Both the position numbers and the translations under genes were made by a program. Source: Octopus sinensis (Eukaryota). Taken from it: a DNA stretch of 64,000 nucleotides. The notes beneath the pieces were generated by a model. That model was not told where the DNA came from. It saw nothing but the letters and a program-made list of their open reading frames with translations, and searched no databases. Of this stretch, positions 1 through 64,000 are shown in pieces. Within the stretch, counting starts at the first letter, position 1, and every line of letters starts with the position of its first letter. Location of the stretch: contig NC_043015.1 of NCBI RefSeq assembly GCF_006345805.1, forward strand, positions 18,910,001-18,974,000. The letters run 5' to 3'.

Positions 1-605
1 AGTTCAGTATGTGGCAAAGTAATTTATTTTACTAAGCCCTAATTATATAATGTCATATTTTGAATTAGCCTTAAATGGTCCTTTTACATACTGGACACTT
101 GGTGAAATTGATTAATTAATTAATTTTACCCTCAATTCTTGATATTATAATTCATTTCTCTCGGTCATACTGCCTCGGTTCTCGCGGTTAAAATATAATG
201 TTTGCTAGATAGACCACGTGGGTGGAATGGGGAGTGCAGAAATTTACGCCTGCGCATTTTGAATTTATTGATACTGTTAGTTGGAGTGGTTCATCTGAAG
301 CGACAAGTTCGCTGATAGGTAAAGTTCCTTCTTTTTAGTGTTTCCAAATCCAAATTAAGAAATTTTGAGCTGACGAAAGAAATGCTGATTTTATTTGGCT
401 AATCTTGAAACGTTGACGTACTCAAACGATCTATGTACTTGTGATATTTTTCTGTATTTACCTCCAAACCTTCGTGAGCTGTCTGGAGTAAACATTATCT
501 GAGAGAAATTTTCTTTAAGTAGTAAAAATGCTAAGAAAATTTTTTTGGGCTGCTATTTCTACTAAGTTCAGTATGTGGCAAAGTAATTTATTTTACTAAG
601 CCCTA

Positions 606-611
<6 letters not shown>
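1..611 (+). mobile_element. Penelope-like pseudo-LTR / retrozyme-like module ending in (TA)n
   Basis: 47 bp exact direct repeat (1-47 = 565-611), internal hammerhead at 364-426, (TA)n immediately downstream; may extend beyond the window start. Confidence 0.7.
364..426 (+). ncRNA. Type I hammerhead ribozyme
   Basis: tttgag-CTGACGA-aaga...tctt-GAAA-cgttgacg-TA-ctcaaa: stems I, II and III pair, canonical core, GUA cleavage triplet. Confidence 0.8.

Positions 612-660
<49 letters not shown>
612..660. repeat. (TA)n microsatellite
   Basis: Pure TA run. Confidence 0.95.
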
Positions 661-661
<1 letters not shown>

Positions 662-1404
662 GAGCTACATTAAACTTCACACAGGTCACCTGAGGATCGC
701 GAATTATAAACACGCTGTGGTAGCTCATTCAGACTCAGCTTTGCCTTTCATACTTCATGGATCAATAAACTATAACTGTAAGCTCGTCGGACTCTTATCT
801 TATAGTATTTCTTTGTATTCCCAGTTCAAATGCAACCATTACACCATTCATTAGCGTTTTTATGAGAGTCCACTCTGTTGCAAGCATTTGGGCCAAGCTT
901 CGATTTCAGAATAACTCCCCCCTCCACTCTACAAGTCTCGGAGACTCTGCAAAACCTTATGAGTACAGCCGTCCCTCATGACTAAAAGATGAAAAAAATG
1001 TCAGATACATATCTTATTGCAATTGGTCGTGACAGTACTGTTCCTGGTGTTTTTATAATAATGAACACGTATTTACTGTTGCTAAACGGCTACTTAAACA
1101 CTTGAAAAAGATTTCCAGTGGCAGACATATAAATTAGCTTCTAAAGCATTTTGTTTCTTGAGAAACGAAAATTAAAAATTAAGTGACATTACATTTCTAT
1201 CTTTGATTATGACTGAGATATCGATTTATCCGAAATTAATTACTTTAATCAAACATACCACACACACACACGCACACACGCACACACACATACACACGCG
1301 CACGTACACACACACAAACACACACAAACACACACAAACAAACAAGCAAGCAAGCAAACAAACAACCCCCGCCTCCCAGAAAACAGCTTGAGCACAAAAC
1401 ATAT

Positions 1405-2900
1405 AATAACTTTGAATGGTTTCGGCCAGTATAGGCCCAGGCCATGTCTAATGTAATAGCACCATCTGGTGAAATCTTTTAGTCATATATGGGACACCAT
1501 GGCCAACTCCAGCAAAGAGTTATTATTGTTGGGGTGTAGGAGGATGGTTCGGAATTTTTTGAAGAAATTTGTCCAGAGAACTTTTGAATTTTATGGGTTC
1601 CGTTTCTGTTTTGACGTATTTTGATATGATACTAAAGAGAGCTGGACCGGTTGAGGTAAAGTAGTTGTATGTGTCCTGAGTTAGATTTTTGTAGTGGGCG
1701 AGTAGCACGGGAGCTAAGTCTTGGGTGGATTTTAAAATTGATGCCAACATCATTTGCGCAATATTGATGGAATATTTTCCACATCACACAAATGATGTAG
1801 CGCTCCCGACGGCGTTGGAGAGACTAGAGATTAAACTTTTTGAGTTGACTCCAATAGCTAATGCCTGTCATGCCGTCTAATCTTTCATGTTATTGACTTC
1901 TGGAGTGCTTCCACTTTCATAATAAGTTGCTTCGTGTGGGGAGACCACAGTGGGCAGCAATATCAAGGTGGGATCAGGCAAAAGTAGAGTAGAGAAGGAT
2001 GATGGTGTGGGTGTCTCTAGATTGGAAAGTTCTCAGAAACCAGGAGCAGATCTTGTGGGCCAGGTCAACCTTGCTGTTTACGTGGGAACTCCAACTTAGA
2101 TTGTTATCAACAATTACTTCAAGTTCTGTGGTGTTGTTGGATGACACTAAAGAGTCGCCCGATGGAAGGTCATATGGCAGTTTCAGAGCATCCACTTTTC
2201 TAAAGTGGATCAAATTAGACTTATCTTCATTTAGAAGCAAATTGTTCTTTTCCGCCCATTGGAAAACAGCAAACAGATCCGACTGATGGCATGTTCGGTC
2301 TCTCATACTGTTTATGGCCTCCTGGAGTTTGGAATCTTCTGCAAAGATTTTCAATGTAGAATGTTTGATGACGTCTACTAAGCTATTGACGTACAGTAGA
2401 TAATGAAAGGAGTGGGCCCAAAATAGTACCTTGTGGGACACCACAACTGACTTTGGCTGAGCTTGATCGGATTACCTCAAACATAACATGTTGGGTTCTG
2501 TTCGTTAGGAAACACTTTATCCACTGCAGCAGCTTTCTACAGACTCCAATGTTGGACAGTTTCTTCAGCAGGATTTTGTGGCCACTCTGTCAAATGCTTT
2601 GCTGAAATCAAGGTATATGACGTCAGTGTTGGAGCTTTTAGAAAGTCATGAAAATGATACAGAAGCTGCGACAGGCAGTCCCTACCATCACAGAAACCAT
2701 GCTGGTTGGGGTTCAGCAGATTGTTGTCTTCGAGGAAGTGAGTTATTCGTGATCTCACCACCCTTCCAAATACTTTAATGATATGAGAGGAGAGTGAAAT
2801 CGGACGGTAGTTCGTTGCAAGAGATTTCTTTCCCTTTTTGAAAACTGGAACGACAGACTAGAAAGAAAAATGACCAGGAATGTAACCTGCGACAAGTGAG
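1405..2900 (-). mobile_element. Decayed CR1-group/jockey-like LINE, RT and 3' region
   Basis: ORF fragments NNLLNPNQHGF, GVPQGT (2440-2423), LKIFAEDSKL and IVDNNLSWSSHV, with frameshifts and stops. Confidence 0.85.
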
Positions 2901-3002
2901 TTCCTCTAGAACTCAGCTAGACAAAATGAGTAATGAGTAATTTGAATAATCTCTTCGCTTTAACTGCATGGTGCATAAATGTATCAGGAAGAGAGCCAGG
3001 GG

Positions 3003-3411
3003 GAATTCTGCTTTAATTACCCCATGTAACATCTCTATTTCTAGTTTTTGGAATTTTCAGAAAATTTTTGCGAATTTATATTCTACATATAGGAATTCAT
3101 ACAGCTATGAAAAAACAAGAAAAAAGTTTTTTTGCGTCTGATTTAAGGGCTATTTGGCTGTCATTTCTAGCTCATCTCACGACCACCTGATAGCCTTCTT
3201 CTATCATTGTTACTTTAGCGTATCGATGTTTTTCAATATTTTTCTCTCCATAAACACGCTTAATGGTCTATTGCCGTATTGAAGTCAAAATTTAAGACTA
3301 CTTAAAAAATACAAAACAAAATTTCATAATTGTATGAATCCTCGTGTATTTTGAAAATTCCCCAAAATTAAGATGTTATTAGGGTTATATGGGGTGTTTA
3401 AACCAGAATTC
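3003..3411. mobile_element. MITE-like or fold-back element with imperfect inverted ends
   Basis: gaattctgctttaattaccccatgtaac vs gttatatggggtgtttaaaccagaattc; further internal inverted blocks around 3092-3112 and 3322-3342. Confidence 0.5.
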
Positions 3412-3849
3412 TGCAGAGGGCCACTTCAGCAGATCGTGAAGAAGCTATAGAGAATATTTTGTTTTTTGATTTATTCAAATTTCGTTAATTTCATATTATG
3501 TTATTTTCCTATGATTCAATATCATTTGACGTAGATATTGATGTGTATGGGTTTTTTCAAATGTAATTCTAGAGAATTGAAGAGGCTAATTTATCTGTCT
3601 TTCCTTACTCATTTTGACCCATCTAAATTTGTCTTTTATATGCTCAAAGAGATTAAAGGTAATTCTCTGAAATGGTGTTCTGAATATGTTATAGTGATTT
3701 TAATACATTTTAGAGGTTAGTTGATGTAGTTCTTGTTAGATAGTGAACATTTATAAAAATATTTTTTTCCTCAAAGCCAAAAATGCAGTAAATGTTACTT
3801 ATTGTGCCCCACCACCCCTTACTGGAGACAGGAAAAACAGACTTTCATA

Positions 3850-4706
3850 ATATTATTTATTATTACGGCAGCAAAGTCTACTTGCCACACTTCTCGGTCT
3901 ATCATCACTTCGAGGTCTTGAATATATTTGAGGTCAGTGTCTGCAATCAAATTTTCGATGTGTTACAATGTTTTCTCCTGCTTACATCACCATAAAGTGG
4001 ACTCCACAAAACTAATTTGGTTGCTGCCAGCTTAATATGGCGCACGCAGTGATCAGATAGTCGCAGCTGTCTTAGCGTGATCTTATCGCTAACCTCGGTA
4101 GGTCTCCATAAAGGCAATTCATTTGTCATGTGTTGCTCTCATTTCGAATTTAGAGCCATTTGTAGCAACCTTGTGTAGCATGTATTTGGCCCATTTGACA
4201 ATTTCTTCGTCAGTAACCATCTTTAACTACCATATATTAGCACTGATTAAACATTTGCAATGAACAGCTTCATTTTGATTTGCCTGGGCAATTTGGTATT
4301 CCAGATTTTCTTTAGTTTATGACAGGCTGTCCATGGTTGCGTCTTACTGATCTTGATGTCTGCTTCCCCGCTGCTCACCCAACCACCTAAGTACTTGAAG
4401 TCTTCAGTAACATTCAATTTGGAACCACTCAGAACAAACAGTTTAGTATCACTTGATTGGTTGAAAAACATGTATTTCGTTTTCTTGATGTTTGCGTGCA
4501 GTCCTATCTTTGCAGCTGATGCTTCTACTCTGCTGAACAGCTGTTGCGCTTGATCTATTAGACAAGAGTGCTGTATTACCTGCGAACTCCAGGTCTTTGT
4601 CACTGTTGTCTATTGGATTATGCATTGCAAAATCCAATACAATTACAAACAGATATAGTGCAAGCGTATCTCAGTGTAGCGCCCCAGCTAGTATTTCAGA
4701 GAATTC
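3850..4706 (-). mobile_element. RTE-clade LINE, C-terminal RT and 3' segment
   Basis: EILAGALH*DTLALYLFVIVLDFAM, IGLHANIKKTKYM, EDFKYLGGW, LKKIW. Confidence 0.85.
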
Positions 4707-5277
4707 AAAGTTCCAAAAATTGACTGAAAGAGGGAAAAGCTGCTGGCCCTGATGAAATGCCCACGGAAGTTATCAAGAGGTTGCAATCTGGATGAAACAA
4801 TACTAGAGTTTGCGAATAAGCTCTTGCAGAACCAAGAAACTCCAGATCAGTGGTTTGAGATTAACTCGATACCAATCCCCAAATCAGGAAACCTCAGCAA
4901 TGAAATTGATTACAGAGGAATTGCACTGTCCAATATCTCACTCAAAGTCATCAACCGAATGATCCTCAACAGGATTCAACAGGTGCTTGATAGCCTTATA
5001 AGACCAAATCAGAATGGATTTAGACCAGGAAGAGCCACAACATCTCAGATCTTAGCCCTGGAGCATATAATAGGAGTTAAATCAGGACAGCTATCTGCCA
5101 TTATAACCTTCGTGGACTTCAGTAACTGGTTTGATAGCGCTCATCGTTATAAAATATTGAAGATCCTTCAAGGATATGGCATTCCAGAAGAACAAGTTCT
5201 TGCTATTGCGAAGCCCTACGACAAGACCAGAACTCGTATATTGTCATCAGATGGAGAAATGGAATTCTTTCGGAATA
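4707..5277 (+). mobile_element. RTE-clade LINE, N-terminal RT segment, inverted relative to the adjacent 3' segment
   Basis: ORF 4752-5375: IPIPKSGNLS..DYRGIAL, QNGFRPGRATT, FVDFS, YGIPEE, DGEMEFF. Confidence 0.85.
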
Positions 5278-5784
5278 GCTGTCCCATATATGTTGGAATT
5301 TCGCAAATTTTGTCAGGATTTTCCCTTTTTTGTTCATGTATTACAACACAACGAAGAGAAGTTTTTTTTTTTTAAATAAAAGTTTTAAAAGTCCATGTCT
5401 TTTCAATGTTTGTCTCTCCCCTCACACAAACACATTCATTGTACCTTTGGAACAACTACCACTAAAATGATATACTTTTGTTTTTCGTAATTTTCTGTCA
5501 TTTTATCGTATTCTACATTCTGAAACACTTGTAACTCGCATTAAAGGAAAAAATCTTCCCCTTCTTCCCCACTTCATTGCACTTTTCATGATAAAGGAAA
5601 AGTCAAACACTTCAAGGGAATGTGCGAGAAAAAAAATTTGAATTTTGAAAAGTGTATCTATAAAGCGACATTTTCAGTCGTTTATTTAAACTATCCCTGC
5701 TACCTCGTCAAATACAATTACTTGCAATGGATGAGTTTTGAGATATAAATTTGATAATTTTCCTAAGTTCTAATTCTCGTGCAT

Positions 5785-5841
5785 GAGAGGGACCACCGAA
5801 TTTGAAGTGCCCCGGGCCTCCATGGTTTAAATTCGGTCCTG
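5785..5841. mobile_element. Possible hAT-type MITE end
   Basis: gccccgggcctcc...taaattcggtcctg resembles the ...ccggccctg ends of hAT MITEs; partner end not found. Confidence 0.3.
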
Positions 5842-8800
5842 TATGTACGTGGCTTTTTTGTGCATATTAATTAATGCATCTCTAACTATACATATAACTT
5901 TGTTCACGTTTCATTTCAGTTTGTTTTCTCACACGATTCCTTTCTTCTTCCTTCCTATAAATTATCTTTCAGTGTAATTATGCCTGTATGTACGTTTGCT
6001 TTGTTTCTGCGTGTTCACATATAGACATGACTTTATGCATTCATCTAAATATTATACGATTGTTTCCATTCATTCGATCCACGTCGAAGATGCATACATG
6101 CCTCTATCTGTATTTTATTTGTTTATGCTTGTGAGTCTCACATTATCTATGTACTTAATGTAGTTTTTATTTTGATATCATGCTATTATATTCGTTTGAA
6201 CAATTTATGTCTAAAGTGTAAAAGTGCCTGTACCTATACTTTTTAACCTTTCAATTTTCCACGCCTAAGGTGTACCTATATTTTTATTTTATTTGTTTTG
6301 TTTATGCGCAATAGAGAAGTATGCTGATACATATTCGTACATTTGGGAATATATATATATGAGTATATACACATATAAGTGCATATATATATGTGTGTTT
6401 GTATGTGTGTGTGTGTGTGTGTGTATGTGTGTGTGTGTGTGTGTGTGTGCATGTATTTCGGTCCAGATATATATCTGTGGGCTTATTATTATATGTATTT
6501 ATATATAGGTATATATTTTGTATGCGCACGTCTACATAGTTTCTATCTACGCGCGTGTGTGTGTGTGTAGACCCGTTTACTCATATATATATGTATATAC
6601 ATACAAGTAACTATCAGCTGTCAGCTATATTTTGCATTTTTCTTCTTTCTCTATATCCCCTTCCCTTCTATACCCATAAGAGCTTTTAGTACTTATTTTA
6701 TCTCTCATAAACGATAAACATTCCAATTTTCAAAGCTGGTCTTCTGGATTTGTGACCAGATGATAAACATTAATGAGGATATAATCTAATCAAGCATCTA
6801 CTAAAATTTGGGTCTGCTGATAAGAAGCTGAAACTACATTCATATCTTTTTGCTAAAGTAATTGGCATCTAAGGCATACCATTGATTCTTTACCAACTCC
6901 AATATCCTCTGCCGTTTTTTTTTCTGCTACCCAGGGGTTTTTGAATTCTCTGCAGCGGATATTTTCAACTAAAATGACCGCATGTACCTGACAAGAAAAC
7001 ACACCGGAGAGTTACAGGACATTCGTAATGTTACGTATCCTACAGTCTATGTATTTTGAAACAATTGTAATACTCTTCCTTCCCATTTATTTATAAATGA
7101 AGTTGTACATCGGGATTTTCAGTTTAATCACGATAGAGGCCGAATTACATTTGTTCATGTCACTCTGATTTCACTGTTTTCTTGCATCATTGTTTCAGTT
7201 TACTCTTTTCTTCCGAATTTGCTGGCTAGACAATCTCTTTCTTCAATTAAACTGATAAGGTTACTTCTATTTGCTTTACCGTGAATCAGAATGCATTTAG
7301 ACTATTATATGCACTTTTATTTATTTTAATAATTTAAACTATTTTAACTATTTTCTGGAAAACTGTTTACATTTTATTTTAACATTGTTGAAATCTACCA
7401 GATTTTAAGATACCCATTTGAAGATACGAAGAAGCGAGTTGGATTCATTATAGATTGTTGAAGGCTAAACAGAAACTATATATATATAATAAACTGAAAA
7501 TTGATGAATTGGAAAGTAAACTAATTCAAGGACTCTGAAAAAGTAAAGGACACTGCCATGCCTCTTCTAAATCATGAAACTCCAGTCTTTAGATCATTAT
7601 TCTGGAAGTCCTCAAGTCCTTTAAATAACTAATAGTTTACAGAACATTGCTTTTTAGTACCTAATATTCGAAAACCAGTTTTAGACTAGTGGTAAAGTTT
7701 TAAATATTTAAATAACACATGTTTTATGTTTCCATGGCATAATGTTCCAGTTGTAGTTGATGGAGATAAACTCTCAAAGTTAAATTAGTTTTTAAGAATG
7801 CTGGCAAAATTGTTTACATGGCATAACCTAAAGTCACAGCAAAACGAACAGTGTAATCAATAAAACAAAGTATCTCCAATCAGTAATTAGTGAAACAAGA
7901 TGTACATAGTTATTATTCAAAGAAAGACAGTTAACAACAAGGGCACTAATTTCTAGCCTGTCAGCACCTCATTAAGACAAGGAAATTAGATTACAACTGG
8001 CACCACAAGAACTCTCTTTCTGTTTGTTTCATATTTATTCACTGTCAATTACCGTATGTTTTTATAATTTCTTGATTTTTAGTATTATTTTTGTTAGAGA
8101 ACTTGGAGCAGAAGTCTAAATAATTACAAAACCCATGGAAAGTTATAAATGAAGATAATGACACTAATTTAACCCTCTCAATACTCTAATCAACATTAGT
8201 TGGGCAAGTTTCTGTCTCATCAACTTATTTACAACTAACTTCCCTTATGTCTTTTTTCTAATAAAACACAAAGAGATTCTTACCTACCCCCACCAAAAAA
8301 CAAACAAACAAACCTTTGTATATTATGTTAGATAATAACCCAGCAAAGAATAAGAAGATATTTTTTTATTTATAATTAACAGCATATGAGTCATTTAGGG
8401 CTTATTTTTTATGTATTCAAAACAATCTCTGCATAATTTAGTGAAGGAATCAATTTAATTCGTGTCAAATAAAAGTAAGTTCAATATGACCAATTCTGAG
8501 ATATTTTAGTGTGGTGTATAAATGTGTAAGTTATTTACTAAAAATAAGGCAACTTTGACATACTCTTAATTGTGGCAGCATTGTGATGCTTATTTTCTAC
8601 AATGAAGGCAAAAGGGTTGCATGGGGCAGTGGACACTTGGAAATTAAAAGATAATGACCTCAAAAGATCTTTGATTGGCTTATTGTAGATATTCAGAAGG
8701 TAACAGACTTTGGCTTTAAACCTTTCACTCATTATATCTGTGGAATATACCTTTTGGAAACAATCCATTGAAGCTTTACTCTCAGAGGCCTAATTAAAGC

Positions 8801-9132
8801 CTGATGCGCTAGAGTTCTTTCACTATACAGAGTCTACGTAGAATATTTTGTAGAAGTACAAGAACATACATTTCTGTGAGAGTGGACTGCCAAATGAATC
8901 CCCTGCAACTCTTTATTGATATTTATTTTATAAACCCCAAAAGAATGAAAAGCAAAGTCGACCGGTTTCAATAGGGTTGACACTAACAAAGGAAAAAGTG
9001 GAAATTATATAGTGGAAAAAAATTAATACACCGTCAGACTGATTCTGCTGTTCACTATCATAATAACTATTTTAAAATTAAATACAAGTGGAGATTAGAA
9101 AAACAGTAACTATATAGAAAATTTGTATAGAG

Positions 9133-9171
<39 letters not shown>

Positions 9172-9379
9172 ACATATGTCCTAAAACACACCGTACCCTA
9201 GAAACAATCAGAGAAACACACATATCTCAGAGTGCTTCAAAGTTTCTCACCCCCAGTTGTCGTCTCTGATATATATTTATAGCAGGTGGATTAAGATGTT
9301 CCATAATTGCCAAAATTCAATTATTTTAGAACAACGCTTCTTTCGCAGCCCATACTTTCAAATGATACTCGAAAAGATG

Positions 9380-10740
9380 TTGACAAAGCTATAAGCATTT
9401 CCAGGGTTGGTAAATCAATACCAAGTGTATATCCCAAATATACATAAAGTAAAGGTACCACTTAATGAATTACTAAAAAATGCCAAATGGTTTTGGAGAG
9501 AGAAATGTCAGAAAGCATTTAATGAGTTAAAAGATGTGTTAACTTCTGACTTGTATCTTACACAGTTCGGCCCAAAGTTAGAGATAATACTAGCTACAGA
9601 TGCTAGTGAGTATGGGATAGGAGCCGTGCCCCTACATAAGGATAGCTGGAGAAAGGTCATAGCTCACACATCAAGGACATTATTGCCGACGGAAAAGAGC
9701 TATAGCTAGACTGAAAAAGAGGCGTTGGTTATTATCATATTTGGCATGAATAAGTTCTATAGGTTCATTCACGGCAGACGTTTTTGGTTGCAAACGAACT
9801 ATAGACCTCTAATAACGATATACGGATCCAAGAAAGGAATCCCGAGCCGTACGGCAAACAGACTGCAGCGGTGAGGGTACGATTCTATTAAACTACGATT
9901 ATAGAATGGAATGTCTACCTTCAAAAATGTTGGGGCATTTCCGAGAAATAACGAACCTCTGGAGGACACCATAATAGCAGCGCTAAGAGCGGAATCAGAA
10001 ACAAAAAAAAAGTGATGTGGAACATCGTGCGTGAACTACCAGTAACTTTGGAAGGAATAAAAAGAAATGCGAGAAATGACAAATATATTAATGAGACAAA
10101 AAGAAAACTGTGGTCGACAAAAGAAATAAAGAAAGGTCTGATGTAAAGAACCGCCCAGATGTGATGGTGTACTAATGTACGTTCTAAGGGTAGACATTTC
10201 AGAAGAGAATGCTAAAAGAGTTCCATGTGGGACATCCAGACATCTCTAGAATAAAAGCGTTGATGCAAAGTTTCGAATACTAGCCAAGCATGAACTAAGA
10301 AGTTGAAAACCTAGTAAAATGTTGCAGAGGATGTGTGCTGGCAGCGAAACTACCTACTACAAAATGTGAACCTTAGCCGGAAGTGAAAATACCATGGTTC
10401 TGATTGCATATCGATTTTGTAGGCCCGGTAAATGGATATTATTACTTAGTACTGATCAGCTACATAAAACGGTTTGAGGTCACGCAGTGTAAATGACCAA
10501 CCTCATATACGGAAATAAACTTCTTATGCAAGCTGTTCGCAAGTTTTGTTGCACCGGATATAATTGTTTCTGATAACAGAACACAGTTTGTATCCTGTGA
10601 GTTTAAAAGATTCTGCGAAATGTTCACGTTAGGACATAAAATATTGCACCGTATTATCCTAGATTGAATGGGAGGGCAGAACGGCTCGTGTACACTTTTA
10701 AGAGAGCTTTAAGGAAACTTAATAAGGAAGCCACGTACAA
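9380..10740 (+). mobile_element. Ty3/gypsy pol remnant (RT connection, RNase H, integrase)
   Basis: ILATDASEYGIGAV, TEKSYS, LHIDFVGP, PDIIVSDNRTQF, NGRAERLVYTFKRAL; many stops. Confidence 0.9.
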
Positions 10741-10911
10741 CTGTTGAGTCGTCAGCATTTTTCAGGCTGGTAAACAGTTCACTGTGATTCGTTGATATAG
10801 AGTGTTGAGTCTTGTGTAATAGTAATAGTAATGCGTCGTGTATATACATTCTTCCCCCTACTTCGTTATATTATATATCCAATATAAGGATATATAAACT
10901 CACGACATATT

Positions 10912-11075
10912 GTAGTGGCGGTGGTGGTGGTGGTGATGATGGTGGTGGTGTTGATGATGATGATGACGGTGACGATTTTGATAATGATGATGAAAACGAC
11001 GATGTTGTTGTTGTTGATGATGATGATTACGACGATGCTAATGATAATGATGATAACAACAACGACGATGATTAT
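10912..11075. repeat. (GGT)/(GAT)/(GTT) compound trinucleotide repeat
   Basis: Visible low-complexity tract. Confidence 0.9.
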
Positions 11076-12193
11076 GTATTTCATATGCAAGCCTCTGGCC
11101 ATGTATTTGACCATATTGTTTCTCTTAGTTCATTTTGTTTAACTTATGAAAATTACCTGATCCATAAATGTGTTCCATTTTTGTATATGTCTATGTCTCT
11201 TGGTTGCTTGAGATAGGTTGGGACAACTGTTGTGCTAATGACACCTACTGGGGCAGAAACACGTGTCCACGATTGTCCTCTTCGGACGATAATCAGATAA
11301 TAATACTTCCTTTTTCTGAACGGCATGTCAACTCCTGTAGATTCTTGATTCTTGAGATTCTCTCTTTTTCTTGTATGAAGCTTTCTCGTATGTCATGACC
11401 AGTCTAACATATGCTCTAGAGGGGGAGATAATCTAATAAATCAAAAAATTATGATGTATGGTTTTTGATTTCTCTTATTTCATTTGTTTATATATGCATA
11501 TGTGTGTGTATAATATTCACCAGAGAACTTTAAGTTATAGTCGTGTAGACTTCCACAGGTTTACATTTTAAATAGTATTAAACTAAATGATAATAATTAG
11601 CGACAGTCAAGTAATAAAATAATAAAATTTGATTTTAATAAAGAAAAGAAAAGGAAGAGTAAACAGTCATAATGCAGAAGCAAATTTGGGCCAGAAAAAA
11701 ATTATGAATCTTAAAATAAGCTCACTTTATCTAAAATATCAGCAGAGTAGGTAAAAAGAGTATTACTCACCTTCCTGTTACGTTACCCAGCGCTTCGACA
11801 AATAAAAGCCGGAAAATGAAGTACGAGACCCAGTCATAAATAAACGCTAAAGCTAAATGCTCGAAACTGGCATCACAATGTGGCCACAAAGTAAGGAACT
11901 GAGACCAGTGAAAGTGTTTCTATTATAATGAGGCATATCTACAAACACATATACACAGAAATACACACACACAAGTACGATCTGAAATGTCCCATTTTTT
12001 CTCTATCCTGAAGACGGAAGCCGGGTATATCCAATGTTTATTTGCTTCCATTACTGGTTGTATATTTGGTGAAGTACATCTGACAACATTATGAAGGATT
12101 TCTTAGCCCCCATATACAGCTGTCGGACTTGTAACACCATACCTTCTTTCCTTTAATTTTCTGTCTTTTGTTCTCTGTATAAGTTTGCTCTGT

Positions 12194-12231
<38 letters not shown>

Positions 12232-12233
<2 letters not shown>

Positions 12234-12531
12234 TTATCAGTAACAATAAAGGGTGAAATTAATTAATTTGGAATAATTATTAATTACACCAAGTAGATTT
12301 CGGCATGTAAAAGCCTCATTCGAGGAAAATTTAAGTAATACTAAGCAATTAAGGGTTTAGCAACGAATTGCCTCACCACACACACCGAATTTAGAAATAG
12401 CAGTCAAAGAGTTATAGCTATTCTTTCTACTAAAAGGGAGATCTCAGTAAAAACACAGCACTTTCAAGTGCTGTGTTTTTCTAAATTCGGTGTGTGGTGA
12501 GGCAATTCGTTGCTAAACCCTTAATTGCTTA

Positions 12532-12535
<4 letters not shown>
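12232..12535 (-). mobile_element. Penelope-like terminal fragment with fold-back, inserted in (TA)n
   Basis: Inverted arms 12338-12397 / 12478-12535, hairpin 12449-12480, (TA)n on both sides, similarity to the 1-611 module. Confidence 0.65.
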
Positions 12536-12571
<36 letters not shown>

Positions 12572-14571
12572 ACATATTCATACTTGAATATTCATCGTCT
12601 GAAAATTTTCAGTCTTTACTTTCTCTCTATTTACATGCACTCATGTATGGATATTTTGTACAGCAAAAGCAAGCCCAAGCAATTCAATTGTTTATTCGCA
12701 TAGTTGTGTATGTATGTATGTATGCATGTATGTATGTATGTATGTATGTATGTTTGCATGTATATATATATGTATGTTTGCATGTATATATATATGTATG
12801 TGTGTATGTATGTAATATGTACATATGTATGTATGTATGTATGTATGTATTATTTCATGTAAAATAAATGGTTCTCCATTTGCTTCGACGACAATTAATC
12901 CAGCTGTTCGACCAAATCCCTACTCATTAAATTATTACAAGTTGCTGAGTATTCCGAGGACACTTATATGTAATCTTTATGCAGAATCAGTGTGATACTG
13001 TGAAACATGTCTGGCCCTTTGAAGTACAAGTTCAGGCTATATGATGCCTTTGCATTACGTTTACAGCTTTCATGGTAAAGACGTATGCTTCAGATGGTAC
13101 ACAGAGAAATCGAAACCAGGACCTCATATTGCGAAGCAAGCTTCATAAACGTGTATATATGTATGAGTGTGTATCAGCCACATGCATTAAAATAAAGATA
13201 TGTAATTTCATACACTCATATACATACACAAACGTATACGCATATACACAAACGTACATCATGCACATACATACACATGATAATACAAGCCGGTGTACAT
13301 GCACATACATACACAGACACATACATACATGCCTGCACACACACATACATACATATACACGCACACACACATACATACACACACTTCCAGTGGAACCGTG
13401 TGTCAGGATCATGTTCTTGTAATTTCTCCGTTCACGAAGCCTTTCAGTTTTTGTTGTGAGTCTAGTCAACAAATCTAAGCTCATTCTTTTCTTCAGGTTC
13501 CATATTATCCTCTGACATTATCGTTCTTTTTCAATTTCCATCATTCTCCGTTGAATATTTATCTGCTTTATATGAAGACGTTTCTGTTTGCAGTGAAAAC
13601 TAAAACCAGAATACATCGACAAATAATGGAGATATACATCACCCACGGGAGAAAACAATGTCGATTTACTTTGGAAGCCATTTGGAGATAATCACGTAAT
13701 GATTCTGTCATTTTCTTTTGAAATATACTTTCTTTTTTTCCACTTAGTTGTGACTAACGAACCACAGGATCCATCATGTTAGGTAATTTATAGTCTTGGG
13801 AATTACTTTCCGAATTACCAATAGATTGACAAATTGCTTGCTGTCCAGTGTAATATTTTGGACAATATTGACTGATTGCATAAACATAAAGCCTAATATT
13901 AATAGGGAAGGAAAAATAAAATTTGTGGAGTTCATGCCTTTCTTAACGATATGAATTATACAAATGCTGTAAAATAGCTACAATAGAAAATTGAACCGCA
14001 TCGTTATATCAGTTAGAGTTCATCTCTTTTTATTCAAAATCGTTCACAGTGTGGTTTTAAATCTTTTATAATTGCAGAAATTCGGTCTATGGACAGTTTT
14101 CTTTTTAGTTAACGCAATATTTATATTATCTCGTCTTATTAAATATATATATATATATATTGTGTATAGTATTGTCTATTGTGTTCTTTCCGAATTTAAG
14201 ACGATAAAATGTGGTTTCATTCGAATTTGGTTACTATTTGACATGTAGCTTCAGATCAAAGGCATTCCAGTCATTACCACCCTTCATTTAGTGTATCAGG
14301 AACAACATAGCCCAGGATGTGATTTGAGGGAGGTTTGGCTATTATTTCCAGATTCTCAGTCGACATCTTAAATCATCTTTTGTACCAACCAAGATGTATT
14401 TGGCATCGCAGCTCTCTTTATCTTTCCCTACACTCTCTGTCTCTCTCCCCCACACTTTCTACGACATTTTCCAGTTTGATGATTTATCCTTGAGGCATTA
14501 TAGATATTTAATTTAATTGGAAATTACATGTGTATTATATGAATATGTATGTATGTATGTATGTATGTATG

Positions 14572-14610
<39 letters not shown>

Positions 14611-15434
14611 ATGTATGTATGTATGTATGTATGTATGTGTGTATGTATGTATGTATGTGTGTGTGTATGTGTGTATGTATGTATGTATGTGTGTGTGTAT
14701 GTGTGTATGCATGTATGTATGTTTGTTAATGATGGGTGTGATTTAAACCGTATCCTGTAGAGGGACCCTGGTACGGAAGTTCCAGGGATTTAGGAGCGTG
14801 GAACAACTTCTTAGCCTCTATTGTTCCCAGCTTTACACTGATCCAGAATAGTAGCTCCTGTCAGGGTCGCAGCTATGGTTAAGTAGTATGTGAACCTCCT
14901 AAGGGAAGGTAAACTCGTATAAACAAATCTGAAGCGCAATTAGTTTCTAATCGTCTCAATTTTTGTTGTGTGACTGGTTTTAAGCTGACTACGTTGAAAA
15001 GTGGATCCTTGCTAGAAAACACTTACCTTCCAAAACAAATTCACGAACAAGAACTTTTGGGATTCTCGAAACATTTTCATAGATTTATTGAGTTTAGTAA
15101 GTGGTTTTACTCGGATGTTTGTTGACTTGCACTATGTATGTATGTTTCTTCTTTGAGCTTTATTTAAGTTCTTCTGAAGAGAGAGTTCAAACTTGTCGCT
15201 AACAAGGCGACAAAACGTTTTGAGTTAAGAGAGTTCCCAGTGTTTGTAAATATGTGGTTAATGCACCCAGACTGGTGCATCTTTCTCTAAAGAATCTCAA
15301 ATGGAAAATCTTCAGAATGTGTTGCAACTCCTCTCCGTGCTGCTAATAGATTGAATTTGACGAGTGTGTGTCAGTTTCTTTGGCTCTTTCTTCGAAAAAC
15401 CGAGTATTTTTGTTTTTAAGTATGTATGTATTTA

Positions 15435-15650
15435 CGAGGAGGTACCTAAAGGAAACCGGTTTTTTGCAATATTACTTATTCACTTACTTTTACATGTTTA
15501 CACTTATATCGCTTTCAAAGTTTTCTCCATTTGAAGCAATGTGTCGGTCCAGGCGCTTTCCACTATTCGAAGCAGTGTTGGAACTCTTGCGAAGTGATGC
15601 CTTGTAATGCCTTCATCGTTTTCTTCATCACTTCCACATCAGCAAATTCT
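15435..15650 (-). mobile_element. Mariner 3'-end remnant
   Basis: TA-cgagg terminus; minus strand reads ITSQEFQHCFE*W, like a mariner transposase C-terminus. Confidence 0.55.
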
Positions 15651-16607
15651 GTAGCACCAGCTTTCTTTGGCCTGGAAAGAAGCGTCAATTTTGCACCTAT
15701 TCACTATAGTCATTTTTCTCTTCCACAACTTTAAGCAAGACATTGAAATCCACTTGTCAGCTGACCTCTACAACAGTGCATCACTTCGGTTCTCTGTCCC
15801 ATAAAATAATACCGGATCTGCTTTATCTGCATTCTAGTTGGTTGTGTTTACTGAAAGGTAACATAAATATAATTTATTTGTAAATGTGTGGATACATTCT
15901 ATTTTAGGCATGGTTTTTTTGTGTAAATTCTTGCAATTGACGCACAGGGATGTGGTATCTTGAATGCTGAATTATTCCTGAAGAAAGCAGAGTCCGGGCT
16001 CCAGGAAGTAAGGGATGGTATTGGTGCGTTAAAACATTTGTATGACTAGGCATGAAAGTTGTGAGTGTTGATCAGAGTTTCGTTGAAGAGTGGGCATGCA
16101 GAACTGTCAGGTTTATGCATCAGTTTATCCATTACACTCACACAAATTTGATAATTTTGTGCGCATCAAGAAAATTGTATGTTGTTGAATTACTTACTAC
16201 ATTACAATTCTGTTACGATTCTAGATTTTACAATTTTACATTTTTCATGTTACGTTTCGGTATTCTTTCTATTTTGTTTCGTTTTGTATACTTGTAATTT
16301 TAGATTCCAAAGTGCTTTCTGTATTTTGCAATTTCGGGTTCTTTTATATATTTGCCCGTTCATAGCTGTCATGTTAACTATTCATCTAGTATTGCACGTT
16401 TTCCCACATCTTCATATGCCCACACATTAATGTGTAGCATTTACATTGTTTGTGAGCATCAGACCAAGTGAATGTATGAATGTATTATGATAAATGTTTG
16501 CTTTAAGTGTGTACACGTAACTGTATGTATTAATACATATGTGGAAGGTAACTACATATACAGTGTATAAATCTAGATGAATACATATTACTTAAGAACA
16601 ATGTTGA

Positions 16608-16657
<50 letters not shown>

Positions 16658-16659
16658 CA

Positions 16660-18280
16660 TTCAGTAGTTTTATTTTTATAACGTGCTATCACTTCTCTAC
16701 CGAGCGCAGCTCTGTGTGCCTTGGGTATGTGTTGTGATTTGTTGTGATGCTCTGATGGTTACTGTATGGAAAGTGTTCTGCGTAGGAATTGTGCAGTGCC
16801 GAGTAGTGCAATTTTCTGTATGTTATATGTGTTTGTAAGTCCTGGTGTTTTTGTTATGTGTTTGTCTGAATATTTTTTTATCATGCCTAATGCACCTACT
16901 ATGATAAGAATTGTTTCTGTTTTTAGATTCCACATTCTGGTTACCTCTATTTCCAGGTCTTTGTATTTTGAAAGTTTCTCCATTTCTTTTAGAAATGTCA
17001 TCAATTAGAAAGCATTTTTTTTCTTCATGATCTCTGACAACTATATCTGGTCTGTTGGCCTTAATTTCTCTGTGTGTATTGGCATATCCCAGAGTATGGT
17101 TGCTTTCTCGTTTTCTGTGACCTTTTCTGGTGTGTGCCTATACCATCTTTTTTCTGCTGTTATTCCAGTGTTGGCATAGCTTCCAGTGTATGTAGGTCCC
17201 AACTCTGTCGTGTCTGTGAATATATTCCTTCTTAGCCAGGACTGGGCAGCCAGAGATAATATGATTTATTGTTTCTTGTCCATCTCCACATATTCTGCAG
17301 TTACTTGTTATATTTCTTTTCATTACATGTTTTTGGTAATTTCTGGTGGGGAGGCTTTGGTCTTGTGCTGCAATTAAAAATCCCTCTGTTTCTGCTTTGA
17401 GTCCTGAGCTTCTCAACCATTGCTGGGATTTTTCTTTGTCTATTTCTTTTGCGTTTAGTTTAGTCCAGTACTTGCCATGAAGGGACTTTTCTTGCCATCG
17501 TTTTATCATGGTCCGTTGCTGTTCTAGTTTTAGTTTTGATTTCATTTGCTTTATAGCTTTTGTTGTGTGTTCTTCTTCTTCTTCTTCTTCTTCTTCTTCT
17601 TCTTCTTCTTCTTCTTCTTCTTCTTCTTCTTCTTCTTCTTCTTCTTCTTCTTCTTCTTCATATTTGTTAGGTGTTATGATTTCTTGTTTGTATTTGTCAA
17701 CTTCCTTAAAAACTGAGAACAATTTTTTGTTTTGCTCGTGTTTTGCCGCTATTTGCATCAGTTTTCGTTGCTTCTGAAGTAGGTATTTTTGCAGTGCTAT
17801 GGTGGTTATTTTATAGCAGTTTTCCAGCTTTATAAGGCATCTACCACCTTCTATACGTTGTATATATATCCTTTCTATGTTAGATTTTGGGCGATGCGTC
17901 CTAGATTCTGTCATTATTTTTCTTGTTTTCCTATCTATTTTGGTCAGTTCATGTAGCGTCCAGTTAAGGATATTGTAGCTGTAACTTATAACTGGGACGG
18001 CTAAAGTGCTAATACCTATTATCTTATTTTTAGCATTGAGCTCTGTTTTCAGTATTGATCTAACTCGTCTATAGTATTCTTTCTTTATTTTCTCTTTCAT
18101 TTGTGTGTGTTGTGTCTTATCTAGTTCATGGATTCCTAAATATTTGTAAGTTTGGCTTTGGACTTATTCTCTTATTTCATTGGCTTTATCTAGTGTGATG
18201 TTGCTACTCTTAACTAGTTTTCCTCTTTTCAGGGTTACTTTGGCGCATTTTTCTAATCCAAATTTCATATCTATTTCTTT
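16660..18280 (-). mobile_element. 5'-truncated R4/Dong-type LINE with restriction-like endonuclease (RLE)
   Basis: ETEGFLIAAQDQSL, CCHC knuckle CRICG..ETINHIISGC, RHDRV, RPDIV, KYKDL, QKIALLGTA; (TAA)n at the 3' end. Confidence 0.9.
17570..17659. repeat. (TTC)n expansion inside the LINE ORF (poly-Glu)
   Basis: About 30 GAA codons in frame in ORF 17138-18100. Confidence 0.95.
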
Positions 18281-18306
18281 ATGTTGTTGTTGTGGTTATT
18301 ATTATT

Positions 18307-18870
18307 GAGTGAGAGACCAGTGGCTGCCATCATAGGGACGATGGAGTAAAATATACGAAGCCCAGTATACCGATCATGACTTCCCGTCTGATACACTAGG
18401 GTACACTAGGCACATGCATCTCAACCATATGTGCGTGACATGGTGATCTCATGTAAATATAAACAGCGCATGACTTTGCAGGTGGGACCCAGCTAGAATT
18501 TTCTTCAGGTCGAGTAGCCCATCCCACTCAAAGGGTACCTGAATAAGGATTGTTAAAGATGTTCAACGAAACACCCATGTTTCCAAAAGTGAATTATCTA
18601 AACCCCAAAGAATTCCTCTCAACACATGACTATGATGCTTCCCAATTACTTCTGCTCGTGATCAGAGATACACATATCGTTAGCCACCAAGGGACATAAT
18701 CAACTGGTTAAGGTCAAACAATTGACGAGCAAACAATTGATGAGGTATTGAAGAAAATATTTGCTGTAGCCCATGTTTTATACCAAGACAAATCAATGTA
18801 CATGATAACACTTCCAATCAGTTAAGATAAGAAGCGATGAGAGCCACCGCCTGGTACTGGACCAGGGCAC
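18307..18870. mobile_element. Non-coding (TTA)n-flanked element, copy 1
   Basis: Homologous along its length to 18930-19430; (TTA)n on both sides. Confidence 0.8.
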
Positions 18871-18929
<59 letters not shown>

Positions 18930-18932
<3 letters not shown>

Positions 18933-19430
18933 TGAGAGAGCAGTGTTTGTCATCAAACAGACGCTAGAGTAAAATATACGAAGCCCAGTATACCCACCAG
19001 GACTACCCGTTTGATAAGGGTACCCTAGACACATGCATCACAACCATGTATGCGTGAGACGGTGATCTCATCAAGACAAACAGCGCATGACCGTGCAGGT
19101 TGGATCCAGTTAGAATTTTCTTCTGGTCGAGTAGCTCATCCTGCTCGAAAGGTCCCTAACTAAGAGTTGTTTAAGGATGTTCAACGAAACACCCTTGTTT
19201 CCAAAGGTGAATTAGCTAAACTCCAAAGATCAGAGATGCATATCGTCAGCCACAAAGAGACATGCTCAACTTCTTAAGCTCACACAACTGACAGGCAAAT
19301 CTATGGTATTGAGCAGAATATTTGCTGTAGTCCATCTTTTATACAAGACAAAACAATGTACATGATAACACTTCCAATCAGTTAAAATAAGAAGCCATGA
19401 GAGCCACTGCCTGGTGCTGGAGCAAGCCAT
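18930..19430. mobile_element. Non-coding (TTA)n-flanked element, copy 2 (internal deletion)
   Basis: Same ends as copy 1: agtgagaga... and ...gagccactgcctggt. Confidence 0.8.
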
Positions 19431-19433
19431 TTA

Positions 19434-19476
<43 letters not shown>

Positions 19477-19506
19477 GTTGTTGTTGTTGTTGTTATTATT
19501 ATTATT

Positions 19507-22500
19507 GCCTTTGCACAACTTCTAGCGCTGGAGATGTACTACAGTGTCAGCTGTTCACTACCAGTGAACTAAGGTAGCACCTCTTATTTTTCGAGCACCT
19601 TCCGGAGTATTCGAGCGGTTCCAAGCAGTGCTGTTTTCTGCAAGTGCTCCACTCTTATTGCAGCTCCTATTTGTTCCACGTACTTCTCGAGATTTTCCCA
19701 CTGTTCCCAGAGCTTCGACAATTATTGGTAATACTGCTACCTTTCATCGACCACAACTGCTTAACTTCCCAAGCTAACCTGTCATATCTCGCAACTTTTC
19801 TTTCTTCCTTATCGCATACCGTGTTGTCTGCTGGGCATGCTATATCTATGATCCAGCATAATTTGTTTTCTTTCTCAATTAACACTACGTCTGGCTTCCT
19901 ATTCTCTATCCCATGGTCGCACTGAATTATAAAATCCCATAGGATATTTGCATTTCTATTTTCGACGATGCCTTTAGGTTTGTGGTCGTACCAATTTTTT
20001 GCTCTGTCAAGTCCATACTTGTTGCAAACTGTCCAATGGACAAGCCTGGCTATAGTGTCGTAGCGTCTCTTATATTTCCTCTGGGCTGGTGGCATACATT
20101 GGCTGGTAATATGCCATACGGTTTCACTGTTTTGTCCACAGATTCTGCACTTATCACTTTCTGCTGTGTTGTCTATTTTATATTTTATGTAGTTTGTTCT
20201 TAGGGTTTGTTCTTGGGCAGCACAGATTAGGGCGTCCGTTTCCGGTTTTAAATCACTTTTAGTCATACACATCCATCTTTTTTCTCTGTCTGTCTTATCT
20301 TCAGCATCCCTATGAAATTGACCATACAGTCTTTTCTTTACTCACCTATTTTCAGTTTCATTCATTCTCAAGTGCTTGTGCACTGTTTTATCTTTGCAAT
20401 CTTTCATCCTACACAAGCCAGACCTTCTTACTGCTAATAACAGCGGTTCTGCAGCATTTTTTACATACCATGATATGTTGTTTTCTTCTACTCTAATGCA
20501 GTGTTCGCATCCAACAAGTCCTCTTCCCCCTCTTTTTCTTGGTACATACAGTCTATCTGTGTCACTTTTTGGGTGGAGTGACCCATATCTAGTTAGCAAC
20601 TTCCTTGTCTTTCTGTCTAAGCTGTTTAGTTTGTCTATTGTCCATGCGATTACCCCTACTCCATATCTAATGAGTGAAACCGCCCAGGTGTTGATAGCTT
20701 CGAATTCATTCAGTCCGTTTAATTTCGACTTAAGGATCCGTGTCAGTCTGCGCAAGTACTCCACCTTAAATTTTCTGTCATCTCTTTCTCCATCAATTTA
20801 TCCATTTCCAAAATTCCCAAGTACTTATATATGTTTCATAACCTCCCCCGACGGTATCGTTCACCCGTTCATACATTCGATTTTGCCTCTCTTCAAGACA
20901 AACACACCACACCTTCTCAGTCCGAACTCCATTCTGATATCAGCACTGAAGGATACACCGTATCAATGAGGGAACTGACTTGGGCTTCATCTTTACCATA
21001 AAGTTTGAGGTCATCCATGAATAACAAATGGTTGACTTTTTGTCGGCGGCTTTTGAATACGCACCCAGCTTTTGCTTTCTTCTAAATCAGTGCTAGTGGT
21101 ATCAAACATAGTACAAAGATCAGTGGAGACAGGTAGTCCCCTTGGAAGATGTCCTTTCTAATTTCTACTGTCCCTAAACTTCCGTATACCATCAGGTCCG
21201 TCCTTCAGTTCGCCATACTTTTTCCAAGCAATCGCTCAACATTCGATGCAATGCCAAATATGTTCATACACTCCATAATCCAAGAGTGTGGGATCATATC
21301 GTACGCCTTACGATAGTCGATCCATGACATGGCTAAGTTACTTTTCCTCCTATTGCAATCTCTGAGTACAGTTTTGTCTATCAGGAGTTGATCCTTGGTA
21401 CCCCTGCATTTGCCCTTGCAACCCTTCTGCTCATGTGGCAGGACTCCATTTCTTTTTCAGATGTTCGTACATTGACTCTGCGAGTATTCTAGTCAATAAC
21501 TTCCACATAAGTGGCAAACAGGATATCGGCCCGTAATTGTCTACCATATTGCCTTTCTTTTTCGATGTTTTTCAGGCACAGCACTGTCCTCCCCAATGTC
21601 AACCACTTTGGTGTTATTTGGTGGGCATTTAACAAGGTGTTGAGTTGCGCAGCTATTCGGGCATGGCATTCACCAAATCTTTTGATCCAGTAGCCTTGAA
21701 CTCCATCTGGTCTCGGGGCCTTCCAGTTGCTAATTTTTTTGCTGATTTCCTTCACTTCTCTAACTGAAATGACTAGTTCTGCCTGTTTTGGACAAGCTAC
21801 TGTTTGTTTCAGTTCTTGCAACTATTCAGCATCCTTCTTGTGCTCCTTGTCTTTGCTTCAGATGTCACTCCAAAACCTTTGATTTTCAATGTTATCTGAT
21901 ATCAACTTTTCATTTATACACTCTCCATTTATTTCTTTATAGAATCTCTTCTAATTTACTCTGAATAACCTATTCTGGTGGTAACCCTTCATTCTTTGGT
22001 CGTATCTTACCATCTTTGCTTTCTTTGCAACGAAGCGCTGTTTCAATCCCTCCACTATTACTTTCTTTCAATATTATACTTCTTTTTCAGTACCCTGTAT
22101 TTTTGTTCGCTTTTTAGCTCCCCTTTCTCTTTTCGGTCTAACACAGAGATTTCCTTCGAGAGCATGTCTAACCCTGCATAGATTCTTCTTTTCCACCATG
22201 GATCTTTTCTTTTGTCACTCCCATTATGTTTCTTTTTCTTGACATCAACACTCACATTTTCTGCTACAACAATACTTGCTGTCTTGATCAAATTATTTGT
22301 TTCTGTGATGTTGTTTGTTCTGATGTATTTCAGAATTTCATTGACATTTTTTTGTTTCTTGGTTCAATTTCCATCGATCAACCTTTTCAAGGTTGCAAAT
22401 AATGTGGCTGTCGTTCTCCTGTAGTCTTAACTTTATTTGTCTTAACATTTGTTTATCCGTTATGTCGCTTTTAGTTTTATTGTCTTCTTTTAGATCATCT

Positions 22501-23082
22501 ATATGTCTCTCAGCAAGTAAACTACCACTGCTCCTTTCCTGTGCTATGAGATTACTCTTATTCGTAAGAACTGTATTTTCATTGTTATCTCTGCTGCTTT
22601 TTCTATAACCCATCTTTTGACAGCTTCGAGCTCTACTTCTGTGAACCAACAATTTTTTTCTTATTGCTCTAGCTTGGTTACATAGTGTCTGTTCCGTGAG
22701 TTGAAACAATCCCTTTTCTCCCCAATGATCATACATACGTTGTCGGTAACCCCTAATTTGAGCACCATTTTCATGTACCGGGCTGCTGAGATAGTAACAC
22801 TCCATGACCACAGCATTAATTTGCTTGCTCCATCTACGCCGTGTGTGGTGATCCTTTTCTGGATATCGACAGTCTGGACCCTGACCAGAATCTCTGAGCC
22901 TGCCAGGTGTAACGCTGACACCATCATTGGCTTCAATTTCATTACCACCGTTATTCACAATATTTTGCTTTTTCATTGTCACTCATATGAGGTAGCGATT
23001 ATCAGTGTTTTTATTGTGACAGCTTCACAAGTTGTATCATTAATCAGCCCAAAAGGGGGATCCACCCGTTTCCATTCATCAC
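19507..23082 (-). mobile_element. Near full-length decayed R4/Dong-type LINE
   Basis: N-terminal RRRWS..VMECYY..GYRQRM, NWKAPRPDGVQGYWIK, NHLLFMDDLKL, CRICG..ETVWHITSQC, KPDVVLI; (TAA)n at both ends. Confidence 0.9.
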
Positions 23083-23116
<34 letters not shown>

Positions 23117-23606
23117 GCTCTTGTTGTTGTTGTTTTTATGTGTAGTAGCAGCAGTGGTTGCAGCAACAGCAACAGTAGCAGAGTGGGGGTAGTGGTAAGG
23201 GTGGTAGTTGGGCCTCAGATTCCTGTGCTATCATAATAGTATTACTTGTAGTATTATTGTAGCATTAATAGCATTTAGTATCAGTAGCTGCAGCATATTA
23301 TTTTTTATATTATTTTTTCATTATCACCATCACCACCACTACCATTGTTGGAAGAAATAGTTGGATAGCAATTTGGTAAATAGATCATATTCAACAGGTT
23401 TATAAGTAGATTCGGCAGATGGTGCAAAGGTCAGCCATAGAGACAAAAGAATTTTCGCACCCTTTGGGTCAGCAGAGGTCAAATGTGTTTACTACTACCA
23501 GTGGCCGCTGATAGTGCTGCCTTGAAAAGAAGCAATTCAAGCTGTTCTATTTGTAATTACTGGTAATAAAACAATAATAGTAATATACACACACACATAT
23601 AATAAT

Positions 23607-23695
<89 letters not shown>

Positions 23696-23777
23696 CATAC
23701 ATACATACATACATACATACACATACATATTGATATTTACGTCGTTGAACTTTTGAATTTCTGAATTCAATTGTGTT

Positions 23778-23828
23778 GTTAAGATCAGAAGCCATGAAAG
23801 CCAGAGCCTGGTACTGCACCAGAGAATT
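23778..23828. mobile_element. Terminal fragment of the (TTA)n-flanked non-coding element
   Basis: gttaagatcagaagccatgaaagccagagcctggtactgc followed by (TTA)n. Confidence 0.7.
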
Positions 23829-23874
23829 TATTATTATTATTATTATTATTTTATTATTATTATTATTATTATTA

Positions 23875-23914
<40 letters not shown>

Positions 23915-23959
23915 GTTGTTGTTGTTGTTTTCTTGTTTCATTTTATCACATGTTTCTTG

Positions 23960-24690
23960 GAACTCCTGGAGTATTATTATTCCTCCTTCGTTACACAGTG
24001 TAGGTAAAAATGCACCGGAGTCTTTAGTCAGTTGTCAAGTCACAACAAGGACCTCAGACAGATAATACTTTCCTTAAGGTGTGCGCTGTGCCGAATAAGT
24101 CTACTTTTTGCAAGACATCACTCTTGCTAGGGATTTCCAGTTGCCTTAAGAAGTTTTGAAGTTTCAATGGGATTGATCCCAACGCTCCGATCACCACTGG
24201 TACTACTTTTGCATTAACCTCTCGCATTCCATACAGTCTTGCCGTTTCCACTTTCATTTCGGAGTACTTGGTGATTTTTTTCAACCTCTTTACTCACAAA
24301 ATTCATGTTTTTTGGTATGGCTACATCAATGATCTGACAGTATTTGTCTCTCTTATTCAATATGACAATATCGATTGTCATATTGTCATGAAAAATGTAT
24401 TCGATTACACGATCTGTCTGAAAATCATAGTCCCAGAGTATCGTTACTTTTCTATCCTCTCGCATAACTTTACTTGGTACATACACATACCAGTTCTCTA
24501 TTACTTCATATTGGTATTTACGGTATAAGAGCCAATGAAGATACGCACAGACTTTATCGTGGCGGCGCTTGTATTTTTTTTGTGCAAGGCTCTCACATTC
24601 ACTTACAAAGTCGATCACATTTTCTACACTCTTTCCACAGAGTCTGCATTTCTGAGTGTCAGAGGTTTTATAGATGTTATACTTCACTGA
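23960..24690 (-). mobile_element. R4/Dong-type LINE 3' fragment
   Basis: CRLCGKSVENV..C, KRRHDKV, ILWDYDFQTDR, IIDVAIP, VVPVVIGALG, FGTAHTLRKVL. Confidence 0.88.
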
Positions 24691-24694
24691 ATTG

Positions 24695-24888
24695 GCACCG
24701 ACAGCCTGGTCTTGTACGCTTCAAATCACCTCGCTCAACAAAACAGTGTTGTTAGGGACAGCTAGGATACTTAGGAGGGTTCTTGTCATCTAATGTTACT
24801 TGTAGTCCGACGTTAGGACTTTTTATTTTCCCAACAGTCTAATCGGTTACGTGTATATGAAAATAATAATAATAATAATAATAATAAC
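24695..24888 (+). mobile_element. R4/Dong-type LINE extreme 3' end on the plus strand
   Basis: Reads LNKTVLLGTARILRRVLVI* (about 24735-24794), then a short UTR and (AAT)n. Confidence 0.7.
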
Positions 24889-25547
24889 AACAACAACAAG
24901 AGCACTCAGAAAACAAAAACTTCCACCAAGGCAACACAAACGTCCTCTCAACGATTAGTGGTAGATGATTTTTAAATTTAAAACATCTGAAATAAACTCG
25001 ACTGCTCTCACAAACGAGAATACTAAAAATAAACACGACCACTCTCAAAAATTAAGTAAAAACCGGGAAAATAATCCAGAATCCTTGTCCGGCACCTGAT
25101 CTATCCCAATGGCAGTCATGGAATGGGAAGGTGGGTGTGCGTGCCGTGTTTGTAATGTTGTGTGCGTGTGTGCAGTGGGAACAGGGATAATTTTCGGTAA
25201 ATTTCTATCCTTTATTCGCACGATTTTCACTAAGAAAAAAAAAAGCTGGGATATTTTGCTTGGAATCAAGGTTTCTCTATGAGATTTTTTGCGTGGAATC
25301 GGGTTTCACTATGAAGGTTCTTTTTAGTCTATTCACTGATATAGTGTCTTTATGACCATTAAGGTCTATAGTGAGCAATTTATCAGTGCATGAAAGAAAA
25401 CGGAAAGGAGCTGCATACGCTGCTGTTAACGGAGGTTTAACAACATCGTTACGTACAAAAAGCGTGAGACCAAGAAGTAAAACTTCTGTAGTGGTTATAT
25501 ATAGCCAGTACCAGGAGTTGTTGTGGCTGCGTGTATATTAGTATATA

Positions 25548-26763
25548 CGAGGGGCGTTCAATAAGTAATGCCCCTGACCCACTTCCCATAGCACTAGAGC
25601 AACGAAACTTGGCACAGTTATTAGTCTTTTTCTACATAGGAACCACCCAGAGTTACGCATTTCTCCCATCGTTTGATGCAGCTCTGGAGACCGTTTTTGT
25701 AGAAGAACCCAGCTTGGTCCTCCAACCACAACGTGACTTCAGAAATCAAGGCTGCATTATCTGGGAAACGCTTTCCTTTCAAAAACAACTTCATGATTCG
25801 GAAGAGGTGAAAATCAGAGGGTGCAAGGTCAGGAGAGTAGGGGGATGGGGGAGGAGTTCATAGCCATACGCCTGTGCTTCTGATCTGGCGACAAGCGAGT
25901 TGTGGACCGGAGCGTTGTCCTGCAGGAGGAGGATGACTTTGCTGATCTTGCCCCGCCTCTTGATTTTGATAACTTCTCTTAATTTCCTCAAAAGTGAAGC
26001 ATAATAGGCTCCTGCAATTGTGGTACCTTTTGCCAGGAAATCTGTCATCACTACTCCGTCCTGGTCCCAGAAGACTGTGAGCATGACCTTGCCAGCGGAG
26101 GGCTGCACCCTTGCTTTTTTTGGAGGGGGTGAGTCACGGTGCTTCCACTGCATTGACTGGGCTTTGGTCTCTGGATCATCGTGATGGACCCAGGTTTCAT
26201 CCTGTATAATCAGTCTTTTGAAAAATTTTGACTCATCTTCTTGGCACATCTCCAAATTCACCCTCGAGCACTCGTCGCGTTCTTGCTTCTGGAAAGGCGT
26301 GAGCAACCTGGGAATCCATCTGGCAGACACCTTTCGCATATGCAAATAGTCATGAATCATAGTTTCCACAGACCCGGTACTAATCTTGACCTCATGGGCT
26401 ATTTGGTGAATAATTATGCGTCGATCTTCCAAAATGGCAGCCTCAACTTGACGGACAGATGCCTCCTCAATGGCAGAAGGGGGCGACCAGATCTGGGAGC
26501 TGTTTCCACAGAGTTCCGACCATGTTTGAATTCACGATGCCAGCGTTTTACAAGGTCATATGATGGGGCATCATCACCATAAGTAACAGGCTCCATTTCA
26601 CACTTGACTCGGTTGAAACACCTGTAAATCAGAAACCACAATTAATTCAGAGCTGTAATTTGCCACTTACTCTATAGAGATATAAATTATTGCACATGCA
26701 AAATTTCAGCTAGATCAAACAACTGCAAGTGGGTCAGAGGCATTACTTATTGAACGTCCCTCG
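25548..26763 (-). mobile_element. Mariner (DD34D-type) copy 1, defective
   Basis: TIRs cgaggggcgttcaataagtaatgcc, TA duplication, QDETWVHH, QDNAPVH. Confidence 0.95.
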
Positions 26764-26859
26764 TAGATATGAAGAATAAGTTCAAGAATTATATATTTAC
26801 TACATAAAAATATATTTTATTTACTGGTCGATGATGATACATAATCAAAATGTAGAATC

Positions 26860-27135
26860 TAGTTGAAAGAAGTAATCTATCTTATCAACTAAACATCCAG
26901 AGTTGTCAGGCAAAAATGAACAATATTTTAAAAGAGAATTGGCATTTAATAAAAGGCAAGTTTCTATGTTTGCCAAAAAGTTCAAGTTGAGTGACAAAGG
27001 ACAAGAAGCAAGTTATGCTGTGGCGGGGATAGCTGCAAGAAAAATGAAATCTCATGCCATCGCTTAAACTGTAATTTTACCTGCATACCAGGAAATAGTG
27101 AAGATAATGTTTGGAGAGGATGCTGTATCAGAGCT
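26860..27135 (+). mobile_element. hAT Buster/Charlie-type transposase fragment
   Basis: TKHPELSGKNEQYFKR...ASYAVA..ARKMKSHAIA*TVILPAYQEIVKIMFGEDA, resembling ZBED8/SCAND3-like transposases. Confidence 0.7.
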
Positions 27136-28760
27136 ATTGAGAGGTTTTTCTTGCCATTTATCAGTCAGAATATCTAAGGCAGCAGTTTTAGCACGGGTTT
27201 TCATGCTCTTAGATTTTTCTGTGCTTGTTTCTTGTATGTCTAATTCCGAAATTTGTTGTATTCGGAATTCACTTAGATATTCCTTTGCCTGTTTTGTTAC
27301 TGAGTATGATGCTTTCTTGTTTTCATGTTCTGAGACAAGTTTTAACATCCAGTCCTCAGAGTTTTTCAGGTAGGTGTCTAGGCAAATTGTGGCAATCTTC
27401 ATTGTTAATGCCAGTTGTAAAAGTCCACGGCCTCCCTCTTTACTTGGCAGATAAAGTCGTTCTATATCTGCCTTAGTATGGTACATTCTATGGATTGTCA
27501 ACAGTTTTCGTATTTTTCTGTCAAGATGACATATTTTAGTAATTGACCAGTTAATGATGTTGAAAATGTAAGTCACGACTGGTATGTCTAAAGCATCAGA
27601 TCTGTCTTGAGTTTTGCTCTTACTCTGCGATAACACTCTCTCCTGATCCTTTCCTTCATTACTGAATGCCTTATTCCATTCCCTTCAATTACCCCTAGGT
27701 ATTTGTAGCTCTGCGCTAGGTCTAACTCTTTTATGACATTCTACTGGTCAAGGTTAATGTTAGACGTTTCTGTCACTTTTCCTTTGATAAAGGTAGCTTT
27801 TGCACATTTATCGAGGCCAAATTACATTCTGATGTCATCACTGAATTGTTTAACAATCGCTAGTAATCCCTTGAGTTCTTGGTCATTTTTTACAAAGAGC
27901 TTTAAATCATCCATGTAAATTAGATGATTTATATTTTTATCAAACCTTTTATATCCGTATTGTGCATCATTGAGCAATTTTGAGAGAGGTATTAAGGCTA
28001 AACGAAAGATGAGTGGTGATAGTGAGTAACCCTGGAAAATGCCACATGAAATTTTTACATCTCCAGCATTTAGAGATTCATTTTCACTGTTCAAAGTTAG
28101 TGTGGTTCTCCATGATCTCATACTTACAGACAAAAAGTTTCGCAGAGTAGGCGCTATTTTATACATTTCCAGGCATTTCTTAATCCAGCTATGTGGTAGG
28201 CTATCAAAAGCTTTTTTATAGTCTATCCAGGCTATTGACAAGTTTTTGTGTCGTTTGTGACAATCTTCTAAGATCATCTTATTGATGAGTAGTTGATCTT
28301 TACAACTGTAGGATCCACGTTTACATCCTTTCTGTTCATTAGGGAATATGCTGCTGTCTGTTAAATAACTATAGATATATTCCGTCAGGACAGATGTTAG
28401 CGTTTTATACATAGTTGTTAAGCAGGTTATGGGTCTATAGTTTTTTTGGTTCATTTGTTTCTTTACTTTTTGGAAGCAGGAATGTAAGACCATTAACTAG
28501 CCAAGAGGGCATTATACTAGGGTGTTGCAAAACAGCGTTGTAAAATTCTGTTAGCAGTTCATGGCTCTCTGGGAAGGCATTCAACCAGAAGTTTGGAATT
28601 TTATCCTTTCCTGGATACTTCTATTTGCTTGACCTCCTGAGAGGAGATCTTCTACCTTGGCACCCTTCCACTTTTGCTCCTCTAAGGAGTCCAAGTCTGT
28701 AGACATTCTATCAATCCAAGGGGCGTTTCCATTGTGTGTTTTTTGTGTGTTTTTTCGTTG
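27136..28760 (-). mobile_element. R4/Dong-type LINE RT fragment
   Basis: NYRPITCL, EQKGC, AWIDYKKAFDSLPH, GIFQG, HLIYMDDLKL, LYLPSKEGGRGL. Confidence 0.9.
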
Positions 28761-28763
28761 TGC

Positions 28764-28799
<36 letters not shown>

Positions 28800-28807
28800 A
28801 TTATTAT

Positions 28808-28850
28808 CCGAAGCTATGAAAGCCAGAGCGTAGTACTGCATCAGGACATT
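28808..28850. mobile_element. Terminal fragment of the (TTA)n-flanked non-coding element
   Basis: gaagctatgaaagccagagcgtagtactgcatcagg embedded in (TTA)n. Confidence 0.6.
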
Positions 28851-29019
28851 TATTATTATTATTATTATTAGCAGGCCCCGTGCCGACAAAAATGACGGCT
28901 AATTGTAGTATTTTATATATACCATATTTTAACGTGTATGATCCCTCGTGTATAAGGAACCCTCTAATTTTGGAGGCTTAAAATTTGGAAAAATGTTTTG
29001 GTAATTTATGGTGGGAAGA

Positions 29020-29200
29020 CTTTGATCCTGTGATGCAATTAAAAATCCTCCAGTCTCTGCTTTGAGTCCTGAGCTTTTCAGCCATTGTTGGAATTTTTTT
29101 TGTCTATTTCTTTTCTGTTTAGTTTACCCCAGTATTTGCCACGAAGAGGCTTTTTCTGCCATGGTTTTATCATGATCCGTTGTTGTTCCAGTTTTAGATT
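29020..29200 (-). mobile_element. Small fragment of the same R4-type family as 16660-18280
   Basis: Resembles 17360-17535 (SNLKLEQQRIMIK..GKYW). Confidence 0.75.
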
Positions 29201-29254
29201 GGATTTCTGTTGTTCTGGAGGCAGAATAGTGACAGAGTCATTTTGCAAGCTCGT

Positions 29255-30330
29255 GTCATCCCACATTTACCTCCACCACCGCTTCGATCATCCGCATCAT
29301 ATAATTCGGTCAAATCTGAATTCCCAATTTCAGAGGATAAAACGGATTTGTACTGACATAGGAGATTACTGAAAATATGCAAATGCTTTACAATTAAAAG
29401 AAATAGCAAATGAGATAGCTGAGATTAGCAAAGAAAGTCAAACCTTCACGCATAATTTTAGCAAACGCAATGCAATATGTGACAGAATTCCTTTAGTGAT
29501 TAACTGGCACCGAAATTTCGATAGTATTTCAAAAGTGTTGCATGAAATTTACCAGCATGTGGCGAAAATATATCCGTGTTTCAAACAGATATTTAGTCAG
29601 CCACCTATTGTGGTCTTTAGGCAGAATAAAAAATATAAGAGATCTATTAACTGCTATTTCTGATTCCAAGAAAACTAATATTGGAGTCTCTGCACACCGT
29701 ACCTTGAAAAACAGCCACAAGAGAAGTACGCTTTTCATTGTGCCACAATAACAGAAACGTTGTGATTTATACAGAAGGTGAAACATGTACTGTTCGCCAT
29801 TTGGTGTACGCGTCAGAATGCACGAAACACAACTTCATTTATGTTGGTTGCACAACAGAACAATTAAACAAAAGATTTCATGGGCACAGATATGACGTCA
29901 GGCACAATAACGGTAGTTCGACAGAACTTGCTGAACACTTCGTTTCAAGCGGCTGCAATTTTGAGGAAGACTTGAAATTACATATTCTCAAAATATTCTG
30001 AATCTGCTTCCCTTTCAATACATAAAATGCATGGGGAGAAATATGTTTGCGGGTTATTAATATCATGCCCTGGAAGAATGAATAAAATGACAGGAGAATA
30101 TCATCAAATTTATACTAAACTTATTTACATGTATTATTTACTTGTATTATACAAAACTGTTTGATTGAATATTTTTCTTCTATTTCCATTTCTTTTTTCT
30201 TTCCTTTTCGAGAGTTTCTTTTCTGTCTTTTTCTTTTCGCCAGTTATAAAACTGATGATGTCATTCCATCAACGTGTGGACGCCGGGTGCTCATGTTCAT
30301 ACTTTAAATTTGAATTTCTATAATTTTGAA
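29255..30330 (+). mobile_element. Penelope-like element: RT thumb and GIY-YIG endonuclease remnant
   Basis: HIYLHHRFDHPHH..SQFQRIKRICT; TCTVRHLVYASECTKHNFIYVGCTTEQLNKRFHGH. Confidence 0.85.
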
Positions 30331-30599
30331 TTTTTATTCCTTTTTATTTCGAACTCGATAGACAGGCTTGCTGTCAAAATATCGTTCAACCTATTATCGG
30401 CGTCTTGTGTCGTACGCTTGCATCGCATTGATGTCACTACAACGAAAGTTTCCCCGATTAAGCGCGAATTCTCCAGCTGCTTTACCTTTCTTTTCCAGCG
30501 AGCTCTTGGAAAAAAGAAGTTGAAGGAGAATGTCGGAAAGATAATAACAATTACATAACCAAGTTTTACAAAAATCTAGAAGACCACTCAAAACGCTAT

Positions 30600-31590
30600 A
30601 ACTCGAAAAGGCTTTTCCAATAGGTGAGAGAACCCAAAGGAGAATACACTGCAAAGACAGGTAGTATCAAAGAACAAGAGGGAATAGTCCTAATAGCAAT
30701 GCAACAGGTAGAACACACCAAGAAATTGTATGAAAGTAATCCAAAAGTTGCAGTAGTTGACACAAATTTAGGGTATGAAAAAGAACGTGTGAGGTAGAAA
30801 GAGCTCTGGAAAAGATTTTTAAAAATCCAGGAAAACACCAGTTTTAGATGCAGTACTGATTGAACTGATCAAGGGTGCTGAAGAGAGTGCCATAACAATA
30901 CTCCACAACCCATGCAGTAAGATCTGGAGAGAGGAATGACCTTCAGATACCGTAGAATATGTACCCATCCATAAAGGGGATGACTTGCTTATTTGTGAGA
31001 ATTATCGAACAATTGCTCTGATCCACATGCAGGTAAAGTACTTTTAATCATCATCCTAGGGCGTTTGAAACCATTCCCCGAACAAGAGATAGTTGGCTTT
31101 AGAAGCAGACGTGACACAAGAGATCGTCTACACAATTTCCACACAGTTTTAGAAAAAAGGAAGAGTACACAGCCTTACAACTTTCCTGCCTGAGACCATG
31201 CTGCTGAAGTCCCAGCTGGGCAGGGTACGTCTACAGGATAAAGGATCATCATTTACCTAATATCAAGCTGTACGACGAACTCTCCACAGGCCATCACGAG
31301 AGAGGCCTACCAAAGAAACGATACAAGGACTGTTTGAAAAAATCCCTCGATGTTTCTCATATCGATGATCACCCGTAGTCCACCCTAGCCGAGGACAGTA
31401 ACGCCTTGCGTCTCACCATCACCCGTACAGTCTCTTACTTCGAAAGCACCCACAGGTCCACTCGCAAGGGCAAAAGGCGCAGGAGGAAGAACCGCAGCAA
31501 CACGTCATCAAATCCTGACCAGAACTTCAACTGTAACCAATAGAGCTATGCCTGCCTGTCCTGCATGGGCCTTATTAGCCCATTCGTAAT
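30600..31590 (+). mobile_element. RTE-clade LINE fragments (RT N-terminus and 3' end)
   Basis: YVPIHKGD..ICENYRTIAL, GFRSRRDTRD; later KLYDELSTG..KKRYKDCLKKSL and C..GLISHS. Confidence 0.75.
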
Positions 31591-31758
31591 GTGTGTATAT
31601 ATGTATATCTATGTGTAGATGTATCAATAAAAAGGTATATGTATATCTGTATGTGGGCCTATATGTGTATATATATATATATGTGTGTGTGTGTATGCGC
31701 ATATACATGTGTGTATGTGCATATATTCATATGCATATATGTATATACTATCTATCTG

Positions 31759-31809
<51 letters not shown>

Positions 31810-32885
31810 GTCTGGCAAAACAAATAAGCATATATGTATAAATAATATATACATACAACAGGTATTAGGAAACACTAAGAACACTGCAGCCCCCCCCCAA
31901 AAAAAAATCCATAACAGTGATCTAGTGAAGAACATGCCTCCCCGCTACAACCATTGCAGGGTTGAACACCAGACCAAGTTCTTATTAGTAGCAACACACC
32001 TACTTTCTACTTTCTACTGTTTCTTCGCCCAGTTTAATTCGAAGCGGACCTAGGGTACAGAACCTGACGAAACTGCACTGAAAATATTACAAGCTTGCAT
32101 CTGCAATAGTGTATGATCGCTGCAGTGTAAACATGTATAGGTCATGGTAATATGCTGTGAATAACTAATATAAATTATTGATGTACAAATCTCCATTCCC
32201 TTTATTATTAATGTTATTTTACACTGCGGAACCTTTGCAGTTTCAGCAGAACACAAGAGATTATCCAACGAGAAAGTCTACCAATGTCTGACAACATATT
32301 GTAGACACGGGCATCGAATACGAACCGTTGCGTCAGCTGGCACCTGGAACCGAACTGAGGTAATATTATTAATATTAATATATGTATATATATACTTACA
32401 GCTAAATAGATAGATCGATAGGTCGATAGAGAGAGAGACACACATACATACGTACGTACATACATACATATACATACATACATACACACATACATACACA
32501 CACATGCATTCATACATACATACATACATACATACATACACATATATATAAATACGTACATGCATACATAATGCATACATACATACATACATACATACAT
32601 AAATACATACATACATACATACATACACATATACATACATACATATGTACAAACGTACATATGTACTTATACATATATGCTGTGGCTTAAGCTGATGTAA
32701 AATATGACTGACAAATATTATTGAACTTACTCTCAGATGCCTAAACTTCATCACGTCGGAACTTCCTTTACATTGTTATGAAAGTTTTATGTCATCATTG
32801 CGTGCTGGAAAATTTTAGAGCGTCTCTAAGAGAATTTATTTTTACTCCATTGTTAACAGCTTTTTATCTATTTGTCCATATAAAT

Positions 32886-32890
32886 GTATA

Positions 32891-32944
<54 letters not shown>

Positions 32945-32960
32945 CATATATGTATCTCTA

Positions 32961-32991
<31 letters not shown>

Positions 32992-32992
32992 G

Positions 32993-33077
<85 letters not shown>

Positions 33078-33195
33078 TATATATATACACATACACACAC
33101 AACAAATATATACATATATATACATATGTACACATATACACATAAATATGTATGTATCCATACACACATACACAAGTAATATATATATATATACC
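32886..33195. repeat. Compound (TA)/(TCTG)/(TC) microsatellite
   Basis: Visible; explains the spurious ORFs here. Confidence 0.95.
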
Positions 33196-34529
33196 TGCAT
33201 GGACGTTTAAATATGGCTTTGGATAGCTGTACATAGTTGTATGTCTGTAGGATATTCAATAGAACTATACGAATACATGTGTGCTAGGGTGTATTTTTGC
33301 GTGTGTATACATGTAAGTGTGCGTATATGTGCATGTGTAAATGTATTTCTTCGGGTGTTATATCTTTTATCGAGTCGTTCACTGGGCAGAAGAGAAGAAC
33401 AGTTGTCTTTACTAATTGCTTCCGTGTCCACAAAGAAATCTAATATATACATTCATAACAATGCTAGATGGCGATGTCGAGCCTCCACTGAAATTAGTAC
33501 TAGAGAAACATCGCGAATGCATACACAACACACGCATATGTTCACATACAAGTACGGTTGCACACGCAGGTATATTATGCACTCACACACACACACACAC
33601 TTATACATTTGTATAGTCCTGTTTGAATCTTATATATCAATATATGCGTGTGTATTAGAGTGTATGAGAGTGTGATTACGTGTGTTTGAATCACAGTAGC
33701 ATATGTGTAGATGCGAATCCATCCCCGTCGAAACGTGTCAAGTAACAGGTCTGAATTCTCATCGAAAGACACGACAACTAATAAGTTCTAGAACAACACA
33801 AGTTATTTGATTAACAATTAATTCTGTCTTGACTGAGTTTAAATTTTGCGAAAAGAGTTTTCCGAGATTTATCCTTCGATAATTTATTATCCGAATATTA
33901 GAAAATATACTTCAGATTGAATATTTAGAGTAATAATATATCATTTAAAGCTTAGTATAATGTATCAAATCTCAGGTGTCAAATATGATACACACTGACA
34001 CCGCGTCCGCTTTATCTTATTTATAGTTATCTCTTCCTCCTTGAAAAGCTTTGAACACGTACACAAGGACAAATTTCATTTCAATATATGATGATTAGAC
34101 ATGAAAAGATAACAGACGATTCTTACATTTTTACCAGTACAGAAACCGAATCCGTTTCTATTCTCAACACTTTGCACCAACTTATTTCATCTCCAGCTCG
34201 CATCCCAGACCAACTCACCTTTGTCTTTTTTTTTCCTACTTCATAACGTAAACTATGTTCGCCTTCAAATTTATTGGGTCATCCGGTCATAAACTCGTTC
34301 CAACATACGAACCTATACGCAGCCCCTTCATCTCGGACCCTATTACGCCTCCAGTTAACCGATTGATTTGAACTCCGTTTTACACCAGTTTTATGCCAGA
34401 GATTTATGAAGCACATATCTTCACTATTTCGCCGGAAATAGCAAAGCGGGTGTCTGAAATCATCTTTTTTTACCATGCCTCTTCACATATCATCCTCAGG
34501 AGATGTTTACTCGTAGACTGTACCTTGAC

Positions 34530-34920
34530 GGTCAAAATTCGAGGCTGGTAACACATGGATATCTGTTATCAAAAGTTCTTGCGCATGAGCTCATCTACCG
34601 ATCTTGTCGATCGTAGCTTCCTACCTTGATCGTACATCGCGGCATTTGTTGATGGATCTACTTTTGTCCATTCTCAATCGATCCTAGTGTTCACCAGTGT
34701 TCTGTTTTGCCATCCACTCTCTTCCTTCTTTGCATTAATGTTTTACTTGCTACTTCATCCAGCAACTACTATGTAGATGACAATACGCTTCATCCCTTCC
34801 TAGTGCTCCCCAACTATTCATCATCCACACATAGCCTAGACACCTCACGCCAAACCTGCACTGATTTATAAACAGAGATCTTGAGAGCATCTTTTAGTGA
34901 TACCGTAGCCACTTTAATAT
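34530..34920 (+). mobile_element. Highly decayed LINE RT fragment
   Basis: VHQCSVL and NYYVDDNTL, the positional equivalents of GVPQGS and YADD. Confidence 0.5.
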
Positions 34921-35249
34921 GGCAGTCCGTTTGAGAAGATTCTACTGCGAGTTTTTAACCCCAAGTAGACGAGCAAGGGAGCGAACCCCTACCATCCCCT
35001 AGCGACAGGACCAGTAGACCAGTCTTGGTTTCGGGCAATTTTTGCTACTCCTCAGTACTGGACACCTCGTCTGCCAGAGATAATAGCAGCTCACTTCTGC
35101 ACGAAATATATATATATATATTCCAAGCGACAACACAGTCGCTGATTTTGCAACAAGCAAAAATGCTAGTTCTAAAAACTCTTTAAGGGATCAATGTCAT
35201 AGTTGTACTGACAGGTAATATTCGTAGCCACTTTAACATGTGTGTGTGT

Positions 35250-35443
35250 GTGTCTGTGTTTGTCCTCCCTCCCACTCGCCATTGCTTCACAACCGATGCT
35301 GGTGAGTTCATGTCCCCGATAAAATAAGTATTAGGCTTACAAAGAATAAGTCCTGGGGTCGATTTCTTCAACTAATACCCTTGAAGGCGGTGCTCCAGCA
35401 TGGCCGCAGTTAAATGACTGAAACAAGTAAAAGAGTAAAAGAA
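35250..35443 (+). mobile_element. SINE 3' half
   Basis: aagtcctggggtcgat...gtgctccagcatggccgcag...aaacaagtaaaaga, shared with 45161-45566. Confidence 0.8.
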
Positions 35444-35475
35444 TATATAAATAGATAGATATTGGTATACAAACA

Positions 35476-35506
<31 letters not shown>

Positions 35507-35594
35507 CTCACACACACACACACTTACACACAAATACGTAAGTAACAAACAATAAGGTGAGTAATAAACACTGCACTTGTGGATTCATACTTTC

Positions 35595-35826
35595 TTTTAA
35601 TAAAATAATTGGGGTTAATTTGATATCGATGGTTTCTCGCTGTACATCAGCAATTATTCACCCACAAATTTAAGAACACCAATGTAGCTGAAAAATATTT
35701 GTTATACTGAATTCATTTAACCGAACAAATGTGGATGAGATGTCATAGTTATTCCTTTTGCGGTTGAATAATTGCTAAATTTCTGCAAGAAACCATCTGC
35801 ACTTAACACCAATCATTATGTTAAAA
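35595..35826. repeat. Imperfect fold-back inverted repeat
   Basis: 35595-35668 vs 35757-35826 (gatggtttctcgc..gcaattattcacc / ggttgaataattgc..gcaagaaaccatc). Confidence 0.7.
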
Positions 35827-36448
35827 CAACACTCACACACAAACATTTTGAAAGATAATACATGCGTGTGCGTGCATACGTATGTATGTATGTATGAGCG
35901 CGCGCTCGCGTGAATGTGTGTGTATGTATACATATTTTTGGATAAGTTCATATGCTGTAGAACGAAGACTCAGACAATTCAGAACTCACCCTCCGAAAAA
36001 GAAACTTTTGCAACGAATTTAAAGTAGTAGTGAGTTAAGAGAGTAGTGCGGAAAGGTGGTGTAGATAGCTGATGAAGACACAGTGCGATGAAGCGAAGTG
36101 TCTGAGGATAACGACTGCCTAAAGTTTCAAAACTTTGAATCTTTTTATATCATCACAGACTTACAAAGCCTTCATCAACCTCCACTTAGCAAAATAGCAT
36201 AGTGAGCTCGGAATGTAACATACACCTTAGAAAATATGTGCATTCATAAGAACAATTTGTACATATTAAATGCATTTAAATGCATTTAAAATATCGTTTT
36301 TTGGCTTGACTTCATTACTCACACGCATACGCACACATACATACACACACACACACAGACATGCCACGTGTGTATATATATGCGTGTATATGTGTATGTA
36401 TTGCGTGTGCGCGTTTGCGTCTGTTTGTATGTATGTATGCATATATAA

Positions 36449-36505
<57 letters not shown>

Positions 36506-36559
36506 TATATGAGTGTGTGTGTAGACACACACACACAGAGTGAATGGTTGAATCACTGT

Positions 36560-37260
36560 TTCTAAATGCAATGATAGCCGATGCGGTACATGTCAATTAA
36601 TTCATACTGGCCCATATATGAACACAAAAACAGGAAAAATATTCACAAACGCGAACATGAACTGCAAAAGCAGAAATTTAATCTACTGCATCAAATGGCC
36701 AAATTGTGAAGAGCTGTAAGTTGGCCAGACAGGTAATGCACAATCAGAACGCTCATGTGTGCATCGACAACAAATTAAAAACCCAGAAGTCCGCCAAATA
36801 CCACTGAGTAACCATCTGGCAACATGTGGTCGGAAAACTTTTATGATATTGCCATTTCATAAACTTTACAACCCGAATGAAATTGAGAGAAAACTGAGAG
36901 AAAAAGACTTTATTAAGAAATTCAAAGCCAAGCTTAACAAACAATGATTGAATTAATCTTATTTGCGGTTTAAAAATCTTATGCCTACAACTAAAACATT
37001 AAAAATCTCTAAAAAGTACTACTGTCATCATTTCTAAAAATAAACATTGAAAAATGGTTTGGCATCATTTCTAAAAAAATAGCCAAACAACTACTACTGC
37101 TGCCCACAGGAACATATATAAAGGACAAAAGACAGCCAGTCAACCACAGTTGAAACACTCCTGTCGCAACCTGGGACCTTGAAGACTGCTTTAATGCAAG
37201 AACATATACTGGTCCCTTAATATTTGATATTCAATATTTCATCTATTCAATAAGACAATA
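36560..37260 (+). mobile_element. Penelope-like GIY-YIG 3' end with decayed hammerhead
   Basis: NMNCKSRNLIYCIKWPNCEEL*VGQTG..HRQQI..LREKDFIKKFKAKLN; hammerhead-like motif at 37173-37216. Confidence 0.8.
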
Positions 37261-37424
37261 CTTCATTTCATTTTACTATATATACTATTTATACTATATA
37301 TTCTATATTCTACATTAATATTAAAAAGAATATAAATAAAACATAAAAAACAGACATAGTTGAAATTCCTTTGAATGATATATATCCCTCTATACACAAT
37401 CATACAAACCTCTTTATATATATA

Positions 37425-37588
37425 GGCGCGGGCCTGGCTCTGTGGTAAGAAGTTTGCTTCCCAACCACATGGTTCCAAGATCAGTCCCACTGCGTGACAC
37501 CTTGGGCAAGTGTATCTGCTATAGTTTCGAGCCGACCAAAGCCTTTGTGAATGGATTTGGTAGACAGAAACTGAAAGATGCCCGTTGT
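37425..37588 (+). mobile_element. tRNA-head SINE, 5' half
   Basis: A box tggctctgtggt, degenerate B box, CORE-like gacaccttgggcaagt. Confidence 0.8.
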
Positions 37589-38996
37589 ACAATTATTGAT
37601 ATTTCAAATGTATTTAAAACGCACATTTCAAGTAAATACGTACCAAGTTGTTACATAGATACGCAACGTCTTCTGACATTACAAGTAAAATGCATTAGTA
37701 GGTTCAAAATTGCCCCAAGAATGCAAAAGCTGACGAAAATCAGAGACAAACATAAACGATAAACGAAAAGATAAAGAGATAAGAGATACTTAAAGAAATA
37801 TCTTGGGTGAAGGTGGAATAATTAAAGATAACACAATGACAACTAAATTTAATGCCATTATCTGAATGAGAACAACAGATATACGAGTACGTTCCTTGAA
37901 ATAATCAGGAAAGTCATCGTCTCAGAAGGTCACGTTAATATTAAAAAGTGGATTTCATTATGAACTGAGGTAGATATAAAAATATACGGAAATTAAAATG
38001 AAAGTATACAGAACAATGTCGTTCAAATAAATTATCCGCAAATCCGCTAGTCATTTCAGAGAGAAATAAATTTGCAAATATATAATGAACATAATGAAGG
38101 GCTTATTTGAATAGTTAATCGGAAAGTGCATGTTCGTATGTATAATTCAGTAGCTATTATCTTTATATCAGTAGATCGCTTTTATCTGAGATCATTGGAA
38201 GAATGTCAATGTCATGTCTATTAGACAGACTAATAAAATCAGAATTTAAAATAGATAAACAATGATAATACGATGATTTCACGAATGAATTATACATATG
38301 AATCATATATGTATGCGCGTGTATGATCATATTTATATGTCTGTACACACACACACACACGCGCGCGCACACACACATATGTATAATGCACATAATTTGT
38401 ATATGGAACAAAAGATATTAACGAGCAGATTAGAAAGAAAATGAGATATAGAAATCATGCATTTTGATAATATCAGCTGGTAAAGTAATTTTGTATTCTT
38501 CTTTGAAATAGTAAAACACCAGTTTAAGATAATTTGGCTTGGAAAAGGTATCATGTAACATTAAAAAAAGGTCCATTGAGAATATAGTGCATGTTACAGT
38601 GAGAAAAATAACCTGCAGGTCAAAATTTTGCTTTTGAAAGCAGAATTACATATTACATTTAGGTAATTCATTTATTACATACACTATAATGAGTAGATTT
38701 AATCCAGTTAAATGAAAACCTCCTTCATTAGTAACCCTTCCTCTAATTTAGTTAGACCTATTCCGCATCCGAAATGGAAGATTTATTTCTATACAAGTGT
38801 GTGTGTATGTGCACTTTCGTGTATGTATGCACTATTGCTGCGGTTGCACGTTTAAAACATTCACTCAGCAAATACATGGTTCCAAGTCTGTTCCGATTAC
38901 ACAGTGTCCCCCTGCAAATTTCTGTTACTAGAGCCTTGCAATGATCAATCAATAGTAAATTTAGTAGGCGCCAGTTCCACACAATCCCACTACACA

Positions 38997-39063
<67 letters not shown>

Positions 39064-39128
39064 GCTCATTTGAGCATGCAATATATGTTCCCCGTTCTTT
39101 TGTGCTTTGATACTTGTCATTTTGTCTG

Positions 39129-39162
<34 letters not shown>

Positions 39163-39298
39163 AATATATATATACAATTATAAACCAAGAGAGAAGGTGG
39201 AAATAAGATTAATAAAAATTATTAATACATTGATAAGCGCAACAGTTGTTTCAATTCATCGCTTCAATTCATCACTTAAATCAATCAAATTTAAGTTA

Positions 39299-40574
39299 CG
39301 AGGGGCGTTCAATAAGTAATGCCCCTGACCCACTTCCCATAGCAGTAGAGCAACGAAACTTGGCACAGTTATTAGTCTTTTTCTACATAGGAACCACCCA
39401 GAGTTACGCATTTCTCCCATCGTTCGATGCGGCTCTGGAGACCGTTTTTGTAGAAGAACCCAGCTTGGTCCTCCAACCTCAACGTGACTTCAGAAATCAA
39501 GGCTGCATCATCTGGGAAACGCTTTCCTTTCAAAAACAACTTCATGATTGGAAAGAGGTAAAAATCAGAGGGTGCAAGGTCAGGAAAGTATGGGGAGGAG
39601 TTCATAGCCATACGCCTGTGCTTCTGATCTGGCGACAAGCGAGTTGTGGACCGGAGCGTTGTCCTGCAGGAGGAGGATGCCTTTGCTGATCTTGCCCCGC
39701 CTCTTGATTTTGATAACTTCTCTTAATTTCCTCAAAAGTGAAGCATAATAGGCTCCTGCAATTGTGGTACCCTTTGCCAGGAAATCTGTCATCACTACTC
39801 CGTCCTGGTCCCAGAAGACTGTGAGCATGACCTTGCCAGCGGAGGGCTGCACCCTTGCCTTCTTTGGAGGGGGTGAGTCACGGTGCTTCCACTGCATTGA
39901 CTGGGTTTTGGTCTCTGGATCATCGGGATGGACGCAGGTTTCATCCTGTGTAATCAGTCTTTTGAAAAATTTTGACTCATCTTCTTGGCACATCTCCAAA
40001 TTCACCCTCGAGCACTCGACGCGTTCTTGCTTCTGGAAAGGCGTGAGCAACCTGGGAATCCATCTGGCAGACACCTTTCGCATATGCAAATAGTCATGAA
40101 TCATAGTTTCCACAGACCCGGTACTAATCTTGATCTCATGGGCTATTTGGCGAATAATTATGCGTCGATCTTCCAAAATGGCAGCCTCAACTTGACGGAC
40201 AGATGCCTCCTCAATGGCAGAAGGGGGCGACCAGATCTGGGAGCTGTTTCCACAGAGTTCCGACCATGTTTGAATTCACGATGCCAGCGTTTTACAAGGT
40301 CATATGATGGGGCATCATCACCATAAGTTACTTTCATTTCATCAAAAGTCTCCCGTGGTGTGCGTCCTTTCAAATACAAAAACCGGATCACTGCTCGACA
40401 CTCAACAGGCTCCATTTCACACTTGACTCGGTTGAAACACTTGTAAATCAGAAACCACAATTAATTCAGAGCTGTAATTTGCCACTTACTCTATAGAGAT
40501 ATAAATGATTGTACATGCAACTAGATCAAACAACTGCAAGTGGGTCAGAGGCATTACTTATTGAACGTCCCTCG
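39299..40574 (-). mobile_element. Mariner copy 2, full length but frameshifted
   Basis: Both TIRs and TA duplication; CRAVIRFLYLKG, QDET, QDNAPVH, SPYFPDLAPSDFYLF. Confidence 0.95.
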
Positions 40575-40608
40575 TAAATTAATTAAATCAATTTGGTTAA
40601 TTATTATA

Positions 40609-40645
40609 GGCGTAGGAGTGGCTGTGTGGTAAGTAGCTTGCTTAC
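40609..40645 (+). mobile_element. SINE tRNA-like head, interrupted after ...gtagcttgcttac
   Basis: ggcgtaggagtggctgtgtggtaagtagcttgcttac matches the SINE head at 45566-45530 (minus strand). Confidence 0.85.
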
Positions 40646-41478
40646 TTCCGGTTACCCAGAATTTCTTGAAGGGAAGAAAGCGGGCAACGATAGTTGCCCG
40701 CCGAAGGAACCTAAGGCTTCGGGAGGCGGGGAGAGTCTCCGGACAAAGCGGAAGCGCTCCACTTTCCCGAAGTCAGGAAGAAAAAAAAAGAACGGGTCGT
40801 CTCAGCGGGGAGATGATGTGCCGTCCGCATGTCCCGAAGTTGTGTCACCCACGGTGGAAGAAACAACCCCACCCTTAAAGATGATCAATTAATTATCTTT
40901 TTATATAAGAGCGGGGAGGTGGAAAAAATAGTAGAACAACATAAGGAGACTGTAGATATGCCCTTCACACGGGATCCCGAATGGCCTCCGCAGATAGCTG
41001 TGGAGGTCATAAGGCTTAAAGGATTAAAGGCTGAAAGGATTTGGGGAGGAGTGTCGCATATGGCCGGGTGGCCCTTACACGACTTACATGTCCTACATGA
41101 GTGAGGCATGGGAAATGGCGGAATACAGGAACTCAAGCGGCATTGAATATAATGATGAATATATCGATGGATATATCGAAGAGTAGGGTTTGAAATCTCA
41201 TCTTATTGTATTATTTGTAGTGGTTTATAACTTCAATTGTGTGTTTAAAAAAATGTTAAGTAAGAGGTTTTAGTGCCTCCTTCTTGTAAGAGGTTTGAAA
41301 CCTCATAGTGACTTTTTAAAAAAAGAAAATATGTTTTCGAGAAAAATCCAATCGGCGGGTGTTAGGTTTCATCTCTCATTTATTCATTCTATTTCATTTT
41401 CATTCATTGATGTGTTTGTCCAGCCCGCAAAGCTACACACTCTTTGTACTGTCTATGATGACAATTTTATGAAATAAA
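40646..41478 (+). mobile_element. Putative Tx1/L1-type element 1 (truncated or deleted)
   Basis: Basic, proline-rich ORF1-like stretch; 3' end ttttatgaaataaa shared with element 2; flanked by the target motif. Confidence 0.55.
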
Positions 41479-41491
41479 GTAGTTTGCTTAC

Positions 41492-43623
41492 GGTGAGTCA
41501 AAAGTTTTGTTGCACGTGGATATTTTTTCTATTGTTGAATGTTTATTGTTGAATATTCTCGTGAACTTTGAAAATTTTTGCGCTTTTTCCCGGTGACGGG
41601 AGAAAGTAATTGTTGAAATATTGAATTATTAATATTGAACTTATTAATATTATTAATATTGAACTTGTTAAAGCCGTTGTAGGCTTTATTGTCGTGCCTT
41701 CCCCCGCGGGAGTGGCATTTGAACTGTTATCCTCATTAAGGGGAAAAAATATTATAGGCTTCCTGTTTTTGGGATAAGCAAATTATTGTGGAAAAAATTA
41801 AATTTTAGCCATTGTAGGCTCCATTGTGGCGTCCGCCCGTAGCGCGGGTGAGATTTGAACTGCTGTTCTCGTTGTGAGGAAAAAATATAGGTTTCCCTTT
41901 TTTGGGGGATTCTACATTTCATTATGGTGTGGAAAAATTAATTTCGGACGTTGTAGACTTTGTTGCTACGTCTCGCCCCCAAGCGGGGGTAGAATTGGAA
42001 CTTTGGACAGCTGTAATACAAATTGATTATTTTTGTCCTCTGCAAGAGGAAAACCTTTTCTATAGGTTTCCCAGTTTTGTGGGAATCCAATTTCTCCTAT
42101 ACTTATTTCAACCATGTCGGTTGAAATCATTCGTGAAAAATGTGCTCTTGTAGAGAGCAATGTTGATGTTGGCAATTGCGCCAACACTGAAAAAGTTTTC
42201 GGTGGTTGCCGCAGTAGCAACCGAAAATATTGATATCTCGGCAGATATATTGCGGGGATATTTTAAAAGGATGAAGGAAGATGGGGGTGATGTTGTGAAA
42301 TCACCCTCCTCCACTGTGTTAGAAACAGAGAAACGGACTGTAGTGTATAAAATCGTCTGCCCTTAAGACAGAAGGTTTAAACACTTCGAAAAAAATAATC
42401 GAAAAGTGCCTGTCCCCGATATGGAAGGATATAGTGTATATCTCGAGGGGACATATGGTTATGTTGCGGTCCAATTCTCAAACGAAGAGATGGCCCGTGG
42501 GCATTCCGTGTGTCCCTTGGAGTCCAAAGAAGTAGTACTTCTGCTAACTTATATAGGACGAAGAACGTCCCGTGTAAGAATCAATGAAGTGCCACCTGAA
42601 GTGGACCCGACAGAGCGCTTTACAAGTGGCTTTCCTCCTTTCGACAAAAAGCGGAAAAGGATTCTCTCCAACTTCTTCAGCCACAAATCGGGGCAAGGCA
42701 CCACGGTATGAACATCTGCACCACCTCCGCCCTCCCTAGCAGGGATAACGCCCGTCCAGACCAGGTCTGGGTTAGAGCGGTCACCCTGCCGGCCACCTCA
42801 CTCCAATTTTTCTCTATCTGGAGGTCTGAACCAATCCAGACTCCGAGCAGCTTAACAGGCCACCAGACAGGAAGTCAAGGTTGGTCAACCTGTTCCGGAG
42901 AACGTGCGGGCCGAGGTATCTGGATAATTACCAGAAATCCCTGGCCTGGCAGTGTATTCGTGCGGCGTTACCTGTTCGCGACAAGCTGTCAAGGCATGGA
43001 AGTGCCGTCTCGGCGACATGTCCGCGATGTAAGCGGGATAGTGAAACCGTCTTGCACGCATTCGTAGAGTGCCCGGAGTTATCGGGACTGATTGCTTTTG
43101 CCGAACAACTGTTGTCAGTGAGTGGAAGAGTACAGCTATCAGCGGAGTCTATCATTGAGATTGTGCCACCTCCTTTCCTCAGCAGGGAAAGGAAGGCTTG
43201 TTTTTCCTGCGTAGTAGCCATACTGAAAGAAATAGCATGGAAGATGCGTACGAAAGGTATAGTAACAGGTACCTTTATATCCGGCCAGGCGTTGGTTAAC
43301 TTTTTTAGTTACCACCTCGGTAGTAAGATCAGGCTGGAAAAGAGGTGTCTGTCACGAGATATGTTTGTGAAAAGATGGAAGCCTGTAGCTTGCAAGCTGG
43401 GTATATTTGGCACCAGGTAAGTGTGGCTGAATCAAGAAGTAATGGTTCTACTCAGGTGGCTGGGTTCTATGTAACATTAAATTTGTAAACTTTATATTGT
43501 AAATACTGTGCCCATTATATTGTAAATACTAAAACGTTTTAAGCTACTTCACCCTAAATGTTTGTATGCCCTTGTATGTCCCCTCTATGTAACGCCTTAA
43601 TGGTGAATTTTCATGAAATAAAA
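41492..43623 (+). mobile_element. Tx1/L1-clade LINE element 2 with internal deletion
   Basis: 5' UTR tandem monomers, ORF1-like fragments 42160-42600, ORF2 C-terminus YQKSLAWQCIRAALPV..CPRC..ETVLHAFVECP, 3' end ttcatgaaataaaa. Confidence 0.85.
41672..42090 (+). repeat. Three tandem monomers of about 135-140 bp in the LINE 5' UTR
   Basis: Units start at 41672, 41807 and 41946 (ttgtagRct..gaact..gRRRaaa..tatagg). Confidence 0.75.
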
Positions 43624-43928
43624 TAGCCTGCTTACAGGTTGCTTCTGCGCATGTGCAAGTCAGTGTTGTGTTTGACACCGAAGATGTAAGACGTGGTTTT
43701 GAAAGCCGTCTTAAATTGAAGACTTTTGGTAAGAAATTCTAATGCCAAATATGCCGAAAAATTGGACATATTGTCCATTAACCATATAATTTTTTCACAA
43801 TTAGAAATTTTTTCCTTTGCCCTCATTTATGAATTGTTTATAAATTTAACCTTTTAAGGTATTTTTTAATATGCTGGCCATTGATAAAATTTTTTTCGAA
43901 AAAATATTTTTTTCGAGAGAAATTTTAT

Positions 43929-44028
43929 NNNNNNNNNNNNNNNNNNNNNNNNNNNNNNNNNNNNNNNNNNNNNNNNNNNNNNNNNNNNNNNNNNNNNNNN
44001 NNNNNNNNNNNNNNNNNNNNNNNNNNNN
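43929..44028. other. Assembly gap (100 N)
   Basis: N run. Confidence 1.
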
Positions 44029-44477
44029 TTTCCTATTTATTATTCTACCTTTACGGTGCTTTATTTCGCTGGAAAATAACGCTATTGTATTGAAAATAAT
44101 ACTTCTGTATTGTAATAATATTTATAATTTTTATATAAAACTCTTTCATTGATCTCGGTTCTGTTTATAGCTGGTGCTATTGGCCGAGTATATAGGCATT
44201 GATGTTGCGGATATTTTAAATTTATTCATCCGGTAGACCTAGTCATTGAAGACCAATCAGTATTACGATAACAAAGGTATTCTGAAAAGTCCGAAACTCA
44301 AGTACTAGCTTGTCCATTTCTCTGGCGTTCTTCCTAGAAGTAAGATGCAATTTTTTTTATGTTCGCCGCCTGCACACATCTTTGCCTCTATATATTCAGT
44401 AAAGCTTTACCTAGCGCATCGGACGGTTACAGACTGCTATTTCTAGCACAAATTGCTACCTTGTTGTGCCACTATTT

Positions 44478-44513
<36 letters not shown>

Positions 44514-44519
<6 letters not shown>

Positions 44520-45131
44520 AAAAATTTAAAGGACTGACCACTAAAAGTGGACGGTCAACATGCTAGATATAGACGTCAAAATCGCTATTTTCCACGAAGA
44601 ATGTGTTGTCAAATAAAACTCAGCACAAACCAAAGCGTAAAAATAAGCAAGACAAATGAAAATATACGAAATAATAACGATTACCTATGTACCGATCAGT
44701 TTCGCTTGTTAATATCCACGCATATGGATACGTGGAAATCTGCAAGCTCCGGTCAAGCGTTTTTGCATCTAGTCCTGGAAATTGTATTTGTATACGACAG
44801 ACTATGCTGATGAGCTTGCAAATTTCCACGTATCCATATGCGTGGATATTAACAAGCGAAACTGATCGGTACATAGGTAATTGTTATTATTTCGTATATT
44901 TTCATTTGTCTTGCTTATTTTTACGCTTTGGTTTGTGCTGAGTTTTATTTGACAACACATTCGTCGTGGAAAATAACGATTTTGGCGTCTATATCTAGCA
45001 TGTTGACCGTCCACTTTTAGTGGTCAGTCCGTTAAATTTTGTATGTAAAGATATTTTAATCTTCGGATTTTTTTAATATGCTAGGCCACTGGTTTTAATT
45101 GATTAATATCAATTTTTACCCTTATTCAATT
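44514..45131 (+). mobile_element. Penelope-like pseudo-LTR with about 235 bp fold-back, in (TA)n
   Basis: Arms 44514-44748 / 44812-45047, hammerhead at 44802-44876, (TA)n on both sides. Confidence 0.8.
44802..44876 (+). ncRNA. Type I hammerhead ribozyme
   Basis: ctatg-CTGATGA-gcttg...caagc-GAAA-ctgatcgg-TA-catag; all stems pair, canonical core. Confidence 0.88.
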
Positions 45132-45160
45132 ATATATATATATATATATATATACTCTCT

Positions 45161-45566
45161 CTCTTTTACTCTTTTACTTGTATCAGTCATTTGACTGCGG
45201 CCATGCTGGAGTACCGCCTTTAGTCGAGCAAATCGACCCCGGGACTTATTCTTTGTAAGCCCAGTACTTATTCTATCGGTCTCTTTTGCCGAACCGCTTG
45301 GTGGCGGGACGTAAACACACCAGCATCGGTTGTCAAGCAATGCTAGGGGGACAAACACAGGCACACAAAAATATACACACACACTTATTATATAACATAT
45401 ATATGACAGGCTTCTTTCAGTATCCGTCTACCAAATCCACTCACAAGGCATTGGTCGGCCCGGGGCTATAGCAGAAGACACTTGTGCCCAAGATGCCACG
45501 CAGTGGACTGAACCCGGACCATGTGGTTGGTTAGCAAGCTACTTACCACACAGCCACTCCTGCGCC
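45161..45566 (-). mobile_element. Full-length tRNA-head SINE
   Basis: A and B boxes (tggctgtgtggt; gggttcagtcc), core region and aaacaagtaaaaga-type tail. Confidence 0.9.
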
Positions 45567-45581
45567 TATATATATATATAC

Positions 45582-45612
<31 letters not shown>

Positions 45613-45618
45613 TAATAT

Positions 45619-45649
<31 letters not shown>

Positions 45650-45872
45650 GTATGTATTATATAGTATGTATATATATATTGTATGTATATATATATATGT
45701 GTGTGTATATATATATGTATGTATATATATATGCTGTATATATATGTATGTATATATATATGGTGTGTATATATATATGTATGTATATATATATGTATGT
45801 ATATATATATGTATATATATATATGTATGTATATATATATATATATATACATACATATATATATATATATAT
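45567..45872. repeat. Degenerate (TA)n/(TATG) tract
   Basis: Visible. Confidence 0.95.
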
Positions 45873-46264
45873 AAACATTATAAATTCGTTCTTCACTCGT
45901 TTAATATTGTTCTTATTTTCTTATTTTATCTTATGTCCATTGTGTAAAAATCCCTCATCACACATCTGTGATCTTTTCAGCGACTCCTCTTCCATCCCAC
46001 ATGTTTCCTCCTGTTCTGGATCATTCATATATTATGTACATTGAGTTTCATGCAGATAAGGAATTAATTGGTTTAAACAAGACTTGCAAACAAGGATCAT
46101 AACAGTAATTTTAAATAGTCACAAATCTGTAAAAGACACTGCATCAAATATATAGAGATTGATAGTAACAGGTCAGGCAGAAGCATAAACACACACTTAC
46201 ACACATACATATATAACTGTGTGTATGTGTGTGCATGCGCGTGTATGTATATATATATATGTAT

Positions 46265-46296
<32 letters not shown>

Positions 46297-46344
46297 GTAT
46301 GATGTATGTACATATATTTTATTTACGTATATGATCAAAAATAC

Positions 46345-47988
46345 GAGAATTTATTAATCATGACAACTGTTTCGACACATCTAGCATCGATCCCTCATGG
46401 GAGGGACACTCAACAACTGGTTCAGGAGTCTCTATCTGGCGGTGCAGAAGTATCTCATCGGGTGATAAATACGAGGGACGTTCAATAAGTAATGCCTCTG
46501 ACCCACTTGCAGTTGTTTGATCTAGCTGAAATTGTGCATGTGTAATCATTTATATCTCTATAGAGTAAGTGGCAAATTACAGCTCTGAATTAATTGTGGT
46601 TTCTGATTTACAGGTGTTTCAACCGAGTCAAGTGTGAAATGGAGCCTGTTACTTATGGTGATGATGCCCCATCATATGACCTTGTAAAACGCTGGCATCG
46701 TGAATTCAAACATGGTCGGAACTCTGTGGAAACAGCTCCCAGATCTGGTCGCCCCCTTCTGCCATTGAGGAGGCATCTGTCCGTCAAGTTGAGGCTGCCA
46801 TTTTGGAAGATCGACGCATAATTATTCGCCAAATAGCCCATCAGGTCAAGATTAGTACCGGGTCTGTGGAAACTATCATTCATGACCATTTGCATATGCA
46901 AAAGGTGTCTGCCAGATGGATTCCGAGGTTGCTCACGCCTTTCCAGAAGCAAGAACGCGTCGAGTGCTCGAGGGTGAATTTGGAGATGTGCCAATAAGAT
47001 GAGTCAAAATTTTTCAAAAGACTGATTACACAGGATGAAACCTGGGTCCATCACGATGATCCAGAGATCAAAAGCCAGTCAATGCAGTGGAAGCACCGTG
47101 ATTCACCCCCTCCAAAGAAGGCAAGGGTGCAGCCCTCCGCTGGCAAGGTCATGCTCACAGTCTTCTGGGACCAGGACGGAGTAGTGATGACAGATTTCCT
47201 GGCAAAGGGTACCACAATTGCAGGAGCCTATTATGCTTCACTTTTGAGGAAATTAAGAGAAGTTATCAAAATCAAGAGGCGGGGCAAGATCAGCAAAGGC
47301 ATCCTCCTCCTGCAGGACAACGCTCCGGTCCACAACTCGCTTGTCGCCAGATCAGAAGCACAGGCGTATGGTTATGAACTCCTCCCCATCCCCCCTACTT
47401 TCCGACCTTGCACCCTCTGATTTTCACCACTTCCCAGGCATGAAGTTGTTTTTGAAAGGAAAGCGTTTCCAGATGATGCAGCCTTGATTCTGAAGTCACG
47501 TTGAGGTTGGAGGACCAAGCTGGGTTCTCTACAAAAACGGTCTCCAGAGCAGCGCATCAAACAATGGGAGAAATGCGTAACTCTGGGTGGTTGCTATGTA
47601 GAAAAAGACTAAAACTATGCCAAGTTTCGTTGCTCTACTGCTATGGGAAGTGGGTCAGGGGCATTACTTATTCAACGCCCCTCGTAGATACAACTCGTTA
47701 ATACTTTTCTCGTTGAATTGCTTGTTCGTTTCTCTTTTTTTTTTCCATCTGTGATTTTTATCTTTGATCTTCTATATAAATGAAGATATTTTCTGCGTCT
47801 GGCTGTTTTTCTTTCTACAAAACGAGAAGTTACATTGCAGAATTGTTATTTTAACGAGTTGTATTTATTTACCACCCGACGAGACACATCTGCACCGCCA
47901 GATACTCCTGAACCAGTTGATGAATGTCCCATCCATGAGGGATCGATCGTAGATATGTCGAAACAATTATCTTGATTAATAAATTCTC
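46345..47988. repeat. Fold-back inverted repeat with hammerhead-like motif; left arm split by mariner copy 3
   Basis: 46345-46471 plus 47687-47701 is the reverse complement of 47851-47988. Confidence 0.8.
46472..47684 (+). mobile_element. Mariner copy 3, defective
   Basis: TIRs and TA duplication; same sequence family as copies 1 and 2. Confidence 0.95.
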
Positions 47989-48411
47989 ATACATTCCATC
48001 TTCCGTCTTTCATTTGCCATATACATAACGATCACTCTGGAAGTGACCGTGCTTTACCAGTAAGCTACCAAGTGTAAACCATTCTCTTTATTATCCAATA
48101 TTTTATATGTGTATATATGTTATATATATGTTTTATATACATGTATATATAATTTTCCAAAATTCCAATTTTAGGTAAACAAAATATATTCAATCGGAAA
48201 TAAATAAGTAGAATAGAATAACAACACAAATCTCTTTACTACTCAATGTACACATTGTTTGAATTCTAACAAAAGGGAAAGCATTTACTTCAAGAAATGT
48301 GTAGAAACATAAAAATTATAAGAAGTACGTTTAAATGACTAGCCTTCGACGACATAATTCTGTTCAACGGCTGGAGAAAGTTCAAAAGGTCAACTTATTC
48401 TCATTAATCTG

Positions 48412-48845
48412 TAAGTCCTGAGAGAAGACTTTAAATTTAAATTTCAAAATACTGATTTTTCTGCGACTAAAAATTCTTCAAGGCTGCAGTGAGTGAAACA
48501 AGTAAAAAGATTTTTAGAAAATAAAAAAAAAAACGAAGAATGACCAAAAAATATAACCGAGTGGGTTGTAAAAACATTTCAAGAGATTTGGCTGATATTT
48601 CTAGCATTTGGAGAGACCTTCTAGACTTAACTTCAGCGCTGGTTGAAAATCATTAAAAATAATCTGGGGTCGATACATTCGACTAAAAATTCCTCAAGGT
48701 GGTGCCCCAGGATGGCCGCAGTATAATAACTGCAACAAGTAAAAATAAAGATATTCTGGCATCGATACATTCGACTAAAAATTCCTCAAGGTGGTGCCCC
48801 AGCATAGCCGCAATCTAATAACTGCAACAAGTAAAATGTGAAAAG
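48412..48845 (+). mobile_element. Three SINE-tail fragments, two as a tandem duplication
   Basis: tcgatacattcgactaaaaattcctcaaggtggtgccccag occurs twice (about 48670 and 48762). Confidence 0.75.
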
Positions 48846-49152
48846 AATGACGAAAAAATAACTGAAAAATGAAACCGTGGGGCTTTTGTCCGAGGGGCTT
48901 TCGTCCACTTTCACACTTTAACTACGAGACTTATGTCCATGTAGCTTTTACCCTACACTCCCGCTTACTTATTCACCCACTAGCTTATTTAGCTGACACC
49001 GCCAAACTGAACAATATTGTCGGAAGTTTTTGAAATAGTGATGACATTTGGTCGATGACTGATGAGTGTTAGAGTATATCCGTGCGTATTGTGTTGTTAT
49101 CTTTCCTGTTTTTCTGTATGCTCCTTTGTCGCCTCCCTGTCAGATTTTTATT

Positions 49153-49193
<41 letters not shown>

Positions 49194-49762
49194 GTGATTT
49201 TTAGTAACCGCATGTCTGTATTCTCTGAATCAAATGTTCTATGTAAATAATGCCGTAAAATGGGGTTTTATTCATTTTCTCTCGGAATTGTTTATATTTA
49301 AACTTCAGGTGGATAATTCCCGCTTATCTTTTATCTTTTACTTGTTTCATTCGTTATCCTGGGGCGATACTGGGATACCTCCGATGAAATTTACTGATGA
49401 TTTTAAATTTATGACGTATTGTATGATTAAATATCATGTAGAAGTATATGGAAACATCTCCTTATTTTCTACAGTATGTTGTAATGGCGATATCTTAGTT
49501 TGTGTTTTTATTGCATTGTGCTTTTATTCATGGGATTATTGTGAGTTTCAGCTTTGTTTATGTCTGAACTTAAATTTTTGAATTGTATTGTTCACAAAAC
49601 CAGAACTAAAAAATAAATTGCCGATTTTCTTCCAGAATTAGCCAAAAAACATTTTATCATTAATTAAAATCTTAGGGTAGCAAGAATATTCATCGAAAAA
49701 TTCTTAGTTACCAGTGGTCTAGCGAGAAAGAAAAAATTAGTCAGTAGACTATATATTATTCA

Positions 49763-49998
49763 AAGAATACAGTGTACGTTCAAATACAAAAAGAGATACC
49801 CGAAAAATAGGATATCTGACTCGCTAGAAAGAGCAGTTGAAGCTACAAGCCACCAATTGTTGTAATTCTGAAAGTGATTGCAAAATAAAACTTTTTTACA
49901 ACAATTGGTGGCTTGGAGTTTTAACTGCTCTTTCTAGCGAGTCAGATATCCTATTTTTCGGGTATTTCTTTTTGTGTTTGAACGTACACTGTATTCTT
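49763..49998. repeat. About 103 bp fold-back inverted repeat next to TA-rich flanks
   Basis: 49763-49865 vs 49896-49998. Confidence 0.9.
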
Positions 49999-52320
49999 CT
50001 TTATATATATATTATCATTATAATGTGACATTTTAAAAATGGTAGTGAGCTACAACGTACCGACGTGATTATATATGTTCTATATCCGTTAAATTGCACA
50101 TCATTTCGCTGCATCATACGACCTTGTGAAAACAAGTACGACCTTCACTAAACTCTCACTGCAATTGGTGGCACCGAGCTAAAAGATCTACAGTTCCAAA
50201 AGCTGTTGCCTCGTATGCTTCCCGATATTCTGATACACGATTGTCTCTACTTCACTAGAAAATTAGACAAAGTTTTGTTTCGCGGTTAAATTTTCCATTT
50301 CGTCGCTACATTCTGGTGACTCGAGCTCAAGAATTACATGCTCATCATATGGAAGACAAGAATAACAACTTTCACTACACAGTTTTCGTTTCGACTGTCA
50401 CAACACGAAGGAAAAGAACTCGCCGACACAATGGAAACCCACCATGCACTTTCGACCTGCCACACAATGCACTCCATTACACTGCACAGAGCCACGAAAG
50501 TAACATCTACAATAAAATAAAAACGCAACATTTCGACTGTCATCCGACCAAAAGCTATATGGATGAAAATATGGAAGCCCCCACATGCAGTGTTCTCCAC
50601 AGTCACAGATTGTTCGAACGCAATCCTGCGTTTAACCTGCATGTCACATGAACACTTGTACATAGACTCAAACTTTCTTTGCATGCACATATTTTTGCAT
50701 TTCAAATGCTTACTTATTTCCTTCTTTTTTGTAGCACTACACACTTTCATTTGTTCTTGAATGTTCTATATTTGTATAACATATTTTTTCTCGTTGGCCA
50801 CTGGAATTTCACATTTTTGCACACGTTTTATAATTCTTTCAACTGTTTTTTCTCGATACATATTTTCTTTTTGAATGCCTGCAACTTCTTTCTTACTTCG
50901 CACGCTGACCCATTTGTGCACTGTTCCGTACTTTGTTGGTAAAACAATATAAAAAATTTCCCTCAACGTTCATACACAAACCTGCAAGTCTGTACCCACT
51001 TACACACACGTACCAAAAGATAGTGCCTTTAGAGTAGTTTTCTCATGTTTGTACCCTCTCGGCTCTTTTTCGCGACTCTGCGTACGTTGGATGTCAGCTC
51101 ATGCTCTCTGCACCCTTGTCAGACACAACCTGCTTCTGTTCATCCCCAGGTTGGTCACGAAGTTAATGAAGAAAATTGTCTGTTCTGCACAACGCGCCAG
51201 TATGCCAAACTGTCGTCGTTCTGGCTAATCTTAGCAAATGCCCATGATGACAACACCAGACACATTTCGCTTCTACACTCCTTTCAAGGCATTTTCACAC
51301 AAAATTCATTGCTGCATGAAAATTTTTGTTGGTATCATGAATTGAGAATGCATACACTCACTCGACTCATTTTATTCCACAGCTGCAGGACTTTCTCTCG
51401 CACTCATGTATACGCCCTTGCACGCTCACTCACTGCCTCAGTTACACAACGACTGGCATATTCAGCACTCATGCGCATGTTCGTTCACTCTGCCTCAGTC
51501 GCACAGCAACTGGCATATTCTGCATTCTGCGCATAAAAAGCGGCACCGTTTTTCGGACTCACTCGAATAGAGACCCTTTCCTGTATGCATTCTCTGGATC
51601 CTCTCTCCTGATATTCACAATTTTTCTCAACCTTGCATCACAGTCACCAACAACAAAATACCTTTCACAATTGAATATTATCTTCACCTTGTCCTAAAAT
51701 GCATTTTTGCATGCATGCATTCTTTTCCCTAGATCGTTCGTTTGTTTTTCTAGGAATTCTCAAGCAGGGGAATAGTGTAGGGACCTCGCTTGGCCCTGTC
51801 TGAGATTTGAAACCAAATTCACTCGCTTGTTGTTTATCAAAACAAGCAGAAAAATCCTTTGTTTGTATCCCCACACCAAATGATTGATGGGGAAACACTT
51901 GACCCCAAGGACCTGTGCTGGTCAAGGAAAGGTCAGCCCTTTGTTTAGGGTTTGACCTACATTACTGACCATAGTCTATATATCAGAGAGCACTTTCTAT
52001 CTCTTCCTCTTTTGTGTCTGCCAGACCAAGGAGCAGTAGCCTCTTTTGTGTCAACCACGGCCAAGTGCAGCACTTCCCTTCGCCCTTTGCTTGACATACA
52101 AAGTGAAGCTTTCGGCCGCAAGAAAGACGAAGCCACATTTATCCTTTCTTCCTTTCTAATCAGCAATGTACAGTCCTTACTCTTTCCCTCTCTACTGGCA
52201 GGTGCCAACTTCTACACTATCAACTACTACCCGGCGAGCCAACCTTTTTGACACTATCACTACAATTACTACTGTCTCTCTAACTACCTATTAGGCAAAA
52301 GAATAAATATATGTAAATAA

Positions 52321-53170
52321 CTAGCTGGGGTGCCCGGTGATACACGGGAGCGGGGATATTCCAAGTACCCATTACTATGGCTGATTTCTCTGACATAGAA
52401 AATGAAATCAAGACATAGGGCAGATAATAGAAGACGTAAGCAAATTCATTCACGAAATATTATTACAAATAGATACATGTTGACAATCGTTTGGTCAGAT
52501 GAGGGGAAAGCTGCAAATATATAATCAACGGAAACATCAAGAAAGGAATTGTAAAGGAGTACTATGAAAAAAAAAGAACACAAAAGTTTGAAAAGTAAAC
52601 AAAAAATTATTTAGAATTAGAGAAAAGGCACTTAATTTGACTACTGCGTTTCATGGGTATAGTTCCACTGACCGTGAGAATCAAATATCGATTGCAACGA
52701 TTAGAACCAACAATTTTAAGTGCAGGTGTTAAGAAAATACATGTTACAGCAACCTGAGAATGCTGAAATAATTGACGAACATTTTAACTCCACAAGGATT
52801 TAGGCCAAATTTCGCTAATTAGTTAATCAAAAATCATCGCACACTTTGCTTGAGTGGCGTAGGTAAAAATTTATTTGTCTCAACCCATCCGTAGCGCATA
52901 TTTCATCTGTGTATAAAATTCCAAGAAAATTGGTTGCAAACTTTAAAAGTTATGACAGAAAATAACATTCATATGAGAATTTGCATTGAAATGTCCAACT
53001 GATTTTTGAAAACTTGATGCTGTTTAAAAATTAATTTTTTTTTTGAAATTCCAAGCGCGTAAGTGACCGCATGGGCATAAGCTCTACACATGTGTCAAGT
53101 TTCATCAAGATCGGTTGGATAGTATCGGAGGAGTTAAAGTAACAAATTCACAAACACACACACACACACA
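52321..53170 (-). mobile_element. Non-autonomous Helitron-like element
   Basis: Minus-strand 3' end with hairpin (cccggtgatacacggg) then CTAG|T at 52324-52321; agtttcatcaagatcgg and (AC)n block near the other end. Confidence 0.55.
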
Positions 53171-53638
53171 CACCCAATGGTGGATAAGGAGTCCCGACTT
53201 TCTGAAGTAAGTTGAAGCCCACATGAGAATATCCCCTGAAGATCCTGAACCTTCTATGATAGTTAAGGTTCATGTAACTTAACGCAAACCTGAGCTCCAA
53301 AAGTATTCGCAAGATAAGAGGGGGTATACTGATAAATTAAACCTTATATATAAGTAGTAGTTTGTATGAATGTAGTCTGATTGTCGGCATATATGGTAAT
53401 GCATGAAATACTGAATAGAAAATGCTTGAGAAATAATATACACTTACCTATTTAAAACCTGAAATGCTGGGGAATTAAATCAACGAATTGAAATGCAGAA
53501 TTAGCAAATATCTGTCAAATGTAAATAATGTAAATAATGTACATAATTCCTCATCTCTTAAATATAGAACTGAAGTTTACTACTAATATTCAGCAAAGTC
53601 CTAACCTTCAACAAAGAAGGAACTAATAGAAGCCCATC

Positions 53639-53984
53639 GGCGTGGCTATGTGGTTAGAAGCTGGCTTTCCAACCATATGGTTACAGGTTAAGTCTCACTA
53701 TTCTACAATAGCCTCGAACCAACCAAAGCCTTGTGAGTGGATTTGGCAGAGGGAAACTAAAAGAAGCCCGTCGTACATGTATGTATGTATGTGTGCATAT
53801 GTTTGTCTCCCCAGCACCGCATGACAACCGGTGTTGGTGTTTTTACGTCCTCGTAACTTAGCGGTTCGGAAAAAAATACCGATATAACAAGTACAAAAAG
53901 TAAGTCCTGGGGTCGATTTGTTCGAAGCGGTGCTCATGCATGGTCGCAGCCAACTGATTGAAATAAGTAAAAGAATAAAAGAAT
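53639..53984 (+). mobile_element. tRNA-head SINE, near full length, older
   Basis: Head, core and tail homologous to 45161-45566. Confidence 0.85.
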
Positions 53985-54009
53985 AACAGAATATAATATA
54001 TATATATAC

Positions 54010-54044
<35 letters not shown>

Positions 54045-54142
54045 TGTATGTATGTATGTATACACACATACACATACATATAGTATAGTATTTATACACA
54101 AAGAGGCTACCCTTTACAAGACATCTTACATGCTAGAGAGGG

Positions 54143-54423
54143 CAGCCAAATCCAAGCCCAAACCACGAAAAAGGTAATTCCAAAGGGAATGAAAACGACA
54201 ATTGTTAACAGTTAATCCCAAACTCGAGTTTCTGTATTAATGAGCAAATAAATTTATTTGCCATCAGTACTTAGGCGATACCACTGATTAGTGCCATCAC
54301 CTAAGTACAGTTGGCAAATTAATTTATTTGTTTATTAATACAGAAACTCGAGTTTGGGATTAACCTTAAATAATTGTTGTTTTCATTCTCTTTGGAATTT
54401 CTTTCGTGGTTTGGGTTTGGCTG
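54143..54423. repeat. About 280 bp imperfect palindrome
   Basis: Centred near 54287; contains the 3' half of a hammerhead (GAAA-ctcgag-TT). Confidence 0.9.
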
Positions 54424-55394
54424 TATAATTATATTATTAACAGAGAAAATAATATTACAATTGTAACATGTAGATGATACGTATAATACCACATACTCCT
54501 CTAACACCGAATTGACTGATACCACTAAGTATGTCTTGCAAAACAGATGTCTTCATTTAGGAAACAGATGGTACCGCTATGAAAAAGTCATCGATGTAGC
54601 AGTAAATAATATATAGGCCTGGCTAAAGAAGGCTCAAGTAGCTATCCCACAACCATATTCTTTCTTGTAGCCATTTCGATAAAAGAAATATGACAAAAAT
54701 AGGCAACTGTCTAGCAATTAAAAGAAGTTTACAATTATATCATCAAATAGAAGATTATCCAAAAATCAATCATTTAGAAGAATGGAATTATGTGTTATAT
54801 TTGCATAATAGATAAAAAGTAAATATTATTAAATGGATTATGGCGTCTTGACGAACTTTCCTAAGCACTTACATACGCACTCATGTATTTATGCAGATAT
54901 GTATTCGTATGCGCCTCATTTCTACTTTTCCTCTTCACCTTTTCTGTCTTTCTTTCCTTCCTGCCTTCTAGTTTTGGCGTATATATTTTTCCCAGTTTTT
55001 AATCTTATTCTATTCATCTGTAAAGAAAATAAGATTTCTACTTTTGAACTATTTTCGATATGTTTATTTTTCTCAATACATCTTGAAGTTTCTAACTTAC
55101 ATCTCCCATAAAGAGTCAGGCAGCTTATCGGAAAGGGAAATTGTTCTCCGGTATTCACTTTGGAATAGATATGTTGAATAAAGGTTATGGCCTAATCAAT
55201 ATTGCAAAGACAAGAAACTTGAACAAACTGCGATGGAAAATGCATAGCTTGTAATACTGTGTTACATTATTCTTTTATTTTTTACTTGTTTCAGTCATAA
55301 GACTACGGCCATGCGGGGGCACTACATATAGACATCCAATCATATCACTGAACTCTCTATATATTTGATACTTTAATATAAATAATCTCTCTCT

Positions 55395-55396
<2 letters not shown>

Positions 55397-55433
<37 letters not shown>

Positions 55434-55507
55434 GTATATATTATATTATATATATTATATGTATATATATATATGTTATATATATATGTATATATGTATA
55501 TATATAT

Positions 55508-55578
<71 letters not shown>

Positions 55579-55636
55579 ATATATATATATATATTATTAT
55601 ATATATGTATATATAATTATATGTATTAATATAGGT

Positions 55637-55682
<46 letters not shown>

Positions 55683-55688
55683 GTAATA

Positions 55689-55756
<68 letters not shown>

Positions 55757-56048
55757 GTATTATATATGTATATATATATATATATATGTTATATATATAT
55801 ATATATATATATAATGTATATATATATGTATATATATATATATATATGTATATTATGTATATATATATGTATATATATATGTATATATATATGTGATATA
55901 TATTATGTATATATATATATATATGTATATATATATGTATATATATATGTATATATATATGTATATATATATATGTATAATATATGTGTATATATATATG
56001 TATATATATATGTATATATATATGTATATATATATGTATATATATATG

Positions 56049-56084
<36 letters not shown>

Positions 56085-56088
56085 CATA
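55397..56088. repeat. Long degenerate (TA)n tract
   Basis: Visible. Confidence 0.95.
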
Positions 56089-56940
56089 CAGGGTGCAGTG
56101 AATAAATCGTGTCTAAATTACGCAAAAATGAAAATAACACTGACATCTCATTTTAACAGATATATTTACCAAAATTACATTAAAATATCTCGAAATACTA
56201 AGCAGTAAATTTAATTCATAAAATCGCCATTGGCTTCAACTACGGCCTCCAGACGACTTCAGAATCTCCTCCAACTCTTCTGGGTGGTTTCCTTGTTTAA
56301 GTTGGTGAATGCTACCATAATCCTTCCTTTCAGTTCATCTTTGATGTTACATGGAGTTTTGTTGGTCTCTCGCTCAGTTGCACCCCACACATAATAATCA
56401 AGGGGGGTTGCAGTGTGGGGAGTTAGGTGGCTAGATGTTAAGGGTGATGTGGTCACAGAAGTTGTCTGACAGCCATGACTGGGTTCTCCTACATAGAGTC
56501 TTCCAGCAGTTATTCTCTCCACCCAGGGCAGCGTTACTTCCTCTCGTCACTAGAGGTAGGCCACCGTGTAGAGTCTGAGGCCGTGTGGGAAGATGAGTTG
56601 AAGCATAACGTGGACATCACTAGTGATCACTCCAAACACCATGATGTTGACTGGATGTTTGATTTTTATCACTATCGGTACGTGTCCTCAGTTTGCACTG
56701 TCCTCAGATGGACACCCAAACACTCTCAAATGTTCGTATTGGAGCTTCCGGCGCGAATGCCAAGCAGTACAGCATGTCGTTTTCAAATTTCTGGCAGAGT
56801 GAATTTTGTCATGGTGCTGTTTTTCTCACAGAAAGTGAACAACTTACCCGGCTTTACTGTAGTCGACAAAATCAAAAACAAACAATGCGTATGCGCGAAA
56901 TTGAAAATATAAAATAGCGACAATTTACTCATCGCACATT
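56089..56940 (-). mobile_element. Tc1/mariner-superfamily remnant (maT/DD37D-like)
   Basis: TA-cagggtgc terminus; PLDYYVWG..ELKGRI..RF*SRLEAVVEANG. Confidence 0.75.
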
Positions 56941-57110
56941 ATATATGTCATTCACCCACGACAGTGAGTGAATATATTCTTAAAGTCAACTTTTAGCCGC
57001 TCGCGAGCATTTGCAGGGTTCATCATTATTTCAGTTTTCGACCAAATTCAATGCAATATCTTAGCAATGATGGTCCAAACTTGAGCTAAATTGTGAGATA
57101 AACTGATTAA

Positions 57111-57418
57111 CCCCTTACCCAACAATTATTTTGAAAATAAATGTATTTTTTCAGACATATTTTTTAATTGTTTTATTTTACTATGTTTTGAATGGTGATT
57201 TCGAGGTATATTTCAAACCTTATTTATTATGAATTTTAATTCAATAATATTGATTTTAAATTACCGCTTTGGGCAGAAACGAGTTAACCCGTTTTTAGAC
57301 GAAGGAACTCGTTTGCTGTCGATTTTGGCGAGTCTATCTTTTGACGAGTTAACTCGCCAGAGATAGAAAAAAACGATTTCGGTCAAAACGAATATATTCG
57401 TTTCTGCCGGGTAAGGGG
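57111..57418. mobile_element. piggyBac-type MITE
   Basis: TTAA|ccccttaccc ... gggtaagggg|TTAA. Confidence 0.8.
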
Positions 57419-58599
57419 TTAATTCAGTGCACTTTCAAGCTGGGTTGACAGGAGTTCTCTCCCGCTTGCAATGAATATAGAGTGCCAAAGCGCAGTGAAT
57501 AACCAACTGGAGAAGATGTCTTCCTGACGCTAAAATAGTATTATCATCGGTTCTTAGAGAACACTCATGTTAAAGTGGCGATGAACACTCCTTTTGGATC
57601 GTATACTGCTGCTATCTCGAACAGAGATTTTCTAATTGAAATTTGGCTGATTAAAGCAAGCTAGGCCAAAATGTGTGAGGTAAAAATGGGAGAGTAAGGC
57701 GAAAATTGATTTGAATCAAAATATCACTATTATTTTCAAAGAAAACATAAATATTAATTTAAATTTTAAAAAGTTGCAATGGAAAACAAAAGTTACAAAA
57801 GCCAAAGAAGTGCAGACACTTTTTGATGAACAATATCAGAAATTCATTTAGCAAATTCTAACTTCAGCAGTAATATTTTAAGTTTTTTTCTTCTTGCCCT
57901 ATATTTTTCTAGACTTAATTAATACTTGTCTTGTACTTTTCCAGGTTCAGTACCTGAGAATATCCTAGAACCCTTTGCCTGCATTTTTCATTCTAATATA
58001 ACTCTTATTTGAACTTTGATTCTTTGAGACGAATAATATGTGATTGTTTAAATAAGACTAAAACCTCAATGCTAACGTATTTGAAATAATGGACAACAGT
58101 CGAAATATCATAATCGATGGGTAAATAAGCATCTTTAAGTGAAACAACGCATTGGTAGGTAAACAAAAGTATTAACAAATAGAAGAGAGGGAAGGGAACA
58201 TCACCTTTCAAGTAACTCAGAATAGGTAAAGGTAAGCTTGCTAAAGTTTAATGCAGCTCAAATATGGAGATTAAGATTGTTTGGTATTGGATATTCACTG
58301 CCCACAGAGTTCGTAGTCAATTTAATCACAGCCAGAAATATTCTCTAATGCCAATATACGACTATATAGATTTAAAAAAAGTATGGAAGTCTCTACATAC
58401 AAAAAATATGTACATACGACGAATTTGGAAAATCTTTTAAATTAACAAACATTTACATGAAAGAAAATTACCGAAGACATAACACTCGTTGGGCTAAAAA
58501 TAACAGCTAAATAAAATTTTCTGGATAAATCTTTTAAATTAACATAAACATTTATTTACATGAAAACAAAATGACAGCTTCCAAATACTGTTTTCTGGT

Positions 58600-59484
58600 T
58601 GGAGCACCGCGAAGGTGGACAGGCTAAGGAAACTGAGGACCACATATCATGTAGACTTGAAAACAGCTGCCGCTACTAGAGCTGAAGCTACTCCAGGGAA
58701 GCGTGTAACCTATCGGGTGCATACTGCTGACGCAAGGGCCGAAAACCCCACAAAAGAGTGCTATCCGTCGGGCACGCAACGCTGCATCCACTTCTGCCTC
58801 GAGGGCCGACAAAGCCTCAGAAGAGAGTTCTATCCGTCGGGCACGCAACGCTGCATCCACTTCTGCTGCGAAGTTGGCAGATGGCGATAACCATCAGATG
58901 ATGAAACTTCAGTCTAATGTTCACCGGAAAGCTCTTGCCCATGGCTATTGCAAGCCATCGAGTAATCGAGGGCATCAAAGACGCTCAATTATGATCCTGC
59001 CGAGAATGGCGCCACTCATCGAGAGACTGTTACAGGGGATATGTCTGTAATAAGTCCATTTTGCAAAGCCCTCAAGTGGATTGGAGAATCCAGTGGCCTA
59101 TCCTGTTTAAAAGGAAAGGTTCGCTTGCCTCACCTGCAAAACATTCCTCAGACTTTCCTCTCTTTACTCCTTGGTCAACACCATGATTCGCAGCAATTTA
59201 TACAGAAAATTCGCGCTTATAACTCTACCTTCCAGATGACAAGTTTCGATCACAAACCCATTCATGAAGGCTCCTATATGTCAACGTTCAAAATTCAGGC
59301 CCAAACCTATCATCGGATAAGCTTTATTCTTCCTGTCAACAACGCTGAACACCGATTCCTTCAAATTTACTTCATGGGAGATACCACTGAGCAAACGGCT
59401 CACTGAGCTCGGGTAGCACCTGAAACAAAGTGAAAAAAATACCACCAAAGCAACTTATTCGTCCCAAGGACGGGTGCGTTTGCC

Positions 59485-59486
<2 letters not shown>
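58600..59486 (+). mobile_element. Helitron fragment: N-terminal Rep region joined to a 3' end
   Basis: 23-codon repeat SAIRRARNAASTSASRA (58755-58870); IRAYNSTFQMTSF..FKIQAQTYHRI..FLQIYF; terminal hairpin then CCGG|T. Confidence 0.8.
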
Positions 59487-59518
<32 letters not shown>

Positions 59519-59519
<1 letters not shown>

Positions 59520-60087
59520 CAAGGAAAAATTGTAAAAAGGCAGAATGCTAAATTGAAAGAAAATTTTAATGAAAATGGGCGTATGAAAAAAGTTTTTGAA
59601 AAATTGATAAAATATATATATATTAATTCAAACCGGTTTTCGTCATAATGTGACTTTTCAAGAATTGTAAAGAAAAAAAAATTTTAAGTGAGGAGGAGGA
59701 AAAAAGAAAATTACATTGTTTTTTGCAAAAAAATAATAATAAATATATACAAAAATTAAAAAATAGGTACTCCGATACATTGTAAAGTCTTTGTGTATCT
59801 TGAGTTTAATGATTGTTCACGAAAAAATTACCTTGAAGTATTGAGATCCAATGGGATTAAATCCATGTGTTGTTTAATTTAATTAAGGGTGTCTCTTAAG
59901 TGGAACTGGACTACTATTACTGCTTCCTGTTTTACCATCCACTTAAGAGACACCCTTAATTAAATTAAACAACACATGGATTTAATCCCATTGGATCTCA
60001 ATACTTCAAGGTAATTTTTTCGTGAACAATCATTAAACTCAAGATACACGAAGAATTTACATTATGCTTTTTTACAATTTTTCCTTG

Positions 60088-60088
<1 letters not shown>
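59519..60088 (-). mobile_element. Penelope-like module with hammerhead and fold-back, between (TA)n tracts
   Basis: Hairpin 59781-59904 / 59938-60061; terminal inverted 59519-59542 / 60065-60088; hammerhead at 59625-59666. Confidence 0.7.
59625..59666 (-). ncRNA. Minimal type I hammerhead, U3-A8 variant
   Basis: Minus strand aattc-TTGAAAA-gtca-catta-tgac-GAAA-accggt-TT-gaatt. Confidence 0.7.
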
Positions 60089-60133
<45 letters not shown>

Positions 60134-61133
60134 TGGCAAACGCACCCGTCCTTTGGACGAATAAGTTGCTTTGGTGGTCTAAATAATGAGTAATCAAATA
60201 AAATACATATATATTATTTTGAAAATAATTTATATTACTATAATATTTATTTAAAAATAATATAATTATTTATTTATCATTTAAACCTATTATAAAGGTA
60301 CTTTAATTTATGTTTACATTTAATTTTACGTTCGTCCAAAGAGTTTATGAACGCGCAATTTTTATTATCACTAATAAATATTTCAATAATATGTAAAATC
60401 TCTTTTATAAGATTTGTTTTAACCTGAGTCCCAAAAGGAATGATTAACCAAATATTATTTTTATTTATATGTTTTATATTATGATTAGAAAATAAAATAA
60501 TAATTATTCTTATAAAAAAACTCTATTATCTAAATTAGAAACTTAAAACATTAGGATTATGTCATACAACCCATTTATTATGTTAAATATTAATTTTTGA
60601 GGTAAAGAAATAGATAGAAAAATTTATTTATCTATTAAGATATAATATGGCTTTAAAAATCATAATAAACTCACAAATATCGTTAACTCAGTTATAGTCC
60701 AAAATCTAATTACCAAATTATTTAACAAAATAATCACTATTCATATTTTTAAATTTAAGTTCACATCTAATAATTATAAAATATTTAAAAATAATAACTA
60801 AATTATTTCGTCTGACAATATATTATTTTATTATTTGGTGGCTTATGTATTTGTAATATAAAATTTTAAGTTAATTAGGTATTATATTATTTGATATTAG
60901 GTCAACTTTGTTATTGATTTTTATATTAAATCTATAGATATTACACATGTATATTTATTATATGGTTAGATTATTTAAGGAGTTTGTTTATATTTGAACC
61001 ATTTCTTATTTTGATTATAATTTAATGATTTGTACTGGCTTTGGGTATTTTATTTAATTTTAATGTATTTAATTATTTAAGTATTATTTTATTTTTCACT
61101 TATGTATATTTAGTATTTTCAAATATATATATA

Positions 61134-61179
<46 letters not shown>

Positions 61180-61222
61180 GTATACTTATTAATTAATTAT
61201 TTTATTGTTCTAGTTTATTTTT

Positions 61223-61309
61223 AACCTGATGAGTGACTATATGTATATCGAAGTTATTTCTCTACTACTATAATCATTTCTTAAATATAGCCACGAAGCA
61301 CGTGTCGTT
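61223..61309 (+). ncRNA. Type I hammerhead with one core substitution
   Basis: aac-CTGATGA-gtgactatat...atatagccac-GAAG-cacgtg-TC-gtt. Confidence 0.65.
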
Positions 61310-61870
61310 TTTCTACCTATTATATACATTTTTATTATTATTTTTTGTAATTTACTTAATCGTTGATATTTTATTGTTATTTTAATTAAAATTTTTCTGT
61401 TATATGTAATTTTCTAGATGGTGTAATTTAATTGTTCATTTTGAATTGATAAAAGGTGGGGTTTTTTTCTAATTTTTATATATATATTATATTGTGTGAA
61501 ATTTGATTTAGTATTTCTGAATTGAATTTCTTTCCTTGTAAGTTTGGATGTTATTCCCTCAAATAATAATTATTATATATATGTGTATATATATATATAT
61601 AGTGGTCGTATACTGTCAACTCAATGTGACAGTCCCGTAAGGGAATTATACACCACCGCCATTTAGCCCTAGGAAGCATCGACGTCTCCTGTCAGCTTTG
61701 ACACATTGTCTGTGTCCTTATATTTGCAAAGGGGAGGCAATCACCCCTTTTTAATTTTAATATTAATTTTTAAGGTAGAAAAATAGATAGAAATATGTAT
61801 TTATCCATTAAGATATGATATGGCTTTAAAAAAAGCCATAATAAACTCACAAATATCGTTAACCCAGTCT

Positions 61871-61925
61871 AGTGCTCCAGCATGGCCGCAGTCAAATGAC
61901 TGAAACAAGTAAAAGAGTAAAAGAG
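61871..61925 (+). mobile_element. Short SINE/LINE tail insertion
   Basis: gtgctccagcatggccgcagtcaaatgactgaaacaagtaaaagag; absent from the paralogous repeat units. Confidence 0.85.
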
Positions 61926-64000
61926 TATAGTCCAATATCTAATTATCAAATCATTTAACAAAATAATCACTATTCATATTTTTAAATTTAAGTTCACATC
62001 TAATAATTATAAAATATTTAAAAATAATAACTAAATTATTGTCAACAAATATAATAATTAAGATTTAAAATTACTCTATAAATAAATATATAGACATATA
62101 ATTAAAAAATAAATTAATTAATTAGTCCATTATTACTTACGTAAATATTAAATATTGATATAATATATTTATGAAATACATTAAAAAATTAAAGATTAAA
62201 AAGCAAATTATAAACGTATAACCTATCTTAAAAGAACCGTATAACTATTTAACGATCTTTATATCTCGTTGGCTAAGTAATAACTTACAAATAACGTACA
62301 GTTATAATCTAATAATGAAATACATATCTTCAACAACTGAGTATAGAATCAAATTAACAATCAGTAGTTATATAGTATACAATACAATACAATAAAACTT
62401 ATTAAAATATCTTTAATAGTAAAGGTTTACTTAGCTTTCAAAAATCGTGTCATTAATTAAAATTATAATAAACAGATGGAAAATTCTTTTAACAATGAAA
62501 ACTACGAATATATTTTATCAATGATAATTACGAATATCAATGGAAAAAATGGCTATATTTTGGCTATAATAGATAAAGAGAACAAAGTCACTATTAGAGA
62601 TATCTATGAAGATATAATATGACTTTAAAAAAACATAATAAACTCACGAATATCTTTAACTCAGATATAGTCCAATATTTAATTACCAAATTATTTAACT
62701 AAATAATAAATGGTGGCCTCAATCAAGTGGGGCGTCAGGGACTTGATTTCTATGCAGGTCTCGTTGCACTGTTTAGGCGGAAGCAAATTTCTGATTAGCA
62801 TAATTGGACATCCAGCCCTTAGCCTAAGAAGGTGAGGTTGAAGCCCTGCTGGCTCCAATGAGTCGAGAAATTCGATAGGATAATTGACATTGTCTTGGGG
62901 GTCAGAGGTCCGATTAATCGATTTGTAAATGCGCTCCTCACCCGGAATTCGGCTTATGAGCTGGTCGTTGTTAGCACTGAGCCAATTGATGTCTGTATAA
63001 TTACTTTCTAGATTGGGGAACACTGTTTCCAAAATATCAGAAGAGTTTCCACGGTATTGCACAGTTCAGAGATGGATATGTCGCCCCTATCATTCCTAGG
63101 GACCTTGCCTTCTCTAAAGGCTAAAATGTCTTCAGCAAATGCTGCAGATGTGCTATCACCAAGCAAGTGCGCACGCATGCTTGTGCTTAGGCTTAAGGTC
63201 TTAACCTGGGGCCACAACGTGGATGACTTAAGGCATTCGCACACTTCATCAGCCCTGCTCACTTTAGGGATGACAGGAAGGTTTTGCCGGAAATCTCCCG
63301 AAAGCAATAGAGTTACACAACCCAACAAGCTGTAGAATCCCTGATATCTTTCAGTGACCGGTCAAGTGCCGCAAGGGCACCCTTATTCGTCCCATATAAT
63401 GAGACGGCACTGTCTAAGAACTTCAGCTTCCTCTCAATTTTTGCCAATGTTGCAAGTAGGAACCTCGACCCTCACCAAATCTAAAGACAGCTTGAATGCC
63501 GAGTGCGCCGCCCTACCTCCTGGCAAAAACCTAGCAGCGATTCCCGAGGCAACGGCTAGCGCAATTTGTTTCTCGCGACGAATCTTAGCAAGTATTAATT
63601 GTGTTACAAAGGATTTGCCGGTACCTCCAGGAGTATCGAGAAAAAAATGCCGCCCGACAGTTTTTCAAAGGCACTGACGACACTTTCGAACGCCAGCGTC
63701 TGATCAGAGAGCAATTTCGGTTCATTTACTCTCAGGTACTCCGCAAGGCCATCAGCATCATACGATAACGCCAGAAGTAACTTTGGTGCGAGTGTGTTAA
63801 CCGAATGTGCCCAACGCCGCCCCACCCATTTTAAGCAATGCATCCTCGATTTCAGTCAGCGCATTATTGTAGATCAGATCATTGTATCTAATGTCAGCAT
63901 TAGGGCACTGCTGCTTTGCCTGTCATCATTTACCTTGACCACCGAAAAAGCAAAATTACTTACAGAGAATTTCATAAACAGAAACGAATGAAAAAAATTT

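Follow-up and report, generated by a model that had tools for sequence, protein, structure and literature searches.

Background

Hammerheads, inverted truncated copies, tails and a bias for (TA)n are already published features of Penelope-like elements (PLEs), as described in the available parts of the reports (PMC4209133, PMC3846280, PMC8557442, PMC11167929). In the endonuclease-bearing elements Neptune and Nematis (PMC8557442), for example, there are 5' truncation, partial tandems, an inverted truncated copy beside the 5' end, a tail on one end, a (TA)n bias and a CX2-5CxxC zinc finger before a GIY-YIG endonuclease that is C-terminal. The minimal PLE hammerheads (PMC4209133) belong to type I, have a palindromic helix III, include a U3-A8 variant and show high diversity in one genome; pairs of them lie 100-700 bp apart on opposite strands, and most motifs are read there as probably truncated PLEs. 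Penelope insertions in Adineta vaga (PMC3846280) have head-to-head inverted pseudo-LTRs with a shorter inverted copy, palindromic junctions and an optional 31-bp tail, and the authors favour self-priming. Moreover, the protein of another PLE, the Poseidon element PAc of Anolis (PMC11167929), nicks and extends both strands of AT-rich DNA and starts reverse transcription internally on an uncleaved RNA, in a stem-loop where two sites yield a tail. Related to the PLE pseudo-LTRs are also the non-LTR retrozymes, which are non-coding and carry a type I hammerhead (PMC7229834; 10.64898/2026.07.22.740005).

The window analysed here is one strand of 64,000 nt from Octopus sinensis (GCF_006345805.1 NC_043015.1:18910001-18974000), and its loci are short, often head-to-head remnants of PLEs in an animal genome. 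Apart from the tail, which is longer here and occurs at only some of the fold-backs, they resemble Neptune/Nematis in the features named above. They likewise share the characters of the minimal hammerheads, although loop II is long here, up to ~55 nt, and one group of loci has a conserved structure downstream of the ribozyme that is not described in the available text of PMC4209133. The Adineta layout recurs too, but there the pseudo-LTRs flank ORFs with 8-10 bp target duplications, whereas the arms here are ORF-less and a target duplication would be masked because of the (TA)n. The likeness to PAc lies in the route of insertion that we infer below; the start sites of PAc are adjacent and sit in an AC-rich loop inside the ORF start, while the putative sites here are ~90-110 nt apart and UA-rich, with microhomology to the target and no recognisable ORF start. 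Retrozymes form head-to-tail arrays of ~300-nt monomers with a hammerhead each, unlike the present loci, which are mostly inverted or solo and end off the cleavage sites. What is apparently new in print is a covarying stem around the short-arm end and a second hairpin before the long-arm end, for which the available literature yielded no published description.

Results

Hammerheads and coding remnants

A strict descriptor of the type I hammerhead with palindromic helix III gives three perfect-core matches, where 40 shuffles average 0.075 per window. These are the motifs at 364..426 (+) and 44802..44876 (+), both with intact core and palindromic helix III and the latter with a long loop II, and the motif at 59625..59666 (-), with a compensatory U3-A8 core; all three outscore every shuffle, as expected from an earlier reading of the sequence alone (the sequence-only reading), which listed them as intact or with one core change. 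With one mismatch allowed there are five matches against 0.875 +/- 1.14 in shuffles, one of them an AT-rich chance match at 60216. In a scored scan with 12 shuffles, whose scores are not clean because an AT-rich two-mismatch match at 35153 (-) outranks all shuffles, the equal-or-better matches expected per window are 0.08 for 61223, 1.08 for 46461 (-), which is ambiguous on its own score, and 2.9 for 54284, and no match is found at 37173, 39233 or 47872. The motif at 61223..61309 (+), part of an AT-rich solo module bounded by TA tracts (61175-61585), had been given as intact or with one core change; it has one core change and is graded as probable only. Among the sites read as decayed or half, 46357/47872 and 37173 are decayed and 54335 is half, while the half hammerhead-like motif at 39176..39292 (-), between a mariner copy and (TA)n, is not separable from chance. 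The Rfam search called none of the nine claimed hammerhead sites.

The decayed type I hammerhead at 37173..37216 (+) has a 6-bp helix I in the fold, is below the descriptor threshold and lies ~230 nt downstream of the stop of a broken, 5'-truncated PLE ORF (36555..36944, +). This remnant begins 45 nt after a (TA)n tract and encodes a GIY-YIG endonuclease, C-terminal in the ORF, with 47-60% identity to seven proteins, four of which have RT and GIY-YIG (best E 3e-42), the 60% being that to full-length RT-endonuclease proteins; a CX4CxxC zinc finger of the Neptune/Nematis type is located at 36567, and the endonuclease is C-terminal in the relatives too. The full-length relative L001 has the same ORF-stop-hammerhead order, with the hammerhead ~150 nt after the stop. 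The tie of the modules to a GIY-YIG element, which the sequence-only reading had envisaged, is thus present inside the window, in the sole hammerhead module tied to a PLE ORF, whose RT part is truncated away. A second family is represented by a broken ORF remnant at 29230..30090 (+) with the RT thumb region, a linker and the GIY-YIG endonuclease (in Pfam, PF01541 with E=0.002, under the curated threshold; with profiles, E=2e-7 and 0.004), and the scored scan has no hammerhead match downstream of it near 30260. Naiad elements, with an N-terminal endonuclease and no canonical hammerhead, were considered and rejected, as in both ORF remnants here the endonuclease stands last in the ORF; the 3' ends published for octopus Naiad show no likeness to the motif group below by eye or by exact strings.

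With hammerheads of PLE type and an endonuclease ORF upstream of one of them, the PLE origin proposed earlier is supported, and we regard it as very probable for the hammerhead and motif loci. The families are most likely of Neptune type, a call based on the zinc finger and the domain order because the RT is not preserved beside any hammerhead; no RT core is left beside a module within the window. Because the hammerhead lies ~150-230 nt past the ORF stop, modules with at most 270 nt upstream of it would lack an ORF even with an autonomous parent. No PLE coding match was found near the six motif-group loci (best E 1.3; 2562 six-frame tiles), which are too short to expect one. The earlier idea of many non-autonomous lineages is not established: one hammerhead module derives from a coding element, of which it is the truncated 3' end, and heavy 5' truncation of the copies explains the module structure.

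Fold-backs and (TA)n tracts

All seven fold-backs claimed from the sequence are real, with 62.6-718 bits against 50.0 for the best shuffled local inverted match (30 shuffles). Four of them bear the shared motif treated below. The fold-back at 12338 (12232..12534) lies between two (TA)17 tracts, with its long arm at 12477-12232 (-) and its short arm at 12478-12534 (+) (identity 57/59, spacer 80 nt), and is too short to contain a hammerhead. That at 44514 (44516..45130), between (TA)18 and (TA)12, has a short arm at 44749-44516 (-) and a hammerhead-bearing long arm at 44750-45130 (+) (227/234, 62 nt), and that at 49763 (49676..49999) a long arm at 49895-49676 (-) and a short arm at 49896-49999 (+) ending at (TA)5 (108/117, 30 nt). 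The near-perfect fold-back at 54143 (54090..54420; 115/134, 4 nt) is homologous to 49763 (z 9.3), and each of its arms holds a hammerhead's 3' half; its left arm has the motif (54145-54133) and stops at the short site, and its right arm breaks within the motif.

The other three have no motif. The fold-back at 46345 (46342..48100; 125/145, spacer 149 nt when the left-arm mariner is skipped), which has no stem A either, carries a decayed hammerhead in each arm, at 46461-46350 (-) and 47872-47980 (+), and the arms bear different lesions of one hammerhead motif; the left arm is interrupted by a later mariner with TA duplication (46466-47691), and the right arm extends ~110 nt beyond. Mariner elements with TA duplications occur in three copies in the window. 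At 59781 (59519..60088, between (TA)16 and (TA)22; 122/124, 33 nt), the long arm at 59937-59519 (-) holds the hammerhead, while the right arm at 59938-60088 misses ~235 internal nt including it, and the last 21-26 nt are common to both arms. The old fold-back at 35595 (35592..35829; 57/77, i.e. 74% arm identity, spacer 88 nt) lacks both hammerhead and motif, and no (TA)n lies within 470 nt of it; its membership in the PLE group is not established and it fits nothing specific.

Polarity is head-to-head in all six fold-backs that can be oriented by hammerhead or motif: the arms face outward, with the element 3' ends at (TA)n and the truncated 5' ends meeting centrally. A one-sided extension, or tail, of 85-110 nt is seen at 12338, 44514, 49763 and 46345, against the 30-40 nt given for Neptune/Nematis in the available text of PMC8557442; it is absent at 59781, where both arms end at the same base, and from either arm at 54143. 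The arms differ by 2-26%, with independent changes. As to the proposed (TA)n association, 12 of 21 measured ends are within 4 nt of a tract of (TA)>=5, but 11 of the 21 were placed by eye or by the tract itself; among the 10 fixed by arm or tandem homology, six lie within 4 nt of such a tract, against a background of 1.5% of non-tract bases within 10 nt, which supports the association and agrees with the insertion bias of Neptune and Naiad.

The motif group and its end points

The motif is common to six loci only. It is exact at 549, has one mismatch at 12392 and 44433, two at 49924 and three at 44985 and 54133, the last two read from the alignment; the five sites reported before are thereby confirmed, with 0-3 mismatches, and 44433 is an additional copy. 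A pattern built from these copies gives eight matches against 0.43 expected, a partly circular count with three of the eight outside modules. Two loci of the group are not fold-backs. Positions 1..140 (+), truncated by the edge of the window, form an upstream copy's 3' end and show homology to the long arm of 12338 (z 10.4), and 141..611 (+) is the downstream copy in direct tandem, with hammerhead, motif (549-561) and a short-site end beside (TA)24; the repeat distance is 564 nt, and 1-47 is identical to 565-611. A solo end at 44029..44479 (+) stops against the left side of (TA)18, 34 nt beyond its motif (44433-44445), and is the weakest member in leave-one-out (E 0.26). By contrast with the single system once proposed for the whole window, which mixes six homologous motif loci, five unrelated hammerhead loci and one fold-back without Penelope feature, 306 pairwise tests give no significant homology to the motif group for 46345, 59781, 61223, 37173 or 39233.

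Counted onward from the motif's final base, the short ends lie at 34, 43, 48, 50, 51 and 63 nt, and the ends of the two (TA)n-reaching long arms at 133 and 160 nt; the long arms run further, as in the sequence-only reading, which often placed the short ends about 50-70 nt past the motif. All six short ends fall within 30 nt (P ~0.001 under a uniform spread over 160 nt), a non-random placement as foreseen, in a test that is biased because loci were chosen for having the motif with TA close by. The direct tandem (611) and the solo copy (44479) end at this short site as well. The fold-back junctions do not fall on cleavage sites: at 44514 they are at 44750 and 44812, with cleavage at 44871, and the inner ends of 12338 and 49763 are 73 and 58 nt before the motif, with the cleavage site 114-129 nt before it.

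A predicted RNA fold around the end points

Downstream of the hammerhead, the RNA of the motif group is predicted to fold as a stem A followed by a hairpin B in all four long arms. Stem A pairs 2-12 with 86-96 in 1..140, 12389-12380 with 12308-12299, 44994-45006 with 45073-45085 and 49828-49820 with 49726-49718; hairpin B is at 101-130, 12290-12252, 45091-45120 and, as a variant, 49712-49676, and the long-arm motifs at 44514 and 49763 occupy 44985-44997 and 49837-49825. Hairpin B corresponds to the 'aatTTYaccc' end motif noticed before, which is present at 122, 12251 (-) and 45112 but by itself is not above chance (14 vs 12.2). Fold z-scores are -5.33 (1..140), -3.17, -4.31 and -3.04, against +0.21, +1.32 and +1.08 for three non-motif 3' regions; the opposite strand also folds for 44514 (z -4.58) and 49763 (z -2.78), so that strand preference is seen in only two of the four. 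Two pairwise consensus folds, between which stem A is shifted by ~8 nt and on which the covariation rests, have 28 pairs with three changed on both sides and 18 pairs with five; none is broken in either, which is partly built in because RNAalifold counts only pairs that both sequences can form. In all four long arms stem A encloses the short-arm end (outer-pair probability 0.94-1.00), which sits in a UA-rich spot of the loop with TA-like microhomology, and the long arms end 10-30 nt beyond hairpin B. The conserved fold thus appears to mark two places where copying into the genome would begin.

Discussion

Our overall best explanation, which we hold to be probable, is that the loci represent pseudo-LTR regions, the 3' ends of endonuclease-bearing PLEs from several families, 5'-truncated on insertion and inserted via two structure-defined internal starts. 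The two-sided priming route itself we put at slightly better than even. Target-primed reverse transcription would use both strands of a (TA)n target: a nicked (TA)n end would align on the UA-rich loop of stem A, one target strand priming at the distal site and the other at the loop site, and both cDNAs would stop early and be joined head-to-head by microhomology, giving a fold-back with a one-sided tail of 85-110 nt. A single priming event would leave a solo copy and a template jump a direct tandem, and hammerhead cleavage would not define the insert ends. Several results count against this explanation: the motif profile finds nothing in L001 (best E 1); none of the motif-group loci is connected with an ORF, while the ORF-linked 37173 module is without motif, stem A and fold-back; the tail is longer than published and is missing at 59781 and 54143; and the opposite strand folds too in two of the four long arms. 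Exact motif strings are likewise missing from the consensus files of Naiad, Chlamys and Hydra, save one match in the Chlamys file.

The same palindromes might be produced by one priming event, in which a snap-back of the cDNA 3' end is followed by copying in cis, after which the hairpin is opened and linked to the target's other end (self-priming, the proposal in the available text of PMC3846280). The spacer of just 4 nt at 54143 would suit this, as would the internal deletion in the 59781 right arm, such as a template skip would give, and a 44-bp inverted repeat (43/44) outside both TA tracts of 59781, near in identity to the arms, as copy-through into the flanks would leave; but that repeat may consist of the 3' ends of two Helitrons, remnants of which lie on both sides, and at 12338, 44514 and 49763 the flanks show no duplication. 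Moreover the short end recurs in the direct tandem and the solo copy, where no snap-back happened, and a PLE protein extends both strands in vitro according to the available text of PMC11167929, so that we consider self-priming unlikely. Somewhat less doubtful, though still rather unlikely, is that the motif group comprises true non-autonomous, retrozyme-like lineages (short monomers, perhaps with circular RNA) mobilised in trans by PLE proteins, a possibility compatible with the two-start insertion route. Retrozymes are reported as non-autonomous PLE derivatives in the parts available of 10.64898/2026.07.22.740005 and PMC7229834, and the 564-nt tandem at 1-611 returns to the hammerhead without an intervening ORF; yet this sole tandem is cut by the window edge, and two complete tandem hammerhead units occur nowhere in the window. 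A PLE coding match is absent beside every motif locus, but with so little upstream sequence an ORF would not be expected; no junction coincides with a cleavage site, the 37173 module derives from a coding element, and the reading of single and opposite-strand motifs in PMC4209133, as far as available, is that of probably truncated PLEs.

For 35595, and possibly 59781, an origin independent of PLEs, from MITE-like DNA transposons that bear terminal inverted repeats and insert at TA, is quite improbable: 59781 has symmetric inverted termini of 21-26 nt flanked by TA, 35595 is devoid of any PLE feature and three TA-duplicating mariners are present in the window, but the 59781 long arm holds a perfect U3-A8 hammerhead, and the outer ends of the three long-arm motif fold-backs differ by tens of nt, unlike terminal inverted repeats. 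MITE or Tc1-mariner derivatives are ruled out for 12338, 44514, 49763 and 46345 by their unequal outer ends. The window contains a 100-N gap (43929-44028). This gap, and the trouble that inverted PLE structures cause in short-read assemblies (available text of PMC8557442), might suggest assembly or library artefacts, which we consider extremely improbable, as an artefact would copy one arm exactly, while the arms differ independently by 2-26% and one arm of 46345 contains a mariner with TA duplication.

Returning to the truncated PLE 3' ends with two internal starts, we tentatively suggest that a PLE lineage may keep a two-part RNA element (motif with stem A, and hairpin B), shared by families that have diverged beyond the reach of BLAST, as a signal for RT loading and initiation, in which the UA-rich loop would pair with nicked (TA)n as telomerase RNA aligns its primer, and the halves of a dimer would use different starts on opposite strands. 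If this is true, one RNA structure would account for microsatellite targeting, the tail and head-to-head insertion, and it would provide a cis signal usable by non-autonomous copies.

Fold-backs and their setting

The seven fold-backs, palindromes whose two arms often differ in length, which the sequence-only reading had placed at 12338, 35595, 44514, 46345, 49763, 54143 and 59781, are all present there; arm identity ranges from 57/77 to 122/124, and the spacer between the arms is 4-149 nt long. Their scores range from 62.6 to 718 bits, while none of 30 block shuffles gave a value above 50.0. Since the arms have diverged, and since a mariner with its TA duplication sits inside one arm of 46345, it is very unlikely that these palindromes were created by the assembly. 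Wherever the polarity of a fold-back can be read, it has the 3' ends of the element on the outside and the truncated 5' ends at the centre.

The window has a GC content of 36%, abundant microsatellites, a 100-N gap at 43929-44028 and dense transposon debris, namely three mariner copies, several non-LTR reverse transcriptase (RT) fragments, Helitron pieces and a dispersed SINE-like repeat. The mariners (25541-26769, 39291-40582 and 46466-47691) are young, being 93-97% identical with TIRs of about 43 bp and TA duplications, and two of the three lie in or beside hammerhead loci. The non-LTR remnants, including 17138-18163 (-), presumably represent R4/Dong-like, RTE-like and Tx1-like elements, as judged from their motifs, and in one of them a (TTC)30 tract lies in frame and would encode poly-glutamate. 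The strongly AT-rich stretch 60180-62710 (19-27% GC) adjoins a broken Helitron helicase and contains three copies of one segment (60569-60742; 61743-61975, interrupted by part of a SINE; 62601-62707). Neither a tRNA nor a mitochondrial ORF was found in this stretch, and a mitochondrial insert at 60180-62700 is not supported.

Hammerhead ribozymes

The Rfam scan called none of the claimed hammerheads, its matches being almost entirely microsatellites against miRNA models, and it found nothing on L001 and L002, two outside contigs with Penelope-like ORFs; the ribozymes of the ORF-less fold-backs escape Rfam. With a descriptor for type I hammerheads having a long loop II and a palindromic helix III, three perfect cores are found (364, 44802 and 59625), where a shuffled window yields 0.075 on average; an initial regular expression, with loop II of at most 40 nt, had missed 44802, 59625 and 61223. 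The core of 59625 is the U3-A8 covariant, which PMC4209133 reports among hammerheads of Penelope-like retroelements (PLEs). In a scored scan, the number of equal or better matches expected per window is 0.08 for 61223, a probable hammerhead, 1.08 for 46461, ambiguous when taken alone, and 2.9 for 54284, which is weak, and 37173, 39233 and 47872 gave no match. The hammerhead of 46345 is supported, since its two arms bear different lesions of one motif, and 37173 retains a 6-bp helix I. Among the other claimed sites, 54335 counts as a half motif, because what looks like its first core strand, at 54284, arises from the fold-back junction itself, and 39233 is indistinguishable from chance.

An extra type I hammerhead, absent from the earlier list, lies at 35061-35011 (-), with both core strands perfect, a 6-bp helix I, a true hairpin as helix III and a bulged helix II; Rfam HH9 gives it 19.8 bits (E 3.3), and the scored scan did not recover its fold. 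It begins about 45 nt from a (TA)7, and more GC-rich unassigned sequence follows. At 44812 and at 54286-54290, in one fold-back each, an arm has its inner end at or close to the first hammerhead core strand, which, with two cases only, may be chance.

Coding links

Two broken PLE ORFs, neither mentioned in the sequence-only reading, are present in the window. One, upstream of the 37173 hammerhead, has 47-60% identity to seven proteins, among them four with an RT as well as a GIY-YIG domain; it starts just past a (TA)n tract, and its stop lies about 230 nt 5' of the hammerhead on the same strand. The same order is seen in L001, a stray contig with a full-length relative, where the hammerhead lies about 150 nt past the stop. 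Since an endonuclease ORF precedes the 37173 hammerhead, and since L001 repeats this order, one module at least represents the 3' end of a coding element that was truncated, and the non-autonomy proposed earlier need not apply to modules with at most 270 nt upstream of the hammerhead. The proposed Penelope link holds for 37173, on the basis of its homology to proteins, and for the hammerhead loci, on the basis of the type of ribozyme and the arrangement, while for the loci sharing the conserved motif it is not proven by any ORF. The second ORF, with thumb, linker and GIY-YIG at about 29230-30090 (+), is of a different family, with only ~30% identity to the first; 3' of it, near 30255, the first core strand of a hammerhead stands alone. 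Where the long arm of 59781 starts, a possible C-terminus of an endonuclease gave no score.

Among prokaryotic genome contigs, a single-protein query found no stray PLE loci, and a query alignment of five of the seven proteins found two, L001 and L002. Both contain hammerhead cores, and the conserved motif was found in neither. In L001 (1-3875) the coding region is extended on the N-terminal side by a long additional stretch; L002 contains inverted repeats of 47 and 34 bp (430-476/1488-1534 and 1457-1490/3628-3661). Filed under bacterial MAGs, they are probably eukaryotic contamination.

A motif group with a common 3' anatomy

In a homology test of 18 segments (306 comparisons, arm self-matches set aside), 1-140 versus 12338 (z 10.4), 49763 versus 54143 (z 9.3), 141-612 versus 12338 (z 6.7) and 1-140 versus the 44514 tail (z 5.3) are clearly homologous; values near 5 are marginal, because one unrelated pair reached 5.6. 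A leave-one-out profile gave E values of 4e-4, 8e-9, 0.017, 0.038, 7e-4 and 0.26, from an alignment built with all rows present. From these pairwise homologies and the profile recovery, a motif group can be delimited by sequence comparison as 1-611, 12338, 44514, 49763 and 54143, with weaker support for 44433, the motif of the solo end 44029-44479. The single window-wide system proposed earlier is thus not sustained: only six loci are homologous, the 3' ends at 46345, 59781, 61223, 37173 and 39233 are unrelated to them, and 35595 shows no PLE feature. A possible seventh 3' end of the group, 43803-43928 (+), aligns to 1-140 with z 4.7; it terminates in a 21-bp hairpin exactly at the assembly gap.

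Other readings of the motif were rejected. As coding sequence, an [AT]-[AS]-[IL]-S frame fits the changes, yet by eye it stops within 2-13 codons at four of five loci; as a splice acceptor, it lacks the AG in both arms of 12338. A motif-like match at 29650, within the remnant of a PLE coding region, is regarded as a coincidence, and those at 3157, 22593, 48591 and 58507 have no downstream structure or TA end.

In the sense of the hammerhead, the order in the group is hammerhead, motif, stem A, short linker, hairpin B and end, with 114-129 nt from hammerhead to motif (two loci). Folded separately, all four long arms give the predicted stem A and hairpin B (z -3.0 to -5.3), and no such fold appears in three non-motif 3' regions; the antisense strand also folds in two of the four. 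Pairing is kept though the strands differ between families, with both-side changes in 3/28 and 5/18 predicted pairs in two pairwise alignments. The end motif aatTTYaccc, previously singled out as a shared feature, is not enriched alone, but it forms the 3' strand of hairpin B, with a fourth, variant copy in 49763. The short arm ends within the stem A loop in 4/4 cases, at a TA-like stretch; short ends (n=6) lie 34-63 nt beyond the motif, and the long arms reaching (TA)n end 133 and 160 nt beyond it. Moreover, the same short site terminates a direct tandem and a solo copy. A covarying stem that brackets two recurrent ends is a candidate initiation signal.

Proposed insertion route

According to PMC11167929, a purified PLE protein, for which a dimer is predicted, cuts AT-rich DNA on both strands and extends both, its template is uncleaved RNA, and reverse transcription begins inside a stem-loop at two sites, yielding a tail. 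The present loci have probably followed the same route: one target strand would prime past hairpin B, the other in the loop of stem A, which offers an alignment site for a (TA)n primer, and the resulting pair of short cDNAs would be joined head-to-head. The ribozyme probably does not set the insert ends, since no fold-back junction lies at the cleavage site. That one conserved RNA element guides initiation, by aligning the (TA)n primer and fixing both start sites, seems to us tenable, at somewhat short of an even chance.

The main rival is snap-back, the self-priming of a single cDNA, as proposed in PMC3846280. It fits 59781 better, where the outer ends are equal and a 44-bp inverted repeat (43/44; 59441-59484 and 60135-60178) lies beyond both TA tracts; however, this repeat may be two Helitron ends. 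It resembles a Helitron 3' end, a hairpin followed by CTAG-like sequence, and either this or a duplication of the flank upon insertion would explain it. To its left lies a Helitron-like N-terminal remnant (58966-59406, +), and to its right are Pif1 helicase remnants (62691-63361, -).

Comparison with known elements

In their working, the loci resemble PLE ends. PMC8557442 already describes truncation, partial tandems, a (TA)n bias, a tail on one side and an inverted copy next to the element, PMC4209133 reports opposite-strand hammerhead pairs 100-700 bp apart and reads them as probably truncated PLEs, and PLE-derived non-autonomous retrozymes are found in PMC7229834 and bioRxiv 10.64898/2026.07.22.740005. 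The overall pattern is known and so adds little alone, and the sequence-only reading was largely right in what it observed and only in part in how it interpreted it. In the literature searched, which takes in few subscription papers, no description was found of a conserved stem A and hairpin B or of 85-110 nt tails, and this does not prove novelty.

About a dozen such loci in a 64 kb window suggests that they are abundant in the source genome, and fold-backs without an ORF are easily mislabelled as MITEs or unknown repeats. The origin of tandem and inverted PLE insertions, together with their microsatellite preference, is named as an open task in PMC8557442, and the in vitro PLE data found concern one element only (PMC11167929). 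The covarying stem offers a concrete, mutable candidate, and genome copies alone could separate two-sided priming from snap-back.

Follow-up and report, generated by a model that had tools for sequence, protein, structure and literature searches.

A stack of retroposon insertions, one with L1-group homology, around a repeated motif in a broken SINE head of Octopus sinensis

Introduction

Among the APE-type target-specific elements that insert in multicopy sequences, Dewa and Mutsu have host genes or simple repeats, and not a SINE, as their targets. Keno, which inserts in U2 snRNA genes, and Kibi and Koshi, which insert in microsatellites, resemble the elements described here in being APE-type, target-specific and directed to multicopy sequences, whereas their targets are again host genes or simple repeats and the target here is a SINE (PMC4494074). 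More closely comparable are families that insert in other mobile elements. In the survey by Kojima (2015; PMC4494074), in which a non-LTR family counts as target-specific when the target is present in more than 20% of its flanks, Tx1 families are described in the piggyBac-type transposon Tx1D, in Mariner-N4_AMi, in LTR elements and in Harbinger. Tx1L of Xenopus laevis, residing in Tx1D, is likewise a site-specific non-LTR element in another mobile element, and its endonuclease specificity has been tested biochemically, whereas the specificity discussed here is putative and deduced from sequence; Tx1-8_Crp and Tx1-4_AMi, which reside in LTR elements, and Tx1-9_AMi, which resides in Harbinger, are alike in principle and differ in the class of target (PMC4494074).

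A close parallel is provided by the Tx1-Mar LINEs and SINEU-3 of crocodilians, which combine an L1-group machinery with a preferred site in an abundant transposon, Mariner-N4_AMi, and include a non-autonomous passenger with the same target. Tandem SINEU-3 insertions sandwich a TSD inside that transposon, and the TSD, at 16 nt, is of a length similar to the repeated unit described below (PMC4494074). The two systems differ in that the target of Tx1-Mar is a mariner DNA transposon and the target here a SINE head, entered between its A and B boxes, and in that the preference of Tx1-Mar was counted genome-wide (313 of 347), whereas the evidence here is a local stack (PMC4494074). L1-Tx1 elements are documented in coleoids, and tRNA genes as targets of other elements (PMC4640811, PMC3747384, PMC8869645, PMC8967140); for Octopus vulgaris, 13 recently active L1-Tx1 families, 421 insertions and a SINE share of 11.6% are reported (PMC13282606).

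Here we analyse a window of Octopus sinensis DNA, by which we mean the whole stretch of 64,000 nucleotides under study, for which a sequence-only reading had proposed a tandem array of Tx1/L1-type LINEs inserted at one site in a SINE head. The local stack around a repeated target is real and well supported. Its principle is already published; the SINE head as a class of target was not found in print, since the literature covered, which leaves most subscription papers and Repbase outside its scope, yielded no Tx1 or L1 family targeting a SINE head, and Repbase may already describe the family.

A repeated motif at the break of a SINE head

The following features define the target and its surroundings.

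40605 to 40645, plus strand: head (5' part) of an interspersed SINE that breaks off at 40645, 39 of 41 letters identical to the intact copy
40631 to 40645, plus strand: target motif copy 1, part of the SINE itself, no mismatch
41477 to 41491, plus strand: target motif copy 2, putative TSD, 1 mismatch
43621 to 43635, plus strand: target motif copy 3, putative TSD, 2 mismatches
43929 to 44028, no strand: assembly gap of 100 N, in which the remainder of the SINE may lie unless it is lost
45395 to 45570, minus strand: intact copy of the same SINE, the empty-site reference

The broken head matches the intact copy (read from 45570 to 45395) up to 40645, where the likeness ends, as the sequence-only reading had proposed; its agreement with an older SINE copy at 37421 is 33 of 41 letters. 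The three motif copies named in that reading, AGTAGCTTGCTTAC (40632-40645), AGTAGTTTGCTTAC (41478-41491) and TAGCCTGCTTAC (43624-43635), were verified letter for letter. A search of the 64-kb window with the 15-mer 40631-40645, allowing up to two mismatches, returned four matches where 0.17 are expected, a number reached in none of 100 shuffles; these are the three copies of the array, of which the second departs from the first in 1 letter of 15 and the third in 2, and the intact SINE, which differs at one. The element 3' end ATGAAATAAA occurs twice in the window (both strands searched), and the motif stands directly behind both occurrences, as had been claimed (chance per site 5.6e-8 and 1.2e-6). 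Both element ends in the window thus carry the motif at the same position and in the same orientation, so that a putative TSD separates the tandem copies. The motif begins with two A that also belong to the AATAAA end, which puts the duplicated unit at 13 to 15 bp. Its placement far exceeds what chance would give, and its end coincides exactly with the SINE break; both argue for site-specific insertion.

The break also lies, as had been suggested, between the two putative promoter boxes, 16 nt downstream of an A-box-like stretch (40619-40629) and about 17 nt upstream of a B-box-like stretch, the position of the latter being judged from the intact SINE copy. The separation of the boxes follows from the insertion geometry, and any functional meaning of it is putative. 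Judged against consensus sequences, the A box lies within one mismatch in all four SINE copies of the window. The B box does so where it is expected in the copy at 45570, whereas the top-scoring B-box site of the two older copies lies elsewhere. Three of the SINE copies are intact and free of any insertion. The remainder of the broken SINE, which the sequence-only reading had expected behind the array, was not found there on the plus strand within the window, and the outer TSD pair is consequently not closed. With respect to the stack in a SINE head, the assembly evidence amounts to one locus, and a pattern for the SINE head had 0 matches in genome and viral contig collections.

Alternatively, the insertion could be site-specific for a multicopy RNA gene, either the parent tRNA of the SINE or something similar, with the SINE head being hit through its resemblance to that primary target. 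There are precedents in Tx1 and other non-LTR families, which target tRNA, U2, U5 and 5S genes (PMC4494074, PMC4640811), and in the Dada transposons, whose insertions in tRNA genes gather around the A box and the anticodon region (PMC8869645); moreover, a TSD is in every case a copy of the local target, and the primary target cannot be named from it. We nevertheless consider an RNA-gene target unlikely, because the head appears remote from tRNA sequences, with no tRNA match in Rfam for either of the two SINE copies tested, even at E 10, and no tRNA gene found by ARAGORN in the window, and because the summed contig depths reported below suggest, on a rough reading, hundreds of copies, which are many for one tRNA isotype. 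Over 40400-46000 Rfam returned low-complexity matches alone, all below the gathering scores. Decay of a SINE can hide the tRNA origin of its head.

Two dissimilar elements with a common end

Between the motif copies lie two elements, which divide as follows.

40646 to 41476, plus strand: element 1, an abundant repeat with short broken frames, AT-rich in its 3' region, where it carries the shared tail
41492 to 42608, plus strand: 5' part of element 2, a UTR-like region and a broken frame
42609 to 42859, minus strand: inverted ORF2 piece from downstream of the RT core (tblastn against P0009)
42872 to 43420, plus strand: forward ORF2 C-terminus with a zinc finger (zf-RVT; Pfam PF13966)
43421 to 43620, plus strand: 3' UTR of element 2, with the shared tail at its end

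The proposal of a tandem LINE array holds as regards the stack around the repeated motif, but element 1 shows no homology to ORF2 or to any other protein. No ORF2 was found in it by comparison with 165 and then 212 ORF2-type proteins or in Pfam, and its frames yielded nothing in Pfam, sequence search, Atlas, pairwise comparison or folding (the best Atlas scores for these frames and the 42115-42608 frame of element 2, 0.83 and 0.82, lie under the useful range). What element 1 has in common with element 2 is confined to the final 17 nt of the 3' regions: the score of the comparison is reached by 48 of 1000 shuffles with this tail and by 998 of 1000 without it, and the tail itself occurs twice in the window and in 0 of 100 shuffles. 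No similarity was seen within the window when elements 1, 2 and 3 were compared at their 5' starts (668-928 of 1000 shuffles score equally well). Since no ORF2 was found and the tail alone is shared, element 1 is probably a truncated or non-autonomous partner, a reading preferable to that of a proven LINE. HAL1 (half-L1) elements carry ORF1 only. They offer a possible model for element 1, which similarly presents a coding-like repeat and a LINE tail without ORF2, although the ORF1 homology that such a model implies was searched for in element 1 and not found.

Tail and motif together form a continuous block of about 30 nt common to the two elements. That both ends carry the motif despite otherwise unrelated 3' regions argues for site-specific insertion. 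The block would also fit a different reading, in which the motif belongs to the elements' own RNA end, either as a conserved terminus or as target sequence acquired by read-through, with no fresh duplication; it would then be expected that the motif copies deviate from the local SINE. Unless targeting is added to it, however, a motif carried on the RNA leaves unexplained why the SINE breaks exactly at the motif's right edge. A candidate explanation by 5' fusion of SINE RNA onto element 1 was rejected, since it leaves the downstream motif copies unexplained.

Element 2 had been described as an L1/Tx1-type LINE with a C-terminal CCHC region. The region is present, 42872-43420 matching Pfam zf-RVT (PF13966) with E 1.9e-9 and its product being 53-58% identical to six longer proteins among 1,212 candidates. 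Homology to L1-group ORF2 stands as well, but the element is not collinear: 42609-42859 on the minus strand corresponds to residues 720-811 of the relative P0009 (tblastn, 67% and 73% identity, E 2.7e-25), with eight residues missing and a frameshift at 42707. The minus-strand piece rules out a single collinear, 5'-truncated LINE. The forward piece begins near residue 927 of P0009, so that about 113 codons are absent between the two pieces, which together are 56-73% identical to P0009, and the APE and RT core are deleted at this locus. Further upstream, the 5' part contains three diverged repeats (41665-42100), each about 135-155 bp long, followed by a broken frame from 42115, which by position alone is taken as a putative ORF1; the frame 42115-42608 had no match in Pfam, in two sequence searches, in Atlas, among 212 relatives or among 11 ORF1-like stretches, and its predicted fold (pLDDT 31) is not usable.

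The order of the pieces of element 2 agrees with twin priming. As in twin-primed, 5'-inverted L1 copies, an inverted upstream piece and a forward 3' piece flank an internal deletion in the expected order (PMC2837659). In twin-primed L1, however, the TSD precedes the inverted piece, whereas in element 2 that place is taken by 1.1 kb of forward 5' sequence (PMC2837659), and a target deletion or a later rearrangement would be needed in addition.

The placement of element 2 relies on longer relatives. P0009 (1,111 aa) comprises Exo_endo_phos, RVT_1 and zf-RVT domains, and its best PDB match, in a comparison that takes in the clades with solved structures, is human L1 ORF2p (E 1.2e-50, residues 38-829), R2 proteins following at E 4e-22 or weaker. 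With APE-RT-zinc-finger relatives, of which P0009 is nearer to L1 ORF2p than to R2, the ORF2 of element 2 can, on homology, be assigned to the L1 group. A FastTree tree was built from 151 RT-region sequences, 165 having the region and 14 near-identical cluster members being dropped. In this tree, which includes no named Tx1 families, P0009 groups with P0001, P0015 and P0188 of Argonauta hians at support 1.0 and this group joins four further proteins at 1.0, the deeper nodes being at 0.5 or below. The C-terminal piece from the window joins the P0009 group at 87/84, not starred and on a long branch. The closest named relatives of the element 2 protein are from an octopod.

Other copies in public sequencing runs

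Four of 24 listed runs were aligned, namely the contig runs X1 and X14, with two organism labels, and the raw-read runs X15 and X16. Contigs of X1 and X14 covered 30 of 30 bins; X15 and X16 contributed 60 and 18 aligned reads in 3 of 30 bins and nothing informative. In X1 the summed depth is 20,786-112,794 over element 1 (40626-41402), 721-10,520 over 41514-42623 and 25,255-90,155 over 42624-43400, compared with 41.5-66.2 for the eight single pieces listed. This suggests abundant families whose 5' ends are rarer, summed depth not being the same as copy number.

The individual contigs bear on the arrangement itself, with the evidence resting on the 22 of 1,098 loose ends and 16 of 10,388 pieces that were listed. 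A diverged copy of element 1 in X14 aligns from 41318 to exactly 41491, with 16 other letters and 9 gaps, and continues for 27 further unaligned letters. In a contig of X1 with depth 40.1, an element-2-type 3' end is followed by the motif up to 43634, by 31 other letters and then by the region of 41491. We read this as a second junction of the head-to-tail kind at the motif; its 5' end is longer than at the locus, and it is the one joint among the pieces listed that gives the letters behind an element end. Loose ends at 42880 (X14) and 42707 (X1), translated by eye, lead into ORF2 sequence absent here, and by that translation other copies of element 2 are collinear. The X1 and X14 contigs lend small independent support to stacked insertion with a duplicated target. 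The end of the X14 alignment at 41491 fits a motif carried on the RNA end equally well, but that reading, if no targeting is added, leaves the second junction in X1 without explanation, and we hold it to be quite unlikely. No related locus with DNA was confirmed in genome, metagenome or viral contig collections; ten metagenomic loci with the junction pattern had no likeness to the window beyond the 23-nt pattern and were taken as chance.

The same contigs are relevant to the possibility that there is no lineage-wide targeting, and that an element entered an abundant SINE by chance, to be followed by local re-use, recombination or mis-assembly beside the gap. SINEs are indeed abundant, at least in O. 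vulgaris (11.6%; PMC13282606), the array adjoins a gap, element 2 is rearranged, and none of the listed contigs spans a junction of this locus. Against this, the three motif copies are followed by three different sequences, and copies 2 and 3 are preceded by two different ones, which is unlike the product of unequal recombination or of a collapsed assembly, and the motif also ends other copies, in the X1 and X14 contigs. A chance origin of the stack therefore appears very unlikely.

The region before the gap

Behind the third motif copy two features can be distinguished.

43636 to 43735, plus strand: about 100 bp that may be the 5' end of a related third element
43736 to 43928, no strand: another repeat, AT-rich and very abundant, which has hairpin-like rearrangements and runs into the gap

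The sequence-only reading had a probable third element extending from 43636 into the gap. Of this, about 100 bp of a possibly related 5' end survive, but the remainder is another repeat. The summed contig depth in X1 is 6,328 over 43623-43733 and then 346,961 and 619,712 over 43734-43928, and X14 behaves likewise; together with opposite-strand joints in X1 at 43736-43808, this jump indicates a far more abundant repeat from about 43736, and rules out a single unit up to the gap. A palindrome occupies 43884-43928. As to the first 100 bp, a short gapped motif at 43679-43694 is common to 43636-43735 and the 31 extra letters of the X1 contig; the pattern, chosen after both sequences had been seen, matches once in the window and in 0 of 100 shuffles. 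These 100 bp may therefore be the 5' end of a related element.

A model of stacked insertion

We consider it probable, with moderate confidence, that the array arose by site-specific insertion at one position of the SINE head, with target duplication, through an APE-RT protein of the L1 group, putatively of Tx1 type. The endonuclease would nick the bottom strand at the motif's left edge, and the RNA end, which has AATAAA and no long poly-A, would prime through the two A that it has in common with the target. A nick of the top strand at the right edge would then lead to duplication of the motif. Each insertion would leave a motif copy that retains one native flank and is reusable, so that repeated use would build a head-to-tail stack. 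The arrangement implies at least two insertions, and a third is possible. Element 2 would have undergone an inversion-deletion with the geometry of twin priming, or a later rearrangement, and element 1 is probably a non-autonomous partner that would be recognised through the shared 17-nt tail.

The sequence-only reading went further, to a site-specific lineage for which an abundant SINE, or its parent tRNA, serves as landing pad. A duplicated target within a stack is indeed the simplest interpretation, with the two contigs in its favour; a preference of the whole lineage would be an extrapolation from it. In its most extensive form, such a scenario would involve an octopod lineage of several L1/Tx1-group families, present in hundreds of copies and specialised on the promoter of the dominant SINE, together with a coding partner that lacks ORF2 and shares the 17-nt tail alone. 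The APE would read a SINE-specific sequence of 13-15 bp, the abundance of the SINE would make it a harmless target, and each insertion would silence a competing retroposon. We regard this scenario, taken as a whole, as doubtful.

Implications

Targeting of one transposon by another, with tandem stacking, has already been published, so that what would be gained is a new target and a new host rather than a new mechanism. If the preference proves to be genome-wide, the tRNA-like head of a SINE would become one more known target of APE-type site-specific retrotransposons, and the lineage would provide a natural endonuclease with a defined target of 13-15 bp, of use for the study of shifts in APE specificity and for targeted insertion. 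In that case it would also become possible to ask, in a direct test, whether one retroposon is held in check by another that splits its Pol III promoter.

Rearrangement within element 2

In element 2, the L1-group copy lying between the second and third copies of the target motif, ORF2 carries an inversion-deletion (42609-42872) with a geometry as in twin-priming, which is joined to a forward 5' region where a target-site duplication would be expected.

Other repeats in the window

Four decayed fragments, comprising RT or zinc-finger pieces with 23-44% identity to the ORF2 relatives used, come from non-LTR retrotransposons other than the array elements:

4881-5183 (+), decayed non-LTR retrotransposon fragment
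17234-17359 (-), decayed non-LTR retrotransposon fragment
20096-20170 (-), decayed non-LTR retrotransposon fragment
27843-28445 (-), decayed non-LTR retrotransposon fragment

Three DNA transposon copies, which on their protein motifs we take to be mariner-like, share 97-98% identity among the pairs listed, and the SINE head begins about 25 nt past the end of one of them:

25543-26768 (-), terminal inverted repeats, broken transposase frames
39291-40582 (-), terminal inverted repeats, broken transposase frames
46470-47689 (+), terminal inverted repeats, broken transposase frames

Two foldbacks are also present:

44507-45054, a pair of 243-nt arms separated by 62 nt, with 96% complementarity
59781-60061, second foldback, 124-nt arms

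The flank of the former has a 22-nt stretch in common with an AT-rich repeat (43736-43928 and 45069-45091). This repeat is very abundant, and its other copies show hairpin-like variants.

Relatives in other organisms

A close relative of the animal-type ORF2 of element 2 (P0006/P0016), deposited under the bacterial name Herbaspirillum sp., is probably host DNA within a metagenome bin. The limpet (Patella caerulea) protein P0025 has 30% identity to P0009, the 1,111-aa ORF2 relative of element 2; a fish cluster, P0126, appears similar to the P0025 cluster. Since the 11 members of the latter bear locus tags from SNE40_003393 to 003415 and their records are equal in length, they suggest that copies of a related element lie in tandem in the limpet.
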